A stretch of DNA of 64,000 bases. Source: an uncultured Gammaproteobacteria bacterium. GTDB lineage: Bacteria; Patescibacteriota; Patescibacteriia; UBA11705; JABHMO01. Made by a program: the position numbers and the translations under genes. Within the stretch, counting starts at the first letter, position 1. The number at the start of each line of letters is the position of its first letter. Positions 1-64,000 of the stretch are shown piece after piece. A model generated the notes under the pieces. The model made no database searches, was not told the origin of the DNA, and was given only the letters and a program-made list of their open reading frames with translations. The DNA is taken from NCBI GenBank assembly GCA_964434235.1, contig CAYSUN010000001.1, positions 18,574 through 82,573 of the forward strand, given 5' to 3'.

Positions 1-59
1 TTGTCGGGGAAATTGTTGGAGGGACTCAAACTTTAGCGAGTGGAACAGAACATAGTCAA

Positions 60-197
60 ATGAAAAAAATAATATTGATTGTGTTTTCGCTTTTACTTGT
101 AATTAATTTATTTTTTCTTGGGAAATATAAAACTCAATTATTGCAAAAATTTATAAAGAAAGTTCCTTGGTTCAAGGGTCGCCCAGCCCTTGAATAA
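60..197 (+). CDS. possible small hydrophobic peptide (45 aa, MKKIILIVFSLLLVINLFFLGKYK...)
   Basis: Short ATG..TAA ORF upstream of the VirB6-like gene with one predicted TM segment; read by eye, not in the ORF track (<60 aa); no recognisable SD. Confidence 0.15.
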   Translation: MKKIILIVFSLLLVINLFFLGKYKTQLLQKFIKKVPWFKGRPALE

Positions 198-288
198 TTA
201 AATTTGCGTTGTGTACAACTTTTTGATTTTAGCTTTGTTCCTAAACAAAAATTGTGTTATAATATAATCAAGATTTAATATTACTTGA

Positions 289-3200
289 ATGCTCAGTCAG
301 TTCAAGAAAATTTTTCATAGCCTTAGTGATAAACTGGGAAAGATATTCCGCTTTGTTAGGTTTTTGATTTGGCCAAAAAATAAGTGGGTCGGTAGGTTGA
401 TGCCTTTTGGTTTTGTGGCTGGTTTGCTTCCATTGACTGTTCATGCTGGTTTGTCTGAATTTCTTCTGTTCTTATTAAATTTCCTTTTATTTAAAATTGC
501 TCAATTGCTGGGTTGGATTGTTATGCAGATATTCGGAGTAGTTTTGATTGTTTCATCTTATAATAATTTTGTTACTCATCCAGCAGTTATCAAAGGTTGG
601 GTCTTGATGCGCGACATGTGTAATTTGTTTTTTGTGATGATTTTGCTTGTTATTGCTTTCATGGTTATTTTGCAAGTTAAAAAGTATGAGCCAACAAAAA
701 TGCTGTACCGAGTAGTGTTAGCTGCAATTTTGGTTAATTTTTCTAAATTGATTTGTGGTATAGTTATAGATTTTGCTCAGGTTGTAATGATGACTTTTGT
801 TAATGGATATGCAGCTTCAGCTGGTGGTAATTTAGTTAATGCTTTAAATTTGGATAGTTTATTATCGCTCAGTACTGATGAAAATATGGACACTGAAGCT
901 GCTTTCCAGATAACAGTAGCCATGATAGCAGCGATTGTTGTTTTAGTGGCGACTATTGTCGTTGTTTTCTTTATTTTAATTTTGTTAACACTTCGAATAA
1001 CTCAATTGTGGATATTAGTAGTTTTATCTCCATTTGCTTTTACTTTGGAAGCAGTACCAGTAGGGGGGTTTCAACAGCAAGCGTCCAAGTGGTTTACTCA
1101 ATTTGGTTGGACAGTAGCAGTTGGTCCGTTTATGGCTTTTTTCCTTTGGCTTAGTTTACTTGTTATGTCTGATCCTGGAGCAATAGTTGGAGACCTGAGT
1201 ACAGCTAGAAAAGTTCAATCAGTTAATAAGGCAAACTTTACTGATACGGGTGGCCATGCAACGGCCACAACAATGGAAGGTCTAACTCAAGCGGCTATTG
1301 GTTTGTCTATGCTTTTTGGTTCATTGATGATTGCTCAGGAAGCTGGAGGTATGATCGGTGATATGGCTTCAAAGGGTGTAGCTTCAACAAAATCAGCTAC
1401 AAAGTGGGCTGCTAATAAAATGACAGGTGGCGTGGCTGAAAAAGGTGGTGCAGCTGTCAAAGGTTATCAAGCAAAACGTAATGAGTTTAAACAATTAAAA
1501 TTGGCTAAATATGGACGAGCAGGAGAAAAAGTTATGGGTCTTCAGGCACAAGCGGGTAGAGTTCCTGGATTTCTTCTTAAAAATGTAGCGAGTGGTATTG
1601 GAGCAGTTGGAAAGGCAATTGATAAAAAGCGAGATGCAGCAAGAACTCCAGAAGAACGAGCAGAAAGAGCTAAAAAGAAAGAAGATAAGGCCAAGAATAA
1701 AAAAAAGAAAAGAGATAACCGAGCTAAACAGATAGACAAATATAAGAATAGCGCTTTCGGCAAAACCATGACAAAAAATTGGCAGAGTACAAATCCTATG
1801 GCTGAGATGTTTGCTAAACGAATTAAAACTGCACACCAAAATACAAAAAATGGTGAAGCAAAAGAATATTTGGCTGGTAAAACATTGGATGAACTAAAAG
1901 AAATTGCTAAAAATACCAGCATGCCTAGTACTATTAGAAATATGGGTGCCTTGGAACTTTCTAGAAAAGGTTATGAGGATGACGGTGATGATGTCGCACC
2001 AAACGAGAGAATGTCTGCTATAGAATATGCTAGAAATGCTCGTAATGATTTAGTTCGGTCTGGTGATAAGGAATCACTAAAAGCGTTTGATGATAATCTT
2101 GAAAAAGGACAGGCTAATATTTTATTCCATATCTCAACTGATGCTGAAAAGACTGCAATGGCTAAAAGGATGCAAAAAGGAGACTTGGAGATGAAAAGCC
2201 AGGGGCCAGAAGCTTTTGGAGATGTTGAGTTTATGGATTTTTATCGTAAAACGGTTGGAAACAAAAAATTTACTTCGACTATAAAAGATGCGTCTGGACG
2301 TGGTGAAGCTTATAGTGATGCAGTTAAAGGCTCCATGCCAAATATGGCTGAGCGTGTACATGTAGATTTAGCTGAACGTGGAAGTGCCGAAGGAATACAA
2401 AGAGAATTTGATTCACGCAAAGCCAAGTTGGATAAACAAATACAAGATGCGGAAATTTTAGGCAAGCCAGATGATGTCGCAAGATTGAAAACTGAAAAAA
2501 ATAAATTAGATCTCAATGGTGTTGGTGCGGAGATTAGAAAACAAATTGAAAAAGATCGAGATGGCTTTCAAAATACTCAAGCTTCAATTACTGGTAGTCT
2601 TGAGGATGCTTTTGGTGATAGAGATAATACAACTGGTAAATTAGATGGAAACATGTCATCTAAGGCGTTAGAAAAAATGGCAAAATATATAAAAAAGTCT
2701 GCAGGAAAAAATTTGGCTAATCTGGGTATTGATAAGTCAGCTGAGAAGGCAGAGAGCGAGGATCCAGATAGTGACAAGAAACCATCTACATCAACTATAG
2801 ATACTTTAGCGGATAACGTGAGCGAAAATCAATTAGTTCAAATGCTTAGGTCTGGTGAGGATGGAGCTGGTGACAAAGTTAATATTCTAGTAAGTAGAAT
2901 GTTGACTAGAGCAGACGATCCGGAAAATTCTAACTTAAAGGCGAGGTTGCAAACAATGTTACAGAAAAATAATGAGATAGTTGGTAGTTTAGATGATGAT
3001 GTCAGAAGGCGGGCGACGGAAAATTTCCCACCGGCCGAACCAAAGGCTGACAAAAAGGACGACAAAGATAATAAAGATCAACAAGGGCAACAAGCTTCAA
3101 GCGGGGACAATGCTCAATCTGGAAGTGGTCAAGATAAACCTCAATCTAAATCTAAACCTAAACCACAGGCTCAATCCCAGGCTGATAGCAGTAGTTATAC

Positions 3201-3438
3201 TTATAAAATTGGTGAGCCAGTTGAAATTAAGGGTGATGATGGCACAGTTCAGAAGTGTGAATATGCTGGGCAAGCAAACACGCAAGGTCATGTAAGAATT
3301 AAACAACAAAATGGCGATGTTATTGAAAGAAAATTAGACACTGTTTTGTTTACTAATAAAGTAATAGCTGAAAACATGAGAAAAGATCGAGATGCATTTA
3401 TGAAAAATAGATCTGGTGGTTATGATACTCAAGCATAA
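289..3438 (+). CDS. polytopic membrane protein, VirB6/TrbL (ConG/TcpH)-like type IV secretion component with a long charged C-terminal extension
   Basis: About 8 hydrophobic helices in the first ~330 aa, followed by a ~700-aa K/E/D/Q-rich hydrophilic tail with a small C-terminal beta domain. This architecture (N-terminal 7-8 TM plus a long C-terminal domain) is typical of Gram-positive VirB6 homologues. It sits in an operon with PrgI-like and VirB4 genes. Confidence 0.5.
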   Translation: MLSQFKKIFHSLSDKLGKIFRFVRFLIWPKNKWVGRLMPFGFVAGLLPLTVHAGLSEFLLFLLNFLLFKIAQLLGWIVMQIFGVVLIVSSYNNFVTHPAVIKGWVLMRDMCNLFFVMILLVIAFMVILQVKKYEPTKMLYRVVLAAILVNFSKLICGIVIDFAQVVMMTFVNGYAASAGGNLVNALNLDSLLSLSTDENMDTEAAFQITVAMIAAIVVLVATIVVVFFILILLTLRITQLWILVVLSPFAFTLEAVPVGGFQQQASKWFTQFGWTVAVGPFMAFFLWLSLLVMSDPGAIVGDLSTARKVQSVNKANFTDTGGHATATTMEGLTQAAIGLSMLFGSLMIAQEAGGMIGDMASKGVASTKSATKWAANKMTGGVAEKGGAAVKGYQAKRNEFKQLKLAKYGRAGEKVMGLQAQAGRVPGFLLKNVASGIGAVGKAIDKKRDAARTPEERAERAKKKEDKAKNKKKKRDNRAKQIDKYKNSAFGKTMTKNWQSTNPMAEMFAKRIKTAHQNTKNGEAKEYLAGKTLDELKEIAKNTSMPSTIRNMGALELSRKGYEDDGDDVAPNERMSAIEYARNARNDLVRSGDKESLKAFDDNLEKGQANILFHISTDAEKTAMAKRMQKGDLEMKSQGPEAFGDVEFMDFYRKTVGNKKFTSTIKDASGRGEAYSDAVKGSMPNMAERVHVDLAERGSAEGIQREFDSRKAKLDKQIQDAEILGKPDDVARLKTEKNKLDLNGVGAEIRKQIEKDRDGFQNTQASITGSLEDAFGDRDNTTGKLDGNMSSKALEKMAKYIKKSAGKNLANLGIDKSAEKAESEDPDSDKKPSTSTIDTLADNVSENQLVQMLRSGEDGAGDKVNILVSRMLTRADDPENSNLKARLQTMLQKNNEIVGSLDDDVRRRATENFPPAEPKADKKDDKDNKDQQGQQASSGDNAQSGSGQDKPQSKSKPKPQAQSQADSSSYTYKIGEPVEIKGDDGTVQKCEYAGQANTQGHVRIKQQNGDVIERKLDTVLFTNKVIAENMRKDRDAFMKNRSGGYDTQA

Positions 3439-3450
3439 TAATTTATTAAA

Positions 3451-5013
3451 ATGACTACAAATAAAAAAACAATTCCAGTACTAAAACAAATAGAACTACC
3501 AGAAAACGTAGCCAATGCTTTGTATAGCGAATTCGGTTATTCTTTAAATAATCAAATTAATAATGAACATGAATTAACTGTTATTCAAAGTTTTTCACTT
3601 GTGAAATTGCAAAATGATTTGTTTTTCAAAAAAGTTGAAGTGTCTGATATTGTACAAGAAATAATTGAGTGTTTGGGTATAAATAAAATCAAGGCAAAAA
3701 AAATTGCTTTAGATGTTTTGGGTAAAAAAATGTTATTACTTGATACTAAGTGGTTTGAGGGCGAAGTAAGTAAAAAAATAACCGAGCTTGGTGGAAATGT
3801 CAAAGATTATAAAGAAATCACTAATAAGTATATTGAAGAGGTTGTCCAAGAAACATTTTATCGTGAATTGTCAGAACAAAAAGAAAAACAAGCTGAAGAG
3901 GCGGAAAAATTAAGTCTTGTGGAAGAGATTGAAGCAGAGGCAGCGGTAGTTAAAGATCCTGAAGGAGAGAAAAAAGCAGCGATCGAAATATTTAGTAATA
4001 AGCTCAAAGATTTGTTGTATGTTAATGATTATGTGTTGAAAATTGAATTAAATATTAGATTGATTACGTTGCTTTTGCAAGAAATGGATGAAGGTGAATT
4101 AAAATCTTTTCATAGCAACTTGTTAAAAGCGATAAAAGAAAATCAAGAATTGATTACTGAACAAAAGATTAATTTAAAAGGCGAATTAGTCGAGCCAACT
4201 GTGGCTAATTGGGTCAAAAATTTTATTCGTGAAGTTGGTTTGGAGGGATCTCAAGTAAACTCATTGAAAAAAGCTAAATATTTAAGTAGCGCTGATAATA
4301 TTCAAGGTTTAAATGAAAACGAGAAAAGAGCAGTTGGTAATTTGTTTTTCCTTTATACTGCCCTAGAAACTTTTTACATTTTGGTGGAAAAATCTGGCAT
4401 TGATGATGTTCTGATACTGCAGTTAACTCCAGAAGAACAACAAGAGTTGAAGCAAGATGTGAAAAAAGCTGAAGAAGAAGATGACAAACAGTCAAAAACA
4501 AAATTAAATGAAGCTGGTGAATCAAAACCTGTGGATATTATGCAGTTGTATTTAGGTAGAGCTGAAGATAGAGAAAAAATCGACACAATTAAACAGCAAT
4601 TATCAATAGATACTCGTCGAGAATACGATAAAGTGGCTGATTACTTGAATGAAAATTTAAAGTCTAGATTTAAATTAAATATTATTGCGGCTATTGAGCT
4701 TTTGGCAGAAATTGGGTCGCTTGATGATTTACTTGCTCACGATGAAAGATATCAAGCGTATATGTACGGATTTTTTAAGCGTAATAATTTACAAGGTGAA
4801 GAAATCGAGTTCAAAAAAAATCCAGTGCAAGCTAAGTACGTTCAATATTTCTTAATGTTTGTATTTATGGAAAGACTTGGAATGAATAATGACAAAGCTG
4901 CTAGATTGGCTGCTAATGTTTCTCAAATATTTATGGCTCAAGGTGTTAGTCAATATGCTCAATTAGCGTACCTTGATTTGAATGATCATCAATTTAAATG
5001 GAGTGATTTATGA
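3451..5013 (+). CDS. hypothetical protein (acidic, coiled-coil-rich) of the T4SS-like operon
   Basis: 520-aa ORF 12 bp downstream of the VirB6-like gene; no motif recognised. Confidence 0.5.
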   Translation: MTTNKKTIPVLKQIELPENVANALYSEFGYSLNNQINNEHELTVIQSFSLVKLQNDLFFKKVEVSDIVQEIIECLGINKIKAKKIALDVLGKKMLLLDTKWFEGEVSKKITELGGNVKDYKEITNKYIEEVVQETFYRELSEQKEKQAEEAEKLSLVEEIEAEAAVVKDPEGEKKAAIEIFSNKLKDLLYVNDYVLKIELNIRLITLLLQEMDEGELKSFHSNLLKAIKENQELITEQKINLKGELVEPTVANWVKNFIREVGLEGSQVNSLKKAKYLSSADNIQGLNENEKRAVGNLFFLYTALETFYILVEKSGIDDVLILQLTPEEQQELKQDVKKAEEEDDKQSKTKLNEAGESKPVDIMQLYLGRAEDREKIDTIKQQLSIDTRREYDKVADYLNENLKSRFKLNIIAAIELLAEIGSLDDLLAHDERYQAYMYGFFKRNNLQGEEIEFKKNPVQAKYVQYFLMFVFMERLGMNNDKAARLAANVSQIFMAQGVSQYAQLAYLDLNDHQFKWSDL

Positions 5014-6230
5014 TATCTAATTTACAAGATGGCTATGTCTTGGTCAAAGATAAGGATGGAGAACTGAAATATTACAAAGAGGGAAAATTCTTCAGTATTG
5101 CAGAAATAGAAAAACAAAGACAAATAGCTTTACAAAAAAATACTAGTCCGAAAGAAAAAGTAGAACTTAAACCTGCTTATAGTTTTGATACTGTTAAACG
5201 TTCGGTTCAAGTTAAACAACCAGATCAAGTGAAGCAATCAGTTCAAGTTAGGCAACTGCCTGAAGATATAAGAAAAGAATTAAGAAAAATTGGTCCAGAA
5301 ATAGAAATCCCTAAATCGCACAAAAAACCTATTTTTCCGAGTAAATTGAAACCCTTGGATCTTGAACCAGAAGAGTTGAAACCGCACAGTGATTTTCATG
5401 AAAGAAGAAATCAAGATCAAGAATTGGTGCAAAAAAAAGTTGACGAAGTGATTGAAAGATTGAAAATTAAATTTAGTGATTCAAGTATAGAAAAAAGATT
5501 TAGAAATATTCTTCTAACTTATTTTCGTGGTATTCGTAAAGACAAAGAATTAGTCTATGTGCTTGGTTTGCCTAAAATAAGTGGTGGCATGGAATTGGAT
5601 GACACGAAGATTAAGATTATTTTGTCAGTTATTAACCAGCATGTGGAAGAATTAGAAAAAGATAGAAGACATTTGGCCAGTAAACCGTTGGCTGATGATA
5701 TTCAAGCGGTTGCTGATATGGAGCATAGATTGGCTCCACCACCACCAGCGATTATTCAAGATAATTCAAAGAATAATCAAGTGGAAAAAAATAGATTTCA
5801 GGCTAGGACTATGCCTAAGCCAGCTATTCAGCGTCCAACGCCAGTTAGTTTGAGTGCTAAAAGACCAGATAGACCGACAATTACAGATATAAAAAGAAGA
5901 CGTTTAATTGGGCCAGTCGAAGAACTTGAAATGATGAATATAGAAAATTTAAGAAGATTGGGAGAGAATGAACATGAAATTATGGAAGAAGTTTTGGAAA
6001 AAATTCAGATTTTAGCAGAGCAATCTTTATTAAAAAAGATTGAAGGTATTAATGCGTGGAAAAGTTCAGCTATCTATAAACTTTATTTGCAAATGACCTA
6101 TGAAGCTATTGTGAATAAGCGAAGTATTGCTGATATTATTGAACAACGGCAATTGAAAAATCAAGAAACTTTAACTTTAAGTGAATATGAAATGTTAGGA
6201 AATATAAATTCTAAATTGAATCTAGCCTAA
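5010..6230 (+). CDS. hypothetical protein with Pro-rich linker, T4SS-like operon
   Basis: ATGA start/stop overlap with the upstream gene (translational coupling); contains PPPPA and repeated VKQSVQV motifs. Confidence 0.5.
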   Translation: MISNLQDGYVLVKDKDGELKYYKEGKFFSIAEIEKQRQIALQKNTSPKEKVELKPAYSFDTVKRSVQVKQPDQVKQSVQVRQLPEDIRKELRKIGPEIEIPKSHKKPIFPSKLKPLDLEPEELKPHSDFHERRNQDQELVQKKVDEVIERLKIKFSDSSIEKRFRNILLTYFRGIRKDKELVYVLGLPKISGGMELDDTKIKIILSVINQHVEELEKDRRHLASKPLADDIQAVADMEHRLAPPPPAIIQDNSKNNQVEKNRFQARTMPKPAIQRPTPVSLSAKRPDRPTITDIKRRRLIGPVEELEMMNIENLRRLGENEHEIMEEVLEKIQILAEQSLLKKIEGINAWKSSAIYKLYLQMTYEAIVNKRSIADIIEQRQLKNQETLTLSEYEMLGNINSKLNLA

Positions 6231-6231
6231 T

Positions 6232-6690
6232 ATGCAACAATTTTTAGTCCCACAATTTATTGACGTTGAAGACAAAATCATCGGTCCTATTACCACAAGA
6301 CAGTTTGTGGAAGTTTTGGCGGGTGTTTTGTTTACTTTTATTTTTTATAAACTTTTAGCTTTTACATATTTTATTTTTGCAGCAATAATTATTTTGCCTT
6401 CAACTGGAATTATTGCTTTTGCAAAAGTTAGTGGACGGCCAATTCATTTTTTCTTGTTAAACTTTTTGCAAACTAGTAAAAGGCCAGCTCTTCGAGTTTG
6501 GAATCGGGCAGCCTATGTTAAGCAAGTTCAAGAAATAAAAAGTGAAATTAAGGAAAAGCCAAAGCCCCAGATTGTTAAAAATGTAATTTCCGGTTCAAGG
6601 TTAAGAGACGTTTCTTTGATTGTTAATACTGGTGGCGTTTATGAGTCGCATGAACCTGTTGTTGATGATAAATTAATGGCTAATAAATAA
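6232..6690 (+). CDS. PrgI/VirB3-like small membrane protein
   Basis: N-terminus FIDVEDKIIGPITTRQFVEVLAGVLF followed by two TM helices resembles the PrgI-family (Gram-positive VirB3) signature; immediately precedes the VirB4 genes, as PrgI precedes PrgJ. Confidence 0.5.
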   Translation: MQQFLVPQFIDVEDKIIGPITTRQFVEVLAGVLFTFIFYKLLAFTYFIFAAIIILPSTGIIAFAKVSGRPIHFFLLNFLQTSKRPALRVWNRAAYVKQVQEIKSEIKEKPKPQIVKNVISGSRLRDVSLIVNTGGVYESHEPVVDDKLMANK

Positions 6691-6724
6691 ATTTATATAA
6701 GTTAACATAAGATTATCAAGAAAT

Positions 6725-7393
6725 ATGGCTACAAAAAGCAGAATAACAACATCAACACAACTTTTTTTGGATATTGCAGAAATAAAAAATAATACTGTAA
6801 TAATGAAAGATGGAACACTTCGAGCAGTTTTAATGGTTTCAAGTGTCAATTTTGCCCTTAAATCTGAAGATGAGCAAGAAGCTTTGGTTTCTTCTTATGT
6901 AACCTTTTTGAATTATTTAGATTTCCCATTACAAATAGTAATTCAATCCAGGAAATTGGATATTGATAACTATTTAAAGAGAATAGAAGTTGCAGAAAAA
7001 GATTTAACTAATGAATTGCTTAAAAAACAAATAGTTGATTATAAAAATTATATTAATGAATTGGTTGAACTTGGTGATATTATGACTAAACATTTTTTTG
7101 TTGTTGTGCCGTACAGTGTTTTGGAAAGCAAGAAAAATGGATTTTTTGATAAAGTAGGTGCAGTTTTCACTCCGGCAAGAGTAATTCGTCTTAAAACTGA
7201 TAAATTTGAAAAATATTTACATGATTTAAATCAAAGAGTTGAGCATGTTTCTTCTAATATTACTTCACTTGGCATTACAGCAGTTCGATTGGATACCCAA
7301 AGTTTAATAGAGCTTTATTATAATGTTTATAATCCTGTTATGGCCAAGAGCCAAAAATTAGTAGATATTGATGAGCTAAGGGTAGAAAGATAA
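6725..7393 (+). CDS. VirB4/TraC-family N-terminal domain, encoded as a separate ORF
   Basis: FLDIAEIKNNTVIMKDGTLRAVLMVSSVNFALKSEDEQEALVSSYVTFLNYLDFPLQIVIQS matches the conserved N-terminal region of CagE/TrbE/VirB4-type ATPases; ends with TAATAA, 33 nt before the ATPase ORF. Confidence 0.5.
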   Translation: MATKSRITTSTQLFLDIAEIKNNTVIMKDGTLRAVLMVSSVNFALKSEDEQEALVSSYVTFLNYLDFPLQIVIQSRKLDIDNYLKRIEVAEKDLTNELLKKQIVDYKNYINELVELGDIMTKHFFVVVPYSVLESKKNGFFDKVGAVFTPARVIRLKTDKFEKYLHDLNQRVEHVSSNITSLGITAVRLDTQSLIELYYNVYNPVMAKSQKLVDIDELRVER

Positions 7394-7426
7394 TAATTTA
7401 TAATTTTAAATCTTGTATAATAAAAT

Positions 7427-9334
7427 ATGTTTAAACCCAATGATGTCAAGAAAAAACCAGTTTCTTCTGAGATACCAATTCCTAAATTAGAAATACTTAA
7501 CGAAACTGCTTCTATTAAAAATGAGGAAGTAAAAGCTTCAAAACAAAAAGAAGTTTTGGAACAAGAAAAAACGTATCGTAAGGGAATAACTTCGGTTTTG
7601 GATATAGTTGCTCCGGCTGCGTTTGAAGTAAATCCTGATCATGTTCGAATTGGCGGACTTTTTGCTAGAACTCTTTTTGTCATGACTTATCCAAGATATA
7701 TTAACGTTGGTTGGTTTTCTCCAGTTATAAACTATAACGCAACTTTGGATATTAGCATGTTTTTTTATCCAATTGAGGCTGGTGTAGTTTTGAAACAATT
7801 AAAAAATAAAGTTGGTATTTTAACAGCCCAGTTAACTTCAGATTCAGAAAAAGGAGCTCCTCGTGATCCACTTAGAGAAACAGCCCTTCAAGATATTGAG
7901 CAACTTCGAGATGATATTACTCAGGGTACTGAAAAGTTTTTTCAATATGCGTTATATGTAACTTTGTATGAAAAAACTATTAGTGAGTTGGATGTTTTAA
8001 CTGAAGACGTTGAAACTGTACTGGGAACAAGGTCAATAATTTCTAAACGGGTATTTTATCAAGCAGAGCAAGGCTTTAATTCAACAATTCCTATTTCTAA
8101 TGATGAATTAATGATAACTGCTAATCTTAATTCTTCCCCAATTGCTGCTTCATTCCCATTTATGTCCTCGGAGCTTACTTCTGATGATGGAGTTTTATTT
8201 GGTATTAATCGACATAATAACAGTTTAATTTTGTTCGATCGATTTTCTTTGCAAAATGCTAATGCCTGTGTGTTCGCTACTTCTGGAGCTGGTAAAAGTT
8301 ATACTATAAAACTGGAAATTTTGCGGAGTATGATGCTTGGAACAGATGTGATTATTATTGATCCAGAAAGAGAATATAAAAATTTGAATGACGCGGTTGG
8401 TGGAACTTATGTAAATATTTCCTTGAATTCTGATAGTAAAATTAATCCTTTTGATTTACCTCGAAAAATGGGTGATATGTCGGCGGCTGATGTTATCCGA
8501 AGTGCAGTCATTACTTTGAAAGGTTTAATGCGAATTATGCTTGGAAAAATGACTTTTCAAGAAGATTCTATTATGGATAGAGCTTTAATTGAAACTTATG
8601 CTAAAAAAGATATTACTGGTGAATCTGATCTAACCACAATCGAACCACCAATTATGCAGGATTTGTATGATGTTCTTGATGGAATGGATGGTGGAGCTGA
8701 TTTAGCTTTACGTTTGAAAAAATATACTTCGGGAACATTTTCTGGTTTATTTAATTCACCGACTAATGTAGACATGGCCAATCAATTAGTTTGTTTTAGT
8801 GTGCGTGACTTGGAAGATGAACTTCGACCAATGGCAATTTATAACATTGTTAATTATATTTGGAATGTAGTTCGATCGGAAGTAAAAAAGAGAATTTTGG
8901 TAATTGATGAAGCTTGGTGGTTATTGCAACATGAAGATTCAGCAAAATTTATTCACGCTTTAGTAAAAAGATGTCGTAAATATTATTTGGGAGTTACAAC
9001 TATTACACAGGATGTAAATGATTTTCTTTTGTCTCAATATGGTCAAGCGATTGTAACAAATTCAGCTTTGAAAATTTTGTTAAAACAAGCTCCTTCAGCT
9101 ATGGATTTGATTCAAAAAACTTTTCAATTAACTGAAGGTGAAAAATATTTACTTTTAGAATGTAATGTTGGTGAAGGAATTTTCTTTGCTGGTAGTCGTC
9201 ATGCTGCGATGAAAGTTGTGGCTTCTCCGCTTGAAGATAGAATGATTACAACTGATCCTCGACAGTTGTTAGCACAGGAAAAACAGAGAGAAGAAGAAGA
9301 GGCTAAGGAAGCTGAAAGAGAAAATACAGTTTGA
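7427..9334 (+). CDS. virB4: VirB4-like type IV secretion ATPase (central and C-terminal ATPase part)
   Basis: Walker A FATSGAGKSYT; Walker B ILVIDEAWWLL (the DEAW motif typical of VirB4/TraC); N-terminal region with the PRYINVGWFSPVIN..LDISMFFYPI motif seen in Gram-positive VirB4 (TcpF/PrgJ-like). Confidence 0.8.
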   Translation: MFKPNDVKKKPVSSEIPIPKLEILNETASIKNEEVKASKQKEVLEQEKTYRKGITSVLDIVAPAAFEVNPDHVRIGGLFARTLFVMTYPRYINVGWFSPVINYNATLDISMFFYPIEAGVVLKQLKNKVGILTAQLTSDSEKGAPRDPLRETALQDIEQLRDDITQGTEKFFQYALYVTLYEKTISELDVLTEDVETVLGTRSIISKRVFYQAEQGFNSTIPISNDELMITANLNSSPIAASFPFMSSELTSDDGVLFGINRHNNSLILFDRFSLQNANACVFATSGAGKSYTIKLEILRSMMLGTDVIIIDPEREYKNLNDAVGGTYVNISLNSDSKINPFDLPRKMGDMSAADVIRSAVITLKGLMRIMLGKMTFQEDSIMDRALIETYAKKDITGESDLTTIEPPIMQDLYDVLDGMDGGADLALRLKKYTSGTFSGLFNSPTNVDMANQLVCFSVRDLEDELRPMAIYNIVNYIWNVVRSEVKKRILVIDEAWWLLQHEDSAKFIHALVKRCRKYYLGVTTITQDVNDFLLSQYGQAIVTNSALKILLKQAPSAMDLIQKTFQLTEGEKYLLLECNVGEGIFFAGSRHAAMKVVASPLEDRMITTDPRQLLAQEKQREEEEAKEAERENTV

Positions 9335-9344
9335 AAACAAAAAA

Positions 9345-9982
9345 ACACTTAATCACTAAAACAAGAAATCAATAAAACATAAAAACAAGAAAACAAGGAA
9401 AAGAAAGATTCAAGTAACAAGCAAAACAGAACACGGAACACAAAACACGGAACATTAATCATAGAACATAGATCATAGAACAAACACTTAAGATGGTTTA
9501 GCACTGCCAACTCTTACCGCATCCCTTTAGGGTGCGTAGAACTTAAAACAAGGTTAAAAAGGCAGTAAAACCACTCCCTACCTGTCTATCGGTTTACATG
9601 CCGGAGGTATGCAGGCAGGCGTAATAAACACTTAAGCTGGTTTATTGCTTACTGTTTAACATTTAATGTTTAATATTTATTTACTTAATACTTAATCATA
9701 GAACATAGAATATAGATCATAGAGCATCAAATCAATAAATCATTTAAACACTTAATCACTAAAACAAGAAGTCAAGGAAAAGAAAGATCCAAGTAACAAG
9801 AAAAATTTAATACTTACTACCTGCCTGCCGGTTTACGTGCCGGAGGTGTGCAGGCAGGCTTAACACTTACTTTTTACTTTTAACTTTTAATTTTTAACTT
9901 TTTCAATTTACTGTTTATTTACTTAACACTTAATACTTAACACTTAACACTTACTTTTAACTTTTAACTTGTAACTTTTAAT
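9345..9982. repeat. tandem intergenic repeat block: two copies of a ~55-80 bp unit, each followed by a GC-rich hairpin, plus ACTTAA/CTTTTAA-type micro-repeats
   Basis: Unit ACACTTAATCACTAAAACAAGAA..GGAAAAGAAAGATYCAAGTAACAAG at 9345-9421 and 9748-9800; hairpin CCTGCCTGCCGGTTTACRTGCCGGAGGTRTGCAGGCAGG at ~9577-9619 and 9830-9858. Confidence 0.8.
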
Positions 9983-10561
9983 ATGGAACAAAGAAAAAAA
10001 ATTATATTAATCATTGTCGTTGGTGTTTTGATTATAGCGGGAATTATAACTTGGTTTGTAATTTCTGAAAAAAAAGCTAATTCAACATCAACGGAAACTG
10101 ATACTGTTGCTACTCTTTCGGGTAAACCAGTTGATGAAAAAAAAGCAATTGTGGCAGTAGCACCAACTCAAAAAGAAAAAGTGGAAGTTTCAGTTAAATC
10201 AGTTGTTACAACTTTTGTTGAGAGATTTGGAAGTTTTTCCAATCATGCTAATTTCTTTTCAGTCGAAGATATTGTACCAATGATGACAAGTTCTATGGCT
10301 AGTTGGGTACAAAATACTTATTTGCCAACATTAAGAAGAGAGTATGATCCACAAGGTTTTTATTATAGTGTACAAACAACTGCTCCTGTTGTGAGAATTT
10401 TGAAAGAAGAAGGTAATTATATGGAGATAATGGTAGAAACCCAAAGAGTTGAAGATAGAGAAGGACAAAAACAAAATTTTAATCAAGCTATTAAAATAGA
10501 TTTAGTTAAAAGTGGTGAGGAGTGGCTAGTTGATGGAGCATTTTGGCAAAAACAAGAATAA
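9983..10561 (+). CDS. hypothetical membrane-anchored protein
   Basis: N-terminal TM helix (ILIIVVGVLIIAGIITWFVI) followed by a soluble domain. Confidence 0.5.
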   Translation: MEQRKKIILIIVVGVLIIAGIITWFVISEKKANSTSTETDTVATLSGKPVDEKKAIVAVAPTQKEKVEVSVKSVVTTFVERFGSFSNHANFFSVEDIVPMMTSSMASWVQNTYLPTLRREYDPQGFYYSVQTTAPVVRILKEEGNYMEIMVETQRVEDREGQKQNFNQAIKIDLVKSGEEWLVDGAFWQKQE

Positions 10562-11258
10562 ACTAAAACGGCTATTCGAAAAAGTACTCAGTTATATTTT
10601 CCCAATTGAGTGTGTTAGCTGTCAAAAAGAGGGGGAGTATATTTGCTCCGCCTGTTTTGCTCAAATAAAACTGATTGAAAACTTTAGTTGTTTTATATGC
10701 AATCAAGGATCATTTGCCAAAGGTATTTGTCCCAAGTGTGAAGAAACCACTAGCATAGATCAAATAATTGTGGCTACAACTTATCAAGATAATATTGTTG
10801 GTAAGCTGGTTGAACAATTTAAGTACAATTATTTAGAAGATACCAAATATCTACTTAGTCGAGTCTTGATAAAACAAATTGAACAGAAAGAATTAACTAA
10901 TGTTTTGCGTAATAAAGTTTTAGTACCAGTGCCTTTGCACAAAAAAAGATTAGCGGAAAGAGGGTTTAATCAAGCGGAAGAATTAGCTAAATTATTAGCA
11001 GTTAAGTTTGATTCTCAGGTTAATACTACAATTGTGAGGAGAGTTGCTAACACAAAACAACAAGCAAAATTGAACAGAAAACAACGTTTGCAAAATCTTA
11101 TAAATGCTTTTAGAATAGATAGTGAAGGCAGTTGGCCTGAAGAAGTAATTCTCATAGACGATGTTTTAACTACGGGTACAACATTTACTGAGTTATGTAA
11201 ATGTCTTAAGAAAAATGGTGTTAAAAAAGTTGTTTGTATTGCTATTTGTCATGGATAA
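10530..11258 (+). CDS. comFC: ComF-family protein (phosphoribosyltransferase-type, ComFC-like)
   Basis: N-terminal Cys cluster (CVSCQKEGEYICSAC, CFICN, CPKCE) and C-terminal PRTase motif VILIDDVLTTGTT; true start may be an internal Met because the ORF overlaps the upstream gene. Confidence 0.7.
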   Translation: MMEHFGKNKNKLKRLFEKVLSYIFPIECVSCQKEGEYICSACFAQIKLIENFSCFICNQGSFAKGICPKCEETTSIDQIIVATTYQDNIVGKLVEQFKYNYLEDTKYLLSRVLIKQIEQKELTNVLRNKVLVPVPLHKKRLAERGFNQAEELAKLLAVKFDSQVNTTIVRRVANTKQQAKLNRKQRLQNLINAFRIDSEGSWPEEVILIDDVLTTGTTFTELCKCLKKNGVKKVVCIAICHG

Positions 11259-11262
11259 TAAT

Positions 11263-12372
11263 ATGGAAAAAAATCAAAAAAAAGTAAAAATTTTATTAAG
11301 CGGAGGAGGTACAATTGGTTCAGTCAGTCCGCTAATTGCTATAAAGCAAGAATTAGATAAACAGCAAATCCAAGCTGAGTATCTTTGGATTGGGACGGAA
11401 AACGGCATAGAAAAAGATATTGTTAGTAAACAGAATATTGAATTTAAATCTATAAATTCAGGTAAGTTAAGAAGATATTTCTCAGTTAAAAATTTTTTAG
11501 CACCGTGGCATACTTTTGTTGGTATTATCCAAGCTTTGAGAATTATAAATAAATTTAAACCAGATATAATTTTAACTGCTGGAAGTTTTGTTTGTGTGCC
11601 AGTGGCTATTGCTGGTTGGTTATCTAGAAAAATAGTTGTTGTTCATCAGCAAGATTTAAAAATAGGTTTGGCTAACAAATTGATGGTGCCTTTTGCTAAG
11701 CAAATAACTGTGACATTTGAAAAGTCAATTAAGGATTATAAAGCTAAGAAAGTAGTTTGGACTGGTAATCCTGTTCGGCAAGAACTTTTTTCTGGTGATA
11801 TTGAGCAGGGGCGTGCTATGTTCAATTTAGAAGCTGAATTACCAACATTATTAGTTATTGGTGGCAGCTTAGGTTCAGAAATAATAAATAAAACAGTTTT
11901 TTCTAGTGTGCCTGAACTAATTAAGACAATGCAAATCATTCATATTACAGGCAAAGGTCAAGTGATTGAATGGGTAGATAAAGAAAAATTTGGAACTAAT
12001 GTTACGAGATATCATTCTCAAGAATATCTTTATGATGAATTGGTTCATGCTTATGCAGTAGCTGATTTGGTTGTTTGTCGAGCGGGTATGTCTACGATGA
12101 CAGAGTTGTCAGCCTTGAACAAACCGATGGTTGTTATCCCGATTCCAGATAATCAACAAGAAGAAAATGCCCAATTTTTTGATAGTAAAAATGCAATCAT
12201 TTTGCTAGAACAAAAATCTTTAACTGAAGATCAGTTTATTACCATTGTGCAAGGTTTATTTAATAATCCAAATAGTTTAGCTCGATTGAAAAATAATTTA
12301 AAAAGTGTAATGTTGCCAGATGCCAATATTCGATATTCACAGCTGATTAAGGAATTGTTAAAAATAAATTAA
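11263..12372 (+). CDS. murG: MurG-like GT28 glycosyltransferase (UDP-GlcNAc:lipid I transferase)
   Basis: N-terminal KILLSGGGTIGSVSPLIAI (the GGGTGGH..P-type motif) and C-terminal GGSLGSEIIN; start placed at the ATG (MEKNQ) just after the comF stop, whereas the ORF track starts at 11215. Confidence 0.75.
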   Translation: MEKNQKKVKILLSGGGTIGSVSPLIAIKQELDKQQIQAEYLWIGTENGIEKDIVSKQNIEFKSINSGKLRRYFSVKNFLAPWHTFVGIIQALRIINKFKPDIILTAGSFVCVPVAIAGWLSRKIVVVHQQDLKIGLANKLMVPFAKQITVTFEKSIKDYKAKKVVWTGNPVRQELFSGDIEQGRAMFNLEAELPTLLVIGGSLGSEIINKTVFSSVPELIKTMQIIHITGKGQVIEWVDKEKFGTNVTRYHSQEYLYDELVHAYAVADLVVCRAGMSTMTELSALNKPMVVIPIPDNQQEENAQFFDSKNAIILLEQKSLTEDQFITIVQGLFNNPNSLARLKNNLKSVMLPDANIRYSQLIKELLKIN

Positions 12373-12382
12373 AATTATTAAT

Positions 12383-13015
12383 ATGAAAAATGATTTAGGT
12401 TTAGAATTGCGTGAGCAAGAAAAAATCATCAGAGTTGTAAATCATCACTTGATTGTGATTGTTCCACACGTTGTAATCTCTTTTTTAATATTAATTTTAA
12501 ATTTTTTCTTAATGTATTATTTGTTCATTCAGGGTTGGTGGGGTGCGGTTTTGTTTTTTGCTATAGTTTTGTCAGTTTTGTTTTACATGGTGAGGTTGGT
12601 TTTCTTGTATAAAAAAAATAAATTTGTTATTACCAATCAACGAATTATAGATTTTGAGCAGGTTGGTTTTTTTGAAAAATTTATTAATGAATTTACGTAT
12701 GCAAAAGTTGATAAAGCCTCAGCCGTTGTTAAAGGAATTGGTGGCGCTTTATTCAAATATGGTAATTTAAAATTAAATTTAATTGAAGACCTTGGTCCAT
12801 TTGAATTGTACAAAGTTCCAAGACCAATAGAATTACAAGAATTAATTAATAGTCAATTAGCCACTTCTGAAGAAAAGAAAGGAATTGAGCCTAGTGCTGA
12901 GCCTGTCAGTTTAGTTATGGCGGAAATAAACATGCTTGGTCGGTCAGAAAAAATTCAAATTTATAAAAAATTAAAAGCTGAATTATTAGCTGAAAAGCAA
13001 AAAAATGAATTTTAA
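12383..13015 (+). CDS. membrane protein with bacterial PH (YdbT-like, bPH_2) domain
   Basis: Two TM helices followed by ..FVITNQRIIDFEQVGFFEKF..YAKVDKAS..GNLKLNL.., typical of the bPH_2 family. Confidence 0.45.
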   Translation: MKNDLGLELREQEKIIRVVNHHLIVIVPHVVISFLILILNFFLMYYLFIQGWWGAVLFFAIVLSVLFYMVRLVFLYKKNKFVITNQRIIDFEQVGFFEKFINEFTYAKVDKASAVVKGIGGALFKYGNLKLNLIEDLGPFELYKVPRPIELQELINSQLATSEEKKGIEPSAEPVSLVMAEINMLGRSEKIQIYKKLKAELLAEKQKNEF

Positions 13016-13027
13016 CTTCGAAAATAA

Positions 13028-13459
13028 ATGTGCTATAATCATATGGTAGGAAAATCAAGGGAAAAAATAAAACATAGTCTTTTTTCTCGGTTTTTTGTGG
13101 TATTGGTAATTTTAGTGTCAATATTGTTAATTTTTGGTATTGCTCGGGAATATATGAGTAGAAATGAACTTGATAATGAAATTAACCAATTAGAAGATGA
13201 GTTACAAAGGTTAAAAGTACAAAAAAAAGATTTTTTAAGTTCAATAGAGTCATATGATAGCGATTTTTTTGTGGAGCAAGAAGCTAGGACAAAGTTCGAT
13301 ATGAAAAAACCTAATGAACAAGTAGTTATTATTCCGATCAGTGGTATTGTTAATAATCAAGATAATAATTCAGATGTTTTAGATAGTAATAAACAAATGG
13401 ACCAAAATCAATTAAATATTATGCAGTGGTGGCAATATTTCTTTGGTATAAAGTCTTAA
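13028..13459 (+). CDS. septum formation initiator FtsB/DivIC-like
   Basis: Single TM helix, coiled coil (NEINQLEDELQRLKVQKKDF) and the conserved ..VEQEARTKFDMKKPNEQVVII motif; start could be the ATG at 13043, just after a TGcTATAAT box. Confidence 0.6.
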   Translation: MCYNHMVGKSREKIKHSLFSRFFVVLVILVSILLIFGIAREYMSRNELDNEINQLEDELQRLKVQKKDFLSSIESYDSDFFVEQEARTKFDMKKPNEQVVIIPISGIVNNQDNNSDVLDSNKQMDQNQLNIMQWWQYFFGIKS

Positions 13460-13532
13460 TAAATCATATTTGGAATTAACTAATTTAAGTATTTTAATAA
13501 ATAGATTAGTTGATTACACTTAATTAATTTTT

Positions 13533-14549
13533 ATGGAAAGCACAGAGAAAAAAGGGAAAAAACTGGAGGGTCTTTTTCTTAAAATTAAAAAAAATATTAA
13601 AAAACCGAGTCGAATGGTAATCGCCATTATTGTTAGTAGTTTAGTTGTTGTTTTTTGTTTTTTGGGTATCGTTGGTTTAGGTGCATATCGATATGATTGG
13701 AATAATAAATTTGTAAAAACAATAACCAAAGCCTTACCTTTCCCAGCTGCGATTGTAGATGGCTCAGTTATAAAACTTTCTGATTGGAAATATGAGGTTG
13801 AAGGTGTGATGTTTTATTCTGAACAACGACTTGATGGTGTTGTCAAGGCTGATGTAGAAAAAGAAGTAATGGATAAGATGATAATGGAGAAAATTTTAGA
13901 AAAAATGGCGAAAGGTTATGGTGTAAAAGTTACAGACGAAGATATCGGTGAACAATTAGTGGTATTGGCAGAGCAAGTTGGTGGTATGGAAGAATTAGAA
14001 AATGTTGCTAAGGAATATTTTAATTGGGATCTTGAAACTTTTAAACAAAAAATTCTTCGACCTGAAACATTACGAATGAAATTAATTGAAAAAATATCAA
14101 CATCTGATAGAGCAAGAAAACAAGCTAAAGTTAAAGCAGACAAGGTATTAGCTGAAGTAAAAAGTGGCGATAAGGATTTTGCTGATTTAGCAGAAGAATA
14201 TAGCGATGATACAGGTTCAGCTGCAGTTGGTGGAGATCTAGGTTATTTTCCACGTGGTGTAATGGTTCAAGAGTTTGAGGATGTAGCTTTTTCTTTGGGC
14301 GTTGGCGATGTTAGTGATTTAGTTTTAACTGATTTCGGTTATCATATAATTAAGGTTAATGATCATATTTATCCAGAAGATGTCGTGGGAATTGACGATG
14401 GACAAACTGATGAAGACTTGGCTAATACAACTCAAGAAGAAGTTAGTGCTCAACATATTCTAATTTCAACCAAAGGTTATGATGATATACTTGCTGAGTT
14501 TGAAGAAAATGCTCGAGTTCATAAATTCGTAGCTTTGGATAGTGAATAA
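13533..14549 (+). CDS. PpiC-type peptidyl-prolyl isomerase (PrsA/SurA-like, membrane-anchored)
   Basis: Parvulin signature [43 protein letters not shown]; N-terminal TM anchor. Confidence 0.7.
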
Positions 14550-14570
14550 ACAATAAACATAGATGGACTT

Positions 14571-15278
14571 ATGGAGGACTTAAATCAACAACCTATTAAA
14601 GAAAATAATTCAATGAAATTTTTTTGGAAAATTGCATTGTCAGTTGCTATTACTATTATAGTAATTTCTTCTATTTTCTTTTATGTTTATCAAAAAACAA
14701 TCTCAGTGTCAGACCAATTAGCTTCTGATTTTAAGGAGCAGAATAACGTTCTTTTAGCTGAAAAAGATTCACTGTTGCAAAGTATTGCAACAAAAGAAAT
14801 GGAAACAAAAGAGATAAGTGAAAAATTGTCCGAAACTAGCCTAGCTGTTCATTTACCAATCAGATTTAAATACCCTGAATTATGGAGTCTAAGTTATTAT
14901 TACAATGTAACAGATGATGTTGTCAGTCCTTTTGAATTAGTTTTTAGTGATAGTAACGGAAGAGCTTATCTTAAGGTAGAATCACCGGTGCCATCTGTTG
15001 GCTTGGAACCATGGATTTTGACAGAGAAGGATGATTTGCCTGAGGGTGTTGATTATTATGAGTATGATGAAAATTTAAATATTGGTGAAATGGCTGGGGT
15101 GGAGAAAGATAGAGCCTTAATTTATCGGTATAAATACGCAGAAGATAGAACTTGTGTGCCAGCAAATGACGATGATAAGATAGGTTGGTTTTTTATGAGT
15201 TTTTCAACTTCCGCAGAAGATCCTGGTTTTTATATAAGTTTGTTTAATGAAATTGTTAAAAGTTGCCACGTCGAATAA
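14571..15278 (+). CDS. hypothetical membrane-anchored protein
   Basis: N-terminal TM (ALSVAITIIVISSIFFYVY), coiled-coil stretch, acidic C-terminus. Confidence 0.45.
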   Translation: MEDLNQQPIKENNSMKFFWKIALSVAITIIVISSIFFYVYQKTISVSDQLASDFKEQNNVLLAEKDSLLQSIATKEMETKEISEKLSETSLAVHLPIRFKYPELWSLSYYYNVTDDVVSPFELVFSDSNGRAYLKVESPVPSVGLEPWILTEKDDLPEGVDYYEYDENLNIGEMAGVEKDRALIYRYKYAEDRTCVPANDDDKIGWFFMSFSTSAEDPGFYISLFNEIVKSCHVE

Positions 15279-15281
15279 AGT

Positions 15282-16016
15282 ATGAAAAAATATTTTGCTT
15301 GCATTATCTTTAGCTTTTTAGTGTGTCTTAATGTTCAAGCTGAAACTTTTGTAACTGATATTTATGTTGATCAGCCAACTATTAGTAAAGGTTATACTGT
15401 CGTGAGTGAGGATGAAAATTTTCGTTTAGGAATTTATCCAGAAGTTTTAGCCAAAGAAACGAGAGTAGTAGTAAAACAATTTGACCAGAATGATTTTGTC
15501 TATCCTGAAAATTGGACTCCAATTAGTGATGTTTATGAATTTGATATTTTCAATAAACAAGCATTCCAAAACGAGAAACCTCTTATTATTAGAATTAAAA
15601 CACAAAAAGCATCAACTCATTTGAAGAAAATATTTTTCTGGAATGGTGTGATTGAACAATGGGTTGAATTGCCTTCGGAAACAGCTGACCTAGAAACAAT
15701 GAAATCAATTATTCATTTACCTTATGCGAAAATGGTTGTACTTGAAAATCAAGAAATATTAGGTATTGGTGATGCTAGCTGGTATGCTTATAAGGGTTGT
15801 ATGTGTGCGGCTTCACCTGATTATGCCAAAGGCACAAAGTTAAAAGTTAAAGATCTTGATACAAATAAGGAAATAGTTGTGACTGTAAATGATTACGGTC
15901 CAGACAGAAGTATTTTTCCAGAGCGAATTATTGATTTGGATAAAGTTGCATTTCAAGAATTAGGGAAATTAAGCTGTGGCGTCTTGAAAAATATATTAGT
16001 TACGGAAATAAAATAA
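15282..16016 (+). CDS. secreted RlpA-like double-psi beta-barrel (DPBB) protein
   Basis: Signal peptide; C-terminal DASWYAYKGCMCAASPDYAKGTKLKV..VTVNDYGPDRSIFPERIIDLDKVAFQELG matches the RlpA/DPBB_1 consensus (aSWYG..tAAh..lp.gt.v.VtN..nGk.v.VrvnDRGP...gRiiDLS.aAf..L). Confidence 0.65.
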   Translation: MKKYFACIIFSFLVCLNVQAETFVTDIYVDQPTISKGYTVVSEDENFRLGIYPEVLAKETRVVVKQFDQNDFVYPENWTPISDVYEFDIFNKQAFQNEKPLIIRIKTQKASTHLKKIFFWNGVIEQWVELPSETADLETMKSIIHLPYAKMVVLENQEILGIGDASWYAYKGCMCAASPDYAKGTKLKVKDLDTNKEIVVTVNDYGPDRSIFPERIIDLDKVAFQELGKLSCGVLKNILVTEIK

Positions 16017-16025
16017 AAATAAAAT

Positions 16026-16706
16026 ATGATAAGGTTTCGACAAGTTACAAAATTTTATGAGCCAGATACTTATGCGCTCAAAGGTGTTAATATCCACATA
16101 AAACAAGGAGAGTTTGTTTCGATTATTGGACAAAGTGGAAGTGGTAAAACAACTTTAGTGAAATTATTAACAGCTGAGGAAACTTTAACAGACGGTTCAC
16201 TTAATTTGAGTGGTTGGGATATTTCCAAAATTCATTATCGAGAGATCCCTTTACTTAGACGCCAAATAGGCGTGATTTTTCAGGATTATAAGTTGTTAGC
16301 TCAAAAAACTGTATACGAAAATATTGCGTTTGCTTTGGAGGCGTGTGGTGCTCCACATAAAAAAATAAAAGCAATTATTCCACAAATTTTAAGAGTTGTT
16401 AACCTTTCAAATAAAGCTGATCGTTATCCGAAGCAACTTTCAGGTGGAGAACAACAAAGAGTTGGGATTGCTCGATCTTTGATTCATAGACCAAAAATTT
16501 TGGTGGCGGATGAGCCAACAGGTAATTTGGATTTGACTAATACTCGGGAAATTGTTGATTTGCTAAAAAAGATTAACGAACTTGGCACAACTGTGATGTT
16601 AGTTACGCATGATCGTGATGTTGTAAATATGCTAAAAAAACGGGTGATTGTTTTGGATCGCGGGCAAGTAGTCAGTGATCAAAAGGTTGGTCGATATGTT
16701 ATGTAG
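16026..16706 (+). CDS. ftsE: cell-division ABC ATPase FtsE
   Basis: Walker A GQSGSGKTTL, ABC signature LSGGEQQRVGIARSL, Walker B ILVADEPTGNLD; followed directly by ftsX. Confidence 0.85.
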   Translation: MIRFRQVTKFYEPDTYALKGVNIHIKQGEFVSIIGQSGSGKTTLVKLLTAEETLTDGSLNLSGWDISKIHYREIPLLRRQIGVIFQDYKLLAQKTVYENIAFALEACGAPHKKIKAIIPQILRVVNLSNKADRYPKQLSGGEQQRVGIARSLIHRPKILVADEPTGNLDLTNTREIVDLLKKINELGTTVMLVTHDRDVVNMLKKRVIVLDRGQVVSDQKVGRYVM

Positions 16707-16712
16707 TTAATA

Positions 16713-17648
16713 ATGAAAATAAAAATAAAATATATGAATTATTCTTTTTTCCGAATAATAAAATTTGCAATTCAAGATTTCTATAGAAATTTTTGGTTAT
16801 CAATAGTAACTATTACAGTTCTAATTTTAGCTTTATTTTCAGTTAATATTTTAGTTTCCTTAAATGCTATTTCTGATAGTGTTATTAGTTCAGTCAAGGA
16901 CAAGGTTGATGTAAGTGTGTTTTTTCAGGCTGAAACGCCACAAGCTGTGATTGATAATTTTCAGCAAAAAATTGTGGCAATGGATGAAGTAGACAGTGTT
17001 TTGTTTATTGGTAAAAATGAAGCTTTGGATAGTTTTAAGGAAAAACATAGCGATGATCCAGCTTTGATGGAAGCGCTTAAGGAAGTCGAACAAAATCCTT
17101 TGTTAGATGCTTTAATTGTTAAGGCTACAGACACTGCTGGTTATAATAAAATATTATCAACTTTGAATTTACCAGAAAATCAAGAAGTCATTAAATATCA
17201 AAATTATACTGATCATGAAAAGATTATTAACCGAGTTTCTGTTTTGAGTGATAAAATTAGAAAATTCAGTCTTTCTTTGACAGTGATATTCTCAATTATT
17301 GCGATATTAATAGTTTTTAATGCAATTAGAGTCACAATCTATACTCATCGTGAAGAGATCGCAGTTATGCGCCTTGTGGGGGCTAGTAATTCATTTATTA
17401 GAGCGCCATTTTTGGTGGAAGGTATAATTTTTGCTCTTGTTTCTGTTTGTCTGGCTTCAATTGCTTTGTATGTTTGTTTTATTGCATTAACTCCATATTT
17501 AAGCGGTTTCCTTGAAACTTACAATTTTAGTTTAATTGGGTATTATCAAGCTAATTTTTGGCAAATTTTATTATCTCAGATTGGGGCAGTGATCCTTTTG
17601 AATATAGTAAGCGCGGGTGTGGCTATAGGTAAGCACCTTCGAGTTTAA
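16713..17648 (+). CDS. ftsX: cell-division permease-like protein FtsX
   Basis: TM1, large extracytoplasmic domain, three C-terminal TM helices; genomic context with ftsE. Confidence 0.8.
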   Translation: MKIKIKYMNYSFFRIIKFAIQDFYRNFWLSIVTITVLILALFSVNILVSLNAISDSVISSVKDKVDVSVFFQAETPQAVIDNFQQKIVAMDEVDSVLFIGKNEALDSFKEKHSDDPALMEALKEVEQNPLLDALIVKATDTAGYNKILSTLNLPENQEVIKYQNYTDHEKIINRVSVLSDKIRKFSLSLTVIFSIIAILIVFNAIRVTIYTHREEIAVMRLVGASNSFIRAPFLVEGIIFALVSVCLASIALYVCFIALTPYLSGFLETYNFSLIGYYQANFWQILLSQIGAVILLNIVSAGVAIGKHLRV

Positions 17649-17724
17649 GGGTTTACAATGTCCAAAAATCATGCTAAACTACTATTCGTAGTTAGCATTT
17701 TGTTATTTAGTCTATCGAAATAAG

Positions 17725-17813
17725 GAGAGGTGCCTGAGCGGTCGAAAGGGGCACCCTGCTAAGGTGTTAGATTCTAACGGGTCTCGAGGGTTCGAATCCC
17801 TCCCTCTCCGCCA
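17725..17813 (+). tRNA. tRNA-Ser (anticodon GCU), long variable arm, CCA encoded
   Basis: Cloverleaf read by eye: acceptor GGAGAGG/CCTCTCC, anticodon stem GCACC/GGTGT with loop CTGCTAA, long variable arm, T arm GGGTTCGAATCCC. Confidence 0.8.
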
Positions 17814-17903
17814 AAAATAGACATATAAACAAATAAGGGATGAGAAGCCTGCCCTGAGGTAGGAGCAAGCGACGAATCTCAGGGAATCCCTCCCTCTCCG
17901 CCA
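17814..17903 (+). repeat. short insert ending in a 20-nt direct copy of the tRNA-Ser(GCU) 3' end (GAATCCCTCCCTCTCCGCCA)
   Basis: Exact duplicate of tRNA positions ~17794-17813 at 17884-17903; att-site-like tRNA 3'-end duplication. Confidence 0.7.
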
Positions 17904-17996
17904 ATTTATTCGTTTTTTGGGCTTAAATATAGTGCAAAGGGCTAATCATAAAAATAGCGTAAATTACTTGTTGCAAATTAAAATCATAATAATTAT

Positions 17997-18086
17997 GGAG
18001 AGATGGCTGAGTGGTTGAAGGCGACGGTCTTGAAAACCGTTGAACCTGCAAGGGTTCCGTGGGTTCAAATCCCACTCTCTCCGCCA
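17997..18086 (+). tRNA. tRNA-Ser (anticodon UGA), long variable arm, CCA encoded
   Basis: Acceptor GGAGAGA/TCTCTCC, anticodon stem ACGGT/ACCGT with loop CTTGAAA, long variable arm, T arm GGGTTCAAATCCC. Confidence 0.8.
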
Positions 18087-18216
18087 AAGATTATCAATTC
18101 TTAATATCGGGATTTGAATGGGAAGGGGTAGGGAAACGGTAGTTTCCCGAGGAGGAAAGTTGGGAAACCTTGGGTTTCCCAAAGGAGCAAAGCGACGCTC
18201 AAGATCCCACTCTCAC
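18087..18216 (+). repeat. insert ending in a near-copy (19/20) of the tRNA-Ser(UGA) 3' end, with internal GGGAAAC/GTTTCCC hairpins
   Basis: ATCCCACTCTCACTCCGCC at ~18198-18216 versus tRNA ATCCCACTCTCTCCGCC; shares the motif GGAGCAA(A)GCGACG..TCARG with the first insert. Confidence 0.65.
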
Positions 18217-18242
18217 TCCGCCTAAAATAAACTTAATTTAAG

Positions 18243-18272
18243 CAGTTTCGCGTACGCGAAGCTGTTTTTTTT
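18243..18272 (+). terminator. rho-independent terminator
   Basis: Hairpin CAGTTTCGCGTACGCGAAGCTG followed by T8. Confidence 0.7.
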
Positions 18273-18295
18273 ATTGCTCTTTTTTGTGTAATTTT

Positions 18296-18328
18296 ATTTG
18301 CCTGATTTCGGAAAAATGAGTATAATTT
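18296..18328 (+). promoter_or_regulatory. promoter-like direct repeat DR1 (GGAAAAATGAGTATAATTTAGTTAGATTT)
   Basis: Contains a TATAAT box; 31/33 identical to the copy at 19903-19936. Confidence 0.5.
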
Positions 18329-18394
18329 AGTTAGATTTGGGTTCGGGTAGGAGGATTTTTGTAAAATTAATTTTTATTTTTTAATCCCAACAAT

Positions 18395-18823
18395 ATGATA
18401 GATCTTAAAAATGCTAATAAAAAACTTATTGATTTAATTTTTTTTGCCTTGGATAACGGAATCGATTCGGTTAAAACAGGTGACCTCTTAATACCATTTA
18501 TTGTTGCTGAAACAGATAGTAAAAAAACACTAAATAAGTTTGTACCAAAAGATTTTAGTAAAATGGAAGAATGTTTGCAAAAAGCTCAAGAATATATAAC
18601 CAAGCTTAATCCTTTACCAGATTTTATTGTGATTACGTTTGATGGGAAGGTAACAATTCAAGGCGAAAAAACAGAGGCGATAGTGGTCAAAGGATTTGAT
18701 AAAACACAAGATGAAGGGTTTGTATTTGCCCAGAGATATAAACCAAAAGCATTTTTAAAAAAGTTTTCTGTCATAGGTAATGCTGGTTACATGGGAAATG
18801 AATCAAACCCATTGAAAAAATAA
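18395..18823 (+). CDS. hypothetical protein
   Basis: 142-aa ORF inside the DR-flanked cassette; no motif recognised. Confidence 0.45.
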   Translation: MIDLKNANKKLIDLIFFALDNGIDSVKTGDLLIPFIVAETDSKKTLNKFVPKDFSKMEECLQKAQEYITKLNPLPDFIVITFDGKVTIQGEKTEAIVVKGFDKTQDEGFVFAQRYKPKAFLKKFSVIGNAGYMGNESNPLKK

Positions 18824-19073
18824 AAATTTACATCACTTGACACAGAATATGCGGTTCTGTTCGTCATCGTAACTTTTTTAACTATAATCATCTTTGGCAC
18901 TGGCAAGTCGCTTTATTCCAAATTATATCAGTGCCAAAGATCGCATATATACGAAAGTTGTGTGAAATAGCAAGAAATTCCTTACTTATTTTTTAGATTT
19001 TTTTTGGGAAATTTATTTTAGGTCAAACATGACTTGTGATAAAATATAATCATTATTATTAACTACTAAAATT

Positions 19074-19313
19074 ATGGAAAACCCGCAAATGGGCTCAACG
19101 CCCGAACAGCCAAAGAAAAAATGGAAAGTGCTAATCGAAATGGAAGGATATGGCAAAGATGGTGAAGAAATTACCGGCCCAGCTCTTTATGAAGAAGTAA
19201 TAGTTGAAGCAATGACTGCTGATGAGGCAGATGATGTTGTGACAAATATGGATTTTGGCAATCGTAGAGTAAGCTACGTAGAAGAACCGGAGGAAGTTAT
19301 AGAAGCTAAATAA
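19074..19313 (+). CDS. small acidic hypothetical protein
   Basis: 79-aa ORF preceded by a TATAAT-like box (tgataaaatataat). Confidence 0.4.
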   Translation: MENPQMGSTPEQPKKKWKVLIEMEGYGKDGEEITGPALYEEVIVEAMTADEADDVVTNMDFGNRRVSYVEEPEEVIEAK

Positions 19314-19342
19314 GTTGTATCATTCAAACAAAATTTATACTT

Positions 19343-19888
19343 ATGGAAGGTGAACAACATTTTTCCCCTAAAAAAAAGAAAAAGCCACTATTTTTGTATC
19401 ACGCATCGGCCAACAGGGAAATAGAAAATTTTGAACCTCGAGCAAAAAGTACACGTGACCCAGAAGAAGGTCCTGTTATTTTTGCCACCCCTGATTTTGC
19501 ACTTGCTACTACATTTTTAGTCAGCGAAGCAAATGATGAGTGGACTCAAATTGGAAAAATCAACAATACCCCTTACATGGTAATTATGGATAAAGAAAAA
19601 TTTTTGCTACATGATAAAGGTGGCTCAATTTATAAATTTTCGAATAATGGCTTTACTTCAGATCCAGACAAGGGTATGGGCGATGATGAATGGACCAGTA
19701 GAGATTCGGTTACTCCAATTGAAAAAACGGATGTTGAATCAGCTCTTGGGGCAATGATAGAAAATGGCGTACAAGTATTCTTCGTGGAGAAAGAAACATT
19801 CAGCAAGATTAAAGACTCCGCAGATAAGATCAGCATATTAAAAACACTTGAATCTGAAAATCAAAGACAAGGAAAAAATTTTGCGTGA
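19343..19888 (+). CDS. hypothetical protein
   Basis: 181-aa ORF; no motif recognised. Confidence 0.45.
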   Translation: MEGEQHFSPKKKKKPLFLYHASANREIENFEPRAKSTRDPEEGPVIFATPDFALATTFLVSEANDEWTQIGKINNTPYMVIMDKEKFLLHDKGGSIYKFSNNGFTSDPDKGMGDDEWTSRDSVTPIEKTDVESALGAMIENGVQVFFVEKETFSKIKDSADKISILKTLESENQRQGKNFA

Positions 19889-19902
19889 AATTGTAGTTTT
19901 GC

Positions 19903-19936
19903 TTTTTTCCTGTTTTGGGAAAAATAAGTATAATTT
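19903..19936 (+). promoter_or_regulatory. promoter-like direct repeat DR2 (GGGAAAAATAAGTATAATTTAGTTAGATTT)
   Basis: Second copy of the DR1 sequence, ~1.6 kb downstream. Confidence 0.5.
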
Positions 19937-20070
19937 AGTTAGATTTATATCACACAACACCGAGATAAGTAAAAGGGGATAGTTTAATATTTCTTGATCC
20001 ATAACTCCGTAAAAATGTTTATTTAATAAGGGGAAAAGAATATAATTAAATTAAAATAAATTATAACAAT

Positions 20071-20829
20071 ATGAAACATATTATAAGTTGGAAAGTGTTT
20101 TTTGTTTTATTAGGATTGGCAATGATCAGCATAATTTGCGTATTTCCATACATTCTCACTGTTCAGGGGGAATTATTAAATAAAATTGGCCAGCCGATTC
20201 AGGTTATATTCATCGCTCAATTTATTCAAAGCCTTATTCTTTTTTCTATTGTTATATTTTTTGGGCTTTTTTTTGCAAAAAAATTAAATTTTCAACTTCC
20301 ACTTATTGAAAAAATATTAGAAAAAAAAGATTATAAGTCAATATTAAAAAATATTCTAGGAAAATCAGTCCTCTCAGGAATTATCGTGGCCATTGCCATC
20401 TATGTATTAGATATTCTTTTTTCTATAAATGGTGCGATTATTACCACCCACGAAAACTATGCCCCAATATGGCAAAAATTGCTCGCAGCTGTTTACGGAG
20501 GGGTGGCTGAAGAAATTCTAATGAGATTATTTTTGATGCTGTTCTTTATTTGGATTAGTGTGAAATTATTTAGAAAAACAGAAACTTCGAAATTAGGAAT
20601 AATCATATCAATTTTTCTCTCGGCTATAATATTTGGTTTGGGACATTTGCCGATTACAGCTTCTGTAACCGCGATTACACCTATAGTTATAGGTCGAGCA
20701 ATTATTTTAAATGGAATCGGCGGAATTGTTTTTGGCTGGCTTTTTTGGAAAAAGGGTCTTGAATCAGCAATAATTGCTCATTTTACTGCGGATATTTTTT
20801 TATTAACCATTTTACCTTTGGTTTTTTAA
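20071..20829 (+). CDS. CPBP-family intramembrane metalloprotease (CAAX protease/Abi-like)
   Basis: Polytopic; motifs VAEEILMRLF (EExxxR), FGLGHLP (FxxxH) and IIAHFTADIF (HxxxD/N). Confidence 0.7.
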   Translation: MKHIISWKVFFVLLGLAMISIICVFPYILTVQGELLNKIGQPIQVIFIAQFIQSLILFSIVIFFGLFFAKKLNFQLPLIEKILEKKDYKSILKNILGKSVLSGIIVAIAIYVLDILFSINGAIITTHENYAPIWQKLLAAVYGGVAEEILMRLFLMLFFIWISVKLFRKTETSKLGIIISIFLSAIIFGLGHLPITASVTAITPIVIGRAIILNGIGGIVFGWLFWKKGLESAIIAHFTADIFLLTILPLVF

Positions 20830-21149
20830 AATATATTAAAAATATTAAACTTAATTAAATAATACAAATGCTACAATAGTAAAAGCCACAGATAGTCATA
20901 TAAACGTAAATGTATTCTTTAATTCTGGAGGTGGCTACATTTAGGAGGCAAAAGTTTAAGGCGAATGGAAGTATTATGATAATTATTTCGGTGGTGAATC
21001 AGTGGCTGGTAAACATGAGACTATTAAAAAAAATAAAAGTATGAGTTTTTCTGGACAAAAGCTATAAAAAGACCTATAATTATTATAATTATTGGGTATT
21101 TGACGCTTGAATCTTGGCACAACTTTAGTCAATAAATAAAAATAAAAAT

Positions 21150-21671
21150 ATGAAAAAGTTTTTAACAAAATTAGTTACACCGTTAATGCCTGAAGATATT
21201 GGTGAAATCCATATTAGTTGGGAGTTCCCAGAATTTGTCCAACAAGAAAGAAGTCGAGCTTGGTATGTGGTATTTTCCTTGTTACTCGCTTTGTTGATTT
21301 TGTATGCAGCTTTTACAGCGAATTTTTTGTTTGCCATAATTCTATTACTTGGTTCATTTGTAATTATTTTTCAATATTTTCAACAAGCTAGGAAATTGCC
21401 AATGGTTATTGGTCAAGACGGTATTATTATAGATACCCAGTTTATTCCATATAAGGCTTTGAAAAGTTTTTCCATTGTTTATGAACCGCCAGTTATTAAA
21501 CTTCTTTATTTAGATTTTAATAGTTCTGTACGAAAAAGTTTACCAGTTCCACTTGAAGATGTTAATCCAATCAAAGTCCGAGAAATTTTACTTAATTATA
21601 TTGAAGAAAACTTTGAAAGAAAAGAAGAGTCATTTGATGAAACATTTGAAAGAGTCTTGCGTTTAAGATAA
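21150..21671 (+). CDS. hypothetical membrane protein (2 TM)
   Basis: Two adjacent TM helices (WYVVFSLLLALLILYAAF, FLFAIILLLGSFVIIF) and a soluble C-terminal domain. Confidence 0.45.
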   Translation: MKKFLTKLVTPLMPEDIGEIHISWEFPEFVQQERSRAWYVVFSLLLALLILYAAFTANFLFAIILLLGSFVIIFQYFQQARKLPMVIGQDGIIIDTQFIPYKALKSFSIVYEPPVIKLLYLDFNSSVRKSLPVPLEDVNPIKVREILLNYIEENFERKEESFDETFERVLRLR

Positions 21672-21725
21672 ATATAATTTAAAGTAATTAAATTACAGTT
21701 ATCTGTTTTTTGTTTATATGATTTT

Positions 21726-21802
21726 GTCCTCATAGCTCAGTTGGATAGAGCGTCAGCTTGCGGAGCTGAAGGTCGGAGGTTCGAGTCTTCCTGGGGACAC
21801 CA
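21726..21802 (+). tRNA. tRNA-Arg (anticodon reads GCG), CCA encoded
   Basis: Strong similarity in arm structure to bacterial tRNA-Arg (TAGCTCAGTTGGATAGAGC D arm; GGTCGGAGGTTCGAGTCTTCC T arm); anticodon loop TTGCGGA. Confidence 0.7.
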
Positions 21803-21806
21803 TTTT

Positions 21807-21828
21807 AAGCTGATTTTCAGCTTTTTTT
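21807..21828 (+). terminator. rho-independent terminator after the tRNA
   Basis: Hairpin AAGCTGATTTTCAGCTT followed by T7. Confidence 0.6.
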
Positions 21829-21969
21829 GTATAAATTTTTGAGTTGACGATTTATAATAAATATGATAATTTTTTATTGGAATGTATATTAACAATTATA
21901 AAAGGATTAATGCAAACAAAGATAAATTAATAAGCCAACTTGCTAGCAATCACTTAAAAGGAGAATTGA

Positions 21970-22527
21970 ATGAAAGTTATTCAAAACAAAATCGAGGGTG
22001 TTTTTGAATTTATTGCGACTGATATTGAAGAAACTAAAGTTCTAAGAAAATTGATCAAAGCTTGTAAACCTGGAAATAAATTGAATTATGGTGGATATAT
22101 AGATAATCCGGATAATTCTAGGAGTTTGAATTTCCATTTTGGAGCGAAGAAAAAAATACAAAGAAAAAGAATTAGTGCTTATGCTACTTTGAAAATTATT
22201 GTGCCAGTGGGTGGAATACAGTTGAGTTTAGCTGGAAATGATAAGGAAGATTTAGATAATATTAGGACCTTGCGTGATATTTGTCGTTTGGGGTCAGATG
22301 AGGTCATTTTTCTTAGCGGAACTGAGATTGATGGTTTAGTATCTATCGTTATTGCACCTAGCAATTGTAAGGTTTGTGGAGCTAAAATTGCTGATCTTGT
22401 AAGTTCTGAATTTAATATTTGTGAAACGTGTGCTGGTAACTGTGAGCATGAGTATGAGGAAATATATGTTCGAGGTGTTGGTTTTCGTGATTTTTGTGGA
22501 TTGTGTGGACGAATGAAAGGAGCGTGA
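21970..22527 (+). CDS. Cys-rich hypothetical protein, tandem paralogue A (CxxC..CxxCxxxCxH..CxxC)
   Basis: About 50% identical to the following ORF over its whole length; C-terminal CKVCGAKI..CETCAGNCEHEY..FCGLCGRMKGA. Confidence 0.55.
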   Translation: MKVIQNKIEGVFEFIATDIEETKVLRKLIKACKPGNKLNYGGYIDNPDNSRSLNFHFGAKKKIQRKRISAYATLKIIVPVGGIQLSLAGNDKEDLDNIRTLRDICRLGSDEVIFLSGTEIDGLVSIVIAPSNCKVCGAKIADLVSSEFNICETCAGNCEHEYEEIYVRGVGFRDFCGLCGRMKGA

Positions 22528-22528
22528 T

Positions 22529-23152
22529 ATGAAAATTATTCATGATGAAAAAGAGGGTGTGTTTGTTTTTATTGCGAGAGACGTTGAGGAAACAGAAGTT
22601 TTGAGAAAGTTGATCAAGGCTTGTCAACGAGGAAATAAATTGGATTATGGTGGGCGAAAAACAAATCCGGATAATTCTATGAGTTTAGATTTTTATTTTG
22701 GAGCTAAGGAAAAAGAAGTAGTAAGAAGACTTAGTGAGTGTTGTATTATAATTGATACAGTGCATGTGGGTGGTATACATTTAAGGTTGAAAGGAATCGA
22801 AAATCAAGATCAGAATAATGTTAGAGCATTGCGTGATTCCTGCTATTTCGGATCAGGTGAATTAACTTTTCTTCGTGGGACAGAGATTGATGGTTCAAAA
22901 GCTATTATTGTTGTAGCAGGTTATTGTAAAGTTTGTGGAGGTAAAATTACGGATTCGGGTAGTTGTGAATATAGGGTTTGCAAAAAGTGTGCTGATAAAT
23001 GTAATCATCAATATGTTCATGGATATATTCATGGTGGAGAAATATCACTTGGTAGGGGGGTGTATTGTGAATTGTGTGGACGAGTGAAAGATAATGAAAA
23101 CGTTTTTCCGATTCTTAAACAGGGAGAATCTGGCATTGTGGAAATTTTGTAA
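22529..23152 (+). CDS. Cys-rich hypothetical protein, tandem paralogue B
   Basis: MKIIHDEKEGVFVFIARDVEETEVLRKLIKAC.. parallels paralogue A; CKVCGGKI..CKKCADKCNHQY..YCELCGRVKD. Confidence 0.55.
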   Translation: MKIIHDEKEGVFVFIARDVEETEVLRKLIKACQRGNKLDYGGRKTNPDNSMSLDFYFGAKEKEVVRRLSECCIIIDTVHVGGIHLRLKGIENQDQNNVRALRDSCYFGSGELTFLRGTEIDGSKAIIVVAGYCKVCGGKITDSGSCEYRVCKKCADKCNHQYVHGYIHGGEISLGRGVYCELCGRVKDNENVFPILKQGESGIVEIL

Positions 23153-23160
23153 ATTACATT

Positions 23161-23193
23161 ACGGAAGATTAAAATAATCTTCCGTTTTTTTTG
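23161..23193 (+). terminator. rho-independent terminator
   Basis: Hairpin ACGGAAGATTAAAATAATCTTCCGT followed by T8. Confidence 0.7.
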
Positions 23194-23244
23194 TTTAAAT
23201 AACATGCTAAAATATATAAAGAACAATATAACAATTGAAATATA

Positions 23245-25293
23245 ATGAATTTAGAGACCAAAATAAGCGAATTAACTAGAGTCGGCAAAACAACTGGCTC
23301 ACGATTAAAAAATCTCGGTTTGGAAACTGTGGAAGATTTGATTTTTTATTTTCCTTTTCGTTATGAGGATTACAGTATTATTAAATCAATCAACAGTTTA
23401 ATACCTGGTGAGCCGGTTACGGTTAAGGGTAAAATTCAACTAATTGCCAACCGGCGAAGTTGGCGCAAAAGAAAAATTATTACTGAGGCGTTAATTTCAG
23501 ATGAAACTGAAACAGTGAAAATTATTTGGTTTAATCAACCATTTTTAACAAAATCATTGAAAGTCGGAGATGAAGTTTTCATTTCAGGTAAATTAGACGA
23601 AGACCGATTGCAATTTGTTAGTCCAGATTATGAAAAAGTTCGAACAGAAAATATTCATACTGCTAGACTGGTGCCAGTTTATCATTTAACGCAAGGCGTA
23701 ACCCAAAAGCAACTTCGCTTTTTGCTTAGTCAATGTCGTTCAGTTATGCAAAGTTTGCCAGAATATGTGCCTCAAGATATTTTGCAAAAATATAAATTTT
23801 TAGATTTAAATTCAGCTTTGTCAAATATTCATTTCCCTGAAAACAAAAAAATTGCTGAGCAAGCTAAATTGCGTTTACAGTTTAATGAACTTTTTTTAAT
23901 TCAGTTGGCTATTCAAAAGGAAAAACAACTTTTGAAAGAAAGCAAAGCTTTGAAAATTAAATTTTTACAAAAACAAACTAAGGATTTTGTGGAATCTTTG
24001 CAATTTAAATTGACTGATGCGCAAAAAAAATGCTCTTGGGAAATTATTCAAGATTTAGAAAAAGATCGACCAATGAATCGTTTACTTGAAGGTGATGTTG
24101 GTTCTGGTAAAACAGTAGTTGTAACTCTTGGTATGTTGAACTGTATTTTGAACGGGTACAAAGTCGTATTGATGGCTCCGACAGAAATTTTAGCTGAGCA
24201 ACATTACCAGACTTTGCGCAAGTTTTTTGTTAAACAAAAATTTAATTGTGCATTATTTACAGGTAGCAAAAGAGAGATCAATGGGGAAAAAATTAGTAAG
24301 ATAAAAATTTTGGATATTTTAAAACAAGGTCAATTTGATCTTGTTATAGGCACTCAAGCTTTAATTCAGGCAGGCGTTGAAATAAAAGATTTAGGTTTGG
24401 TGGTGGTAGATGAACAGCATCGTTTTGGAGTGAGTCAAAGAAAGGCTTTGGTAAATAAGAGTCAAAAAAACGGCTATTTGCCTCATTTCCTTTCCATGAC
24501 AGCTACACCGATTCCTAGAACTTTAGTTTTAACTTTGTATGGTGATTTGGATTTGTCTATAATCAATCAAATGCCAGCGGGACGAAAACCAATTTCAACT
24601 AAAGTTGTTTATGAAGGCGACCGTCAAAAAGCGTATGACTTTATAGGCCAGGAAATTAGTCACGGTCGCCAAGTTTTTGTTATTTGTCCACTGATTGATC
24701 CTAGTGATAAGGCGGGAACTAAATCAGTTAAACAAGAATTTGAAAGATTAGATAAAGATATTTTTCCTGATTTGAAAATCGGACTAATGCATGGCAAATT
24801 AAAATCAATTGATAAACAGTTGATAATGCAAGAATTTGCTGAACATAAAATTGACATATTAGTTTCAACTTCAGTTATTGAAGTTGGTATTGATGTGCCC
24901 AATGCTTCCATTATGATGATTGAAGGTGCTGATCGATTTGGTTTGGCTCAATTGCATCAGTTTCGTGGACGGGTCGGACGAGGTGAACATCAATCTTATT
25001 GTTTTCTTTTTACTGATAATAATTCACCACTGACAAAAAAAAGATTAAAATATTTAGAACAGTGTAAAGATGGATTTAAACTAGCGGAAATGGATTTACA
25101 ACTTCGTGGACCTGGAGAAGTTTATGGCGTTCAACAATCAGGTTTGCCTGATTTAAGAATTGCCAGCTTAACAGATTTATCTTTAATTCAAAAAGCGCAA
25201 GAAGAAGCACGAATTTTATTACAAAATGGTAATTTAAGTCAAAATTTACAAGTCGTGGTTGATAAGCAAAAAATCAGTTTGCATTTTGAATAG
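23245..25293 (+). CDS. recG: ATP-dependent DNA helicase RecG
   Basis: Walker A GDVGSGKT, DEQH box (VVVDEQHRFGV), motif TATPIPRT, HQFRGRVGRG; RecG-type N-terminal wedge region; 682 aa. Confidence 0.85.
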   Translation: MNLETKISELTRVGKTTGSRLKNLGLETVEDLIFYFPFRYEDYSIIKSINSLIPGEPVTVKGKIQLIANRRSWRKRKIITEALISDETETVKIIWFNQPFLTKSLKVGDEVFISGKLDEDRLQFVSPDYEKVRTENIHTARLVPVYHLTQGVTQKQLRFLLSQCRSVMQSLPEYVPQDILQKYKFLDLNSALSNIHFPENKKIAEQAKLRLQFNELFLIQLAIQKEKQLLKESKALKIKFLQKQTKDFVESLQFKLTDAQKKCSWEIIQDLEKDRPMNRLLEGDVGSGKTVVVTLGMLNCILNGYKVVLMAPTEILAEQHYQTLRKFFVKQKFNCALFTGSKREINGEKISKIKILDILKQGQFDLVIGTQALIQAGVEIKDLGLVVVDEQHRFGVSQRKALVNKSQKNGYLPHFLSMTATPIPRTLVLTLYGDLDLSIINQMPAGRKPISTKVVYEGDRQKAYDFIGQEISHGRQVFVICPLIDPSDKAGTKSVKQEFERLDKDIFPDLKIGLMHGKLKSIDKQLIMQEFAEHKIDILVSTSVIEVGIDVPNASIMMIEGADRFGLAQLHQFRGRVGRGEHQSYCFLFTDNNSPLTKKRLKYLEQCKDGFKLAEMDLQLRGPGEVYGVQQSGLPDLRIASLTDLSLIQKAQEEARILLQNGNLSQNLQVVVDKQKISLHFE

Positions 25294-25384
25294 ATTAGTA
25301 GTTGATGTTGACAGTGAGCAGGCATTTTGCTAAAGTTTTTCTTGATTGTTTGATAGTAGTTTAATTGACTAGGAGGATCAATAA

Positions 25385-25765
25385 ATGGAAAGCGTAAGGG
25401 ATAAAAAATGCCCACACTGTGCTCGCTTGATCCAAATTGAACAAAATCAAACTAAATTTTTTCTTGATGAATTTTGGCATTCTGAATGTTTAATTCGCTA
25501 TGCACTAAGTCAGATTGCTCAGTCTTTTGGTCATAAAATTGAGATTATCGGTTTTCTTATGGGCATTAGAGGTAATTATACTAAGTTTGAAAGAGCTTTA
25601 TTGGTTATTTGGGTGAAAATTGCAAAGCAAGAAAATACTGATTTTGAAGTTCGAGAGTTAGTTCGAGATTTGTTAGTCCATTTATTCCAATACACGCCAG
25701 AAGAATTAACTAATACTTATTGGTCTGGTAGTGTTGTTTCAATTTACAAGGTAATGTCTGCTTAA
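25385..25765 (+). CDS. hypothetical protein (N-terminal CxxC)
   Basis: 126-aa ORF; no motif recognised beyond CPHC. Confidence 0.4.
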   Translation: MESVRDKKCPHCARLIQIEQNQTKFFLDEFWHSECLIRYALSQIAQSFGHKIEIIGFLMGIRGNYTKFERALLVIWVKIAKQENTDFEVRELVRDLLVHLFQYTPEELTNTYWSGSVVSIYKVMSA

Positions 25766-25773
25766 AAAATAAA

Positions 25774-25808
25774 ACTGATCGCAATCTGGCGGTCAGTCTT
25801 TTTTTTTG
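25774..25808. terminator. bidirectional rho-independent terminator between convergent genes
   Basis: Hairpin ACTGATCGCAATCTGGCGGTCAGT flanked by A-run and T-run. Confidence 0.65.
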
Positions 25809-25812
25809 TAAT

Positions 25813-26748
25813 TTATTCTTGTGTGATTTTTGCTAATTGATCAGGAAAGTTTTGATAAATTAAATTTATTGCTTTAATGGCTATTGTTCTTAGCGTTTTT
25901 CGGTCATTGTTTTTTTTGCAGTTCTCAAGTTGGCTATTAAATTCATCAACCAAAGCATCAATTTCTTTGACCATGTCTGGGTTACTCAATTGAATTATTT
26001 TTTCTGCAACTGATGATAAACCATTTCTAGCAAAATATTTTTGGTAATGGGGAATTGGACTTATTTTTTGAAATATATCATCAGCAACATCATCATCAGT
26101 TAAATGTAAACAACCCCAAGCATTAAAATAATCTGGATTAAGTGTGTAGTTTGCTCTTTCCATTTCTTCTTTTACTCGCAAACTATCACGTTTAAGTTTT
26201 TTTTGTATTAATTTCTGATCATCATTAGCAAAAGGAAAATCCTTTCTTTCAAAAGTTTCAGGATCAACATAGTTTGGCCCATATATAAGCAGTTTTGCTT
26301 GATTAGCAATATCAAGTAATGGTTGAATAATCTGTTTTTGTTGACAAATAGGTAGGAGTTCGTTGAATTTATCAGCTAAGCGGTCAAATTCTTTTATAGC
26401 GTCAGGATGGCTGAGAATTTTTAATGTATTAGCATAATCGTTATCTCTGTAAGCGTGCGGTCGGCGATAGCTTTCAATATAGTGAAAAACTGGTTTTACT
26501 TTGTTTAAATATTGCAAACCATCTTTTAGTAGACCTATATTTCCTGCCCAAACATTGAATGAATCACTTAATAAGCCGGTTTCTGAAGTTTTCATTCCTT
26601 CCACAAGTCTTAGTCTATATTCTCGACGTTCTTCAGCGTCAGATTTGAATTTAATCATTTCTCCAGAGTCTGGAGAAACAAGACCCTCCAAAGAAGAATC
26701 TTCTTTAGAGGTTTGGGGTTGATCTTTTTTCCTAAAAGGGTTGAACAT
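25813..26748 (-). CDS. hypothetical protein with internal duplication
   Basis: Two similar ~50-aa segments (LSHPDAIKEFDRLADKFNELLPICQQK.. / LSNPDMVKEIDALVDEFNSQLENCKKN..). Confidence 0.5.
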   Translation of the reverse strand: MFNPFRKKDQPQTSKEDSSLEGLVSPDSGEMIKFKSDAEERREYRLRLVEGMKTSETGLLSDSFNVWAGNIGLLKDGLQYLNKVKPVFHYIESYRRPHAYRDNDYANTLKILSHPDAIKEFDRLADKFNELLPICQQKQIIQPLLDIANQAKLLIYGPNYVDPETFERKDFPFANDDQKLIQKKLKRDSLRVKEEMERANYTLNPDYFNAWGCLHLTDDDVADDIFQKISPIPHYQKYFARNGLSSVAEKIIQLSNPDMVKEIDALVDEFNSQLENCKKNNDRKTLRTIAIKAINLIYQNFPDQLAKITQE

Positions 26749-26761
26749 ATTTATAGTAAAT

Positions 26762-27382
26762 TTATGAGTTGGCTGATTTATCTAATTTATGAATAATATC
26801 ATCAGCAATTTTTTGATCAATAGGCATGTTTAAGAGTTTTTTTAAATCTTTTTTAGGTACTAGGCTAACTGTCCAAACTTCTTCAACTTCGCCATCTTTT
26901 CTGTGAAAATCTGCTTGAGTTGGTGTTCCTCCAATTCTTTTGGCCAAATAATATCGTGTTAACGTTGTGGTTTTTGTATAGTCACCTAAATAACCGGTGA
27001 TTTCGGTAAGTAAACCAGTTTCTTCCAAAGCTTCCTTAACGGCCGTTTGCTGTAAGGTTAAAGTCGGTTCAATTCTGCCTTTGGGAAAGGTGTGTTCATA
27101 TCCGCCAAAATGATTACTTGGTTCATATATCCAAATTCTGCCATCTGGTTCCTCAATAATTACGCCAGTAGATTTTTTTAAATAACTGTTTGGAGGCAAT
27201 TTAAATTCCGGTTCTTGGTTTTTTAGATCAACATCTGGTATATTTGCGAACTCTGGAGCTTCTTTTATACTTTCAAATTTAACGTCGTTAATTTCTAATC
27301 CTTCGCAAAAAGTTGTTTTTGAAAAATTAACTATTTCATTCGGATCTTTTAGTGGATCTTGTTCTTGTTCAAATTTAAACAT
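26762..27382 (-). CDS. NUDIX-family hydrolase
   Basis: Nudix-box-like GGYEHTFPKGRIEPTLTLQQTAVKEALEETGL (REx2EE-type core KEALEETG). Confidence 0.5.
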   Translation of the reverse strand: MFKFEQEQDPLKDPNEIVNFSKTTFCEGLEINDVKFESIKEAPEFANIPDVDLKNQEPEFKLPPNSYLKKSTGVIIEEPDGRIWIYEPSNHFGGYEHTFPKGRIEPTLTLQQTAVKEALEETGLLTEITGYLGDYTKTTTLTRYYLAKRIGGTPTQADFHRKDGEVEEVWTVSLVPKKDLKKLLNMPIDQKIADDIIHKLDKSANS

Positions 27383-27488
27383 ATCTTTTGGTTTAATTGC
27401 AGTTATATTAATTTCAATAATTGATTAACTTCTGTAACTTGAATAGTGCCAATTATTTAGAGTGGATTGAAAAGTTTTAACAGAAGTA

Positions 27489-28655
27489 CTATTTCTTAAT
27501 TTTTTTTATAAAATAATAAAACGAACTTAAAATCGGAATATTTAGGGCAATTGTGAAAATTAATAATAGTAAGAGTATTATTAAGTCTGGGATGTTTTCG
27601 ACATTTAATTTAACCCATAGTGGTACAGTAATATTCGTTGCATAAAAAAGGTGAAGGTATGTTGGAATAAATATTACGGTAATAATAATTATTAAACTAT
27701 TTAGCTGACCTAAAAGTATTTTTGAAATATCTTTATCAACTATCGTTGATTTTAAATATTTTAGAAAATTGTTTTTATTTTTCTCAAACTTTTCCTCTAA
27801 TAAATTATAGGTTTTTTGCGAACTGTCAATTATAAAACCGATTGGTGCTAATGTTAATATAAGTAGAAAAATATTTTGTAATTTCAATTCTTGAATTAAA
27901 GAAAAATATAAACTGGTCGAGATATTGCTTATTACACCGAGTGGCTTATACAGTATTATTACAATAGAAAAAACAATGACTGAAAAGAAAATAGTTAAGA
28001 TATTACCAAGAAATGAAAATATTGATTTTTTGTTCAGCCCAAAATTTATGAAAGTATAAATACCAATAAAAATAATTGCACTGAACAAACTTAATAACAA
28101 AATATTTGAATTGTTAATTGCCATCGGTAGTGTATACGTGAAAAGTATTGTCAAAATAATGATACTACTAGCAAAAATTTTCCAACTTTTTTTATATAAC
28201 AAAACAAATAATAAAAATAATATTATTAAAATAGCTTTCAGAATAATGGGGGAGCGGTATTTACTAATTATTTGATAATTTTCAAATGAGTAATTATTTT
28301 TTGTTAAAATTAATTTGTCTCTAGTTTGAAATCGTTCAAAAACAGAATCAACTTGATTTTTATAATGGCTTACTCCAATGAGTTGATTTTTGTTTTCTCC
28401 AGATTTTATTTTGACTTCAAATTCTTGAAAAATAGCTAAGGGGTCTAAATATTCATCATATTCTTCAAAGTTTTCTGCGATAATTTCAGTTATTTCTCCA
28501 ATGAAATAAGTTTCTTTTAGTTGAGTATCATTAGCAATATTTTGCTCTTCAAGTATATTTTCAGAATCTACCGTTGTTTCTTGAGCTATGGCAACATGGC
28601 CAATAAAAAAGAATATTAACAAAATAATGATTATTTTTGAGTACTTACTTTTCAT
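27489..28655 (-). CDS. hypothetical polytopic membrane protein (signal peptide, extracytoplasmic domain, ~7 TM)
   Basis: Hydrophobicity pattern only. Confidence 0.45.
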   Translation of the reverse strand: MKSKYSKIIIILLIFFFIGHVAIAQETTVDSENILEEQNIANDTQLKETYFIGEITEIIAENFEEYDEYLDPLAIFQEFEVKIKSGENKNQLIGVSHYKNQVDSVFERFQTRDKLILTKNNYSFENYQIISKYRSPIILKAILIILFLLFVLLYKKSWKIFASSIIILTILFTYTLPMAINNSNILLLSLFSAIIFIGIYTFINFGLNKKSIFSFLGNILTIFFSVIVFSIVIILYKPLGVISNISTSLYFSLIQELKLQNIFLLILTLAPIGFIIDSSQKTYNLLEEKFEKNKNNFLKYLKSTIVDKDISKILLGQLNSLIIIITVIFIPTYLHLFYATNITVPLWVKLNVENIPDLIILLLLLIFTIALNIPILSSFYYFIKKIKK

Positions 28656-28657
28656 AA

Positions 28658-29989
28658 TTATAATAAATTTAATAATTGATTAACTTCTGTAACTTGAATA
28701 GAATTATTTTGTTTTTTAGGAATTATAATATTTTTAAATCCTAATTTTTTAGCTTCCTGAACTCTTTTTTCTAAATTGATAACCGACCGAACTTCACCAC
28801 CAAGTCCAATTTCACCTATGGCAATAGTATCTTTGCTAATGGGTTTATTTCTGAAAGCTGAAATAATAGCGAGAGCAACAGCTAGATCAATAGCTGGTTC
28901 AGTTACTTTTAATCCGCCGACAATATTTAAATGAATATCTTGATTGTTTAGATTGATATTCGCTCTTTTGAATAAAACGGCTGAAAGCATTTGCAATCTA
29001 TTTTGATCGTAGCCCGACGTTTTTCTTTGCGGATAACCAAAAATAGTTGGAGTGACCAGAGCTTGGACTTCAATCAGAAAAGCTCGAGTACCTTCCATAA
29101 AACAGGAAGTTACAGTTCCAGGTGTGATATTTGTTTCATTGGAAAGGAATGCTTTTGTTGGATCTTTTACTTCAGCTAAACCTTTGTCCGTCATTTCAAA
29201 AACCCCGATTTCATTAGTTGAGCCAAAACGATTTTTACTACTTCGAAGTAATCGGAAACCGTGTAATTTATCTCCTTCCAAGTATAAAACTGTGTCAACT
29301 AAATGTTCTAATGTTTTTGGGCCAGCCACCGAGCCATCTTTAGTAACGTGCCCAGTAATTAAAATTGGGATGTTGTTTTGTTTGGCTGTTTGCAAAAGTT
29401 TAACGGTGCAAGCTCGTATTTGGCTAACATTGCCTGATTCAGAATCAACATCTGATGAATAAACAGTTTGAATTGAGTCAATTATTGCGATGCTGGGGTT
29501 GATTGTTTTTATAGCCACGCAAACTTCTTCAATGTTTGTTTCACTTAAAAATTTTAAATTGATAGGTTTATAACCCAGTCGATCAATTCGAAGTTTTATT
29601 TGGCTGGCAGACTCTTCACCTGAAATATAAAGCAGGGGAGCGTTTTGATTTTCTAGACTTTGCAATATTTGTAGAACTAGAGTTGATTTTCCGATACCTG
29701 GTTCGCCACCGAGAAGAGTAATGCTTCCTTTGACAATTCCACCACCAAAGATTTGATCAATTTCTACTAAATTGGTTTTCATTCTTTCAAAGTGTTCAAG
29801 TTTAATGTCGTTAAAATCAGTTAATTTCCCAGAGTCAAATTGTAGTTCTTGTTTTTTTGATTTTTTGATTTTTTGATTTACTGACTCTTGAATTGTTCCC
29901 CAAGCACCACACTCAAGACAGCGTCCTGACCACTTAGGAAACTGTGCATCGCATTTTGAACAGGTGAAGATTGTTTTAATTTGAGCCAT
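28658..29989 (-). CDS. radA: DNA repair protein RadA/Sms
   Basis: N-terminal zinc finger CSKCDAQFPKWSGRCLECGAW, Walker A GGEPGIGKSTL, RadA signature KNRFG, Lon-protease-like C-terminal domain. Confidence 0.9.
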   Translation of the reverse strand: MAQIKTIFTCSKCDAQFPKWSGRCLECGAWGTIQESVNQKIKKSKKQELQFDSGKLTDFNDIKLEHFERMKTNLVEIDQIFGGGIVKGSITLLGGEPGIGKSTLVLQILQSLENQNAPLLYISGEESASQIKLRIDRLGYKPINLKFLSETNIEEVCVAIKTINPSIAIIDSIQTVYSSDVDSESGNVSQIRACTVKLLQTAKQNNIPILITGHVTKDGSVAGPKTLEHLVDTVLYLEGDKLHGFRLLRSSKNRFGSTNEIGVFEMTDKGLAEVKDPTKAFLSNETNITPGTVTSCFMEGTRAFLIEVQALVTPTIFGYPQRKTSGYDQNRLQMLSAVLFKRANINLNNQDIHLNIVGGLKVTEPAIDLAVALAIISAFRNKPISKDTIAIGEIGLGGEVRSVINLEKRVQEAKKLGFKNIIIPKKQNNSIQVTEVNQLLNLL

Positions 29990-30003
29990 TTTATTAAATA
30001 AAA

Positions 30004-31377
30004 TTATTTAATGGTAATTGGACAAGTCCCTGCACCAGGCACAGCTTGAAATAATTTCTCAGCATGGTATTTGTCAATTATTCTTTGTTTTCCAGCTTTT
30101 CGAACTGAAACAGCTTTACCAGCCCCAAACATTTCACCACCAATCGCAGCTTCTTCTAGATTTTTATAATTACCACCAGTCCATTTGCTATTTTGATAAC
30201 CGCCATCACCAGCAGTACATTCTGACTTACCTTTATCAAAAGCATTTTCTTTGCAACGTTTGACAATTAATTGTTTCCAAGATTCAGTTAGTCCTTTTTC
30301 AATATTTGTACCACCATTACAACCTCCAAGTTTAAGTGTGTTACCAAGACTGGCCGTTCCACTGTTGTGATAAAGATAAAGTAAAGTGGCAATATCAGAA
30401 TCACTTAATTTACTAAGATCGCCTTTACAAATAGTATTAATCTTTTTTATGGCGAGCATAGTCATGCCAGTTACACCCATTACCTGAACTTTATCTAAAA
30501 TAAGGCGTGAATCATTTTTTAGTATAGGACTAGTTGATACCCCGATTTGGTTTAAGTAATAGGCAGTATCTGCCCCGCCTGTCCAGCCTTTCATTGACGC
30601 TGTCCAAGTGTCATATTTGAATTGGTACAAACCTTTGAAACAAGCACAATTTACTAATCCAGGTCTAAAGCCAGATTCATGTTCACACATTCCCACTAGA
30701 ATATTATAATTGAAGTTACCGCAAGCAGCAAAGTCTTTCATGAGTTGAACTAGTGAGTTTTTGTCTGGATGAGGATCACTATTTGTTGGCACACCGCAGT
30801 ATTCAAGAACTGAGTTTTTAGGGGCAGGACATTTACCACCTGATCCACCACTTATCCAGCCTTCTCCATCTGCTTTTTCCGCATAAACTGGATCTATGTT
30901 AAAATCCAGTGGAATGTTTTCAATTAAAGTGGTTTTTAGATTGGTTAAATTTGGATTAATTGTGTTCAAAATAATGTTTGTAATTAATAAAATTACTAAA
31001 CCTAATAAAGCGCTGGTCATCATTGATTTTGATTTTTGTATACCTGCTGGATAAGCACCAGCTAAAACATAAAAAAGTCCACCAATCATAAAGACAAGAG
31101 TCGCCACAATAGAGCCCAAAATTATACCATAATTGTAAATACCAACTAGATATTCAACAATCCAAGGTGATGAAGAAAATTTTCCTCCTTCAACCATAAC
31201 TTTTGATAAAGATGGCATGTTGGGAATTGGAATGCTGATTTTAGGTTGAATGGCTTCTTTTGCTTTACTTTCTGATGTGGTTGTTGCGCTTTGTGCAGAA
31301 ACAGAAGGAACCAAACAAATGCTAACGAGAAGACAGGTTAGGCTAAATAAGAATAAAATTTTAGTTTTATTTCTCAT
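30004..31377 (-). CDS. secreted/membrane-anchored protein with lytic-transglycosylase (SLT)-like domain; N-terminal signal plus two-helix module shared with the next gene
   Basis: SLT-like motif GMCEHESGFRPGLVNCACFKGLYQFKYDTW (ES..GLMQ-type); N-terminus is signal peptide + WIVEYLVGIYNYGIILGSIVATLVFMIGGLFYVLAG + ..ALLGLVILLITNIILNTINPNL. Confidence 0.5.
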   Translation of the reverse strand: MRNKTKILFLFSLTCLLVSICLVPSVSAQSATTTSESKAKEAIQPKISIPIPNMPSLSKVMVEGGKFSSSPWIVEYLVGIYNYGIILGSIVATLVFMIGGLFYVLAGAYPAGIQKSKSMMTSALLGLVILLITNIILNTINPNLTNLKTTLIENIPLDFNIDPVYAEKADGEGWISGGSGGKCPAPKNSVLEYCGVPTNSDPHPDKNSLVQLMKDFAACGNFNYNILVGMCEHESGFRPGLVNCACFKGLYQFKYDTWTASMKGWTGGADTAYYLNQIGVSTSPILKNDSRLILDKVQVMGVTGMTMLAIKKINTICKGDLSKLSDSDIATLLYLYHNSGTASLGNTLKLGGCNGGTNIEKGLTESWKQLIVKRCKENAFDKGKSECTAGDGGYQNSKWTGGNYKNLEEAAIGGEMFGAGKAVSVRKAGKQRIIDKYHAEKLFQAVPGAGTCPITIK

Positions 31378-31418
31378 GTGTTCTGATAATAATAAAATTT
31401 ATAAACTTTGTTTTTGAA

Positions 31419-33770
31419 CTATTTTGCAATATAACCTTTGTTGGTTTTGTACCAGTTAGATGTTCCAGCTCCACACTGTTTTAAATCTACAACGCCAGTA
31501 ATTGCTTCAGATGGGGTAAGTGCTTTTTCACACGTTCCACCAGGTGTGAATGTTCCCTTCAGATTTACGCAGGTTTCAGGACTTGTTTTTATGCCGTTTT
31601 CGGGATTTGTCAATCCTAGGGAATAAGCAATTAAATCGCTTTTGCAACAACCAGATTCGCCTGCATCTAAATTATCTTCGGGGAAAAACACAATGTTTGC
31701 AACTGTTCCTGATCCTCCGCCATGGACACATTGATTTGTTGATCCTGCATTTGATGAAATTGGATTTAAGTTTTCGATGGTGCCATTTCCATTACTAACA
31801 CATTTACTCATTAAATCATTTTGCTTATATGTGTCTTTGTTGGCTTTAGGACAACCTGTTGCAGCACATTCTGATGACCAGCCTGTGTTTGATTCAACTA
31901 TTTTTCCTTCGCCTAGTGAAATAAATACATGTTGAAGTGTGCCACCGTTACATCGGAACATTGCTCCGGCCGGAAGTAGACTTGGATATTTTGATGCAGC
32001 CCCACCACCAACAATAAGAGCTTTCCATCTTAAGTCAGTTAGTTGAGGTCCTAAGGCTCCAATACAAGTAGCGCCTGGTAGTTTGCAACCAGAGTTTTTT
32101 AAAATTCTTGAAGATATTTTAGCACAACTATTTGGCGCTGTGAGGAAGTCTTTTGCATTAGCCCAAGCAGTACCAACATTTTTTATGTCAGTTGAAGTGC
32201 ATTTCAAAAGTGAATTGTAGCAACCTGTACCACTATTGAATTTAGAGTAATCTGGAAATTTGGATGCATCCGCTTCTGGACATTCCCCAGTTGAAGGATC
32301 AAAGTTGGGTGGGTTGTAAGCGCTATCATCTGCCGTTGTTAAATTAGCTGCTATTCCATATTCACCTGGTTTATAAAAATAGGTAGAATCTGCTATTCCG
32401 CAATCATCCCAGATGTCTTGAGCAGAGGCTGTTTTTAGACCTCGGTGAACTGGATCATTTATACCATATACTCCTCCAGAATAACTGGTTAAAACTATGT
32501 AATGACCATTTTTAGTGAATTTGCACTTTGGATGATCTCTTCCAATTGACCTAATTATAACTGGAATTCCTTTTGAAAGTAATTCAATAAGTTTTGGGTC
32601 ATCTTTTGGTCTGTTCCAAACAGATTCTGATTTTAGTCCGTTTGCAGTAGCCAATTCTGCCATCCCTTTGTCATCAAAACCACAACAAGTCTGAGCTTTG
32701 CTTCCAGAAACAGAGCCAGCTGGTGCGCGGATGCCATTTAGCTGTATCCATTTAGCAACGTCAGGTGGAGTAACACTAATTCCATAATAGTTCAAAACCA
32801 TTGCAGATGAAGTTAGTCCACAGCCAGAAGATTGAATCACGTTAGTGTTGGGAGTGCCACCAGTGCTATTTGTCATTTTTGAATTTTTACAAAATTCTAC
32901 AAAATTATTTGCGCCCCATGGGTTTTTACTACACCACGCTGAATCTTTGACATTTGGATTGTTACAAAGTTCAGAAACTTTGTAAGTCTTTTCTAGCCAT
33001 TCACAGTAATTTACATCAGTTTTAGGATATTTGTCATTTTTAAATTTACAAGAAAAAATACCAAATTGAGGTGGGTTAGAAATGCCTGGCATTTCCATTT
33101 TGTAACCCGCAGTACCACAGGCGACCGCATATTTACCTAGGCCAGGAACTTCAACCTTACCATTTTGATAACTGCAATTATTGCCAGTTAGAGGATAACA
33201 TGCCCATTGTATGTCAGTCTGAGCATAGTAAACAACTTTTCCTGTGCCAGTTGGGGTGTTTGTTACTGGAGTATTTGCAAATTCACTTTCATTGATTACT
33301 CCATCTGAGACAGATTCAATTAGCGTTGTTTTTAGATTTACTAGATTGGGGTTTATTGTATTCAAAATAATGTTTGTGCACATGAGAATAACCAGACCGA
33401 TTAAAGCACCAGATATCATTGATTTAGCTTTTTGTATTCCTGATGGATTTGCGCCTGCCAGAACATATAATAATCCACCAATCATCAAAATCAGTGTAGC
33501 CACGATTCCTCCAAAAATTATTCCATAGTTATAAATTGCAACTAAATAATCAACGATCCAATTGGTTACATATGTTTGACCAGGAGTGAATTTAATGCTA
33601 TCCCAGGCATCTAGACCAGGAATTTCTACACGAACTTTCGGAGCTGGTAGTTCAACTTCTTCCTGCACTTTTTGACTGTATGTGAGATGAAGAGGTATTA
33701 AAATGAAAACAAAAATAATAATTGTTGAAAGAATGATTTTTTTATAATATTTTTTTTTTGTTTTTGTCAT
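31419..33770 (-). CDS. large Cys-rich secreted protein with peptidase-C39-like (papain-fold) domain; shares N-terminal two-helix module with 30004-31377
   Basis: SSGCGLTSSAMVLNYYG resembles the C39/C39_2 catalytic-Cys motif; the N-terminal ~110 aa are paralogous to the downstream gene. Confidence 0.5.
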   Translation of the reverse strand: MTKTKKKYYKKIILSTIIIFVFILIPLHLTYSQKVQEEVELPAPKVRVEIPGLDAWDSIKFTPGQTYVTNWIVDYLVAIYNYGIIFGGIVATLILMIGGLLYVLAGANPSGIQKAKSMISGALIGLVILMCTNIILNTINPNLVNLKTTLIESVSDGVINESEFANTPVTNTPTGTGKVVYYAQTDIQWACYPLTGNNCSYQNGKVEVPGLGKYAVACGTAGYKMEMPGISNPPQFGIFSCKFKNDKYPKTDVNYCEWLEKTYKVSELCNNPNVKDSAWCSKNPWGANNFVEFCKNSKMTNSTGGTPNTNVIQSSGCGLTSSAMVLNYYGISVTPPDVAKWIQLNGIRAPAGSVSGSKAQTCCGFDDKGMAELATANGLKSESVWNRPKDDPKLIELLSKGIPVIIRSIGRDHPKCKFTKNGHYIVLTSYSGGVYGINDPVHRGLKTASAQDIWDDCGIADSTYFYKPGEYGIAANLTTADDSAYNPPNFDPSTGECPEADASKFPDYSKFNSGTGCYNSLLKCTSTDIKNVGTAWANAKDFLTAPNSCAKISSRILKNSGCKLPGATCIGALGPQLTDLRWKALIVGGGAASKYPSLLPAGAMFRCNGGTLQHVFISLGEGKIVESNTGWSSECAATGCPKANKDTYKQNDLMSKCVSNGNGTIENLNPISSNAGSTNQCVHGGGSGTVANIVFFPEDNLDAGESGCCKSDLIAYSLGLTNPENGIKTSPETCVNLKGTFTPGGTCEKALTPSEAITGVVDLKQCGAGTSNWYKTNKGYIAK

Positions 33771-33782
33771 TTTTGTTTTAAA

Positions 33783-35072
33783 TTATTTTAGGTTTATCAA
33801 ATGTAACCCTTGTGTTGTTTTGTCAGTGTAATACAATTTTGAACCATCTTTTGAAACTTGCATTTGTTCAATTGAATATCCAACCTCTGGTTCAGCAACA
33901 AAACTTTTAACACCTGTTTGTAAATTTATTTTGTATATATAATCAGGAATGTCATCAGCTAAAGCAGGAACTAACCCAGCGCCATAAGGTAGTTCTTTTG
34001 GTACTGCACAGTACATTTCAGTGTTTGAAGAAAAAGTACATTTGTCAGCCCAAGTGTTCAGTTTTAGACTGTAATTGTTTTGACCAATATTATTTCCTGA
34101 AGCATCCACTACATATAAAAGTGGCTTGTGATCAGAAAATTGATTTTGAACACTATAAACTAATTTGTTTCCATCTGGAGACCATTCTATTTGTGGGTCA
34201 TAACCATTAAGGTTTATTGATTTGAAATTTTCTTCATATTGACCCAAGAAAAATAGTTCACTTGTCGAAGCAGATTTGGCAGTTTTGTAACTAGCAATTA
34301 TTTTGTTATTTGGTGACCATTCAGTAATAAAATTATTTGCTTCATCACCCATGTATTCAATGTATTTTTGATTTGAACCATCAGCATTAGCCGTTCCTAA
34401 GAATTTATATTCTGGATTTGGGTTATCATCTTTAAAAACAATTTGACTGCCAGTATTATTAAAACCAAAGTCAGTCCAATCTTTTGGTAAACTTATTTGT
34501 TTGTCGTTTTCAAAGTTGTACAGAATATTTGAGCCATCGGGAAATTCCAAAATTGCTTTTTCTGAGTTTGGTGCCCATGTTATATTCTCAACATTTTTAT
34601 AAGTTCTATTTGAGTATAATTCATGATCTCCATAAAATGTTATTTTTTGAAAAAGTCCAGTGTTCTTATTGTAAACTATAGTGTCATTTCCATCAGGAGT
34701 TAATGCTAGACTATCAACAGTTTGAAGACTTAAATTTGTTATGGCAGTAATACCCCCTTTCGCATATGAGTCAGCAGTTGTTTCGTAATCAATTTCTGGA
34801 GTTATTTTAATAACAGCGTTAAAATCACTTTCCTCCGCGACTTCAGCTTGTGGAACTTCAGATTCTCCTGGAGTGAAAATTCCAGGTTGCTCACCTTGAT
34901 TAGCTCCTTCTAATTGTTTGATATCAATCTCTGTTTTTTCACCAACTTCTTCATCAATGACGATTGATTTGAAAAATAATTGGTAAATACCTAGTCCAAT
35001 TAAAATACACAAAAGAATAAACGCAAATATTAAAGCAATCTTTTTCCAGTCAAAGTTTTGTAAATTGAACAT
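33783..35072 (-). CDS. membrane-anchored beta-propeller protein (TolB/PD40-like repeats)
   Basis: N-terminal TM; repeated W/SP(D/N)G(N/S)K(I/L)(V/A)(Y/F) motifs (TPDGNDTIVYN, APNSEKAILEF, WSPNNKIIASY, WSPDGNKLVYS, SKDGSKLYYT). Confidence 0.55.
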   Translation of the reverse strand: MFNLQNFDWKKIALIFAFILLCILIGLGIYQLFFKSIVIDEEVGEKTEIDIKQLEGANQGEQPGIFTPGESEVPQAEVAEESDFNAVIKITPEIDYETTADSYAKGGITAITNLSLQTVDSLALTPDGNDTIVYNKNTGLFQKITFYGDHELYSNRTYKNVENITWAPNSEKAILEFPDGSNILYNFENDKQISLPKDWTDFGFNNTGSQIVFKDDNPNPEYKFLGTANADGSNQKYIEYMGDEANNFITEWSPNNKIIASYKTAKSASTSELFFLGQYEENFKSINLNGYDPQIEWSPDGNKLVYSVQNQFSDHKPLLYVVDASGNNIGQNNYSLKLNTWADKCTFSSNTEMYCAVPKELPYGAGLVPALADDIPDYIYKINLQTGVKSFVAEPEVGYSIEQMQVSKDGSKLYYTDKTTQGLHLINLK

Positions 35073-35096
35073 AATTTTATCTTTATTTTATGAATT

Positions 35097-36680
35097 TTAG
35101 AATAAACCTGAAATGTCGCCACTTAAAGCTTCTGCTAAAACTACTCCAGCTAAAACTGCAGCCACAATAATAATTATTACAGGTAGAATTGGACCGACAC
35201 AAAATGCACAAGTAGAGCAACACATTCGGCAACCTTTGATTATTTTTATAATAACTTTAAATACTTTTCCTATTTTGCCACCAAATTTAGTAAACCACTG
35301 GGCAATACTACAACTAAATTTAAATTGTTTAGTTGGTAAACAACTGTTGAATTTTTTCATTGGATTCATTCTATCTATACAATCAGTAGCGTTTTTTCTG
35401 GCCATTGCTTTCATTTTATTGGCTTTTTGATTTGCCATTTCTTTGGCTTTTTGTTTAACGAGGTCAGCATTTTCCTTCATTGATCTTTGTCTTATGGCGT
35501 TTAACTGTAGTTGCATCTGTTTTGCCTTTTGTTGCATGGCTTTGGCTTGGGCAATCGGGGATTGTCTTTGGTTTGACTCGTTTTTGTTTTCTGATCCGCT
35601 TGGTTTGTCTTCTGGGGAAGGTGGTTCATCTTGATTTTCGCTGTAGGGCGTAGTGCCCTCTTTTTCGGATTGTTTTTGTTTGCGAAAATCTTGTAAACTT
35701 TGATTTTGATCTTGTTGTCTTTTCTGATCAATGGCCCGTTGTCTATCAAGTTGTCTTTTTATAGATCTTTCATGATCAGCATCACCAGTTGTTCTACCGC
35801 CAAGTGGTTCAGCATACCTAGGTTTTGCTGGTGGAGTAGGTTGTTGTTGCTGTTGTTGTTCAGAAGCTCTTTGCTGATTTACCGGGGGTGCAGAAAGATC
35901 TGGGATGTTGCCGTCAGCCATTTGAGTGGCAGCTTGATTTTGTTTGTTTTTTTCTTGATCTGAAAATTCGCCTTCAGGATTTGTTGAGGTGGATTCTGGT
36001 TCTGTTGGGTTATTGGTTTCCTGTTTTTTTGCTTCTTCATCCCCATTCTTTCCATCTTCAGATTTTAAATTGTCAGATTCTGGGTTGTCATTTTTTGGTT
36101 CTTCTGTTTGATTGTTGTTGTCAGGTTTTCTATTGTCAACAAAAGCTGGACTTGGATTACTGGCGTCGTTGTTATTATTCTTGCTATCGTCGCCGTTACC
36201 TTCTTCATCTTCTTTACTGTCGTCGTCATCATTCTGATTTTTTGAAGTTTTTTTCTTGGCTTCGGCAAGCGCTTGGCCATCAGCTGTTTTTTTGCCTCCA
36301 GCGGTTGGCTTACCAGATTCTTGTCCTGGTATTTCGGGTTTCTTTTTTTTGGTTTTTTTCTTTTTCCTAGTATTTTCGTTACTGCTTGTAGTAGTTCGAT
36401 TGTCTTGGTTCATTAAACCATTTTCAGCAGGATCTTTAGTCTCAATTTTTTGCCTTGATGATTGGGTTTGTGGAGTTAGATTTATTTCGATCTCTTTTTC
36501 TTCAGGTTCAATTTTACTGGTTATTGAGATTTCTTCTTGTTCTTCAGTTGGCGGGTTAGATTGATTATTTGATTTATTCGGAGTAATTGTTTGATTATCT
36601 AAAACAATATTAGCATTACTCGGTAATGATTTTAGCTCTATACTTTCATTTTTATCCTTTGTTTTATTATCGTCTGCCAT
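35097..36680 (-). CDS. highly disordered, charged (K/E/D/N/Q/P-rich) protein with Cys-rich C-terminal tail anchor
   Basis: ~480 aa of low-complexity charged sequence (poly-Q, KKKKTKKKK, NNNN runs), then CRMCCSTCAFCVGPILPVIIIIVAAVLAGVVLAEAL at the C-terminus. Confidence 0.6.
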   Translation of the reverse strand: MADDNKTKDKNESIELKSLPSNANIVLDNQTITPNKSNNQSNPPTEEQEEISITSKIEPEEKEIEINLTPQTQSSRQKIETKDPAENGLMNQDNRTTTSSNENTRKKKKTKKKKPEIPGQESGKPTAGGKKTADGQALAEAKKKTSKNQNDDDDSKEDEEGNGDDSKNNNNDASNPSPAFVDNRKPDNNNQTEEPKNDNPESDNLKSEDGKNGDEEAKKQETNNPTEPESTSTNPEGEFSDQEKNKQNQAATQMADGNIPDLSAPPVNQQRASEQQQQQQPTPPAKPRYAEPLGGRTTGDADHERSIKRQLDRQRAIDQKRQQDQNQSLQDFRKQKQSEKEGTTPYSENQDEPPSPEDKPSGSENKNESNQRQSPIAQAKAMQQKAKQMQLQLNAIRQRSMKENADLVKQKAKEMANQKANKMKAMARKNATDCIDRMNPMKKFNSCLPTKQFKFSCSIAQWFTKFGGKIGKVFKVIIKIIKGCRMCCSTCAFCVGPILPVIIIIVAAVLAGVVLAEALSGDISGLF

Positions 36681-36699
36681 TTGAGAAATTTTGATAGAT

Positions 36700-37012
36700 T
36701 AGATCGAAATTACATGAAAAATATTAATATCTAAAATTAACAGATATTATTTTGAAATACGGTCTTTGTTTTTGTATTTTCTGTTAATATTGTATAATAA
36801 TTATACTTTAGCGTCAAAAGCAAAAGTGGGTAAATACACAAGAAATCAAAAAACCAAGAAAACAAGAAAGCAAGAAAGTATGAAAGCAAATACTTAGCCT
36901 TTGTAAAGTATCTTAAGCTACCCTTTGTTTCTTAGTTTCTTATTTCTTTATTTCTTTATTTCTTTTTAACTCACTATTCATTACTTATTTACTTAACACT
37001 TAACTTAACTCT
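36700..37012. repeat. divergent promoter region rich in CAAGAAA/TTTCTTG and TACTTAACACTTAAC word repeats
   Basis: Same repeat vocabulary as the 9.3-10.0 kb block. Confidence 0.6.
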
Positions 37013-38125
37013 ATGAAAAAATTTATTTTGGTTTTGATTTTATGTTTGTTGGCTATTCCAGCTGTTACTTTAGCGGGTGGATCTTCAGATGAAAATGTTT
37101 TTATTCCAAAAGAACAAGTAATTTCTGATAATTATTTTGTTATTGGTAATACAGTTGATATTTCAGGTACATTAGAAAAAGATGCTTACATTATCGGACA
37201 AAATGTCGTAATTAGTGGAACTATTAAAGGTGATTTGATTGGCGTTGCTAACAGTTTAAGAATTGACGGAGTAGTTGAGGGTAATGTTCGATTTTTAGCT
37301 TCTGAAATGGATATCAAGGGTGAAGTTTATAAAAATATTACAGTTGCTTCTGGTAATTTAGTTGTTTTAGGCAAATTAAATCAAGATTTAATTGGAGCAG
37401 TTGGTTCTGCTGATTTACAAGGCGAAATGTTGGGGAATGTAAATCTTGTGGCTAGCAAAGTAAATGTGGATAAAAATATTGCTGGTAATTTATCATTACG
37501 TTTAGATGAAAATGGGACAATGTCTTTTGCTGAAGAAGTGGAAATTGGAGGAAATTTAGCTTATTCTCCAATTAAAAAGGAAGTTGAGGGTTTATCTGGA
37601 GTAACGGTTGTAGGAGAAACGAAGTTATTGAAAATAAATAAAAGTCTTAATATTAACAAAGCGTATAATTATATTTATTTATATAGTCGAATTGCTTATT
37701 TTTTATCTTTGTTGATGATAGTTTTAGTAATGTTAAGTTTCATGAAAAAATTTACTGTTCAGTTATCTTCACTTTTAGCCAAAGAACCACTTAGATGTTT
37801 TAATAAAGGTTTTTGGTTTGTAATTTTAGTTCCGCTTGTTTGTTTGCTCTTGTTGTTCACTTTGGTTGGTTTGCCATTGGCCGGGATACTTATGGCTTTG
37901 TATATTATAGTTTTTTATATTAGTAAAATTTTTGTTGGGTTAGCAGTTGGTATGGTTGTCTTGAAACAAGATTTTACAAAAGCAAAGTTAATTTGGCCAG
38001 CAGTGTTAGGTGTATTTTTAGTTGTAATTGGAGTTTCAATACCATTTATTGGTTTTCTGGTTAACTTATTGCTAACTTCCGCTGGGTTTGGAGCGCTTTA
38101 TATAATTTTGAAAAGGGAAAAGTAA
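37013..38125 (+). CDS. membrane protein with N-terminal signal, bactofilin-like beta-helical repeat region, and C-terminal multi-TM domain
   Basis: Repetitive G-x-hydrophobic pattern (GNTVDISGTLEKDAYIIGQNVVISGTIKGDLIGVANSLRIDGVVEGNV..) typical of DUF583/bactofilin-type beta-helix; ~5 TM helices in the C-terminal 150 aa. Confidence 0.4.
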   Translation: MKKFILVLILCLLAIPAVTLAGGSSDENVFIPKEQVISDNYFVIGNTVDISGTLEKDAYIIGQNVVISGTIKGDLIGVANSLRIDGVVEGNVRFLASEMDIKGEVYKNITVASGNLVVLGKLNQDLIGAVGSADLQGEMLGNVNLVASKVNVDKNIAGNLSLRLDENGTMSFAEEVEIGGNLAYSPIKKEVEGLSGVTVVGETKLLKINKSLNINKAYNYIYLYSRIAYFLSLLMIVLVMLSFMKKFTVQLSSLLAKEPLRCFNKGFWFVILVPLVCLLLLFTLVGLPLAGILMALYIIVFYISKIFVGLAVGMVVLKQDFTKAKLIWPAVLGVFLVVIGVSIPFIGFLVNLLLTSAGFGALYIILKREK

Positions 38126-38228
38126 AAAGTAAAGAAACAAACAGTGTTAAGTATTAAGTGTTAAGTATTAAGTATTAAGTAAATTTGTAATATTCGTAGA
38201 TTCGTAGCTAATTCGTAATTTGTAAACT

Positions 38229-39596
38229 ATGAACATAGATAAATCAATTTTCAAAGCTTATGACATTCGCGGAGTTTATCCTTCGCAAGTTAATAAGGAA
38301 ATGGCTTATAAATTAGGCCAATCTTTTGCTGAATTTATGAAAGTAGAGCTTCAAAAAGATAATTTGAAATTAGTTGTTGGGCAAGACATGAGATTGTCGT
38401 CTTCAGAATTATTTGAAGCTTTAACTGCTGGAATAACTGATCAAGGTGTTGATGTTGTCGATATTGGTTTAGTTTCAACTCCAACCTTTTATTTCGCAGT
38501 AGCTAAATTTGGTTATGATGGTGGAATTCAAGTTTCAGCTTCGCATAATCCTTCAGAATATAATGGATTTAAAATGGTTAGAGGCGGGGCAGTGCCGATT
38601 AGTGGAGATACTGGAATTTTGGAATTAGCCGTGTTGATGGCTGAGCAAGAGTTTGTGCCAACGGAAAATAAAGGCGTGATTGAAAAGCATGAAAATATTC
38701 TTGATGAGCATTTAGCTTATGCTTTGACTTGGGCTGATTTGTCAAAAATTAAACCACTGAAAATTGTAATTGATTCAGCTAATGCGATGGGCGGACCATT
38801 GTTTGAAAAACTTTTTGAAAAATTGCCTTGCGAAATTATAAAATTAAATTTTGATTTAGATGGAACTTTCCCAGCTCATGAAGCAGATCCACTAAAAGAT
38901 GAAAATAACAAACAATTACAAGACAAAGTTTTGGAAACCAAAGCTGATCTTGGAATTGCACTTGATGGTGATGGGGATAGAATATTTTTTATTGATAATA
39001 CAGGCAAAACGATTGAGCCAGCAATTATTAGGGGAATACTGTCACAAATATTTCTGGCCGATAACCCTGGAGCTACTATTTGCTATGATATACGGCCAGG
39101 CAAAATTACCATTGATATGATCGAAGAAGCTGGAGGTGTGCCAGTTGTCACAAGAGTTGGACATTCTTTGATAAAAGAAAAAGCTCGAGAAGTTGGAGCA
39201 GTTTTTGCCGGTGAATCAAGTGGACATTTTTTTGTAAAAATGCCTTTTGGTATTTTTGAAATGCCAATGATTGTAACTTTAAAATTGTTAGAAAAATTTT
39301 CTCAGTCAAATAAAACAGTGGCTGAGCAAGTCGCGCCACTGTATAAATATGCTCATTCAGGTGAAATAAATTTTTCTGTTGAAGACAAAGCAGAAGTATT
39401 TAATCTTTTGGAAGAAAGATATGGAGCTAATCTGATTTATGATTTTGATGGTTTAAGTTTTGAGTGGTCTGATTGGTGGTTTAATGTTCGACCATCAAAT
39501 ACAGAAAATAAAGTTCGCTTGAACTTGGAAGCAATATCAGAAGATATAATGAAAGAAAAGCGTGATGAGGTCTCGGACTTTATAAAATCAGCTTAA
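38229..39596 (+). CDS. phosphomannomutase/phosphoglucomutase
   Basis: Active-site loop SASHNPSEYNGFK, metal-binding ALDGDGDRIFF, sugar-binding GESSGH. Confidence 0.85.
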   Translation: MNIDKSIFKAYDIRGVYPSQVNKEMAYKLGQSFAEFMKVELQKDNLKLVVGQDMRLSSSELFEALTAGITDQGVDVVDIGLVSTPTFYFAVAKFGYDGGIQVSASHNPSEYNGFKMVRGGAVPISGDTGILELAVLMAEQEFVPTENKGVIEKHENILDEHLAYALTWADLSKIKPLKIVIDSANAMGGPLFEKLFEKLPCEIIKLNFDLDGTFPAHEADPLKDENNKQLQDKVLETKADLGIALDGDGDRIFFIDNTGKTIEPAIIRGILSQIFLADNPGATICYDIRPGKITIDMIEEAGGVPVVTRVGHSLIKEKAREVGAVFAGESSGHFFVKMPFGIFEMPMIVTLKLLEKFSQSNKTVAEQVAPLYKYAHSGEINFSVEDKAEVFNLLEERYGANLIYDFDGLSFEWSDWWFNVRPSNTENKVRLNLEAISEDIMKEKRDEVSDFIKSA

Positions 39597-39661
39597 GATA
39601 TTTTTAAACGTGAAAAGAGGCATCCTAGTGGGGATGCCTCTTGCTGTTGAAGGGGGAAAAC

Positions 39662-40447
39662 CTAGCGCTTTGCCGTTTTCTTTGATTCATAGGAAAGCCT
39701 TGAACTGAGCTTTCCCCTTGTTGCCATGGGAACAATTGCCAGAATCTTTTCCAACCGCGGATCCTCAATCGAGAAAATGTGCATTTCCTGATAAAGTGTT
39801 TCGGCGGCCGTGTCGATTCGATTGTTTTGAATCATGGCAAAAACCAATTCGTACATCCATGGGTCAGTGGAAGGGTTCCACTGTTCCAGGTCAAACAGCT
39901 CTCGCAGGTTGGAATATTCACCCTTTACGTCGAGGAGTTTTATTCCCCTCATCGCCTTGATTTGTTCGATTCTTTTCTTGGCATACCGCATTTCCATATT
40001 CAGGGGAATCCAGCCTTGTCCAATGTAGTCAGAAATGGTCCAGAGTTGTTCTTTCTTCATCGCGTAATCGTAGAATTCCATGATGAGCTGTTGCTTCTCT
40101 TTCTTTTCAGAACTTGAAAATCCAAAGCTCAAAAACGTATGAGCCTTGGTTGGTTGACCTTCCGCCAAAAAGTTTCTGAACGTCTGCATCTTAACATTTG
40201 AAAGTAAACTGAACTTCTCATTTCTGAAGTACGTACGCAGAGTTGCGGCATGCTCAAGAATGTAGTCATTCAATTCGAAGAATGCGTCCTTCGTTCTTTC
40301 TCCTTCAATTCCGTTAATTTTCAAAGTTGCGTATTCCAATGCAAGTTCACTGCATTCTTCAAAAACTTCTTCTTGCGTTTTGAAGCAACCGGAAAAGGTT
40401 GAAATCGACACTATCGCTACAATTACCAGAACCAATGCGTTCTTCAT
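39662..40447 (-). CDS. putative lipoprotein (GC-rich foreign island)
   Basis: Signal peptide with lipobox ISTFSGC; markedly higher GC than the flanking genes. Confidence 0.5.
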   Translation of the reverse strand: MKNALVLVIVAIVSISTFSGCFKTQEEVFEECSELALEYATLKINGIEGERTKDAFFELNDYILEHAATLRTYFRNEKFSLLSNVKMQTFRNFLAEGQPTKAHTFLSFGFSSSEKKEKQQLIMEFYDYAMKKEQLWTISDYIGQGWIPLNMEMRYAKKRIEQIKAMRGIKLLDVKGEYSNLRELFDLEQWNPSTDPWMYELVFAMIQNNRIDTAAETLYQEMHIFSIEDPRLEKILAIVPMATRGKLSSRLSYESKKTAKR

Positions 40448-40642
40448 GTGGGATCTCCTGTGAAAGGTTGAAAAATTATAAAATGAACTTCAAACTAATA
40501 GCAGTATAGCACATATTTATATTTTTGTCAACAGTAGCTTGTTTTGATTATGATTGGTCTTATATAAGTAAATAAAGATAGTTGTTTATTTTATGATTAT
40601 TTATGTGTAATTTTAGATTAATTTTTTGTTTATCTTATCGAT

Positions 40643-40671
40643 ATTGACATAATATAAAATATATGCTATAA
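40643..40671 (+). promoter_or_regulatory. sigma70-type promoter TTGACA-17bp-TATAAT
   Basis: cgatattgacataatataaaatatatgctataattacaag; a second TTGACA at ~40689 and the SD AGGAGA precede the ATG at 40720. Confidence 0.6.
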
Positions 40672-40719
40672 TTACAAGAATCTGTTTATTGACAATCTAC
40701 TAAAAAAAAGGAGAAAATC

Positions 40720-41133
40720 ATGAAAATGCGTATTGAGGATGCAATTGTAGCATTTGTTGAGGCAGTTCTGCCTCGTAGTAGCGTGGGGAAGGTTCTGCAT
40801 GTTTGTCTGAACTTGACCTACGAGCATGTGCTCGGGGAAGAGTACACTGTGAAGCAACTTGTTCCTGATGAAGGTTCGGAGTGGGACGTTGAGGAAAGGT
40901 ATTCTGATGAGTTGAGGTCTAGGACAATTGGTGATAAACAAGAGTGGTTAGTTGATATGCCAGTCAGTGCGGGTTTCGGGTTGGCTGGTTCTGGCATCAA
41001 GGTTTTGGATGGAAATATTCCGTACCTTGATCGTCATGATGAGATGGCTTGGCAGTACGAACTTCAGTTCGTGCCCTTGTCAGTTACAGCACAATTTCGA
41101 CAGCTCAAGCGGTCGAAGATCAAGTCAGCCTAG
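40720..41133 (+). CDS. hypothetical protein (GC-rich island)
   Basis: 137-aa ORF with strong SD (AAAAAGGAGAAAATCATG); ends ..KSA followed by a palindrome. Confidence 0.5.
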   Translation: MKMRIEDAIVAFVEAVLPRSSVGKVLHVCLNLTYEHVLGEEYTVKQLVPDEGSEWDVEERYSDELRSRTIGDKQEWLVDMPVSAGFGLAGSGIKVLDGNIPYLDRHDEMAWQYELQFVPLSVTAQFRQLKRSKIKSA

Positions 41134-41147
41134 GCTGACGAAGGAGG
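41124..41147 (+). promoter_or_regulatory. intercistronic palindrome + SD (GTCAGCCTAGGCTGAC GAAGGAGG), copy 1
   Basis: Perfect 16-bp palindrome immediately followed by a consensus SD; repeated at 41565-41587. Confidence 0.6.
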
Positions 41148-41151
41148 CAAG

Positions 41152-41574
41152 ATGTTTGCTTTTTTGACGTTCCTCATTACATTGGTTCTGCACCATTTCG
41201 TTATAAGGTATTGGGGTTGGGCAGAGATGGGGGATGTCTGGGTGTATGTGGCTTCTCTCGTTTCCTTCTTGGCCATGGTTGGACTGGCTATTGGGGTTGA
41301 GCTGATGAAGAGGGATTTAGCTGTGGTCGGAGCCTTTGGTAAGAAGATCCTTTCCGGATTCTTTGAGCTTGTCACAGCTGGAGTATTTCTCGCAATTCTG
41401 TTTGTACCCTTTTCCGTATGTCTTTTCCTGGCTGTAAAAGAAACAGGAACTATGACGGTCGGGATGTTTCTACTGGACTATTTGGGGTCAGGAGTTGTCT
41501 TCGTTGGTTCTGTTTTTGCAGGGAGGTTTTTTAGAGCCTTTTTCAAGAAGTTATACAACAGCAAGTCAGCCTAG
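41152..41574 (+). CDS. hypothetical 4-TM membrane protein (GC-rich island)
   Basis: Four hydrophobic helices; ends ..SKSA then the second palindrome+SD copy. Confidence 0.5.
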   Translation: MFAFLTFLITLVLHHFVIRYWGWAEMGDVWVYVASLVSFLAMVGLAIGVELMKRDLAVVGAFGKKILSGFFELVTAGVFLAILFVPFSVCLFLAVKETGTMTVGMFLLDYLGSGVVFVGSVFAGRFFRAFFKKLYNSKSA

Positions 41575-41587
41575 CTGACGAAGGAGG
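41565..41587 (+). promoter_or_regulatory. intercistronic palindrome + SD, copy 2, followed by a 4-codon remnant ORF (ATGATGAAGATTTAA)
   Basis: GTCAGCCTAGCTGAC GAAGGAGG; the downstream cistron appears truncated. Confidence 0.55.
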
Positions 41588-41623
41588 ACGGATGATGAAG
41601 ATTTAAGCTTACATGAAAAATCA

Positions 41624-41661
41624 CCCCGTCACCACCATGTGGTCGACGGGGTTTTGTTTTT
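41624..41661 (+). terminator. rho-independent terminator
   Basis: Hairpin CCCCGTCACCACCATGTGGTCGACGGGG followed by TTTTGTTTTT. Confidence 0.7.
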
Positions 41662-41744
41662 AAATAAAAGAAGATGAATCCTAGACCAGAAATTCAAAAG
41701 ATTATCAGCGAAGTTCAAGCAAATCATACTTAGTGAACATAAAG

Positions 41745-41777
41745 TCCACCACTGCCAAGTAGTTGGTGGATTTTTTT
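41745..41777 (+). terminator. rho-independent terminator
   Basis: Hairpin TCCACCACTGCCAAGTAGTTGGTGGA followed by T7. Confidence 0.65.
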
Positions 41778-41833
41778 GTGTATTTTGAGTATAATATTGA
41801 AGAATTATATGTTTTGTAAATTAATATTTTATT

Positions 41834-42715
41834 ATGATTGGTATTTTTGACAGTGGGCTTGGCGGTCTGACAGTTCTAAAAGAAATTCGAAAGGTTTTGC
41901 CTGCGTATGATTACATGTATCTTGGTGATACTTTACATTTACCTTATGGCAATAGAAGTGATGAGGCTATTTTTGAATTAAGTCGCCGAGCTTGTGATTA
42001 TTTGTTTTCGCAAGGTTGTAAATTAATTATAATTGCTTGTAATACTGCCAGTGCCAAGGCTTTACGAAAACTTCAGCAAGAGTATTTGCCGGCCGTTAAT
42101 TTGCAGATTTCTCCACTACTCCTTCGACAAGCTCAGGATTCGGTCGAAATGACAAATAAGAATATACTTGGTGTAGTACGGCCAGTGGCGGAAAAAATTG
42201 CGAAACTCGGATATGAAAAAATCGGTATGATTGGAACAAAGGGAACTGTTAATTCAAATATTTATGTGCTAGAATTAAAAGAGCAAATGATTAAAGAACA
42301 AAGGAGTAGCGAGGCTGAATTTAAGATTAGTGTAGAACAACAAGCCACTCCACTTTTGGTACCATTGATTGAAGAGGGTTGGCTTAATGAACCAGAAACA
42401 GAATCTATTTTATCAAAATATTTAAAACCCTTGCAGGAAAAAGGTGTGCAATGTTTAATTTTGGGTTGTACACATTATCCACTTTTAATTAAAAAAATAA
42501 AAAAAATTCTTGGGCCGAGTTGTTATGTACCCAATCCAAGTGAAATAGTAGCGGAATCTTTGAAAGATTATTTGATTAAACATTCTGAACTTGAAAAAAA
42601 ATTACCAAAAAATGGGCGTGTTAGTTATTTTGTAACTGATTTGAATGATAATTTTCGTCAAGTGGCTGAGGCTTTATTCGGTGAGAAAATTAAGATAACC
42701 AAAGTAAAATATTAA
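41834..42715 (+). CDS. murI: glutamate racemase
   Basis: IGIFDSGLGGLTVL, IIACNTAS and LGCTHYPLL motifs (both catalytic Cys contexts present). Confidence 0.85.
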   Translation: MIGIFDSGLGGLTVLKEIRKVLPAYDYMYLGDTLHLPYGNRSDEAIFELSRRACDYLFSQGCKLIIIACNTASAKALRKLQQEYLPAVNLQISPLLLRQAQDSVEMTNKNILGVVRPVAEKIAKLGYEKIGMIGTKGTVNSNIYVLELKEQMIKEQRSSEAEFKISVEQQATPLLVPLIEEGWLNEPETESILSKYLKPLQEKGVQCLILGCTHYPLLIKKIKKILGPSCYVPNPSEIVAESLKDYLIKHSELEKKLPKNGRVSYFVTDLNDNFRQVAEALFGEKIKITKVKY

Positions 42716-42847
42716 GAATAATTTTGCTTTAAACTTTTATATAATTAAAATTCTAAACATTTAAATAAAAATCATAAAAATAAAACTATAAAACTTCCAG
42801 CACTTTATAATTTGAATCGATAAAATGTCGGAATAAAAATTAGATCT

Positions 42848-44011
42848 ATGCTTACATTAATTATTTTTTTAGCGATTTTAGGTGTAATGGTATTTTTTCA
42901 TGAACTTGGTCATTTTTGGGTTGCCCGAAAATTTGGTGTAAAAACTGATGAGTTTGGTTTTGGTTTTCCACCAAGAATTTGTGGTTGGAGAAAAATTAAA
43001 GGTAAAAGAAAGTTTTTTTGGGGGAATGAAGATGCTGAAAAAATAGAATCAGAAGACACAATATATTCTTTGAATTGGATTCCAATAGGCGGATTTGTAA
43101 AAATAAAAGGTGAAGATGGTGAAGCTAAAAAAGAGCCTGATAGTTTTGGTAGTAAAAAAGTTTGGCAAAGAATCGCAATTTTGAGTGCTGGAGTTACTAT
43201 GAATCTTCTTTTGGCTTTAGTTTGTTTGATTATTGCTTTTATGATTGGCGCACCTCAGGTTGTTGATCAAGATTTAGCTTCTGCTAAAGTTGAGAATCCT
43301 AAAATTCAAATAATGAGTGTTTTGCAAGGTTCACCTGCGGAAAATGTGGGAATTCAAATGGGTGATGTTGTTTTATCTATTAATGATCAAACTTTTACAG
43401 AAGTTGTGCCTTTGCAAAATTTTATTAATGAAAATGAAGAGCAGGAACTGTTTTTTAAAGTTCAAAGACTTGATGAAGAAAAAGAGTTTACAGTTCAAGC
43501 TGAAATGCTTGCACAAATGCAGGAAGTGGGCGTGGGCATTGGTTTAGCGAAAACTGGGATAGTTTCTTATCCTTGGTATAAATCAATTTGGCTTGGTTTC
43601 ATGGCAACTGTATCTATGTTTGTGCAAATAATAGTTGCTTTTTATACTTTGATAAAAAATTCAATTATTGGACAACCTTTGGGAGTTGATTTGGCTGGAC
43701 CGATTGGCATTGCTGTTATGACTGGCCAAGTGGCGCGTATGGGGTTTGTTTATATTTTACAGTTTGCAGCTTTGTTATCATTGAATTTAGCTATAATTAA
43801 CTTTTTACCGTTCCCAGCCCTTGATGGCGGACGAGTATTATTTTTAATCATTGAGAAAATTAGAGGCAAGGCAGTTAATCAGAAAGTTGAACAAATAGTT
43901 CACGCTTCAGGCTTTGCTTTGTTAATGTTTTTAGTGATAATAGTAACGGGTAAAGATTTATTTAGATTTAAGGATTTCTTCATTAATTTATGGCAGACCA
44001 TATTTTCATAA
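42848..44011 (+). CDS. rseP: RIP metalloprotease RseP (site-2 protease, M50 family)
   Basis: HELGHFW zinc motif in TM1, PDZ domain, LNLAIINFLPFPALDGG motif. Confidence 0.85.
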   Translation: MLTLIIFLAILGVMVFFHELGHFWVARKFGVKTDEFGFGFPPRICGWRKIKGKRKFFWGNEDAEKIESEDTIYSLNWIPIGGFVKIKGEDGEAKKEPDSFGSKKVWQRIAILSAGVTMNLLLALVCLIIAFMIGAPQVVDQDLASAKVENPKIQIMSVLQGSPAENVGIQMGDVVLSINDQTFTEVVPLQNFINENEEQELFFKVQRLDEEKEFTVQAEMLAQMQEVGVGIGLAKTGIVSYPWYKSIWLGFMATVSMFVQIIVAFYTLIKNSIIGQPLGVDLAGPIGIAVMTGQVARMGFVYILQFAALLSLNLAIINFLPFPALDGGRVLFLIIEKIRGKAVNQKVEQIVHASGFALLMFLVIIVTGKDLFRFKDFFINLWQTIFS

Positions 44012-45048
44012 ATCAAGCAGAGATAATGCCAACGAATAGAGATTCTTCGCTAGACGACGAGAACTCTAGATTTATCGAATCTGAAAATTTAGAGCAAATT
44101 GCTAGTCTTGCTTTAGAAAAAAGGATTAAGTTAGATAATTTTTTTGATTTATCAAAATATCCAATTATTGAGAACGATTTTTTGCACAAGAAAAAAGATT
44201 TATATCAAATTGAGGATACTGATATTGTTATTCAAAGAGCTGAATTGAAAGCTCAGTTAGTCGAGATAAAAAGACGCTTACTTGAAGATTCAGATTTGAA
44301 CTTGTCTGAAAAACAAAAATTAGAAGCAGAAAAAGAAAGCTTTCAAAAAAAAGTTTCTAATTTACAAGTTCAATCGACTGGTACAATGCAAGGTTATGCA
44401 GAATTAGCCACAAGAAAAAAAAATCGATTAAGAACGAATTGGGTTAATTATGTGTTGGGAGAGGTTCAGATTATTGCAGATATTTTCTCTAAAGAAAACA
44501 TAGCTGGACAATATCACTTTGAGGATTTGCAGGCTGTTGTTTTAGCTTTTAAAGCTAAGATGGATGAATATTTAGTTCGTGAAGCCCAACTTAAAAGCGC
44601 TTTGACTGGTTTGCAAGAAATCGACCAAACAAAAGCAAAACAAGACTTGGCTTTGTTGGAATCCGAACTTAAAAATGTTTATTCAGCTAAAAAAGATTTT
44701 ATTTTGCAGGGTATGAATTCTTTGCATTTTGTAGCTACTCAAATGTTGGAAGTTTTGCGAAATGATATCGAGCAAGGTGAAATAAGAAGAAAGTTTACTT
44801 CAGGAAATCTTAATTTAGATAGTGTGTTTGACATTATAAATAATCATGAACCGCAAGCAATTATCGAACAAGTAAGGGCCATGCTTTTAGCAGATTATGA
44901 TAATGCGAATTGGCGGAAATTTATAAATATATATTTAAATAGCTTAGATTTAAGTGATTCTACGGCTGTACAAAAAAAAATAAATTCTTTATTAAACATT
45001 TTAACTGTGGTAACTTATGCCGATGAAAAAAAACAAAAAGCGAATTAA
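43990..45048 (+). CDS. hypothetical coiled-coil protein
   Basis: 352-aa ORF overlapping the rseP 3' end by 22 nt; no motif recognised. Confidence 0.45.
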   Translation: MADHIFINQAEIMPTNRDSSLDDENSRFIESENLEQIASLALEKRIKLDNFFDLSKYPIIENDFLHKKKDLYQIEDTDIVIQRAELKAQLVEIKRRLLEDSDLNLSEKQKLEAEKESFQKKVSNLQVQSTGTMQGYAELATRKKNRLRTNWVNYVLGEVQIIADIFSKENIAGQYHFEDLQAVVLAFKAKMDEYLVREAQLKSALTGLQEIDQTKAKQDLALLESELKNVYSAKKDFILQGMNSLHFVATQMLEVLRNDIEQGEIRRKFTSGNLNLDSVFDIINNHEPQAIIEQVRAMLLADYDNANWRKFINIYLNSLDLSDSTAVQKKINSLLNILTVVTYADEKKQKAN

Positions 45049-45769
45049 GTTTAATCTAATTGGAATAATTTTAGTGTTCCTTTTAGCAGTTTTTGTTTTT
45101 GTTTTGCTTTTTGTTAGTTACATGTATCAAGATTTAAAAAGTGTTCAGCAAGGAGTTTTTAATTTAACGGAGGAAGTTAAAATTACCAATGACAAAATTG
45201 ATCAATTTTCAATTACAGATGAACAAACAGCTCAAAAATCATTAAAGTTTACTGAAGCAACTAAAAAGTGGGATATTTATCAAAATAGTGAATACAAATT
45301 CCAATTTAAAAATCCGTTACCTTGGGGTAGCTTTAGCTTGTTAGCTAGTTATAATGAAGGAGATCATGAACCGTCTTCAGTCCAAGGTTTATTTGCTGGT
45401 GCTAGTAAATCTGAAGCCTTGAGCTTAGTTTTGATTGATTATGATAAGTTTCAAGGTGTTAATTATGCAAGTCATGAAGTAGAGCAATATTTAGTACAAA
45501 GCAGTTTAGGTGAATGTAATATAGAAATTTTTGCCGCTTTAAAAAAATTGAATTTAGGCGAAATTCGTAATTGTTTTGTGCGAGAAAATATTTTAAATCA
45601 AAAATACCTTGTATATCGTTATTACAAAGATTACGATGTGTTTGGCGCAGCTAAAAATAATTTGGTTATGGTTTATCCTCGTGAAAATTTTTATGTTTAT
45701 AGTTTCTTGAAAGATGATGTTTCAGCTGAAGTGGATTATTTTATCCAGAGTTTAGTTTTCATGCATTAA
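45017..45769 (+). CDS. hypothetical membrane-anchored protein
   Basis: N-terminal TM (LIGIILVFLLAVFVFVLLFVSYMY), then a soluble domain. Confidence 0.45.
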   Translation: MPMKKNKKRIKFNLIGIILVFLLAVFVFVLLFVSYMYQDLKSVQQGVFNLTEEVKITNDKIDQFSITDEQTAQKSLKFTEATKKWDIYQNSEYKFQFKNPLPWGSFSLLASYNEGDHEPSSVQGLFAGASKSEALSLVLIDYDKFQGVNYASHEVEQYLVQSSLGECNIEIFAALKKLNLGEIRNCFVRENILNQKYLVYRYYKDYDVFGAAKNNLVMVYPRENFYVYSFLKDDVSAEVDYFIQSLVFMH

Positions 45770-45779
45770 AAAAAATGGT

Positions 45780-45925
45780 ACAATGATTTTGCATAAAAAC
45801 TAATTACGAATCAGCTACTAATCTACAAATTACAAATTACGAATCAGCTACTAATCTACAAATTTACGGATTGAAAATTTAAAATAAAAAATACAAATTT
45901 AAAATAAAAAATAAAAATTGCAAAT
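45780..45925. repeat. tandem ~30-bp repeat TTACGAATCAGCTACTAATCTACAAATTACAAA (x2) plus AAATTTAAAATAAAAAATA (x2)
   Basis: Exact tandem duplication; related copies at 38190-38228 and 56993-57110. Confidence 0.75.
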
Positions 45926-46672
45926 ATGCCAGTAAAAAAGAGGGGAAGTTCTTTGTCTGAAAAAAAAGACAAACCAAAAACAAAAAAAGAATCAGTTTTA
46001 ACTAGTGATCAGATTCGGATAAGACTATTAAAAACTGAAGTTCATTATTCCAAAGGTTTAGCCATTAGTATCACAGTTTTAATTTTCTGTGTGTTTATTG
46101 CTTTTGGGGTTTTATTTAGTGCTATGTATTTGGAAACGAGAGCATCTCGAGTAATGTTCCAAGAAGCTCTAAAAGATGTTTTACCTGCAGGGTTTAACAT
46201 TGATTCTGAATATAATGTAACGGCAGATAATGTTGATGAAGAAGTTTACGATGAAGATATTGTTTATGATGATGTTGAAGAAAATTTAACTTTGTCTGGG
46301 GTAAATATGGACTTTGAAACTTGGCTAAGTTTTTCTAAATATGGAGTTCTAGTGTATTTTCCAAACTCTTGGACTTATTTTGATCGACCATTTGAAAAAC
46401 AAATACATTTTTTTGCTGATGGTTTAGTCCGGGCTGATAATTCAACTGAAATTGGTGATTTAGTTGTTTCTTTTGCTGATGAAAATAACTATAAAGAGTT
46501 AACGGCTAAATTAGTTTCTGTGGCTGGTAAAATTGGTTTTCGTTATGATCTTGGAGATAGTCAAGAAATCATCATTGCTAATAACGATAAATACATTGAA
46601 ATTTCTTATACCAATGAGTTAGAACAAGAAGTAGTTGAACAAATATTAGAAAATTTTCAAATTATTGAATAA
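45926..46672 (+). CDS. hypothetical membrane-anchored protein
   Basis: Basic N-terminus then TM (LAISITVLIFCVFIAFGVLFSAMYL). Confidence 0.45.
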   Translation: MPVKKRGSSLSEKKDKPKTKKESVLTSDQIRIRLLKTEVHYSKGLAISITVLIFCVFIAFGVLFSAMYLETRASRVMFQEALKDVLPAGFNIDSEYNVTADNVDEEVYDEDIVYDDVEENLTLSGVNMDFETWLSFSKYGVLVYFPNSWTYFDRPFEKQIHFFADGLVRADNSTEIGDLVVSFADENNYKELTAKLVSVAGKIGFRYDLGDSQEIIIANNDKYIEISYTNELEQEVVEQILENFQIIE

Positions 46673-46692
46673 TAAATAAAATTATCCACTAA

Positions 46693-46718
46693 AGGGGCTG
46701 TAAAAGCCTCTTTTTTAT
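46693..46718 (+). terminator. rho-independent terminator
   Basis: Hairpin AGGGGCTGTAAAAGCCTCT followed by T6. Confidence 0.6.
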
Positions 46719-46826
46719 TAGTTGAAAATGATTAAATTTGCTATAATATTAATGATAAATATAATGTTATAAAGTGAACAAAGATAACGCTCAAAGTTTT
46801 TTTGTTTTACTAATTTAAAAAAAATT

Positions 46827-47819
46827 ATGATTAAAATTGCAATCAATGGCTTTGGCCGAGTTGGTCGAGCAGCTTTTAAAATCGCTTTAACAAAAAAGAA
46901 TCTTCAGGTTGTGGCCATTAATGATCTTGGTGAAATAAATAATTTAGCTTATCTTTTGCAATATGATTCTGCTCATGGTCAATTTGATAAAAAGGTTTCT
47001 GTAAAAGGAAATGATTTAGTGGTAAACGGGAAAAAATATCCAGTTTCTGCAATTGCTGAACCAAACAAATTACCATGGAAAAAATATAAAGTTGATGTGG
47101 CTTTGGAATGTACTGGCGTTTTTAAACAAAAGAGTGATATTGCCAAGCATCTAAAAGCTGGTGCGAAAAATGTTATTCTCTCAGCTCCAGCCAAGGATGA
47201 TGCAGTTAAAACTGTTGTCAGAAGTATTAATGATCATGATGTGAAAAAAGAAAATATTGTGGCTAATGCATCATGTACAACAAACTGTGTGTCGCCAGTT
47301 ATGGCTGTTTTGGAATCTGCTTTTGGCGTAGAAAAAGCTTTGTTAACAACTGTCCACGCAGTAACTTCAAGTCAAAGAACAGTTGATCTTGCTGATAAAG
47401 GTGATTGGCGTCGTGGTCGTTCAATTTTAGGTAATGTTATACCCACAACAACAGGAGCAGCTATTGCTACGGGCAAAGTTTTGCCAAGTTTAGTTGGTAA
47501 ATTTGATGGTATGTCAATTCGAGTTCCAGTTATTACTGGCTCGTTGATTGATGTTGTGGCTTTGCTAAAAAAAGATGTTACAGAAGAACAAGTAAATAAA
47601 GCTTTTATTAAATATTCGAAAATGCCACAATATAAAGGAATTTTAGAAATTGCTTCCAGTGAATTAGTTTCTTCTGATATTATCGGCAATCCAGCAAGTG
47701 CAATTGTTGATTTGAAATTTACCAAGGTTGTGGCTGGTAATTTGGTTAAAGTTTTGGCTTGGTATGATAATGAGTGGGGATATGCTAATCGTTTAGTTGA
47801 AATGGCAACTAAGGTGTAA
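46827..47819 (+). CDS. gap: glyceraldehyde-3-phosphate dehydrogenase
   Basis: NAD-binding INGFGRVGR; catalytic ASCTTNC. Confidence 0.9.
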   Translation: MIKIAINGFGRVGRAAFKIALTKKNLQVVAINDLGEINNLAYLLQYDSAHGQFDKKVSVKGNDLVVNGKKYPVSAIAEPNKLPWKKYKVDVALECTGVFKQKSDIAKHLKAGAKNVILSAPAKDDAVKTVVRSINDHDVKKENIVANASCTTNCVSPVMAVLESAFGVEKALLTTVHAVTSSQRTVDLADKGDWRRGRSILGNVIPTTTGAAIATGKVLPSLVGKFDGMSIRVPVITGSLIDVVALLKKDVTEEQVNKAFIKYSKMPQYKGILEIASSELVSSDIIGNPASAIVDLKFTKVVAGNLVKVLAWYDNEWGYANRLVEMATKV

Positions 47820-47918
47820 GTGGAAAATAAGGAAAAACAAGTAACAAGGGGAAACAAGAAGCAAGGGAAAAAAAGGAACAGGAAAACAAAGAACAAGAAA
47901 AAATAAATAACAAGGAAT

Positions 47919-48269
47919 ATGCAGACATATGATTTAACTGAAAGAATGTTTAGGTTTGCCAGAGATATTCGTTGTTTAGTAAATTCCTTACCAAAAAAGA
48001 CCACAAATTTTGAAGATGGACGTCAAGTTGTTCGATCTTCTGGCTCTGTTGGCGCGAATTATATAGAAGCGTCAGAACCATTGGGATTCAAAGATGAATT
48101 GCACAAGCTGAAAATTTCAAGGAAAGAAGTTAAAGAGACGATTTATTGGTTGAAGTTGATTATGTCTCAAAATAATATTGAATTACTGACGGATATTTCT
48201 AAGCTAATTGATGAAGCAACGCAAATATTAAAAATTTTATCAACTATTATTAAAAAGTTACAAGACTAA
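47919..48269 (+). CDS. four-helix-bundle protein (23S rRNA intervening-sequence protein family)
   Basis: FRFARDIRCLVNSLPKK...VRSSGSVGANYIEA...EVKETIYWLKL is characteristic of the TIGR02436-type family. Confidence 0.65.
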   Translation: MQTYDLTERMFRFARDIRCLVNSLPKKTTNFEDGRQVVRSSGSVGANYIEASEPLGFKDELHKLKISRKEVKETIYWLKLIMSQNNIELLTDISKLIDEATQILKILSTIIKKLQD

Positions 48270-48311
48270 TTTTTTTGAATCTTGGTACTTAATTATTGTT
48301 GCTTATAGATT

Positions 48312-49100
48312 ATGTTTTTCTATTTATTACTATTTATTATTGGAGCTTGTGTGGGAAGTTTTTTGAATGTTGTTATTCTTCGCTTGCCACAAAAAAAGTC
48401 AATTGTTAAAGAAAGTTCGCACTGCCCAAATTGCCAAAAGAAATTGAAAGCTTATGATTTGATTCCAGTTATTAGTTTTTTTCTTTTGGGAGCAAAGTGC
48501 CGGAATTGTCAAAAGAAAATTTCTTGGCAATATCCAATTGTTGAATTAGTTTGTGCTGGTTTATTTATTTTTTTGGGCTATCATTATCAAATTTTGACTA
48601 ATTTTGCTAATCCAATTTTTTATCGGGATTTAGTTTTTGTTTCTACTTTGTTAATAATATTTGTGACTGATTTAAAATATTATTTGATTTTTGATGCGGT
48701 GACAGTTCCTCTTATGATTTTTGCTTTTTTGATTAATTTTTTCATACTAAGTAATTCAAATAACTATTGGTCAGTTTTTATAAATTTAATTGTGTCGGCT
48801 GTTATTGGCGGTGGTTTCTTTTTACTTCAATACATTGTGTCCAAAGGTAAATGGATTGGTGGTGGAGATATCCGTTTGGGTTTTTTAATGGGATTTATGC
48901 TCGGCTGGCCAATGATTTTAGTTGCTTTAGTTATCGCCTATTTAGTAGGAGCAATTATCAGTATATTTTTAGTAATTGGTAAAAAGAAAAAAATGAAAAG
49001 TGAAGTTCCTTTTGGTGTGTTTCTCAGTTTCGCTACATTTGTAGTTTTGATTTGGGGTAACCAGATTTTGAATTGGTATTTAACGCAATTGGGGATTTAA
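48312..49100 (+). CDS. pilD: prepilin peptidase (A24 family, PilD-like)
   Basis: N-terminal tetra-Cys CPNC..CRNC zinc motif, catalytic Asp contexts (FVTDLKYYLIFD; GGGDIRLGF), 6-8 TM. Confidence 0.85.
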   Translation: MFFYLLLFIIGACVGSFLNVVILRLPQKKSIVKESSHCPNCQKKLKAYDLIPVISFFLLGAKCRNCQKKISWQYPIVELVCAGLFIFLGYHYQILTNFANPIFYRDLVFVSTLLIIFVTDLKYYLIFDAVTVPLMIFAFLINFFILSNSNNYWSVFINLIVSAVIGGGFFLLQYIVSKGKWIGGGDIRLGFLMGFMLGWPMILVALVIAYLVGAIISIFLVIGKKKKMKSEVPFGVFLSFATFVVLIWGNQILNWYLTQLGI

Positions 49101-49365
49101 AGTGTTGAGTGAAAAAAAGTTAAAAGGCTTGCCCTGAACTTAACGTCTTATAGCGTTATAGTTCGGGGTAAAAGTTAAAAGTAAGTGTTAAGCCTGCCTG
49201 CCGGCAGGCAGGTATTAAGTAATAAATTTTTCTTGTTACTCGTTACTTGAATCCTTCTTTTCCTTGTTTTCTTGTTTTTATGTTTTATTGATTTCTTGTT
49301 TTAGTGGTTAAGTGTTAAAATGATTTCTTGATTTGTTGTTTTCTTGTTTTCTTGATTAAAAATGT
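49101..49365. repeat. inverted copy of the 9.3-10.0 kb repeat unit plus the collapsed palindrome CCTGCCTGCCGGCAGGCAGG
   Basis: 49232-49315 is nearly exactly the reverse complement of 9345-9421; palindrome at 49193-49212. Confidence 0.8.
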
Positions 49366-49884
49366 ATGCGCGGATTTAGTTTAATTGAACTTATGATTTC
49401 TATAGCCATTGTTGGGTTAATAACTTCAATGGGAGTTTTAAGTTTTTCTGGACATAACGACAGAAAGAATTTTGACAATAGTATTAAGCTTTTAGAACAA
49501 AAAATTATTGAAACAAAAATATCTGCTTTAGCTGGGCAATTAGATAATAATGAATCAACTCCGATGTATGGGCTTCAGCTCGGTCAGAATAAAAAAGAAT
49601 ATTTTACATATTTTGATATAAATGGCAATTGCCAATTTGATAATGGTGAAACTATCAAAGAAACAGTAACTTTGCCAGATCAAGTTGAATTTATTTCTTC
49701 TTCGGTAAATGGTTTTTGTTTTCAGAGAGATTCAAGTGTGGACCATGTTTGTGCTTTTGGTGGTAATTGTAGTTTTGTTGGAAATTATACCTTATATTTA
49801 CAAGCACTTAAAATAAAAAAAGGCGCCAGTCTTAGCCTTAATAGTGAATCTGGTAATGTTAGTCTTGAACAGTTTGATTTATGA
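49366..49884 (+). CDS. type IV pilin-like protein (prepilin N-terminal cleavage/methylation motif)
   Basis: MRG|FSLIELMISIAIVGLITSM: Gly, conserved Glu at position +5, hydrophobic helix. Confidence 0.7.
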   Translation: MRGFSLIELMISIAIVGLITSMGVLSFSGHNDRKNFDNSIKLLEQKIIETKISALAGQLDNNESTPMYGLQLGQNKKEYFTYFDINGNCQFDNGETIKETVTLPDQVEFISSSVNGFCFQRDSSVDHVCAFGGNCSFVGNYTLYLQALKIKKGASLSLNSESGNVSLEQFDL

Positions 49885-50513
49885 TAAAAATTAAAACTAA
49901 TAATCAAGGACAAACTTTGATTGAAGCAGTCGTGGCTGTAGCTATCATTGGTATAGCTATGGTTGGTTTTTTGTCTAGATCAACTCAAAATTATTTAGCA
50001 ATTAGTGAAACTTTGGAACGAAATCAAGCTTTGAATTTGGCTAGAGAATCAATTGAAATAGTCCGTAATATGAGAGATAGTAATTGGCTGAAGGGTTGTT
50101 TTGATCCTGCTGACTCAGATAATTGTAAATACTGGAATTCTGGTTTGCATGTGGGCAATGAATATCGAGCTGTAATTGTTTTTGATGAGGACACCACTCA
50201 TTGGGTATTAGATTTTATTAATAATGATTTTGATAGTTGTATAGAAAATGAACAGTGTCGTTTGTATCAAAGGGAGTATGGTTTAATTGATGGCAATAGT
50301 TCAAATGCTGAGCCATTAGATTTTTATCGACAGGTTGAAATGCGACCAATTTGTGAAAGCCAAACAGCTTGTGGTGGTGATGGAATCTGTATGTCTGGTG
50401 AAGCTTGTCCTGATAAACAAATTGGTATTGAAGTTATTTCTCGTGTTCGCTGGCATCGGACAAATGGTTGGCGTAATGTGATATTAACTGATTATTTATA
50501 TAATTGGCGATAA
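49881..50513 (+). CDS. pilin-like protein, Cys-rich (minor pilin candidate)
   Basis: NNQG|QTLIEAVVAVAIIGIAMVGF prepilin-like N-terminus; ATGA overlap with the upstream pilin. Confidence 0.55.
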   Translation: MIKIKTNNQGQTLIEAVVAVAIIGIAMVGFLSRSTQNYLAISETLERNQALNLARESIEIVRNMRDSNWLKGCFDPADSDNCKYWNSGLHVGNEYRAVIVFDEDTTHWVLDFINNDFDSCIENEQCRLYQREYGLIDGNSSNAEPLDFYRQVEMRPICESQTACGGDGICMSGEACPDKQIGIEVISRVRWHRTNGWRNVILTDYLYNWR

Positions 50514-50517
50514 TAGT

Positions 50518-53500
50518 ATGCGTAAAAAAAATCAATCAGCTGAAAAAATTGAAGATTCTACCATTGTTGAAGAACCTCAATTTTCCATGGAACAAATAGC
50601 TGAGCAAAGCAAAGAAAAAATTATTGAGATCAGCCAAAGGAAGGCAGAAAAAATACAAAAGCAAGATGAATTGTTAGATCGAATAATTGATATTAACCAG
50701 CAATCATTGACTGAAAATGTTCCAGAGCAAGAACTGCAATTTTCTGATGTGAAAAATAAAATTGATGAGTTAACAGATCAAATTTTTGATGTAGAAACTA
50801 TGCTCAAGCGATTCAAGGATGGTTTTGATTACGCTCAGCTAAGTTTAGTCTTAGAACGCATTCAGCAAGTTTTCAATGATTTAGAAACAGTTATTTCGCA
50901 AGCTAATAATGAGGTAATTAAAACGGAAGCTCGAATTAAGTTATTGATTAGTTCCAAAGAAAAATTAATTGCCAAACAGCAAAAGTTAAAAGGTTTTTGG
51001 CAAAATTTATTTAAATCCAAAGAACAAGATAAGACTGCTCAGTCAATATTAAAAGCTGAAGAAGATTTACTTCAGTCTCGAAACAATCTTTATCTAGATA
51101 AAGAATCTTTAGCCACAATTCAACGTGAAAAAGAACGTCTTGGTGCTAAACAAGAAAAGCTCTTGATTGCGGCCCAGATTAGGAACTTTGATTCAACTGT
51201 TGTTTCTAAATTAAGTTTAATAGATGAATTGCTGGATGATGATTTGGTAATGGCCTATGAATGGGAGTCTATGCAAATTGTAGTGCCAACAAAAATAGAA
51301 AATTTGTCTAGTAAACTTGAAACTCCTTTAACTGAAGAAGAAAAAACTAAACTTTATAATTTGCTTGAGCGGAGATTTAGAATCAGCAAAGACGAGAAGC
51401 CTGTAGATAAAGAGAGCAAGTTGAAAGAACTTGATGCAGAAATCGAAGCTATGCGAGGGAGGAAAGAAGCTGATTTTCATTTTGGTTTTGATTCAGAAAG
51501 AGAAGAAATGAAAAGTTTCTTGCGAGAGATGACTGAACAATACGGTGCGGTTGTTGGGTCAGACCATAAGCGAGTTTGTAAAAATTGGTTGAACTTATTT
51601 ATTCGTCACAATATAAAGCCAGAGTTAGATGCTCTAACCCAAGAGATTATTGATAAACAGCCAACAGAAGAAGTCCAAGCAGAAGTAGCTAAAAATATTA
51701 AGGCATATATAGATAGTACTTATCACACATCAGTAAATTTGAAACATTGGGAAGATTTAGCCATAAAATGTGAGCCAGAGGCTTGGCTTGGTATGAGAAA
51801 AGTTTTGTTGGCTTCAGGAGAGTATTCAGCTGAAAGTATTAAAGATTTTGAAGATTGGTATGCTGATATTTTAATAGAAAAGAATTTGTTTAGCGGAGGT
51901 TCAGAATCTTTTGCCGGTTCAACGGCCGTCAGTAATATAGCAAAAATTGAACATTTTCAGTCATTGCCAAGAATGTACGAATTTTGCGTGAGCCATGATC
52001 CTAGCCATACAACCACAGCTACAATTCGTGCCATGAAAAATTTATTGGTCAAAAGTGATCAAACGGAATTGGCAGAGTTTTTACAAAATCTACCACAGCA
52101 AACCAGAAATATGTTTGAAGTATTAATCGACCCAAATTCAGCTTTAAATTTTTATGGTGAAAGTGAAGGACTTCGTTTTGAAGACTTTGCTTTGGTTGAG
52201 CCTGAATTAACTTTAATGAAAGAAAAACTGGTAAAAGATTTAAGGAAAAAAAATTGGAGCGATCAGGCAATTCGCGAAGCCTATAATCTAACTGGTAATA
52301 AATTTGAGGTTCTTGAAAATTTGAAAAAATTAGTATTAGGTTTGGGATTAAATTTTTCTGAGTTTGCTCAAGCCTATTTTCGTCAATTGTTTCGAGATTT
52401 TGACCCGAAAAACGCAGATGATCTAAAATTTTTGGATTTATATTGCAAGGAAACGGGTCTTGAAAAAGAGAGAATTTGTTTGGATCTCGGTTCTGTTATT
52501 ATTGAATCGCCAACCAATAAATTAATCGCTTCTTTAGCGTCGCCTGAACACGGTGACAACGTGCATTTTTGTGAGTTAATATTAACGGAAGAAGCTAAAT
52601 TCCCTGAAGAGGTAATAGCCAAGTTAAGAAAAATTTATTTAAAAGATGAAGTAAAAAAGCAAGCTAAATTAAGGCAAGATTTAGTGGTTCTCAGTGTGAT
52701 GATTTCTGCAAATGAGAAATCTGGGATTCTGAAAAATATTATAGAAGTATATGATTTTGATAATCCATTAGAAGTTTCTAATCTAGAAAAAGTTGTGGCT
52801 TATTATTTATACTTGCAGAGATTTATAGAATATAAGGAACTTTATGTTGATAAAGATTCACCAAACTTACGGTCAATAATAGACGAAAAGATAATGAGTT
52901 TAATGAGCTTGAAAGAAGTTGAAGAATATTTAAGCGAGATTATAAAATCTTTAGCTAGAAGTTCTCAAATTTCTTTTATTCAAAATGCTGATAAAACAAT
53001 TTGGAAATTAGTTTACGGAGAAGAGGCAGTAGAGAAATTTTTAGATGTTTTGCCAACTGACTCACAAGAAAAAAGAAATGCTTTTACACATAATGATTAT
53101 GATCGCACAACTGAATTTTTTAAATTTATGTGTGTTGGCAATGATAAGACAACTTTAAATCAAGAAAACCTAAATATTTTTACTCAGTACGTTCAGCGAT
53201 TTGGTCTTTCGAAAACTCGGCTTTTGTTTGACTATGCTCGAAATATAATTTTGTTCAAGGAACAAGGAATTGATCTGCCCTACCATCAAGAGCAAGACGG
53301 AATAGATTCATTTGATAAGCTGGAAGAAAAATTTAAAAAAATAAAAGAAATTTTGTTTGGGGAAGAAGAAGTTTCTGATATGGCTAATTTATCTAACTTG
53401 GAAGTTGAATTTCTCAATGTTATGACTGGTAAAAGTACTCATCGTTTTGATAGAGGTCGGCCAGATATGCAAAGGATTATTAACGATTGGAATAATGATA

Positions 53501-54702
53501 GTAAGTCTGAAGAAATAGTTCCAAAACCAGAAGAATATCAATCGTTCTCGTTGGAAGTTCAACGAGCAAACGTTACGGTCGATGTAGACGTTATTCGTAA
53601 TGAGTATGAAGAGTTAAAAATGAATATTTTAGAGGCTTGCAAAGATCCAGAAGATGTCCAAGGATTAAAAGCTAGAGCCTTGTCGATTATTAAGCAAAAA
53701 ATATTAGAGATTGAGCAAATGGTTGATGCTAATCCAGAAAATTCTTTTATCCAAAAACAATTAGTCAATTATCAAACTATCCACCAGAATTTGGGACAGG
53801 TCAATGATTTGGATCAGTTGTTAATTGCGTTACTGTCAGTAGAAAAAGGTTTTGCTCTTAAAAATAATATTGATTCGATAGTTCGAGAAATTTTAATAAA
53901 AAAAGTTTTTCGAATGAATTTTTCCGAAGATACTTTAGCTCAGTATATTGGCGTTTTAGAAAAACCAATTTCAGTAAAAGGAGTTTTGGGAATGGTTAAT
54001 ATAGTTAATAATTTTATTAAGGATCATGTTATAAATTTAAGCCGAAATAATCAAGAGGGCTATTGGAGTGAAGAGGCTTGGCAGAAAATATTAGCGACTA
54101 AAAAGAATTCTAAGTTAATTGATGTTACTAAAGTTTTTAAAACACAAATTGATGCCCTAACCAAAGAAATTAAAAGTGCCAAAGTCGAAGACGTGTTGGA
54201 GCCTTCGCTGGCAGTTCAGTTTATTCCTGATCGTGGTTTTGTAGGCGAAATGTCAGGATATTTAGCTGATGTTTGTTACACAGCTGAGTATCCATTGTTA
54301 AAAAAATGGCCGAATGTTGTTCCGTTTAAGTTAGTTTATACGGCTGATGATGGATCAAAAGAGTTCCTCGGTTCAGTCTTGGTTTTTGAAGTAACACAAA
54401 AAAATGGGGAAAAGGCATTGCTTGTTAGAGCTTTTGATGTACCGCAAGAAGAAGATTTTAATATAAGTAAATGTATTGAGAGCTTTTTAGATGCCATGCA
54501 AGATTTGGGTAAAAAGCGTGGAGCTACAAAAGTGCTGGTGCCTGGAGTTAATGGCGCAATCTCCAATTATTTAATGACAGTTGCACACATAAAACAATAC
54601 GTAACTGATAAAACCGCTGTGTCTTTAGCTGAAGAGTTTAAATTTAATGGGGAAAGTTATAATTTAACAGATAATTGTTTTGTGGCTAGAGAGATAAAAT
54701 AA
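50518..54702 (+). CDS. giant hypothetical protein (1394 aa) without signal peptide or TM, coiled-coil N-terminus, embedded in the pilin operon
   Basis: Continuous ORF; 5 nt after the upstream pilin-like gene and 2 nt before the next pseudopilin gene. Confidence 0.6.
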   Translation: MRKKNQSAEKIEDSTIVEEPQFSMEQIAEQSKEKIIEISQRKAEKIQKQDELLDRIIDINQQSLTENVPEQELQFSDVKNKIDELTDQIFDVETMLKRFKDGFDYAQLSLVLERIQQVFNDLETVISQANNEVIKTEARIKLLISSKEKLIAKQQKLKGFWQNLFKSKEQDKTAQSILKAEEDLLQSRNNLYLDKESLATIQREKERLGAKQEKLLIAAQIRNFDSTVVSKLSLIDELLDDDLVMAYEWESMQIVVPTKIENLSSKLETPLTEEEKTKLYNLLERRFRISKDEKPVDKESKLKELDAEIEAMRGRKEADFHFGFDSEREEMKSFLREMTEQYGAVVGSDHKRVCKNWLNLFIRHNIKPELDALTQEIIDKQPTEEVQAEVAKNIKAYIDSTYHTSVNLKHWEDLAIKCEPEAWLGMRKVLLASGEYSAESIKDFEDWYADILIEKNLFSGGSESFAGSTAVSNIAKIEHFQSLPRMYEFCVSHDPSHTTTATIRAMKNLLVKSDQTELAEFLQNLPQQTRNMFEVLIDPNSALNFYGESEGLRFEDFALVEPELTLMKEKLVKDLRKKNWSDQAIREAYNLTGNKFEVLENLKKLVLGLGLNFSEFAQAYFRQLFRDFDPKNADDLKFLDLYCKETGLEKERICLDLGSVIIESPTNKLIASLASPEHGDNVHFCELILTEEAKFPEEVIAKLRKIYLKDEVKKQAKLRQDLVVLSVMISANEKSGILKNIIEVYDFDNPLEVSNLEKVVAYYLYLQRFIEYKELYVDKDSPNLRSIIDEKIMSLMSLKEVEEYLSEIIKSLARSSQISFIQNADKTIWKLVYGEEAVEKFLDVLPTDSQEKRNAFTHNDYDRTTEFFKFMCVGNDKTTLNQENLNIFTQYVQRFGLSKTRLLFDYARNIILFKEQGIDLPYHQEQDGIDSFDKLEEKFKKIKEILFGEEEVSDMANLSNLEVEFLNVMTGKSTHRFDRGRPDMQRIINDWNNDSKSEEIVPKPEEYQSFSLEVQRANVTVDVDVIRNEYEELKMNILEACKDPEDVQGLKARALSIIKQKILEIEQMVDANPENSFIQKQLVNYQTIHQNLGQVNDLDQLLIALLSVEKGFALKNNIDSIVREILIKKVFRMNFSEDTLAQYIGVLEKPISVKGVLGMVNIVNNFIKDHVINLSRNNQEGYWSEEAWQKILATKKNSKLIDVTKVFKTQIDALTKEIKSAKVEDVLEPSLAVQFIPDRGFVGEMSGYLADVCYTAEYPLLKKWPNVVPFKLVYTADDGSKEFLGSVLVFEVTQKNGEKALLVRAFDVPQEEDFNISKCIESFLDAMQDLGKKRGATKVLVPGVNGAISNYLMTVAHIKQYVTDKTAVSLAEEFKFNGESYNLTDNCFVAREIK

Positions 54703-54704
54703 TT

Positions 54705-55277
54705 ATGAAAAAAGGTTTTTCTTTAATTGAAATGTTGGTAGTTATGGCAGTTTTTATGACCATTATGCTGGTGGTTAGTGATATTTTTTTATCAGTTTCT
54801 AGTTCACAAAAAAGTAGTTTAATAAAACAAAGAGTAATGGTAGATATGCAGTATACTTTGGAACAAGTCGCGCAAATGATTAGATTAGGGCAACTTGATT
54901 ATCGCTCTGGCTCTAGTTCTAGCCCTAACCTTAATCAGTATGAACATTTAAAATTAATAAGTAGTACAGGCGAAAAAATGATGATTGGTATGGATGATAG
55001 CAATTGTGATAGTCCTGCGGAAACTTGTTTAGTGTTAATTAAAAATGAGGTTGTAACTGTTCTGTCTCCTCCAAGCTTTAATGTCACAAGATTTGATTTT
55101 ATCAGAACTCCTAGTGAAAGTCCGTACCAATTTAATCAATTTACTCAAAAATACAAGAGCGATGCTCAACCTCAAGTGACAGTTTTGCTTGAAGGTGTGT
55201 CAACTATTGAAACAGAAAAATCAATTAAGCCAATACTTTTACAAACGACAATCAGTTCTCGATATTATGAAAGATAA
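54705..55277 (+). CDS. pseudopilin / minor pilin (prepilin-type N-terminal methylation domain)
   Basis: MKKG|FSLIEMLVVMAVFMTIML. Confidence 0.7.
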   Translation: MKKGFSLIEMLVVMAVFMTIMLVVSDIFLSVSSSQKSSLIKQRVMVDMQYTLEQVAQMIRLGQLDYRSGSSSSPNLNQYEHLKLISSTGEKMMIGMDDSNCDSPAETCLVLIKNEVVTVLSPPSFNVTRFDFIRTPSESPYQFNQFTQKYKSDAQPQVTVLLEGVSTIETEKSIKPILLQTTISSRYYER

Positions 55278-56067
55278 ATTATTACAATCAGAGCAAGGAA
55301 ATGTTTTGGTTTATGCGCTTTTAACGATTGCCGCGATTTTAAGTTCCTCGATAGTAATTTCTAATATTATTAATGGTTCAATCGGGCACAGTGGCTTGAT
55401 TGCCAGTTCTGAAGAAGCTTTTTACAGCGCTGAAAGTGGATTGGAAAAAACTTTGTATACAATTCGAAAAGAAGACAATTTACCTCAGAGTGGCTCTTGT
55501 GACATAGATAATATCGATTGTGAAGTTGAAGTGAGTAATGATAAAGTTAATTATTTAATGTTGGATTTAGAAAGAAATCAATCAGTTCAAATTGATCTTT
55601 TTGATCCAGAGAATAATTTGCATTCTAGTGGTGTTGATTCATTTGCGATGGAATGGGCAAATTCTCAAACTTGGCTGGAAGTTAGTATTGTGGAGTGGCC
55701 AAATGATTATGTTTTTAGTTGGCCTAATTTATTAGGTCAAGTTAACGTAGATGATTTACCGACTCAAAAATTTTTATATAGTGGTGGACAAGATTTTAAT
55801 TTAGCTATAAATAACTATTTTGTAAAAACAAAAAATTATAGAGTTCGAATTAAAGCTTTGTATGGAAATGCTGATGATTTAATAATTAAACTTTATGGGA
55901 CGGATAATGGTGGTGTGCCAATTGCTTTTCCTAATTATTTAACAATTGATGCTGTTGGTAAATATCGTGATTCAAGTCAGCGACTGTCTGTAGAAATGCC
56001 AAGATATTCTTCTTTACTTGGCTTGTTTGATTATGTGCTATTTAGTGAAAGTGTTATAACAAAATAA
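55267..56067 (+). CDS. PilX-like pilus assembly / minor pilin protein
   Basis: N-terminal QGNVLVYALLTIAAILSSSIVISNII hydrophobic segment as in PilX-type proteins; start chosen at the internal ATG (MKDKLL) overlapping the upstream stop by 11 nt, whereas the ORF track starts at 55189. Confidence 0.45.
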   Translation: MKDKLLQSEQGNVLVYALLTIAAILSSSIVISNIINGSIGHSGLIASSEEAFYSAESGLEKTLYTIRKEDNLPQSGSCDIDNIDCEVEVSNDKVNYLMLDLERNQSVQIDLFDPENNLHSSGVDSFAMEWANSQTWLEVSIVEWPNDYVFSWPNLLGQVNVDDLPTQKFLYSGGQDFNLAINNYFVKTKNYRVRIKALYGNADDLIIKLYGTDNGGVPIAFPNYLTIDAVGKYRDSSQRLSVEMPRYSSLLGLFDYVLFSESVITK

Positions 56068-56110
56068 AATTTAATATTAAAAACAAAAATTTAAGGAGTG
56101 AACAAATATT

Positions 56111-56992
56111 ATGCTTTGGATAGTTTTTACATTAGTGGCCATGCTTTTGTGGTCAGCAGTAAATATTTTAGATAAATATATAATTGGGCATGAGCTTCGC
56201 GATCCAATTTTAGTTACTACGATTTTTGGTTTTTCTATTAGTTTACTTTTTATATTTTTAGGACTTTTTACTGGAGCTATTATTATTCCAGTTAAATACA
56301 TGTTACTTTCTATGCTTGGCGGTTTGGTTTATGCGACGGCCATTATTTTTTATTATTCTGCTATGAAAAAGATAGAAGTCTCACGCATAGTGCCGATTAT
56401 TGCAACGGAACCTTTAATTATTGCGATTGTGGCTTTCTTCTTATTTGGTGAAAGCTTAAAATTAATTCAATATATTGGGATCGGATTAATCGTATTTGGA
56501 GCAATTCTGATTACTCATAAAAAATATGGTGATAAGGTAAATATGCATAAGTTTTATGCTATGGCTTTCCTTTGTACTTTGCTTTTTGGATTGAGAAATA
56601 TTTTAATAAAATATGTAACAATTGGAGTAGACTTTTGGCCGATGTTATTTTGGCTTGGCGTAGGAATGTTTATTGCCCCTTTGATTTTGCTTTTCTTTCA
56701 TCATCCACATATTAGAGAACAGGCCAAGAAAGGTGTTTTGCATTTGTGTTTAACTGCTCTTTTGTCTGGTTTAGCTTTAATTTTCTTCACCAAGGCAATT
56801 TCGATTGGTTCTGTGTCTTTGGCTTCTGCTTTGTTGGCGACAAAACCAATGTTAGTTTTTTTTATCGCTACTTTTTTAAGCTTTTTTCACCCTGATATTA
56901 TAGTTGAAAAACATACGAAAAAAGTTTTACTGAAAAAAATGACCGCTGTGGCTTTGATTGTGGCTGGTGGGATCTTTGTACTCATTCAGTGA
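56111..56992 (+). CDS. EamA/DMT-family transporter
   Basis: 10 TM helices in a two-fold-repeat arrangement. Confidence 0.6.
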   Translation: MLWIVFTLVAMLLWSAVNILDKYIIGHELRDPILVTTIFGFSISLLFIFLGLFTGAIIIPVKYMLLSMLGGLVYATAIIFYYSAMKKIEVSRIVPIIATEPLIIAIVAFFLFGESLKLIQYIGIGLIVFGAILITHKKYGDKVNMHKFYAMAFLCTLLFGLRNILIKYVTIGVDFWPMLFWLGVGMFIAPLILLFFHHPHIREQAKKGVLHLCLTALLSGLALIFFTKAISIGSVSLASALLATKPMLVFFIATFLSFFHPDIIVEKHTKKVLLKKMTAVALIVAGGIFVLIQ

Positions 56993-57110
56993 TTACAAAT
57001 TACGAATTGGCTACGAATCTACGTATTACGAATAGGAAAAACAAATTTACAAATATTACGAATTACACTTTACTAATTACCAATTACTCTTTACTAAATA
57101 TTCGCCTGTG
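56993..57110. repeat. TTACGAAT-type word repeats (TTACAAATTACGAATTGGCTACGAATCTACGTATTACGAATAGG..)
   Basis: Related to 45800-45870 and 38190-38228. Confidence 0.6.
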
Positions 57111-57126
57111 TTAATTTACTTATAAT

Positions 57127-59145
57127 ATGAATATAACTGAATCGAAAAATCGTTTGGAGAAATTAAAAGATCAGCTTCGAGAGACTGATCACGCTTATTA
57201 TACTTTGGATAAGCCGATTATGTCTGATTCAGCAAGAGATAGTTTGAAAGATGAAATTGAAAAAATCGAGAAACAGTTTCCAAATTTAATTACTTCAGAT
57301 TCACCAACTCAGAGAATCGGTGGTCGAGCTTTGGGTCGATTCAAAAAAGTTAAACATGAAATTCCTAAATATTCTTTAGATGATGTTTTTAGTTATGAAG
57401 AAGTTCGCGAATTTGATGAACGAGTAAAAAGATTTTTGAAAATTCCGATTAACTCAGACCTAGAATATACTTGCGAATTGAAAATTGATGGTTTGAATAT
57501 GTCTTTTCATTATAAAGATGGTTTATTTGAACGAGCAGTTACTCGAGGTGATGGTGTGCTTGGCGAGGACGTTTCTCATACTGTTAAGACGATTAAAAGT
57601 TTACCTTTGAAATTAAATAAAAATGTTGATATTGAACTTGGTGGTGAAGTTTATATGCCAACCAAAAGTTTTGAAAAGTTAAACAAAAAAGGCCCAATTC
57701 AATTTGCTAATCCGAGAAATGCGGCCGCTGGTACGGTGCGCCAATTAGATCCAATGGTGGCTGCTTCTCGAGATTTAGATATTTTTTGTTGGGCTATCTA
57801 TAAGTTAAAAGTTAAAAGTGAAAAGTTAAAAGTAAATACTCAGGTTGAAATGCTTGAAAAAATGAAAGAGCTTGGATTTAAAGTTAATCCAGAATACAAA
57901 AAAGTAAATAATATTGAAGAAGCAATTAAATTCTGTGAAAGTTGGCAAGACAAAAGAGCTAAACTTCCTTATGAAATTGATGGAATTGCGATCAAGGTAA
58001 ATCGAATTGATTGGCAAGAACGATTAGGCCGAGCATCAAAATATGTTCGCTGGGCTACAGCTTATAAATTTCCAGCCGAAGAAGCGACTTCTGTAATTGA
58101 AAATATTGTTTGGCAAGTTGGTCGAACTGGCGCCTTGACTCCAGTTGCTCATTTAACGCCAGTTAGTTTAGCTGGGTCGATTGTCAGTCGGGCAACTTTG
58201 CATAATATTGATGAATTAAGAGAAAAAGATATTAGAATAGGCGACACAGTAATTTTGCATAAAGCTGGAGATATTATTCCAGAAATTATTAAACCATTAC
58301 TCAAATTAAGAACTGGAAAACAAAAAAAAGTGGAAGCACCAAAAAATTGTCCGATTTGTCAGGCGAAAGTTGAAAGGATGGATGGTGAGTCAGCAATTCG
58401 TTGTACAAATAAAAATTGTTTTGCTCAAGATCAAGAAAGATTAATTCATTTTGTTTCGCGTAAAGGTTTTGATATTGATGGTTTTGGAGAAAAAATTGTT
58501 GAACAATTAATGCTGGAAAAGTTGGTTACAAATTTTTGTGATATTTTCGAACTTAAAAAAGGTGACTTGCAAGTGCTAGATCGTTTTGCGGAAAAATCAG
58601 CTGAAAATTTAGTTCAAGCTATTGAAAAAAGCAAATCTGTTTTGTTAAGTAAATTAATTTTTGCTTTAGGCATTCGTTATGTAGGCGAAGAAAATGCTAG
58701 CTTACTAGCCAAACAATATTCCGATCGAACAATTTCTATGTTTTTAAAAAACATTAAGCAAGCAAAAGTTACTGATTTGGAAGAAATTGAAGGTGTTGGT
58801 AAAATTGTTGCTCAAGCAGTTTTTGATTATTTTCACAATGAAGATAATTTACAAAAACTATTAAAACTTGAAGAACTTGGTGTTGTTTTGAAAAGAGTAG
58901 AAGTTTCACAAGTAAAATCCTCAGTCTTTGGAAAAACTTTTGTTTTAACTGGTAGTTTAGTCAGTTTATCCAGAGATGAAGCCAAGGCTTTGATTAAATT
59001 AGCTGGAGGTAAAGTTAGCTCGACTGTGAGTGCTAAAACTGATTACCTTGTTGTTGGTGATGAACCGGGTTCTAAATACAAAAAAGCAGTAGAATTAAAA
59101 GTGAAAATACTTGAAGAAAAAGAATTCATGAGTTTGATTAAATAA
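57127..59145 (+). CDS. ligA: NAD-dependent DNA ligase LigA
   Basis: Adenylation motif CELKIDGL, OB fold, Zn finger CPICQAKVERMDGESAIRCTNKNC, HhH, C-terminal BRCT (GKTFVLTGSL..); contains an in-frame repeat-derived insert at ~57795-57840. Confidence 0.9.
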   Translation: MNITESKNRLEKLKDQLRETDHAYYTLDKPIMSDSARDSLKDEIEKIEKQFPNLITSDSPTQRIGGRALGRFKKVKHEIPKYSLDDVFSYEEVREFDERVKRFLKIPINSDLEYTCELKIDGLNMSFHYKDGLFERAVTRGDGVLGEDVSHTVKTIKSLPLKLNKNVDIELGGEVYMPTKSFEKLNKKGPIQFANPRNAAAGTVRQLDPMVAASRDLDIFCWAIYKLKVKSEKLKVNTQVEMLEKMKELGFKVNPEYKKVNNIEEAIKFCESWQDKRAKLPYEIDGIAIKVNRIDWQERLGRASKYVRWATAYKFPAEEATSVIENIVWQVGRTGALTPVAHLTPVSLAGSIVSRATLHNIDELREKDIRIGDTVILHKAGDIIPEIIKPLLKLRTGKQKKVEAPKNCPICQAKVERMDGESAIRCTNKNCFAQDQERLIHFVSRKGFDIDGFGEKIVEQLMLEKLVTNFCDIFELKKGDLQVLDRFAEKSAENLVQAIEKSKSVLLSKLIFALGIRYVGEENASLLAKQYSDRTISMFLKNIKQAKVTDLEEIEGVGKIVAQAVFDYFHNEDNLQKLLKLEELGVVLKRVEVSQVKSSVFGKTFVLTGSLVSLSRDEAKALIKLAGGKVSSTVSAKTDYLVVGDEPGSKYKKAVELKVKILEEKEFMSLIK

Positions 59146-59259
59146 TTATAGTGTTAATTGATAGAATGTGATTTAAAATAATGGTACGAAGTTAATATGT
59201 AGATCTTTTAATGTCCCTCTTACTAATAGTTGGATTTCAAAAACGCAAAGGGGAACGCT

Positions 59260-59397
59260 ATGACGAAACTACTTTTTCCTGCGAAGTTTTTTGGTGAGAA
59301 GGTATTGGCTGTAGGTTTAGCTGGAATTCTTGCTGTTGCATTTGTTGTTGTTTACTGTGGGGTTGCTGTTAATGCTGGGGTTGATAAGTATTTGTAA
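59260..59397 (+). CDS. possible small hydrophobic peptide (45 aa, MTKLLFPAKFFGEKVLAVGLAGILAVAFVVVYCGVAVNAGVDKYL)
   Basis: SD-like AAAGGGGAACGCT upstream of the ATG; single TM; followed by a hairpin + T-rich stretch at ~59406-59435; below the ORF-track size cutoff. Confidence 0.3.
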   Translation: MTKLLFPAKFFGEKVLAVGLAGILAVAFVVVYCGVAVNAGVDKYL

Positions 59398-59473
59398 ATT
59401 AACTATCCTCGTTTCTTAAACGGGGATTTTTATTGCCTTTTAAGTAGAATTTTGTTATAATTTCTGTGAATTT

Positions 59474-59764
59474 ATGAATATAAACAAAGAACATATTGAG
59501 CATTTAGCCAATTTGGCTAGATTGGGTATAACGGAAGAAGAAAAAGAGAAATACGCTGAGCAGATTTCTTCTGTTTTAGATTATTTTACTGAATTGAATG
59601 AATTAAACACTGACAACGTTGAACCTTTAACGCATGTTTTTGAATTGGAAAATGTTGTCCGTCCAGACAAAGAAGTTCGCACCGTAGAAGCGGATAAAGT
59701 TTTGGCCGAAGCACCAGAATTAGAAAAAAAACAAGTTAAAGTTAAGGCTGTTTTTGATAAGTAA
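59474..59764 (+). CDS. gatC: Asp/Glu-tRNA amidotransferase subunit C
   Basis: N-terminus IEHLANLARLGITEEEKEKYAEQISSVLDYF typical of GatC; directly upstream of gatA. Confidence 0.8.
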   Translation: MNINKEHIEHLANLARLGITEEEKEKYAEQISSVLDYFTELNELNTDNVEPLTHVFELENVVRPDKEVRTVEADKVLAEAPELEKKQVKVKAVFDK

Positions 59765-59921
59765 TGTAATTTCACAGTTTATTGTTTATTGCTTATTTAT
59801 TTTTTACTCACGACCCGCCTACCGGCCGGCTCACAACTTAATTCTTACCTACTTAACACTTAATACTTAATACTTATTTACTCACCATTAACACGTTAAA
59901 TATGGACGCAGGTATGTTATT

Positions 59922-61340
59922 ATGAAATTAAATACTCTTACAATAAAAGAAGCTCATGCTGGTTTGAGCCAAAAACAATTTTCTTCGTCAGAATTGACTA
60001 AGTCTTGTTTTGATGCAATTAGAGAAAATGATGATAGTTTGAATGCTTTTATTACAATTACAGAAGATCTTGCGTGTATTCAAGCAGAAAAAGTTGATAA
60101 GAAAATTAAAAAAGGTGAAAAGATTAGTGTCCTAGAAGGTATTCCTACTGCTATTAAAGATAATATTTTAGTTGAAGGTATCAAGGCAACTGGTGGTTCA
60201 AAAATTTTGTCTAATTATATTGCTACTTATGATGCTACAGTTATTAAAAAACTTAAAAAACAAAATTCTGTAATATTGGGAAAAACTAACTTAGATGAAT
60301 TTGCCATGGGCGGTTCAGGTGAAACGTCAAATTTTGGTTCGACCAAAAATCCAATTGATAAAACTCGGGTGCCAGGAGGATCATCTAGTGGTAGCACTGT
60401 AGCTGTAGCTTCCAACGAAGCGATATACGCCTTGGGTTCAGATACTGGCGGTTCAGTTCGCCAACCAGCTGCACTTTGTGGTGTGGTTGGTTTTAAGCCG
60501 ACTTATGGTCGCGTTTCTCGTTTTGGATTGATGGCTATGGCTTCAAGTTTTGATCAAATAGGAACTTTAACAAAAACAGTAGAGGATGCTTCATTTGTAT
60601 ATGAACAAATTGTCGGTTTAGATAAATTGGATGCAACAACGGTAAACAAACCTGTAACTTTAGATTTGAATGGTAATCTAAAAAATTTTAAAATTGGTGT
60701 ACCTCAGGAATATTTTATTAAAGGTATGGATGAAGGAGTAGAAAAAGTTGTCAGAAAAGCAATAACTAAATTAGAAAAAGCTGGCGCACAAATAATTCCA
60801 ATCAGTTTACCAATGACTAAATACGCCTTGGCTACATATTATATTTTAATGCCAGCGGAAGTTTCTTCAAATTTAGCTCGTTACGATGGTGTTCGTTATG
60901 GATATCGAGCGGAAGCTGGCAATTTATTAGAAATGTATTTAGAATCAAGAGCCAAAGGTTTTGGTGATGAGGTGCGTCGAAGAATTATGCTTGGAACTTA
61001 TGTTTTATCTTCTGGGTACTATGATGCTTATTATAAAAAAGCTCAAAAAGTCCGTCGTTTGATTAAACAAGATTTTGATAAAGTTTTTGAAACTGTAGAT
61101 TGTCTCGTTACACCAACTTCCCCAACTACAGCGTTTAAACTTGGTGAAAAATTTAATGATCCATTAACAATGTATTTGGCTGATATTTTTACAGTTTCAG
61201 TTAACGTGGCTGGTTTACCAGCAATTTCAATTCCTTGCGGTTTAAGCAATAAATTACCAGTCGGTCTTCAGTTTATTGGTAAACCATTTGATGAAAAAAC
61301 TCTTCTTCGTTTAGCTCATAATGCAGAGCAAATATTGTAA
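59922..61340 (+). CDS. gatA: Asp/Glu-tRNA amidotransferase subunit A (amidase)
   Basis: Amidase signature GGSSSGSTVAVAS; catalytic Lys context AIKDNI; Ser-cis-Ser-Lys family. Confidence 0.9.
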   Translation: MKLNTLTIKEAHAGLSQKQFSSSELTKSCFDAIRENDDSLNAFITITEDLACIQAEKVDKKIKKGEKISVLEGIPTAIKDNILVEGIKATGGSKILSNYIATYDATVIKKLKKQNSVILGKTNLDEFAMGGSGETSNFGSTKNPIDKTRVPGGSSSGSTVAVASNEAIYALGSDTGGSVRQPAALCGVVGFKPTYGRVSRFGLMAMASSFDQIGTLTKTVEDASFVYEQIVGLDKLDATTVNKPVTLDLNGNLKNFKIGVPQEYFIKGMDEGVEKVVRKAITKLEKAGAQIIPISLPMTKYALATYYILMPAEVSSNLARYDGVRYGYRAEAGNLLEMYLESRAKGFGDEVRRRIMLGTYVLSSGYYDAYYKKAQKVRRLIKQDFDKVFETVDCLVTPTSPTTAFKLGEKFNDPLTMYLADIFTVSVNVAGLPAISIPCGLSNKLPVGLQFIGKPFDEKTLLRLAHNAEQIL

Positions 61341-61366
61341 ATGATTTAATAATAAGTTTCACCAAT

Positions 61367-61813
61367 ATGGTGGATGTTACTTGGAATTTTAATGTAATAG
61401 ATTATGCTGTTTTAATCGGTATAGTTGCTATTTTGTTAGTTGCTGGAGTTGCTAAATATTTTTCTATAAAAAATGAATCACTTGATGGTATTGATCGTAA
61501 ATTTTACAAAGAAAGATGGAAAAGTATACAGGATTTGATGTCTTATGGAAAAGAAATGAATTATAAATTAGCAGTAATTGAGGCTGATAAACTTTTGGAT
61601 CAAGCTTTGAAAGATTTACATTTTTCAGGTGAGACAATGGCCGAAAGATTAAAATTAGCTTCTTATAAATTTCCGAATCTTAAAAAAGTTTGGTGGGCAC
61701 ATAAGGTTCGTAATCTTATTGTTCATGATGTGCGTTATCAATTAAAATTTAATGAAGCGAAAAAGGTTGTTTCTTTATTCCACAATTCTTTAACTCTTCT
61801 TAAAATAATATAA
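61367..61813 (+). CDS. hypothetical membrane-anchored protein
   Basis: N-terminal TM (AVLIGIVAILLVAGVA). Confidence 0.45.
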   Translation: MVDVTWNFNVIDYAVLIGIVAILLVAGVAKYFSIKNESLDGIDRKFYKERWKSIQDLMSYGKEMNYKLAVIEADKLLDQALKDLHFSGETMAERLKLASYKFPNLKKVWWAHKVRNLIVHDVRYQLKFNEAKKVVSLFHNSLTLLKII

Positions 61814-61814
61814 T

Positions 61815-63020
61815 ATGAAAAAAATTTTAATTATTATTTTCGCAATGTTATTATTGATGCCAAGTTTAAGTCCTGCTTTGGCTAGTACGTCCGATTTATC
61901 GATTGATGTGGGCAATGTTCGTTTTTCAAAAAATACAAATAATTTATTAGTGGGTGATACTGTGCGGGTTTATGCTGCTGTAGCCAATAATGGAGATACT
62001 GACGCGCTTGGCTATATTGCTTTTTATATTAATAATGAAACAACAATGATCGGTAGTGCTGAAGTTTCAGTTTTAGCGGGTGGCTATTATGACGAAGTTT
62101 ATGTTGATTTTACTGTGCCTGATGATGATTTCCGTTTGTTGGTTAGTCTTTTATCTGTTGTGCCAACTGATTCAAATTTGAATAATAATAATATTCTTAC
62201 TCAAAAGTTTAATGTTCAGGGAGATAATGATGGTGACGGAATTGGTGATGATACTGACGCTGATGATGATAATGATTCTTTAACGGATGCTCAAGAAATT
62301 CAAATGGGAACAGATCCATTGCTGAGGGACACAGATGGCGATGGTGTTTTGGATGCGGATGATTTATATCCTTTAGACCCCAATAAATACAAAGATGAAC
62401 CAATTGTAATCTCGCCCGAACCAGAGCCAGAAATAAATCCAGAACCAGTCCCTCAACCTAAACCAGTACAAAAAGCTTACATTCAACCAGTTGTAAAAGT
62501 AGTGGAAAATAGCAATAAAGAACCTGAAAGTACAGAACCAATTTTGGTGGAAGATTTTTATAATTCACCGGCCGTTGAACTTTTGCAAGAAGTGAAAATT
62601 AATGTTAATCAGATAAACTGGAATACTTATAGTTTTAATTTTGATACAAATATAATGGATTTAAATATTGATAGTTTAGAGTATCAATGGATTTTTGGCG
62701 ATGGCACGGATAGTCCTAAAAACACTGAGCATCGCTTTCGTGGGACTGGGCAATATTTTGTAACGTTAAAAGTTAAAGGTCCATTTAATAATTTTATATA
62801 TGACAATGTAACGATTGATGTTGAGTTTTGGTCAGTTTATAATTATTGGTTGTGGATTATTTTATTGGTGTTTATAACTATTGGTTTTTTGTACACTTAT
62901 GAATTTAAACACACAAGTGGTAAACTAAATTCTAAAAATGAACCAAGAAAAGTTGTAGGTAATGATGAATTGAGAAAGCCTAAAAAAAGAAAAATAGAAG
63001 AAGATAAATCAGAAAATTAA
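61815..63020 (+). CDS. surface protein with TSP3-like Ca-binding Asp repeats and PKD-like domain, C-terminal TM anchor
   Basis: Signal peptide; DGDGIGDDTDADDDNDSLTD..DTDGDGVLDADD; PKD-like WIFGDGTDSPKNTEHRFRGTGQYFVTLKV; C-terminal TM YWLWIILLVFITIGFLY + KK-rich tail. Confidence 0.6.
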   Translation: MKKILIIIFAMLLLMPSLSPALASTSDLSIDVGNVRFSKNTNNLLVGDTVRVYAAVANNGDTDALGYIAFYINNETTMIGSAEVSVLAGGYYDEVYVDFTVPDDDFRLLVSLLSVVPTDSNLNNNNILTQKFNVQGDNDGDGIGDDTDADDDNDSLTDAQEIQMGTDPLLRDTDGDGVLDADDLYPLDPNKYKDEPIVISPEPEPEINPEPVPQPKPVQKAYIQPVVKVVENSNKEPESTEPILVEDFYNSPAVELLQEVKINVNQINWNTYSFNFDTNIMDLNIDSLEYQWIFGDGTDSPKNTEHRFRGTGQYFVTLKVKGPFNNFIYDNVTIDVEFWSVYNYWLWIILLVFITIGFLYTYEFKHTSGKLNSKNEPRKVVGNDELRKPKKRKIEEDKSEN

Positions 63021-63034
63021 AATTAAAAATAAAA

Positions 63035-63553
63035 ATGAAAAAGTATTTTGTAGTTTTTACCTGTTTATTTGTTTTGTTACTTAGCCCAGCTTTGGCTAAG
63101 CAAAGTTATAATTTAACTTTGGGTGAGGCTTATATTAAATATAATCAAATCGGTTGGCAGAATTATGAATTTTATGTAATTACTGATTTGGAAAATAAAG
63201 ATGGCTTAACTTATGAATGGACGTTTGATAATAAATCCTCGTTTTCATCAGAAAAAGTAAGGTATTTTTTTGCCAAAGGCGAACATACTATAAAATTAAA
63301 AGTTGAAGATAACTATGGTAATGTTCGTTACGATACAGTTCGTTTGAATATTCAGTTTTGGTCGTTGAAAAATAATTGGTTTTGGTGGGTGGCGTATTTA
63401 ATAGTTGTGATGTTAATTATCTATTATTGGGCGGCCAAAATAATGTATTTACTTAATCGACCGAAAATAAGTAAAGAAGCAAGATACTTTTTGGACTTAC
63501 TGGATGAACATGGCTGGATTGATGAAATTATAAAACATCACGCAAAAAAATAA
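63035..63553 (+). CDS. small PKD-like domain surface protein, paralogue of the C-terminal part of the upstream gene
   Basis: Signal peptide; YEWTFDNKSSF..HTIKLKVEDNYGN; C-terminal TM WFWWVAYLIVVMLIIYYW. Confidence 0.55.
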   Translation: MKKYFVVFTCLFVLLLSPALAKQSYNLTLGEAYIKYNQIGWQNYEFYVITDLENKDGLTYEWTFDNKSSFSSEKVRYFFAKGEHTIKLKVEDNYGNVRYDTVRLNIQFWSLKNNWFWWVAYLIVVMLIIYYWAAKIMYLLNRPKISKEARYFLDLLDEHGWIDEIIKHHAKK

Positions 63554-63554
63554 A

Positions 63555-63670
63555 TAAGTTGAAAGTAAAAAGTTAAAGGTTTATATAGAGAAAAATTATG
63601 TAAAAGTTAAATAGTTCAGATTGTCTTGGTAGTTTAACTTTATAAACTTGTAACTTGTAACTTTTCCCAA
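63555..63670. repeat. AAAGTTAAA / AACTTGTAACTT word-repeat region
   Basis: Shares AACTTGTAACTTTT with 9960-9980 and AAAGTTAAAAG with the ligA insert. Confidence 0.55.
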
Positions 63671-63674
63671 CATT

Positions 63675-64000
63675 ATGTACATGATTTTACGTTGGTTGAT
63701 AAACGCTATTGGTTTATTGGCCATTGGTTATTTTATACCGGGGATTGAAGTGGCCAGCCTTTATTACGCCATGATTTTGGTCGTAGTTATCGGCTTGGTT
63801 AATTTTGTTCCAGGAATGATTCTAAAAATTATAACTTTCCCAATCAATATTATTACTTTGGGAATTTCCAATTTGATAATAAATGCTTTTATCTTTTGGT
63901 TTGTGGCCAGTTTTATTCAGGGTTTTGATATTACTGTTTGGTGGGCTGGTTTTCTTGGCGCTGTAATTTATACAATGATAACAACTTTTAGTGGTTGGCT
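63675..64000 (+). CDS. phage-holin-4-like / DUF360-family small membrane protein (3' end truncated by window)
   Basis: MYMILRWLINAIGLLAIGYFIPGIEVASLYYAMILVVVIGLVNFVPGMILKIITFPINIITLGISNLIINAFIFW.. matches the 4-TM Phage_holin_4_2-type pattern. Confidence 0.5.
   Translation, partial: MYMILRWLINAIGLLAIGYFIPGIEVASLYYAMILVVVIGLVNFVPGMILKIITFPINIITLGISNLIINAFIFWFVASFIQGFDITVWWAGFLGAVIYTMITTFSGW

Follow-up and report, generated by a model that had tools for sequence, protein, structure and literature searches.

The window, a stretch of DNA of 64,000 nucleotides, carries a complete ATG-initiated gene for a 527-aa protein, hereafter the tail-anchored protein (Table 1). Upstream, a 332-nt spacer that it shares with a divergent gene (37013..38125) holds a promoter-like site. 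Downstream, genes follow at successive gaps of 24, 12, 41, 14 and 2 nt, the last leading to a YibE/F gene. The first of these encodes a protein with a TM segment (residues 9–33), a disordered stalk (residues 40–106) and a seven-bladed β-propeller, which has weak TolB/PD40 matches; Foldseek matches this partner only to generic WD40 and seven-bladed propellers, and a specific function for it was therefore dropped. The next two genes encode proteins with VirB2-like anchors. In the first, the C39-like domain lies after a signal/TM segment and a VirB2-like hairpin and, as read from the sequence, is predicted to be extracellular. The unassigned C-terminal domains of both anchor proteins have no Pfam match at E ≤ 10, and the SLT-like and NlpC/P60-like motifs that can be read by eye in them are only a lead. 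These membrane-anchored enzymes look like cell-wall cutters, the hydrolase identity of the two proteins in the window resting on one Pfam match (C39_2). The RadA-like gene is the conserved end of the gene string in relatives. The window also contains VirB4/PrgI-type type IV secretion system (T4SS) genes; the VirB4-like gene (7427..9334) lies ∼26 kb away on the opposite strand.

Table 1. Features of the tail-anchored gene, its product and its neighbours
Feature	Residues	Position in window	Strand	Basis
Complete gene	1–527	35097..36680	−	527 codons + stop; ORF length against shuffles, codon-position bias
Hypervariable polyampholyte disordered region (IDR)	1–285	35826..36680	−	pLDDT <50, without secondary structure
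Conserved linear motif KPRYAEPLGGRTTGDADHERSIKRQLDRQRAIDQK	286–320	35721..35825	−	Common to several loci
Long helix 1	299–341	35658..35786	−	pLDDT 90–96, single-sequence mode
Variable acidic P/S-rich linker	342–374	35559..35657	−	Comparison and structure prediction
Long basic A/K/Q/M-rich helix 2	375–443	35352..35558	−	pLDDT 89–95 over 381–430
Lys-faced amphipathic juxtamembrane helix SIAQWFTKFGGKIGKVFKVIIKIIKG	458–483	35232..35309	−	Hydrophobic moment, structure prediction
Cys string CRMCCSTCAFC	484–494	35199..35231	−	Five Cys
Pro-containing TM helix VGPILPVIIIIVAAVLAGVVLA	495–516	35133..35198	−	Hydrophobicity, structure prediction, family comparison
Acidic tail EALSGDISGLF	517–527	35100..35132	−	Predicted outside membrane
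Promoter-like site TTGACG-17-TACAAT		36789..36817	−	10/12, consensus match only
Bitopic seven-bladed β-propeller gene		33783..35072	−	24 nt downstream, co-oriented
VirB2-like (PF18895) anchor + Peptidase_C39_2 + further Cys-rich domain		31419..33770	−	Pfam
Second protein, weak PF18895-like N-terminal anchor		30004..31377	−	C-terminal domain without Pfam match
RadA-like gene		28658..29989	−	Own sequence; RadA-type Pfam domains on relatives' positional counterparts

The 527-codon ORF is a genuine gene and not a chance product. In 2000 shuffles, chance ORFs averaged 76 codons and reached a maximum of 206, which the ORF exceeds 2.5-fold. G makes up ∼0.30 of first and ∼0.09 of third codon positions, and this bias matches that of the neighbouring gene even within the N-terminal 287 codons. 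The alternative, that AT-rich, A-run-rich DNA yielded a non-coding or frameshift-made ORF, draws on the nine A-runs of 6–8 bases in codons 77–243 (12 homopolymer runs lie across the whole gene) and on the empty full-length database searches described below. It has practically no chance of being right and is effectively refuted already: with 27 and 62 stops in the remaining two forward frames, the gene bears no frameshift signature, and at least 17 other genomes or contigs have an orthologue of the same architecture at this position. The original prediction had taken the ORF to be real, and in this it was correct; the homopolymer errors and the absence of orthologues that it named as grounds for doubt were not found, and the C-terminal sequence that it quoted is exactly that of the ORF. 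Its statement that the reverse strand lacks a long alternative ORF needs qualifying, as a 160-aa antisense ORF is present (35888..36370, plus strand), though within the shuffle range.

Family and gene neighbourhood

Positional orthologues occur in Falkowbacteria- and Kuenenbacteria-like Patescibacteria, where they are annotated as 'hypothetical protein'. The protein matches one of them, L003, at 8e-38 (residues 288–501) and another, L001, at 4e-13 (the conserved motif). Database searches turned up few further relatives. A full-length search of 5.8 billion clusters returned no match, low-complexity words having crowded the candidates, the exact protein is absent from a collection of 15 billion sequences, and an exact look-up of P0001 likewise found no record. 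A phmmer search of 1.84 billion representatives with the C-terminal 167 aa found one fragment (P0121), and a profile of 14 C-terminal modules gave just three matches at E ≤ 0.01. A metagenome scan with an alignment of the window protein, L003 and P0121 found nothing, including no closer strains of the 527-aa protein. Searches of Pfam, NCBIfam and PDB (by sequence and Foldseek) found no relative of the protein, and PHROGs and PADLOC gave no match to it or to its three downstream neighbours. Positional counterparts from Buchananbacteria-like loci ('type B', AWLNL..FGL..FCKFGEEW) were rejected as homologues; because hhalign gave them a probability of just 2% against the Cys-string family ('type A'), they are left out of it. 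Judged by these searches, the gene belongs to an undescribed, narrowly distributed Patescibacteria/CPR family.

The family keeps constant company. Fourteen of 876 ORFs have the tail-anchored architecture, and all 14 lie directly upstream of a β-propeller gene on the same strand. Across the larger set of 897 ORFs, drawn from 85 related loci and this window, the architecture is likewise confined to the position just ahead of a bitopic seven-bladed β-propeller gene. Gene order is kept in L001, L003, L084, L085, L086 and the P0004 contig. The downstream partners in relatives carry Amidase_2, VanY or Peptidase_C39_2 domains, the VanY and C39_2 proteins with PF18895-like anchors. Over half of the 80 genome loci retrieved lack the tail-anchored gene ahead of their propeller gene, so in many lineages the propeller and hydrolases function in its absence. 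The synteny of the gene and its partners indicates linkage, not a complex. The original prediction that the gene heads an operon fits this genome, given the spacer, the divergent gene, the promoter-like site and the 24-nt gap to the propeller gene. It does not extend to the family, as clpC lies 0–23 nt upstream in three relatives (L001/L002, L084 and the P0004 contig).

Architecture of the tail-anchored protein

Sequence comparison and structure prediction resolve the last ∼95 residues into a conserved membrane module, predicted to consist of an interfacial amphipathic helix, a Cys string at the cytoplasmic edge of the bilayer, then a TM helix that contains Pro and, outside the membrane, an acidic tail. 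The preceding ∼430 residues hold one strongly conserved ∼35-residue motif and two long predicted helices, set in hypervariable polyampholyte disorder.

The unstructured, hypervariable part ends at about residue 285–296. It contains a basic block (about residues 104–150), an acidic block (about 150–250) and a Q/P stretch. Over residues 1–440 the fraction of charged residues (FCR) is 0.34, the net charge per residue (NCPR) is −0.018 and hydrophobic residues make up just 11%; FoldIndex is negative in all 51-residue windows to about residue 450. Residues 1–287 gave no match in the comparisons with L003 and L001, and in the IDR not even the closest orthologue is similar. Among the positional orthologues found, the N-terminal half varies in both sequence and length (171–612 aa). 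The polyampholyte character originally described is borne out, and the runs KKKKTKKKKPE, QQQQQQ and NNNN are all present. The multiple repeats also described are not: the gene contains no true tandem repeats, just a CAA/poly-Q run and a Lys run, and 'ESTST' occurs once. Likewise, the view that almost the whole protein is disordered stands for the N-terminal ∼296 residues but not for the conserved motif or for ∼110 residues of the supposed low-complexity part, for which structure prediction gives two long helices at pLDDT >90.

The conserved linear motif, which reads KPRYAEPLGGRTTGD..KRQLDRQRAID, is common to L001, L003, L007 and L084 and present in part in L004, L005, L085 and L086. Near-strains of the L005 lineage are 97% identical in the motif, 45–57% in the flanks and N-terminal IDR and 79–99% in the C-terminal module; the check originally proposed, whether the tail is conserved where the repeat region varies, therefore comes out as predicted in this one orthologous lineage. 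Within the motif, the dipeptide conserved most strongly is GG (residues 294–295, ..AEPLGG|RTTGD..). C39 peptidases cleave after GG, and a Peptidase_C39_2 protein is encoded two genes downstream, so the protein might be a precursor cut at this site. We regard this as very improbable: GG lies at 294–295 of 527 residues instead of ending an N-terminal leader of 15–30 residues, the C39-like domain is predicted outside and the motif inside the cell, and in relatives the motif is retained alongside Amidase_2 or VanY proteins in place of a C39 partner.

Helix 1 begins within the motif. Helix 2 has an NCPR of about +0.17 and ends in a conserved DCIDRMNPMKK element, of which D-x-x-D-x-x-N-P-x-K-K is common to the tail-anchored protein, L003, L010, L086 and P0121. 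A coiled coil was rejected for both helices (heptad moment z of 1.2 for residues 299–341 and −0.8 for 375–443 against permutations). Helix 2 and the Lys block might bind DNA or RNA and so tether the nucleoid to the membrane near the T4SS/RadA machinery. Basic A/K-rich helices lie beside the anchor of this protein as well as of L003, L010 and L086, radA closes the gene string, and T4SS genes are present in the window. Such a tether is nonetheless distinctly improbable, as searches showed no DNA-binding domain, the cytoplasmic part is net acidic in many orthologues (−0.33 in L006, −0.19 in L084), the T4SS genes are distant and on the other strand, and the clpC–radA linkage may be ancestral.

The original prediction of a C-terminal tail anchor with a Cys cluster beside the membrane is supported. 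The sole hydrophobic segment spans about residues 486–523, its most hydrophobic 19-residue core being 498–516, and an LLP/ILP motif in the TM helix is conserved in the family. The hydrophobic moment of the preceding amphipathic segment (residues 458–487) reaches z 2.8–3.8 against permutations, and structure prediction places the juxtamembrane helix at residues 469–487. All eight Cys of the protein fall within its last 94 residues. The five of the string, two of them adjacent, lie within a 120-degree arc of a helix and sit at the N-edge of the TM segment, not inside it. Orthologues carry CCC or CCCC runs, and 17 of 19 family members have at least three Cys per 12 aa, the exceptions being L004 and L009, which lack the string. 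At least four Cys per 12 aa occur in 22 of the 897 ORFs from 85 related loci and this window, and 13 of those 22 belong to the tail-anchored family. The variable number and spacing of the Cys, together with the two members without a string, argue against a metal site of fixed geometry. E517 comes right after the TM helix, and the tail that it opens is related to the ..EIIDxDTxLxxF tails of orthologues.

Topology and proposed role

The N-terminus is hydrophilic and lacks both a signal peptide and any hydrophobic segment, and the single TM helix lies near the C-terminus, as in tail-anchored proteins generally. Lys and Arg before and after the TM helix number 7 and 0 here and 71 and 8 over 15 members, whose tails past the TM helix are 0–23 residues long. 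Because the signal peptide is missing, the charges lie before the TM helix and that helix is terminal, a cytoplasmic N-terminus with the C-terminus out is favoured, a call that rests on charge and position rules; in ENTD-type orthologues an additional hydrophobic segment could alter the topology. The original prediction had left open a cytoplasmic brush or a surface fibre, and the same evidence favours the former. With the N-terminus out, the charged chain would be displayed as a hydrated brush or adhesin near the extracellular propeller and hydrolases. The hypervariable N-terminal half, in both sequence and length, is typical of exposed proteins, every co-oriented partner has an extracytoplasmic domain, and one outward-facing Streptomyces tail-anchored protein has been reported (PMC3087755). 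We nevertheless consider a surface fibre unlikely: besides the missing export signal and the charge distribution, it would require a C-terminal TM helix to lead ∼480 residues, 0.34 of them charged, through the membrane, and would put the Cys string on the oxidising side, at the bilayer edge.

We propose, tentatively and at somewhat less than an even chance, that this lineage-restricted N-in/C-out protein is a cytoplasmic-face adaptor or scaffold of an envelope module. It would be inserted post-translationally by a YidC-type route, like other bacterial tail-anchored proteins. Its membrane module would associate with the β-propeller protein and with the hydrolases on VirB2-like anchors, while the conserved motif would recruit a partner from the cytoplasm. 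The sole ground for naming ClpC as a candidate is that clpC adjoins the gene in several relatives. A flexible tether or spacer may be the role of the variable IDR.

In genomes as tiny as those of Patescibacteria, a gene of 1.6 kb that keeps its place beside envelope enzymes is probably useful. Little is known of the ways in which these epibionts remodel their own wall or breach that of a host. The family offers three experimental handles: a ∼35-residue motif, ∼97% identical against ∼50% in its flanks, as bait for a cytoplasmic partner; a compact ∼95-residue membrane module; and a strictly linked set of VirB2-anchored hydrolases. The family is new and its design unusual, and the tail-anchored protein remains a well-delimited conserved hypothetical protein.

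Comparison with known systems

Bacterial tail-anchored proteins include the Streptomyces TAMPs, E. coli DjlC and Flk, and TssL, a membrane subunit of an envelope machine, the T6SS (PMC3087755, PMC6794478, PMC3426401). The 527-aa protein likewise has no N-terminal signal, a single C-terminal TM helix and a bulk predicted to be cytoplasmic. Unlike these proteins, which have folded cytoplasmic domains, it consists mostly of disordered chain and carries a Cys string.

The account of Patescibacteria T4SSs by Quinonero-Coronel et al. (2025) counts the PF18895 VirB2-like domain as a pilin and makes no mention of disordered proteins, propellers or C39 fusions (PMC12102498). The present locus shares with those VirB2-like pilin arrays its phylum, the PF18895 domains of the downstream neighbours and the PrgI/VirB4-like genes in the window. 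It differs in that the tail-anchored protein has no T4SS-component match in Pfam or NCBIfam and its gene is not beside virB4.

TolA and ZipA combine a single TM helix with a long charged, partly helical low-complexity region, and are N-terminally anchored with a folded C-terminal binding domain; TolA works with the β-propeller protein TolB. The tail-anchored protein resembles both in its single TM helix and its long charged, partly helical low-complexity region, and TolA also in having a β-propeller partner, although the TolB/PD40 matches of that neighbour are weak and its fold match generic. Unlike TolA and ZipA, it is anchored at its C-terminus, and its putative binding element is a linear motif.

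The juxtamembrane Cys clusters of coronavirus S and influenza HA are acylated by host DHHC enzymes (PMC8227752). As in these glycoproteins, the Cys of the tail-anchored protein are predicted at the cytoplasmic edge of the TM helix and vary in number and spacing, a pattern expected for lipidation and not for metal binding; the viral cluster follows the TM helix, whereas the Cys string precedes it. We can conceive, as a long shot, that the string is a bacterial counterpart of S-acylated clusters or a thiolate–metal cluster, and that a lipid-scavenging CPR bacterium post-translationally lipidates or metal-bridges the scaffold, which couples a cytoplasmic partner to the VirB2-anchored cell-wall hydrolases at host contact. 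If true, bacteria would possess a protein S-acylation activity not described so far, and the scaffold would represent a new type of envelope-machine subunit.

The closest parallel is the eukaryote-only CYSTM/CYSPD family (PF12734), proteins of <150 aa, palmitoylated in yeast, with a C-terminal module defined by a terminal TM helix with five to six Cys, three to four of them consecutive, followed by an acidic residue (Venancio & Aravind 2010, PMC2804304; Giolito et al. 2023, PMC10840359). The tail-anchored protein shares the variable, non-globular N-terminus, the module at the extreme C-terminus and the acidic residue after the terminal helix, and comes near the Cys pattern with five Cys largely on one helical face, of which only two are adjacent. 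It differs in being a 527-aa bacterial protein whose Cys string lies ahead of a distinct TM helix of 20 residues, hydrophobic throughout, and in belonging to a family with long helices, a conserved motif in the cytoplasmic part and fixed neighbouring genes, all of which CYSTM lacks. These parallels, the palmitoylation in yeast and the strong enrichment of the Cys string in the family raise the alternative of a self-contained thiol module that acts in S-acylation, metal chelation (Cu, Zn or Cd) or redox buffering, its synteny being incidental. This is unlikely, if still worth weighing. PF12734 matches neither the full protein (E ≤ 0.1) nor the 14 C-terminal modules (E ≤ 10), two members lack the string, the cytoplasmic motif and not the string is most conserved, and a synteny so tight and exclusive is difficult to regard as incidental. 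Moreover, no DHHC-type protein S-acyltransferase is known from bacteria. We read CYSTM as the nearest analogue and not as a homologue; the present family would be a clear bacterial case of a disordered chain joined to a Cys-lined tail anchor, a combination described until now only in the CYSTM proteins of eukaryotes.

The 527-aa ORF and its relatives

The 527-aa ORF is a real, conserved gene that combines hypervariable disorder with a linear motif and a terminal membrane module, both under constraint. Its position, length and C-terminal sequence, as given in the original prediction, were reproduced from the sequence. Over 2000 shuffles the open length averaged 76 codons and peaked at 206, against 527 here, and the codon-position composition of the ORF is like that of the neighbouring gene, the N-terminal 287 unconserved codons included. 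Both results count against an artefact ORF, and the frame is not a product of composition by chance. Nine A6–A8 runs lie in codons 77–243; as stops number 27 and 62 in the two remaining frames, these runs have plainly not been misread. With these stops, the codon bias and the shuffles, the frameshift or homopolymer error considered in the original prediction was not seen as the origin of the ORF. Antisense ORFs reach 160 aa at most.

Features of the window discussed in the text
Feature	Coordinates	Strand	Remarks
ORFs of 1049, 520 and 406 aa	289..6230		5′ of T4SS core; no Pfam match
PrgI/VirB3-like protein	6232..6690	plus	monoderm-type T4SS core
TraC-like fragment, weak	6725..7393	plus	monoderm-type T4SS core
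VirB4-like ATPase	7427..9334	plus	monoderm-type T4SS core
185-aa paralogue	21970..22527	plus	C-terminal CxxC-type Cys pairs
207-aa paralogue	22529..23152	plus	C-terminal CxxC-type Cys pairs
Weak PF18895-like anchor N-terminal to a domain without Pfam match	30004..31377	minus	
PF18895 anchor N-terminal to enzyme domain	31419..33770	minus	
Propeller gene	33783..35072	minus	bitopic protein
527-aa ORF	35097..36680	minus	ATG start; C-terminus ..KIIKGCRMCCSTCAFCVGPILPVIIIIVAAVLAGVVLAEALSGDISGLF
1394-aa ORF	50518..54702	plus	no Pfam match at E ≤ 0.001

Sequence searches with the protein almost fail. The full-length query gave no match among 5.8 billion clusters, the C-terminal 167 aa retrieved one fragment from 1.84 billion representatives, a profile built from C-terminal modules gave three matches, and Pfam, NCBIfam, PHROG, PADLOC and PDB returned none. 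The exact protein was likewise not found in the public protein collection by look-up or search. The propeller gene product has a 100% match there (P0001), and the source annotation may have overlooked the 527-aa gene or called it differently. Synteny solves the orthologue search: the propeller gene has 538 homologues (E ≤ 0.001), almost all from Patescibacteria among the named sequences in the best 120, and the loci fetched through them contain positional orthologues of the 527-aa gene. These occur in L001 (574 aa), L003 (503 aa), L084 (444 aa), L085 (310 aa), L086 (432 aa), the P0004 contig (612 aa), and ten loci (L004–L012 and L015) among 80 species-representative genomes (Falkowbacteria, Kuenenbacteria, Parcubacteria). 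BLASTP supports homology with L003 (E = 8e-38, residues 288–501) and L001 (E = 4e-13, central motif only), so that the gene is not the orphan that the original prediction had allowed for. Residues 1–287 give no BLASTP alignment to either, though the adjacent gene is 55–60% identical there. Public copies (KKR07882.1, OGF37994.1) are annotated ‘hypothetical protein’. Homology of a Buchananbacteria-like positional counterpart cannot be shown (hhalign probability 2%).

Disordered region, linear motif and membrane module

Residues 1–440 form the predicted polyampholyte, close to neutral, with 71 K+R and 79 D+E (FCR 0.34, NCPR −0.018) and 11% hydrophobic residues. Charge patterning is barely blockier than random (kappa 0.22 versus 0.18 ± 0.02), with a basic block at ∼104–150 and an acidic one at ∼150–250. 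The supposed repeats prove to be low-complexity sequence without repeat units; Tandem Repeats Finder reports a poly-Q run and a Lys run, nothing else. FoldIndex is below zero in all windows up to ∼residue 450. AlphaFold2 in single-sequence mode leaves residues 1–296 without secondary structure (pLDDT < 50) and predicts helices at 299–341 (pLDDT 90–96), 375–443 (mostly 89–95), 469–487 and 492–520; for this reason ∼60% of the protein, rather than almost all of it as first proposed, looks disordered. A coiled coil was dropped for helices 299–341 and 375–443, which have neither heptad nor amphipathic periodicity.

The family shares the motif [KR]P[R][YF]AEPLGG[KR]TTGD..H[EQ]+..K[RK]Q[LM]DRQ+.ID (residues 286–320 of the window protein), and a subgroup has a basic A/K-rich helix ending in D-x-x-D-x-x-N-P-x-K-K. 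The membrane module comprises an amphipathic/hydrophobic helix, an optional (E/D)ENTD(K/R) insert, a Cys string, a TM segment whose proline stands in LLP/ILP and, in many members, a tail like EIIDxDTxLxxF. Two comparisons within the L005 lineage, where near-identical variants exist, gave identities of 97% for the motif, 79–99% for the C-terminal module, 51–90% for the middle linker and 45–57%, with indels, for the N-terminal disordered region. The tail is thus conserved and the N-terminal region variable among the variants of this lineage, the contrast that the original prediction had proposed checking, and the motif is the most constrained element. In several positional counterparts, the N-terminal regions carry ∼10–20 copies of Gly-rich 7-residue repeats (GMKAAGT / AGKGVEV; L001 4246–5970 and the upstream genes of L034, L029, L038 and L079) around a Gly-zipper-like hydrophobic stretch. 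These bear little resemblance to the K/E/D/N/Q chain seen in the window protein, and the disordered part has therefore been replaced wholesale between lineages.

All eight Cys residues lie within the last 94 residues. As predicted, a Cys cluster sits beside the membrane: CRMCCSTCAFC, with five Cys in a 120-degree arc of the helical wheel, directly precedes the hydrophobic core VGPILPVIIIIVAAVLAGVVLA, which is followed by an 11-residue acidic tail. In segment 458–487, Lys residues line one face of a significantly amphipathic helix (z 2.8–3.8). A Cys string (at least 3 Cys per 12 residues) occurs in 17 of 19 members, with 3–7 Cys, and is missing in L004 and L009. At least 4 Cys per 12 residues were found in 22 of 897 ORFs (≥120 aa, all loci), 13 of them from this family. 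Lipidation of the string, or its bridging by metal or disulfide, may make membrane attachment or oligomerisation firmer. A metal site of fixed geometry is less likely, given that the spacing varies and that the string is sometimes lost.

An N-in tail anchor is favoured because the protein lacks a signal peptide, its sole TM core lies at or near the end of the chain (0–23 residues from the C-terminus in 15 members measured), the N-terminal domain is long and dense in charge, and the 40 residues preceding the TM hold more K+R than the tail (7:0; 71:8 over the 15 members). Tail-anchored proteins are on record in bacteria (PMC3087755, PMC6794478, PMC3426401). The lack of a signal peptide and the K+R bias speak against the opposite, N-out orientation, a surface fibre, which is disfavoured rather than dismissed because one Streptomyces tail-anchored protein appeared outward-facing (PMC3087755).

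The propeller/hydrolase cassette

The 527-aa gene is strictly linked to a propeller/hydrolase cassette. A blind scan for a disordered N-terminus with TM limited to the C-terminal end matched 14 of 876 ORFs, all 14 directly upstream of a propeller gene. Linkage is one-way only, since the propeller gene has a different upstream neighbour in more than half of 80 genome loci. In the window, a 332-nt spacer, which holds on the correct strand a promoter-like TTGACG-17-TACAAT, separates the 527-aa gene from a divergent gene for a bactofilin-like membrane protein (a DUF8173 protein at this position in relatives). Downstream, at gaps of 24, 12, 41, 14 and 2 nt, follow genes for the bitopic protein, for a VirB2-like PF18895 anchor fused to Peptidase_C39_2 and a further, unassigned Cys-rich domain, and for another protein whose anchor matches PF18895 weakly, then radA and a YibE/F gene. 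The bitopic protein is modelled (AF2, 30-sequence alignment, pLDDT 83) with a TM at 9–33, a disordered stalk at 40–106 (∼65 low-confidence residues) and a seven-bladed propeller, for which Foldseek returned generic propellers only. Its short cytoplasmic N-terminus (N..N..WKK) is almost invariant in 30 homologues and could contact the tail-anchored protein.

Relatives encode Amidase_2, VanY or Peptidase_C39_2 domains downstream, identifying the cassette as one of membrane-anchored cell-wall-type hydrolases; an Amidase_2 protein can stand beside VanY and Peptidase_C39_2 proteins. The two-helix PF18895 (T4SS_pilin) anchor also precedes enzyme domains in relatives, where it matches weakly on VanY and C39_2 proteins (P0004 contig; L084 5284–7029). 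In the two anchor-bearing proteins of the window, SLT-like motifs (EHESGF..GLYQF..YHNSG) were seen by eye in the one of 457 aa and an NlpC/P60-like HVFISLGEGKIVES in the one of 783 aa; Pfam, at E ≤ 10, gave no match for either region.

In the Bacillus clpC operon, clpC and radA adjoin. In relatives the cassette sits between them (L001 1823–13278; L084 250–8398; P0004 contig), with clpC often 0–23 nt upstream of the 527-aa gene counterpart and radA last, which suggests that it was inserted where clpC and radA had ancestrally been linked. In the window, clpC is not upstream of the 527-aa gene.

The PrgI- and VirB4-like genes of the window agree with the Patescibacteria T4SS of PMC12102498, which counts PF18895 proteins as VirB2-like pilins and does not mention the 527-aa gene, propellers or C39 fusions. 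If the PF18895 anchor polymerises like VirB2, hydrolases would be displayed on a pilus-like structure. The ORFs 5′ of the T4SS core could be VirB6/PrgH-type components. The adjacent 185- and 207-aa paralogues are clearly similar in sequence, and neither matches Pfam.

Proposed role and comparison with known systems

We tentatively propose, at somewhat less than even confidence, an N-in tail-anchored adaptor: the membrane module would lie among TM segments of cassette proteins, the linear motif would recruit a cytoplasmic factor, and the disordered region would act as tether or spacer. Less likely roles are a CYSTM-like thiol module, tethering of the nucleoid and a pro-protein cleaved at GG. 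The family is of value for the experimental handles that it gives on an envelope module of CPR bacteria rather than for any demonstrated function.

The nearest described design is that of the eukaryotic CYSTM/CYSPD proteins, in which a variable non-globular N-terminus precedes a terminal Cys-rich helix and then an acidic residue (PMC2804304, PMC10840359). However, the window protein does not match the profile, comes from the wrong taxon, is of the wrong size and has a separate TM after its Cys string; we therefore reject membership and regard it as an analogue. Operationally, it belongs to the bacterial tail-anchored class, as a family without earlier description.

Follow-up and report, generated by a model that had tools for sequence, protein, structure and literature searches.

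Degenerate heptamer arrays in the gene spacers of a Patescibacteria bacterium and their link to small intervening-sequence genes

Introduction

Intergenic heptamer repeats (STRR/LSSR, TAACTGA repeats) form a class that is already known but unexplained, and that has long been known in cyanobacteria. Mazel in 1990 and Mrazek in 2007 reportedly described short tandemly repeated repetitive (STRR) heptamers from heterocystous cyanobacteria as well as long simple-sequence repeats (5-11 nt), and Elhai in 2008 is said to have described small dispersed repeats of Nostoc, to which the GC-rich palindromes nested in the arrays studied here can be likened. Rickettsia palindromic elements, which are palindromic and 100-150 nt long, are an intergenic repeat family that is also found in frame within conserved genes. 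TAACTGA direct repeats occur in marine Beggiatoaceae, cyanobacteria, and Bacteroidetes (MacGregor 2015, PMC4679880), and a cis-acting role has been proposed for those of Beggiatoaceae (PMC4679880) and for the heptamers of Nostoc (bioRxiv 10.1101/2022.06.06.494920). In the 23S intervening sequence (IVS) of Coxiella, terminal inverted repeats are cut by RNase III, the loop holds an S23p ORF, and GACAGAT heptamers stand in tandem upstream of this ORF (PMC4990558).

Here, we describe heptamer arrays that fill the gene gaps of a candidate-phyla-radiation bacterium. The DNA analysed is a stretch of 64 kb (hereafter the window) with 32% GC, from a Falkowbacteria/Kuenenbacteria-like member of the Patescibacteria. 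What is new is that arrays flank small 'intervening-sequence' genes, that GxxExxY nuclease genes carry conserved inverted word arms, and that one junction can be seen both filled and empty.

Results and discussion

Spacers are built from degenerate tandem words

An initial annotation had noticed AT-rich, word-like repeats in the spacers between 36700 and 63670, in either orientation, accompanied by GC-rich palindromes and placed immediately upstream of start codons. These repeats are confirmed: all the sequences quoted were found where they had been placed, the ORF starts at 37013, 38229, 45926, 47919, 57127, 59922, and 9983 are correct, and both the two orientations and the palindromes were recovered, by inverted matches and by a pattern search, respectively. 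The words are nevertheless not free-standing, since they are units of 7-8-nt tandem repeats. The richest spacer, 9335-9982, lies outside the annotated range, and while many arrays do precede a start, one is located within the ligA coding sequence (57802-57836).

The words are degenerate 7-8-nt tandem arrays of the STRR or long-simple-sequence-repeat class and, together with GC-rich hairpins, make up a modular dispersed family (Table 1). The arrays draw on about six word families, read either way, small GC-rich hairpins are embedded in them, and the array units show 65-90% matches (Tandem Repeats Finder, TRF). When the 36 window spacers were compared with dinucleotide-preserving shuffles, self-matches were in excess at period 7 (z=14.3) and period 8 (z=7.8), 159 12-mers were common to at least two spacers (23 +/- 7.5 expected), and 20 were common to at least three (0.4 expected). 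CTTAACACTTAA, with at most one mismatch, had 16 sites against 1.2 +/- 1.1 in shuffles, CAAGAAAACAAG had 9 against 1.4, and TTACGAATCAGCTAC, with up to three mismatches, had 5 against 1.3. For most of the words tested, the density in spacers was 7-90 times that in coding DNA; one word, AACTTTTAAC, showed no such enrichment. GatA loci unrelated to that of the window, from Thermodesulfovibrionales, Syntrophales, and a different Patescibacteria genome, were likewise rich in heptamer arrays.

Table 1. Arrays, hairpins, and elements located in the window (positions are those of the window)
Feature	Coordinates	Strand	Basis and remarks
A-core dispersed element, copy 1, CAAGAAAA-type 8-mers	9333..9424	+	90% complementarity with 49236-49327 over 92 nt; alignment includes 6 further copies
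F words (GGAACAC / CATAGAA heptamers)	9426..9482	+	TRF periods 7 and 14; recur at 9692-9719
GC-rich insert, 126 nt, with hairpins B4 (9501-9566) and B1 (9581-9619)	9483..9644	.	Pattern-search coordinates; bracketed by 18-nt direct repeat (9483-9500 / 9627-9644); RNA fold z=-2.4; no match in Rfam
GTTTAAT / ACTTAAT / CATAGAA heptamer arrays	9640..9727	+	TRF
A-core element, copy 2	9735..9815	+	98.7% identity over 78 nt to separate locus L098
B1 GC hairpin, long form, tip of composite element	9820..9858	.	Pattern search
C words (ACTTAAY) and D words (AACTTTT), reaching ATG at 9983	9859..9982	+	TRF 9869-9981, period 7, 16 copies
A words, forward 36838-36889 and reverse 36923-36965: imperfect hairpin, 5' leader of gene 37013	36838..36965	.	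TRF 36839-36889, period 8, CAAGAAAG x6.4, second array 36923-36965; fold -22.7 kcal/mol, z=-2.0
C words adjoining ATG of 37013	36985..37012	+	Sequence; word count
Reverse D, C, and E words (AAAAGTA; GTTAAGT x5.6; ATTCGTAG x3), between gene 37013-38125 and phosphomannomutase gene	38118..38225	-	TRF 38143-38181, period 7, x5.6, 90%; TRF 38192-38207, ATTCGTAG x2; inverted matches; RNA less structured than shuffles, z=+2.1
E words (33-nt unit), then A-rich 20/27-nt repeats; leader of gene 45926	45802..45925	+	TRF; exact 33-nt tandem duplication 45802-45864 (1.9 copies, 100% identical)
A-word array, left arm of IVS-protein cassette	47820..47918	+	TRF (47825-47915); MFE 0, unstructured
Four-helix-bundle / 23S rRNA intervening-sequence protein gene (cargo)	47919..48269	+	PF05635 E=1.4e-15; TIGR02436 81 bits
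Short right-arm remnant, CTTGGTACTT...TTGTTGCTT	48270..48311	-	CTTGGTACTT at 48281 corresponds to L088 position 1251
Composite element, reverse orientation, 265 nt: D words, B3 hairpin 49126-49169, D/C words, B1 short palindrome 49193-49212, A-core 49229-49327, A words to 49360	49101..49365	-	Alignments of copies; pattern search; part 49101-49250 fold z=-5.2
E words and 21-nt repeat upstream of ligA	56993..57110	+	TRF (57055-57097); inverted match
D-word array (AAGTTAA x4.6) within ligA coding sequence	57802..57836	-	TRF period 7, 92%; encodes KLKVKSEKLKV at variable-length linker of LigA; 94% complementary to 9951-9981
GTTTATT heptamers, B5 GC palindrome CGCCTACCGGCCGGC (59816-59830), C words; between gatC and gatA	59777..59876	+	TRF (59836-59876, period 7); pattern search
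D words, reverse 63554-63585 and forward 63640-63665: hairpin upstream of holin-family gene 63675	63554..63670	.	TRF (63645-63663); fold -22.3 kcal/mol, z=-2.2

A core of about 95 nt was found in at least seven dispersed copies, in both orientations and with pairwise matches of 84-99%, and composite segments of 78-216 nt, 84-99% identical, occur at distant loci, again in both orientations. The B1 palindrome, CCTGCCTGCCGG...CAGGCAGG, was located by pattern search at 9581-9619, 9820-9858, and 49193-49212. Whether a GC hairpin is there does not depend on the core: B1 lies in the window copy and is missing from the L098 copy. Hairpin B3 shows 98% identity between two loci. Neither a RAYT nor a transposase was detectable in the 64-kb window by tblastn.

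Arrays flank small IVS-protein and GxxExxY genes

Seven IVS-protein loci were fetched blind to their flanks, from Patescibacteria, Bacteroidota, Cyanobacteriota, and one unclassified bacterium. All 14 spacers adjoining the IVS-protein (S23p) gene at these loci contained an array of period 6-9, compared with one of 10 other spacers (Fisher p=7.6e-6), and the contrast holds between spacers of similar length. With three more loci in the window's lineage, the association is drawn from a small sample. Inverted complementarity between flanks had a median of 36 for the cargo genes versus 15.5 for 52 other genes (Mann-Whitney p=8e-5), and the arrays flanking IVS-type genes are mostly inverted arms, in a small sample covering three named phyla. 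In array-rich genomes, the association could also come from genes settling into pre-existing arrays.

GxxExxY nuclease genes at three separate junctions share inverted 8-mer words, TACGTGAT/TACATGAT/CTACTGAT ... ATCAGTAG/ATCACGTA, and a gene-less hairpin of related words (TACTGAT ... ATCAGTA) was detected at 8734-8811 of the related locus L088. No arrays were found at the GxxExxY locus L110 (47% GC). The GAPDH|peptidase junction is occupied by the IVS-protein gene in the window, by a GxxExxY gene in L109, and by a 50-nt hairpin in L088; L088, L090, and L109 all lack the IVS-protein gene here. The gene-less hairpin of L088 at this junction shares ACAAGTAACAAG with the left arm of the window. 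In L088, 13 nt separate ACAAGTAACAAG from CTTGGTACTT; in the window, 432 nt separate ACAAGTAACAAG (47837) from CTTGGTACTT (48281), and this interval holds what remains of the left-arm array together with the complete IVS-protein gene.

The explanation that we favor, and hold to be somewhat better than an even bet, is that the arrays are IVS-like cassettes and gene-less remnants of them, selfish or near-neutral, inserted in transcribed spacers. A cassette would consist of two arrays, usually inverted, bracketing a loop that is empty or carries a small gene, either for a four-helix-bundle S23p/IVS protein or for a GxxExxY protein of PD-(D/E)XK fold, and single arrays would be arms or gene-less remnants. 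New copies may come from insertion into, or recombination with, arrays already in place, and replication slippage could lengthen arrays. In RNA, inverted pairs are predicted to form long imperfect stems, candidate substrates of RNase III by analogy with rRNA IVSs, and cutting of these stems would render the insert harmless. Single-orientation arrays, made without one complementary base, would stay unstructured and thereby suit translation starts lacking a Shine-Dalgarno sequence. Hairpin-type spacers had fold z-scores of -2.0 to -5.2, and single-orientation arrays ranged from MFE 0 to z=+2.1. Against this explanation, most window arrays are of a single orientation and are not hairpins, the right arm of the window's own IVS-protein gene is weak (score 17), and the AT-rich stems have modest fold z-scores.

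Arrays occupy leaders and intercistronic spacers and differ between relatives

Judging from the surrounding sequence, the arrays are located in transcribed non-coding gaps, namely 5' leaders and intercistronic spacers. They do not act as promoters and are dispensable for the genes on either side. On the gene strand, the word spacers contained neither promoter-like nor terminator-like sites. TG-extended -10 boxes are present at two array spacers, TGTATAAT (near 36790) and TGGTACAAT (45776), both upstream of the arrays, and words are absent from the ordinary spacer before gatC, which has its terminator at 59405-59427 and, at 59433-59461, a TG-extended promoter. The UTR modules first envisaged stand as a location, in UTR or intercistronic sequence, and any function of theirs is putative.

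Gene order (GAPDH-peptidase-pilins-EamA-LigA...GatC-GatA-PKD-holin) is kept in the syntenic L088/L089 and L090, but the spacers differ. Several arrays separate genes that stay contiguous in relatives: the gatC|gatA spacer measures 157 nt in the window, 20 nt in L088, and 52+52 nt around an inserted gene in L090, and the peptidase|pilin spacer (49101-49365) measures 265 nt in the window, 1 nt in L088 and L109, and 55 nt in L090. At orthologous junctions of relatives, words are either absent (spacers of 1-20 nt) or largely different. Strain-level contigs (2-6 independent ones for three spacers) differed neither in the presence of elements nor in copy number; the differences seen were 5 SNPs in about 640 nt. 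The composite at 49101-49365 is identical in two other contigs and the gatC|gatA array in six others, three of which end within C words. The arrays are not phase-variable among these contigs, and since neither presence nor copy number varies there, ongoing mobility is at most putative. Between related lineages, the arrays most likely turn over fast, like selfish or near-neutral DNA. The mobile miniature element family of the initial annotation survives in substance, with a dispersed core, GC hairpins that vary independently of it, junctions that are empty or hold other words in relatives, and arrays beside small mobile-looking genes; no transposase, defined ends, or insertion polymorphism within a population was seen.

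Could the arrays be cis-acting translation or post-transcriptional signals, acting as unstructured landing pads or RNA-binding-protein sites before genes without Shine-Dalgarno sequences? We consider this unlikely, though it is the strongest of the alternatives. Arrays adjoin the start codons of seven genes (9983, 37013, 38229, 47919, 49366, 57127, and 63675), mostly devoid of a Shine-Dalgarno sequence, single-orientation arrays are unusually unstructured, and the leader between the 250-aa and 248-aa genes has a -10 box followed by arrays both in the window (45770-45925) and in L090 (3525-3594), with differing words. However, about four fifths of the window ORFs lack a Shine-Dalgarno sequence with or without an array, the same words point either way with respect to the gene that follows, orthologous genes in relatives manage with array-free spacers of 1-20 nt, and arrays are also found after stop codons and within ligA.

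Less probable readings: slippage, moved palindromes, and promoters

A little less probable again is local slippage only, that is, microsatellite-like arrays without mobility, with small genes settling in the longest spacers. Passages of PMC4679880 and PMC4692102 that refer to Mrazek 2007 present heptamers as the commonest long SSR in many bacteria and ascribe them to polymerase slippage; the exact 33-nt duplication at 45802-45864 and the arrays at unrelated GatA loci point the same way. Slippage alone fails to account for the 78-216-nt composites at distant loci, for identical GC hairpins nested in differing arrays, for the conserved word arms of GxxExxY genes at three junctions, and for the contrast between spacers that do and do not adjoin IVS-protein genes.

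The GC hairpins might instead be REP/REPIN-type, RAYT-moved palindromes for which the AT-rich words are only a preferred landing ground, but we regard this as improbable. B1 is an imperfect palindrome with at least four copies, two of which are preceded by CTAC (at 9579 and 9817), the reverse complement of GTAG, and CTAC is also contained in the short palindrome B5 at 59816. RAYT-like sequences are present in L090 (12073-12669, 78.3 bits, below the NF047646 cutoff of 80) and in L088 (20466-21041, 56 bits), and hairpins come and go independently of words. Yet the tag is missing in two of the four B1 copies, hairpins B2, B3, and B4 are unrelated to B1 in sequence, no RAYT was found in the window, and at most the GC modules would be explained, whereas arrays make up most of the repeat DNA.

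That the arrays are shared promoter modules, as had been proposed, or phase-variable contingency repeats switching downstream genes is very improbable, for although they are tandem repeats upstream of many genes, they contain no -35/-10 matches, real -10 boxes lie upstream of them, some are within operons, their units are degenerate, and no change in copy number was seen for three spacers among 2-6 strain-level contigs.

Comparison with known systems

Read as IVS-like cassettes and remnants, the arrays can be set beside the systems described above. Like Rickettsia palindromic elements, an intergenic-family repeat lies in frame in a conserved gene (the ligA linker), but this insert is a 35-nt heptamer array and not a 100-150-nt palindrome. 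Short GC-rich palindromes in spacers, nested in other repeats, and RAYT-like genes in related genomes are shared with REP/REPIN (PMC3116915); the window differs by its inconsistent tags, the RAYT not found there, and the minor share of palindromes in the repeat DNA. The GGGAATC / GGGGA(T/C)T repeats of Xanthomonas/Nostoc (PMC4692102) are likewise intergenic heptamers, some in convergent inverted pairs, conserved in position while varying in length and sequence between close species, but they are G-rich and quadruplex-forming, whereas the window words are AT-rich without G-runs.

As in STRR/LSSR, tandem 7-nt units of several families per genome are dispersed between genes, often within operons, and their role is unexplained. 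Unlike STRR, which are near-perfect, the units of this Patescibacteria host are AT-rich and degenerate, mix 8-mers with 7-mers, and are joined into longer dispersed composites with GC hairpins. The TAACTGA repeats share heptamers directly before RBS-less starts, some within ORFs, and a patchy phylogenetic distribution; one dominant, mostly forward word is found there, compared with about six words in both orientations here, many of which follow genes or form inverted pairs. The window elements differ from the 23S rRNA IVS with an S23p ORF (Leptospira, Coxiella; PMC4990558) in lying between protein-coding genes, in having word arrays as arms, and in being gene-less in many copies, and the RNase III excision known for that IVS is for them only predicted by analogy. 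With it they share an inverted-repeat stem, a PF05635 gene in the loop, tandem heptamers upstream of the ORF, and the behavior of selfish DNA.

Tandem word arrays in the intergenic spacers

The initial annotation had described AT-rich spacers built from a small shared vocabulary of words, and each sequence that it quoted was found at its place. Tandem Repeats Finder (TRF) called period-7 or period-8 arrays in every spacer that it named. The richest spacer (9335-9982, 648 nt) falls outside the range 36700-63670 assigned to the words. The annotation had also held that a word frequency no higher than base composition predicts would speak against a repeat family. Three words occurred at 16, 9 and 5 sites versus 1.2, 1.4 and 1.3 in dinucleotide shuffles, and 159 12-mers were common to different spacers where 23 +/- 7.5 were expected (36 spacers). 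These word counts above shuffles and the 12-mer sharing therefore leave the family standing. Word density in spacers was 7-90 times that in coding DNA for the majority of words tested, AACTTTTAAC being the sole tested word not enriched in spacers over coding DNA. Self-similarity of the 36 spacers against shuffles had z=14.3 at period 7 and z=7.8 at period 8, and further word copies were present on other contigs from the same population. The word repeats are real and exceed mere low-complexity DNA.

The window is compact (32% GC), with the majority of genes on the + strand and a gene content typical of the candidate phyla radiation. Besides a T4SS-like cluster, at whose end the largest repeat spacer directly begins, it encodes type IV pilins, a prepilin peptidase, GatCAB, LigA, GAPDH and PKD-domain proteins, and many ORFs are without a Pfam match. 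The closest named homologues of LigA are from Candidatus Falkowbacteria and Kuenenbacteria (72% identity).

Word families, composite element, inverted arms and junctions (L088 and L090, loci of syntenic relatives; L109, a further locus with the GAPDH/peptidase junction; L105, L107, L112 and L113, other loci with inverted arms)
Feature	Position	Sequence or content	Remark
Family A		CAAGAAAA	period 8
Family B		GC-rich hairpins B1-B5	not tandem
Family C		ACTTAAY	period 7
Family D		AACTTTT	period 7
Family E		TTACGAAT / CTACGAAT	period 8
Family F		CATAGAA	period 7
A-core	9333-9424 (+), 9735-9815 (+), 49229-49327 (-)	AACACTTAATCA..AAAACAAGAA..CAAGGAAAAGAARGATYCAAGTAACAAGAAAAATTTAATACTTAATACT	~95 nt
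T4SS-like cluster	289-9334	PrgI-family protein at 6232, VirB4/TraG-like ATPase at 7427	
Inverted arms, L105		ACAAAGAGCAAATAAC / TTTGCTCTTTGTTATTTG	
Inverted arms, L107		CCAAATT / TTGGAATTTGG	
Inverted arms, L113		ATTAGTG x15 / TCACTAA	
Inverted arms, L112		AATCCCC-AATCGTA / TACGATTT	
GAPDH/peptidase junction		window, IVS-protein gene; L109, GxxExxY gene; L088, 50-nt hairpin; L090, unrelated arrays	
gatC/gatA spacer		window, 157 nt; L088, 20 nt; L090, 52 nt + GxxExxY gene + 52 nt	
Peptidase/pilin spacer		window, 265 nt; L088, 1 nt; L090, 55 nt	

Composite elements and GC-rich hairpins

Words are assembled into longer dispersed units. A metagenome scan found the A-core on four additional contigs of the same population, with pairwise matches of 84% to 98.7%. 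C and D words come after the A-core, with or without the palindrome B1, which is present in the window copy at 49193 and absent from L098, another contig with an element copy. REP elements are defined as imperfect palindromes of 20-40 nt that carry a conserved GTAG or CGTC tag and occur in many copies. B1 has at least four copies; GTAG is found as CTAC before it at 9579 and 9817, not at 49212 nor in L097, a further contig with an element copy. Hairpin B3 is 98% identical between two separate loci. Direct repeats stand on both sides of B3 (11 nt) and of a 126-nt GC-rich insert at 9501-9626 (18 nt), and may mean no more than insertion into a tandem array. As to miniature elements carrying the terminal inverted repeats of a parent IS and target-site duplications (MITEs), no parent IS turned up. 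A REP system would also include a cognate gene for a REP-associated tyrosine transposase (RAYT), with REPs on its flanks. When the two RAYT-like proteins encoded in the relatives served as tblastn queries, the 64 kb gave no match; their own genes, one in each syntenic relative (L090 12073-12669; L088 20466-21041), reach 78 and 56 bits, where the cutoff is 80.

A CRISPR array was dismissed, the units being contiguous 7-8-mers without spacers and not 23-50-nt repeats with unique spacers. Folding of the whole composite element as one long hairpin was also rejected: z was only -1.4 to -3.8 and alike on both strands, and thus gives no indication of a strand-specific RNA. At gathering thresholds, Rfam 15 returned only three tRNAs in the whole window; a scan at E<=1 of 9300-10000 and 49050-49400 yielded nothing credible (a chance tmRNA fragment, E=0.15). 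L088 and L090 had no Rfam match either.

Some other repeats were seen along the way. The 3' end of each of the two tRNA-Ser genes (17724-17813 and 17997-18086) recurs almost unchanged 70-130 nt further downstream (17724-18235 overall). The copy reads AATCCCTCCCTCTCCGCCA for the first gene and ATCCCACTCTC(A)CTCCGCC for the second, and GGAGCAA(A)GCGACG stands before both copies. The arrangement resembles a GC-rich insert of small size flanked by a direct repeat of 19 nt, much as at 9501-9626. Two genes on the minus strand each have, at the 3' end, one copy of a 44-nt direct repeat (93% identity, 27403-27446 and 28658-28701) that is unrelated to the words.

Position of the arrays in transcripts and coding sequences

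Promoters of the window have a clear TG-extended -10 box. Generic consensus scans for promoters and terminators were uninformative in such AT-rich DNA (52 found versus 54 expected); a scan for the TG-extended -10 served better, and the promoters that it located were outside the arrays. Two word spacers contain a -10 box, TGTATAAT near 36790 and TGGTACAAT at 45776, in both cases upstream of the array, which is therefore 5' leader there. In the other word spacers (9335-9982, 49101-49365, 56993-57126, 59765-59921 and 63554-63674), no promoter- or terminator-like site was detected on the gene strand. The genes on either side of these spacers are neighbours in relatives too, and the spacers are therefore intercistronic. 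The idea that the words are shared promoter modules was thus not borne out, as -10 boxes are outside the arrays and no -35/-10 pair occurs in the arrays examined. A genuine shared promoter-like module, unlike the word arrays, is a 42-nt sequence with GTATAAT (90% identity, 18297-18338 and 19905-19946) ahead of the genes at 18395 and 20071. The spacer before gatC holds a terminator and a promoter and no words: a clean intrinsic terminator (59405-59427) is followed, over 59433-59474, by a TG-extended -10 ending at 59461 and the ATG at 59474, and gatC is apparently nearly leaderless.

Arrays are also found within genes. The ligA coding sequence contains an in-frame array of D words (57802-57836), which encodes KLKVKSEKLKV in a linker of variable length among homologues. 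In radA, an A-word-like T-rich array (29846-29884) encodes a lysine-rich linker after the zinc finger. Arrays in one orientation lack structure (at 47820-47918, MFE 0; at 38126-38228, z=+2.1), and gene-less hairpins are found at 36838-36965 and 63554-63670. A Shine-Dalgarno-like motif precedes only about one-fifth of the window ORFs, with an array in front or not.

Stability within a population and turnover between lineages

Spacers were compared with those of contigs from other metagenomes that have identical flanking proteins. They were identical or differed by SNPs only, as in one case with 5 SNPs in about 640 nt. The presence/absence differences among strains that had been suggested as a check did not appear in three spacers, each followed on 2-6 independent contigs. 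Unit number was unchanged in these spacers as well and the units are degenerate, which led us to reject phase variation. Three gatC contigs terminate within C words, as is typical of short-read assemblies at a multi-copy repeat. The arrays are stable inside a population.

The picture between lineages was different. L088/L089 and L090/L091, from two relatives, are fully syntenic with the window and their LigA is 72% identical, but their spacers differ (gatC/gatA and peptidase/pilin in the table). Relatives have words of their own (ACTGTTA, AAAAGTC, TACTGAT, GTCATTT), and share with the window only CAAGAAA/TTTCTTG and AAAGTTAAAAG. Since the syntenic genes are kept and the spacers are not, the arrays are lineage-specific, dispensable for their neighbours and subject to fast turnover. 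Next to ligA, the relatives have GC-rich, apparently structured spacers without an Rfam match (L088 9691-10000, 310 nt; L090 12670-13126, 457 nt) that may be unannotated RNAs.

Association of inverted arrays with IVS-protein and GxxExxY genes

In L090, nearly all arrays are one half of an inverted pair (at 9927-10000, fold -28.4 kcal/mol, z=-4.6), and the top two single-gene inverted flanks enclose an IVS-protein gene (four-helix-bundle S23p, PF05635) and a GxxExxY gene (PF13366/TIGR04256). IVS-protein homologues were then fetched with flanks unknown beforehand. This gave seven loci, four metagenomic (two Patescibacteria, one unclassified bacterium, one Salinimicrobium) and three on annotated plasmids (Pseudanabaena, Planktothrix, Bernardetia). 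A period 6-9 array was present in 14/14 gene-adjacent spacers versus 1/10 other spacers of the same loci (Fisher p=7.6e-6), and in the majority of IVS loci both arrays were inverted complements. The inverted-flank score had a median of 36 for cargo genes, the small genes of the presumed cassettes, versus 15.5 for 52 other genes (p=8e-5). Clear inverted borders, with scores of 33-89, were seen in relatives and other phyla; L088 scored 51, and L112 and L113 scored 49-54. The window's own IVS-protein gene, with a weak right arm, scored 17. In this small sample, arrays beside PF05635/TIGR02436 and PF13366/TIGR04256 genes are mostly inverted arms.

GxxExxY genes occupy three junctions, gatC/gatA (L090), acetyl-CoA synthetase/MurJ (L108) and GAPDH/peptidase (L109), with one set of inverted 8-mer words in common. 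At L088 8734-8811, a hairpin that encloses no gene is made of related words, TACTGAT ... ATCAGTA. The most telling junction is GAPDH/peptidase: only 13 nt separate ACAAGTAACAAG from CTTGGTACTT in L088, against 432 nt in the window, where they enclose what is left of the left-arm array plus the entire gene. One junction is thus seen in a filled and an empty state.

Genes enclosed by distant inverted arrays (for instance C words around 37013-38125 and E words around 38229-45769) were judged indistinguishable from chance, given few arrays and mixed orientations. Very dense inverted heptamer pairs were seen in loci of Thermodesulfovibrionales (L020), a Patescibacteria with 50% GC (L039) and Syntrophales (L050 and L057), with genome-specific words such as GAGTGAC/GAACTCC and GGCTTAA/TTAAGCC. 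By tblastn, the array-rich loci of Thermodesulfovibrionales and Syntrophales contained neither gene family, and arrays thus also occur far from such genes. Heptamer arrays were almost absent from some 60 Firmicutes and other loci retrieved with the same GatA query. As a route to close relatives this query was rejected, its best matches having only 58-60% identity and no synteny. Heptamer-armed four-helix-bundle genes also sit inside defence operons, on the Pseudanabaena plasmid NZ_CP112878.1 (L111) and the Planktothrix plasmid NZ_LR882964.1 (L112); one insertion site is csx2/cas1, and at the second site the neighbours are the DISARM helicase gene drmD and an MmeI-type enzyme gene.

Possible origin and role of the arrays

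Altogether, our comparisons show arrays that stand in transcribed spacers, are dispersed, turn over and are associated with two gene families. Their mobility, the enzymes and any RNA processing are proposals. Arrays would lengthen through slippage, composite pieces would spread via insertion or recombination into pre-existing arrays, and small genes would enter hairpin loops or be lost from them. The GxxExxY protein, of PD-(D/E)XK fold, is the only obvious nuclease candidate for gene entry and loss, and for the GC hairpins the candidates are the RAYT-like genes seen in the relatives. In RNA, an inverted pair would fold into a long, imperfect stem (z=-2 to -5), a potential substrate for removal by RNase III; unstructured single-orientation arrays would leave Shine-Dalgarno-independent initiation unhindered.

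The main rival is a regulatory role in translation. Arrays do abut start codons without ribosome-binding sites, which has been cited elsewhere in favour of such a role, but a specific signal fits poorly with their occurrence in both orientations, after stop codons and inside coding sequence, and with orthologous genes that have no arrays. If the link to small genes reflects merely where such genes can settle, we have a clear but ordinary case of repeat-rich spacers. Returning to mobility, we suggest tentatively, and with more doubt than conviction, that the arrays are arms of a widespread, hitherto undescribed class of tiny mobile cassettes kin to 23S rRNA IVSs, with S23p or GxxExxY cargo, which in transcribed spacers home into gene-less hairpin loops. 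In that case a single element family would underlie both the rRNA IVSs and the intergenic heptamer repeats of Cyanobacteria, Bacteroidota, Beggiatoaceae and Patescibacteria, and the four-helix-bundle protein would possibly be the missing repeat-binding factor.

Relation to known repeats and intervening sequences

Intergenic heptamer repeats (STRR, LSSR, TAACTGA, GGGAATC) have been catalogued since 1990, their origin and function unexplained. Patescibacteria genomes are usually described as streamlined, and prominent heptamer arrays in such a reduced genome are unexpected; they also break short-read assemblies exactly where they stand. The arrays are a new instance, in Patescibacteria, of this known class. 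Like the cyanobacterial STRR/LSSR heptamers (three or more head-to-tail copies of a unit near 7 nt, with 5-11 nt as the range, in runs longer than base composition predicts, and several families at many non-coding loci), they have TRF periods of 7-8, 3-16 copies and about six families with 3-8 sites each. TAACTGA repeats of Beggiatoaceae lie upstream of start codons (PMC4679880), in forward orientation and a few nt from the start codon (MacGregor 2015). The units here (ACTTAAY, AACTTTT, CAAGAAAA, TTACGAAT, CATAGAA) differ from that type in sequence and occur in both orientations. GGGAATC and GGGGATT repeats are known from Xanthomonas and Nostoc (PMC4692102), and in Nostoc recF and recO are preceded by heptamers of several words.

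The link of arrays to IVS-type gene cassettes appears new: in a literature search of incomplete coverage, we found no paper in which PF05635 or GxxExxY genes are connected with heptamer arrays as a general feature. It is the more important result, joining, in a small sample from Patescibacteria, Bacteroidota and Cyanobacteriota, the arrays to two small, multi-copy families of obscure function. It also ties the repeats to rRNA IVSs as a concrete hypothesis that is testable at scale, and names candidate proteins. 23S rRNA IVSs sit in helix 9, 25 or 45 of the 23S rRNA, whereas the elements described here stand between protein-coding genes, and the window has no rRNA. In its architecture the cassette is like a 23S rRNA IVS, clearly so in relatives and other phyla, where inverted arms border a loop that may hold an S23p ORF, and less clearly for the window's own gene. 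The Coxiella IVS has terminal inverted repeats that RNase III cuts and carries its S23p ORF in the loop; this ORF is preceded by GACAGAT heptamers in tandem, whose number differs among strains (PMC4990558).

What the first reader, a model, noticed from the sequence alone, without database searches (positions are those of the whole stretch)
49101..49365. Inverted copy of the same repeat element between pilD and the pilin operon
49232-49315 (CTTGTTACTCGTTACTTGAATCCTTCTTTTCCTTGTTTTCTTGTTTTTATGTTTTATTGATTTCTTGTTTTAGTGGTTAAGTGT) is the reverse complement of 9345-9421 with only a few substitutions. The hairpin is present in a collapsed perfect-palindrome form, CCTGCCTGCCGGCAGGCAGG (49193-49212), preceded by GTGTTAAG as in the 9.8 kb copy (rc of CTTAACAC). 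This makes it a dispersed element in both orientations, each time in the spacer before a secretion/pilus operon.
Basis: seen in the sequence. Interest (0 to 1): 0.55.

Follow-up and report, generated by a model that had tools for sequence, protein, structure and literature searches.

The report
Mosaic intergenic repeat with mobile palindrome
The spacer between the prepilin peptidase gene and the pilin genes is filled by an inverted copy of a lineage-specific, patchwork non-coding repeat (runs of 7-8-base units plus inserted GC-rich hairpins), and one of those hairpins, a 20-base palindrome, turns up as a clean insertion in many unrelated viral contigs, so it may be a very small mobile element.

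Summary
Window 49236-49327 is the reverse complement of 9333-9424 (92 nt, 90% identical, with a 52-nt exact run). This is far beyond what AT-rich low-complexity sequence gives. The palindrome CCTGCCTGCCGGCAGGCAGG is at 49193-49212.

The element is not specific to pilus or secretion operons. The same modules occur at four or more further loci from the same metagenome, next to NDK/HD, PGI and T4SS-pilin genes. They lie sense in three cases and antisense in three.

In related Patescibacteria the same gene junctions are short:
- pilD|pilin: 1-55 nt, against 265 nt here.
- VirB4|next gene: 27-71 nt, against 648 nt here.

The relatives sampled lack these modules. The blocks carry no promoter or terminator consensus, match no Rfam family, and have no inverted ends or target duplication.

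They are built from degenerate 7-8-nt arrays, which are typical of spacers in this lineage. GC-rich hairpins are inserted into the arrays seamlessly, as filled and empty sites show.

My best reading is a non-autonomous mosaic repeat family resembling BIME, BOX, NIME or STRR+SDR. It has broken the tight pilD-pilin junction.

Unexpectedly, the 20-nt palindrome occurs in 39 viral-contig stretches, against 0-2 for three control palindromes. These include an in-frame insertion in a gene and an insertion in a tRNA variable arm. How it spreads is unknown.

The parts
49101..49365 (-). Whole pilD-pilin spacer. It is a composite repeat block in inverted orientation relative to the 9-kb copy.
   Evidence: The orthologous junction is 1 nt (L013, L018) or 55 nt (L016) in relatives. 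It has no promoter-like or terminator-like site. RNA fold z-score is -3.25 on the + strand and -4.07 on the - strand.
49236..49327 (-). A-rich octamer module, 'module A', long variant. On the + strand it reads as a T-rich CTTGTTTT array.
   Evidence: 92 nt, 90% identical to 9333-9424 (I1). 95% over 81 nt by BLAST (L011 row). Period-8 array. Its 40-nt core is invariant in 8 copies.
49193..49212 (.). PAL, the 20-nt perfect palindrome CCTGCCTGCCGGCAGGCAGG: an 8-9 bp stem with a CCGG loop.
   Evidence: about -16 kcal/mol, z -3.0 to -3.7. Empty sites ...TACTTAATA^CTTAAC... occur in L009 and L012/L068. The same sequence occurs in 39 viral stretches.
49132..49168 (.). Second GC-rich hairpin, CCCTGAACTTAACG...CGTTATAGTTCGGGG.
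   Evidence: It is paired in both strand folds. The same hairpin, with the same array flanks, occurs in L009. It is absent from the 9-kb spacer.
49169..49192 (-). Heptamer array (AAAAGTT / AAGTGTT on the + strand). It is the reverse complement of CTTAACACTTACTTTTAACTTTT.
   Evidence: 33 nt, 97% identical to 9850-9882 (I9).
9335..9982 (+). 648-nt spacer between the VirB4-like gene and the next gene. It holds two tandem composite copies of the repeat.
   Evidence: The orthologous junction is 27 nt (L019) or 71 nt (L022). It has no promoter or terminator consensus and no Rfam match at E<=5.
9333..9424 (+). Module A, long variant.
   Evidence: I1. 97.6% over 85 nt to L012.
9725..9820 (+). Module A, short variant. 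It lacks three octamers (24 nt).
   Evidence: 98.7% over 78 nt to L009.
9820..9858 (+). Long form of the hairpin. It has the PAL arms with a 19-nt interior.
   Evidence: (-22 kcal/mol).
9581..9619 (+). Decayed long-form hairpin. The 5' arm is CCTGTCTAT.
9498..9576 (+). 79-nt GC-richer structured piece that precedes the decayed hairpin.
   Evidence: 92% identical to L007 1204-1282. Fold z-score -2.55.
9859..9982 (+). T-rich heptamer arrays (ACTTTTA, ACTTAAC) that run up to the start codon.
   Evidence: TRF period 7, 16 copies.

Best explanation
The 265-nt pilD-pilin spacer is one copy of a lineage-specific, non-coding, non-autonomous mosaic repeat family. The family has three layers.

1. A substrate of degenerate short-unit tandem arrays. 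The units are A-rich octamers of the AAGAAAAC type and heptamers of the ACTTAAC, ACTTTTA and CATAGAA types. These arrays are a general property of intergenic DNA in this Kuenenbacteria/Falkowbacteria-like group. They grow and shrink in whole units by slippage.

2. Discrete GC-rich hairpins inserted seamlessly into the arrays at unit boundaries, with no target duplication. One is the palindrome PAL.

3. Copying of whole blocks of arrays plus hairpins to other spacers, in either orientation.

In this genome a block has landed in what was ancestrally a tight pilD-pilin junction inside an operon. The most likely consequences are side-effects:
- The spacer is read through as part of the pilD-pilin transcript.
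- Translational coupling is lost.
- Two stable stem-loops now sit between the cistrons. They could act as barriers to 3' exonucleases or as processing sites.

Shown: the repeat identity, the mosaic structure, the unit-wise indels, the seamless presence or absence of hairpins, the expansion of ancestrally short junctions, and the lack of promoter or terminator signals.

Inferred: the copying mechanism (a transposase acting in trans, or gene conversion or template switching), read-through transcription, and any effect on pilin expression.
For: - The repeat is real and exceeds chance.
- There are extra loci in the same metagenome, with copies 88-99% identical. Two of them sit on one contig (L068).
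- The structure is mosaic. The 40-nt core is invariant in 8 copies. The long and short variants differ by exactly 24 nt, which is three octamers. The 49-kb copy has a 7-nt GAGTAAC duplication.
- Hairpins are seamless insertions. PAL lies between TACTTAATA and CTTAAC in the window, while L009 and L012/L068 are empty at that site. A different 45-nt hairpin splits module A in L010 between AAGAAATC and AATAAAAC.
- Ancestrally short junctions have been expanded: 1, 1 and 55 nt against 265 nt; 27 and 71 nt against 648 nt. Within one paralogue array, junctions of 6-71 nt compare with 206 nt where the element sits.
- About 100 kb from relatives lacks the modules, but the relatives have their own arrays.
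- Period-7/8 arrays cover 12.1% of intergenic bases and 0.45% of coding bases in the window. In four relatives they cover 0-11.9% of intergenic bases.
- Neither spacer has a sigma-70-like promoter or an intrinsic terminator.
- There are no Rfam hits.
- Orientation is three sense and three antisense, and the neighbouring genes are unrelated.
- Metagenome contigs break inside the repeat (L008, L012, L068), as expected for multi-copy DNA.
Against: - No terminal inverted repeats, target duplications or fixed ends were found for the block. The window encodes no transposase, integrase or reverse transcriptase. Transposition is therefore unproven.
- The census is small: 6 spacers and 8 copies of module A. 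It needed an exact 22-mer, and the attribution of L007-L012 to the same genome is inferred.
- The fold z-scores (-2.5 to -4) and an intrinsic terminator after the L007 copy leave room for an RNA role.
- Some array vocabulary (AAAAGTT, ATTCGTA, ACAAG) is shared with distant relatives. This could mean selection on the arrays rather than neutrality.
Confidence: 0.6

Rival explanations
1. It is a cis-regulatory leader or insulator dedicated to pilus and secretion operons. On this view the hairpins and arrays control transcription or translation of the downstream pilin genes.
For: Three of six loci adjoin pilus or secretion genes: the type IV pilins, the VirB4-like gene, and the T4SS-pilin paralogues. 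The arrays run right up to start codons that lack a Shine-Dalgarno sequence. This resembles the TAACTGA heptamer repeats of Beggiatoaceae, which have been proposed as translational signals (PMC4679880).
Against: - Both orientations occur.
- Other copies flank ndk/HD and pgi.
- Relatives have a junction of 1-55 nt with no such sequence.
- There is no promoter or terminator consensus.
- About 80% of genes in the window lack a Shine-Dalgarno sequence whether or not arrays precede them.
Confidence: 0.12
2. The element, or its structured core (the 79-nt piece plus a hairpin, or PAL plus hairpin 2), encodes a small RNA or a 3'-UTR-derived RNA.
For: Fold z-scores are -2.55, -2.83, -3.25 and -4.07. 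In L007 the block follows a gene and ends at a canonical intrinsic terminator. Two of the three changes in the decayed hairpin arm are compatible with G-U pairing on the + strand.
Against: - There is no promoter consensus and no Rfam match.
- The closing stems are not conserved between the window and L007.
- There are too few copies to test covariation.
- Copies lie in both orientations relative to the flanking genes.
Confidence: 0.13
3. Only the GC-rich hairpins, above all PAL, are truly mobile. On this view the similarity of the long A/T-rich modules between spacers comes from gene conversion or template switching between pre-existing arrays, not from movement of a composite element.
For: There are clean filled and empty sites for three different hairpins. 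PAL behaves as an independent insertion in unrelated viral contigs. The block ends vary. Indels come in whole units.
Against: Gene conversion needs a homologous recipient, yet the ancestral pilD-pilin junction was 1 nt long. At least the first arrival of 200 nt or more must have been an insertion. Copies 90-99% identical over 80-150 nt of non-tandem sequence are hard to obtain by slippage alone.
Confidence: 0.15

Closest known systems
Cyanobacterial STRR heptamer arrays with embedded Small Dispersed Repeats (SDR; Elhai et al. 2008, Genome Res 18:1484). The reference appears in PMC3116915 and PMC4390886. The paper itself was not readable here, so its details are from my own knowledge.
   Same: Intergenic tandem heptamers host very small (about 20-27 nt) hairpin-forming repeats. 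These are inserted precisely without target duplication. SDR5 sits at a fixed position inside HIP1 (PMC4390886). No transposase is known for them.
   Different: The phylum is different (Patescibacteria and uncultivated viruses). PAL shows no evident sequence similarity to SDRs, though this was not tested. PAL is a perfect palindrome and is found across very different GC contents. Here whole array-plus-hairpin blocks are also copied between loci.
REP / BIME elements and REPINs, mobilised by RAYT tyrosine transposases (PMC3733652, PMC3116915)
   Same: Both are short GC-rich extragenic palindromes with stems of 5-13 bp. Both lie mostly between co-directional or convergent genes. Some copies are intragenic and in frame. 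Both are combined with other motifs into mosaics.
   Different: PAL has no unpaired GTAG or CGTC tag. No RAYT was found in the window. PAL occurs as singletons rather than head-to-head dimers.
Neisseria intergenic mosaic elements (dRS3 = CGTC-1 REPs interleaved with RS repeats; PMC3733652) and pneumococcal BOX elements (from my own knowledge)
   Same: Both are modular, patchwork intergenic repeats in which short hairpin units punctuate longer repeat modules. Module number and order vary. They often lie near surface or pilin loci.
   Different: There is no sequence relationship. Here the long modules are themselves degenerate 7-8-nt arrays.
Long simple sequence repeats and TAACTGA heptamer repeats upstream of start codons (PMC4679880, citing Mrazek 2007)
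   Same: Heptamer tandem repeats are concentrated in intergenic DNA and directly upstream of start codons without a Shine-Dalgarno sequence. Their distribution across phyla is patchy. Slippage has been proposed.
   Different: Many different, degenerate units occur here rather than one heptamer. Both orientations occur, and blocks are copied between loci.
Rickettsia palindromic elements (RPE; cited in PMC3733652)
   Same: Both are palindromic insertions tolerated in frame inside protein genes. The viral PAL copy in L045 adds LPAGQAG.
   Different: RPEs are 100-150 bp (RPE-1) or CGTC-tagged, and are restricted to one genus.

Membership tests
REP (GTAG/CGTC-tagged extragenic palindromes) | Short imperfect palindrome with a stem of 5-13 bp and a loop of 2-20 nt | tested here: met
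   PAL has an 8-9 bp stem and a 4-nt loop. The long form has a 19-nt interior.
REP (GTAG/CGTC-tagged extragenic palindromes) | Unpaired GTAG or CGTC tetranucleotide at one end (PMC3733652) | tested here: not met
   Flanks of the 4 lineage copies and of 36 viral sites show no conserved GTAG or CGTC. The 5' neighbour is mostly A and the 3' neighbour varies.
REP (GTAG/CGTC-tagged extragenic palindromes) | Cognate RAYT / Y1 transposase gene in the genome | not testable with these tools
   There is none among the 57 genes of the window. The rest of the genome could not be fetched. A relative carries a Y1_Tnp gene (L016:16446-17042).
MITE (cut-and-paste derived) | Terminal inverted repeats and a target-site duplication | tested here: not met
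   The block has no inverted ends and its boundaries vary. PAL's arms could count as 9-10 bp inverted ends, but none of the filled/empty pairs shows a duplication.
Mosaic intergenic repeats (BIME / BOX / NIME type) | Separable modules recombined in variable number and order, including hairpin modules, at several intergenic loci | tested here: met
Mosaic intergenic repeats (BIME / BOX / NIME type) | High copy number, tens to hundreds per genome | tested here: inconclusive
   Six spacers and 8 copies of module A were found with an exact 22-mer. Contig breaks inside the repeats hint at more.
Short-unit tandem arrays (LSSR / STRR) | Tandem 5-11-nt units enriched in intergenic DNA | tested here: met
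   12.1% of intergenic bases against 0.45% of coding bases.
SDR-type very small mobile repeats | A repeat of about 20-27 nt inserted precisely, without duplication, often inside heptamer arrays | tested here: met
   Inside arrays: the window, L051, L026 and L048. Across all viral sites the association with period-7 arrays is weak: 2 of 36 sites, p about 0.02.
SDR-type very small mobile repeats | Sequence or structural homology to SDR1-8, and confinement to cyanobacteria | not tested
The host range clearly differs.
Intrinsic terminator | GC-rich hairpin directly followed by a U tract | tested here: not met
   No site was found in 49101-49365 or 9335-9982.
TIGR array (TIGR-Tas) | Repeat units of about 36 nt next to a Nop-domain Tas gene (PMC12045711) | tested here: not met
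   The periods are 7-8 nt. No Nop-domain protein is encoded in the window (Pfam).
Any Rfam RNA family | Covariance-model match | tested here: not met

The most novel reading that the evidence does not exclude
PAL (A-CCTGCCTGCCGG-[0-1 nt, sometimes up to about 25 nt]-CAGGCAGG-C) may be an ultra-small mobile palindrome of 20-21 nt with a host range that crosses phyla. It inserts seamlessly, with no target duplication, into five kinds of site: heptamer arrays of a Patescibacterium, other hairpin repeats, intergenic spacers of phages with 39-72% GC, the variable loop of a phage tRNA-Met, and a phage structural gene as an in-frame 21-nt version. That would make it among the smallest mobile DNA elements known and the first seen across such different genomes. 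It would imply a widespread but unidentified insertion machinery, or an RNA- or oligonucleotide-mediated route.
Probability: 0.3. Interest if true: 0.75.

Novelty: new variant of a known kind. Interest (0 to 1): 0.5.

Why it matters
For this genome, the result shows that a normally tight pilD-pilin junction has been split by 265 nt of repeat carrying two stable stem-loops. The same has happened to other tight junctions. This is a natural experiment on how reduced Patescibacteria genomes tolerate, and may exploit, repeat invasion inside operons. It also explains why their assemblies break at these points.

More broadly, heptamer and octamer arrays make up about a tenth of intergenic DNA in this group. 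Full-text searches found no description of this for Patescibacteria.

The most consequential point is PAL. An identical 20-nt palindrome behaves as a clean insertion in unrelated viral contigs and in this bacterium. If it is mobile, it addresses an old open question: how very small palindromic repeats such as REP, SDR and HIP spread without an obvious transposase. The many filled and empty site pairs would give a tractable way to study that question.

Tried and rejected
- **Chance similarity.** Rejected.
- **Assembly artefact.** Unlikely. The 49-kb spacer is identical in an ENA and a JGI contig. The L007 and L008 locus appears in two JGI samples. The viral PAL sites recur across samples with diverged flanks. 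I could not prove that the ENA and JGI assemblies come from different reads.
- **Genome-contig scan with GCAGGCAGGCTTAACACTT.** It gave only 4 hits at the level expected by chance, in unrelated phyla.
- **Rfam.** No hits at the gathering or the permissive threshold.
- **Promoter and terminator scans.** Nothing in either spacer.
- **TIGR arrays.** The period is wrong and there is no Tas gene.
- **Arrays as substitutes for a Shine-Dalgarno sequence.** About 80% of genes lack one regardless of arrays.
- **DNA-uptake-sequence idea.** The top 10-mer, AAAAGTTAAA, occurs 14 times, but the count is inflated by tandem arrays.
- **A gene that travels with PAL.** No protein family is shared by more than 5 of 39 viral loci. 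Pfam annotation of the PAL-rich contig L047 was uninformative.
- **PAL embedded in heptamer arrays as a general rule.** Only 2 of 36 viral sites exceed the 99th percentile of control positions (p about 0.02). This is anecdotal.
- **Exact PAL in GenBank phages, PLSDB plasmids or E. coli genomes.** None found.
- **Long-form hairpin interior and hairpin 2 in viral contigs.** Absent.
- **Fetching the rest of the source contig (97,976 bp).** Failed.
- **The period-7 run inside ligA as an insertion.** It is not one. It lies in a variable loop of normal length.

Full report
**1. The observation**

The repeat finder reports three matches between the two spacers:
- 9333-9424 against the reverse complement of 49236-49327: 92 nt, 90%.
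- 9792-9831 against 49201-49240: 40 nt, 95%.
- 9850-9882 against 49169-49201: 33 nt, 97%.

The two spacers share a 52-nt exact run. Their local alignment score is 69. In 200 resamples of the 49-kb spacer under an order-3 Markov model, the mean was 15.2 and the maximum 25.5, and the longest exact run was at most 20 nt. Other array-bearing spacers of the window score at most 31 against them. The similarity is therefore homology and not low-complexity noise. The 49-kb spacer is identical in an ENA contig and a JGI contig.

**2. Context**

The window has 33% GC and comes from a Patescibacterium. Its closest named relatives are 'Candidatus Kuenenbacteria' and 'Falkowbacteria' MAGs.

| Window coordinates | Gene |
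|---|---|
| 48312-49100 | Prepilin peptidase (A24 family) |
| 49366-49884, 49881-50513, 54705-55277 | N-methyl pilins |
| 7427-9334 | VirB4/TraG-like ATPase, closing a PrgI-containing T4SS-like cluster |
| 9983 onwards | An unknown gene, a ComF-like PRTase and MurG |

No transposase, integrase or reverse transcriptase is encoded among the 57 genes.

**3. Anatomy**

Read on the minus strand, the 49-kb spacer consists of:
- octamer arrays and the long form of 'module A' (ATCATTTTAACACTTAACCACTAAAACAAGAAATC AATAAAACATAAAAACAAGAAAAC AAGGAAAAGAAGGATTCAAGTAAC...);
- a linker, AAAAATTTATTACTTAATA;
- the palindrome PAL;
- CTTAACACTTACTTTTAACTTTTA;
- a second hairpin, CCCCGAACT...AGTTCAGGG;
- more T-rich heptamers, up to the pilD stop codon.

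It is a hybrid of the two tandem composite copies in 9335-9982. Its module A is the long form, as at 9333-9424. Its linker, hairpin and right flank match the second copy (9792-9882).

The long and short forms of module A differ by exactly 24 nt, which is three octamers. The 49-kb copy also has a 7-nt duplication. These are unit-wise indels of the kind slippage produces.

**4. Census outside the window**

A metagenome scan with the 22-mer shared by all three window copies returned five further contigs. They match the window only within the repeats.

| Locus | Position of the block | Evidence |
|---|---|---|
| L007/L008 | Follows an HD-domain gene, ends at a canonical intrinsic terminator, faces a convergent ndk | |
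| L009 | Between two unknown co-directional genes | |
| L012/L068 | Two module-A copies upstream of a phosphoglucose isomerase gene | |
| L010/L068 | One copy between T4SS-pilin paralogues; that junction is 206 nt, the other six are 6-71 nt | |

Identities to the window copies are 88-99%. The block lies sense to the local genes at three loci and antisense at three. Metagenome contigs start or end inside the repeat (L008, L012, L068). That these loci belong to the same genome is an inference. It rests on the shared sample and on identical proteins recorded on NCBI contigs of 41, 37 and 87 kb.

**5. Empty-site comparisons with relatives**

Gene order is conserved.

| Junction | This window | Relatives |
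|---|---|---|
| pilD \| pilin | 265 nt | 1 nt (L013), 1 nt (L018 / P0004 locus), 55 nt (L016) |
| VirB4 \| next gene | 648 nt | 27 nt (L019, VirB4 88% identical), 71 nt (L022) |

About 100 kb of sequence from relatives contains no module A, no PAL and no hairpin 2. Only weak matches of the generic AAAAGTT arrays were found. The blocks are therefore lineage-specific additions to junctions that were ancestrally tight and internal to operons.

**6. The substrate: short-unit arrays**

Period-7/8 arrays cover 12.1% of intergenic bases in the window but only 0.45% of coding bases. In four loci from relatives they cover 7.5, 7.5, 0 and 11.9% of intergenic bases. Relatives use other units, such as TGNCATT, GACTCTA, ACTGTTA and ATTCG, often as inverted sets.

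Heptamer tandem repeats of this kind are known from other phyla as long simple sequence repeats. Examples are the cyanobacterial heptamers and the TAACTGA repeats upstream of start codons in Beggiatoaceae. Slippage and translational roles have both been proposed for them (PMC4679880). Two full-text searches found no description for Patescibacteria.

**7. Hairpins are separable insertions**

- PAL lies between ...TACTTAATA and CTTAACAC... at 49193-49212, and in its 39-nt form at 9820-9858. L009 and L012/L068 read TACTTAATA|CTTAA... with nothing inserted and nothing duplicated.
- L010 has a different 45-nt GC-rich hairpin exactly between two octamers of module A.
- L007 has the PAL arms around a different 30-nt interior.
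- Hairpin 2 occurs with the same array flanks in the window and in L009.

**8. What the block does not contain**

- Neither spacer has a sigma-70-like promoter or an intrinsic-terminator pattern.
- There is no Rfam match, even at permissive thresholds.
- There are no terminal inverted repeats and no target duplication.
- Fold z-scores are moderate, from -2.5 to -4.1, and are driven by the GC hairpins.
- About 80% of the genes in the window lack a Shine-Dalgarno motif whether or not arrays precede them. The arrays are therefore not a special replacement for it.

**9. Interpretation**

The best-supported reading is a non-autonomous mosaic repeat family. It works like BIME, BOX or NIME elements, and like the cyanobacterial combination of heptamer arrays with tiny inserted repeats. 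It has expanded into operon junctions.

For the pilD-pilin junction, the shown facts are the insertion and the two stable stem-loops. Three things are inferred: that the spacer is read through, that it uncouples translation, and that the stem-loops may stabilise or process the mRNA.

I give the rivals 0.12-0.15 each. They are a dedicated pilus regulator, a small-RNA gene, and a model in which only the hairpins are mobile while the arrays are homogenised by gene conversion.

**10. An unexpected lead: PAL beyond this genome**

The pattern CCTGCCTGCCGG-N(0-25)-CAGGCAGGC matches 39 stretches of IMG/VR contigs, with GC from 0.39 to 0.72 and unrelated flanks. Three control palindromes matched for composition and structure gave 0, 2 and 1 stretches. 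No neighbouring protein family is shared by more than 5 loci.

Clean filled/empty pairs exist:
- L045 carries a 21-nt version in frame in a conserved phage protein. It adds LPAGQAG relative to three homologues.
- L052 has PAL as the variable arm of a tRNA-Met(CAT). ARAGORN and Rfam both call the tRNA (50.2 bits). The related L027 copy is degraded. The only PAL-free comparator fetched, the tRNA in L045, is a different tRNA and not an orthologous empty allele.
- A hairpin repeat family in one 29.5-kb contig occurs both with and without PAL.

None of these pairs shows a target duplication.

A few viral copies sit in phase inside heptamer arrays (L051, L026, L048). Across all sites this association is weak: 2 of 36 sites, p about 0.02.

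PAL lacks the GTAG or CGTC tag of classified REPs (PMC3733652). It is absent as an exact copy from GenBank phages, PLSDB plasmids and E. coli genomes.

The closest precedent I know is the SDR elements of Nostoc: 21-27 nt, embedded in heptamer arrays, with no known transposase (Elhai et al. 2008). That reference is listed in PMC3116915 and PMC4390886, but the paper itself was not readable here. What moves or creates PAL remains unknown.

**11. Verdict**

I class it as a new variant of known kinds of intergenic repeat. Its interest is moderate, and the PAL lead raises it.

Noticed in passing
Viral loci L026-L064; window 49193-49212 and 9820-9858: The 20-nt palindrome CCTGCCTGCCGGCAGGCAGG recurs in 39 stretches of IMG/VR contigs with widely different GC, against 0-2 for three control palindromes. 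These include an in-frame insertion in a gene (L045), an insertion in a tRNA-Met variable arm (L052), and insertions into another hairpin repeat (L047/L057). None has a target duplication.
   Followed up: partly
window 17869-17908 and about 18195-18225: Each of the two tRNA-Ser genes (17724-17813, 17997-18086) is followed 55-110 nt downstream by a partial copy of a tRNA 3' half (...CCCTCCCTCTCCGCCA). This looks like att-site remnants or pseudo-tRNA fragments.
   Followed up: no
window 47820-48269: A PF05635 gene ('23S rRNA intervening sequence protein', an Avd-like four-helix bundle) sits between gap and pilD, preceded by a 99-nt A-rich ACAAGRRA array. Relatives have 13-136 nt and no gene at this position, so the gene appears to be inserted here.
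   Followed up: partly
window 59814-59834 (gatC-gatA spacer): CCCGCCTACCGGCCGGCTCAC, followed by CTTAACA-type heptamers, resembles a decayed PAL at about 16 of 21 positions. It lies inside another operon junction that has been expanded to 157 nt.
   Followed up: no
window 57799-57843 (inside ligA): A period-7 AAAAGTT run of 4.6 units lies inside the coding sequence. Protein alignment shows it falls in a variable loop, with no gain in length relative to homologues.
   Followed up: yes
window, all gene starts: Only about 10 of 57 genes have a Shine-Dalgarno-like motif. Several genes have a TATAAT box 5-13 nt before the ATG (for example at 7427 and 59474), which suggests leaderless or near-leaderless mRNAs.
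   Followed up: partly
window 45770-45925; L013:7873-7968; L016:7898-7967: A conserved extended -10 element (TGTGGTATAAT, or TGGTACAAT in the window) is followed in each genome by a leader made of different heptamer arrays. The arrays therefore turn over while the promoter is kept.
   Followed up: no
L016:364-649 and L016:2198-2611: The Kuenenbacteria relative has its own GC-rich paired hairpin repeat (GGGGGCTCCATAGTTGCGA...CTATGGAGCCC). One arm holds a CCTGCC...GGCAGG stem. A Y1_Tnp (IS200-like) gene lies at L016:16446-17042.
   Followed up: no
L013:18426-18735 and L016:17043-17499: Long GC-rich, apparently structured non-coding stretches lie next to ligA in the relatives. They may be RNA genes and are absent from the window's 134-nt eamA-ligA spacer.
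   Followed up: no
window 18297-18338 and 19905-19946: A 42-nt direct repeat, 90% identical, contains a promoter-like TTTGCCTGATTTCGGAAAAATGAGTATAAT upstream of two different small genes.
   Followed up: no
L068:1783-4935: Seven tandem paralogues of a T4SS pilin (VirB2/TrbC-like, about 131 aa) lie next to pgi. One inter-paralogue junction carries the repeat block.
   Followed up: partly
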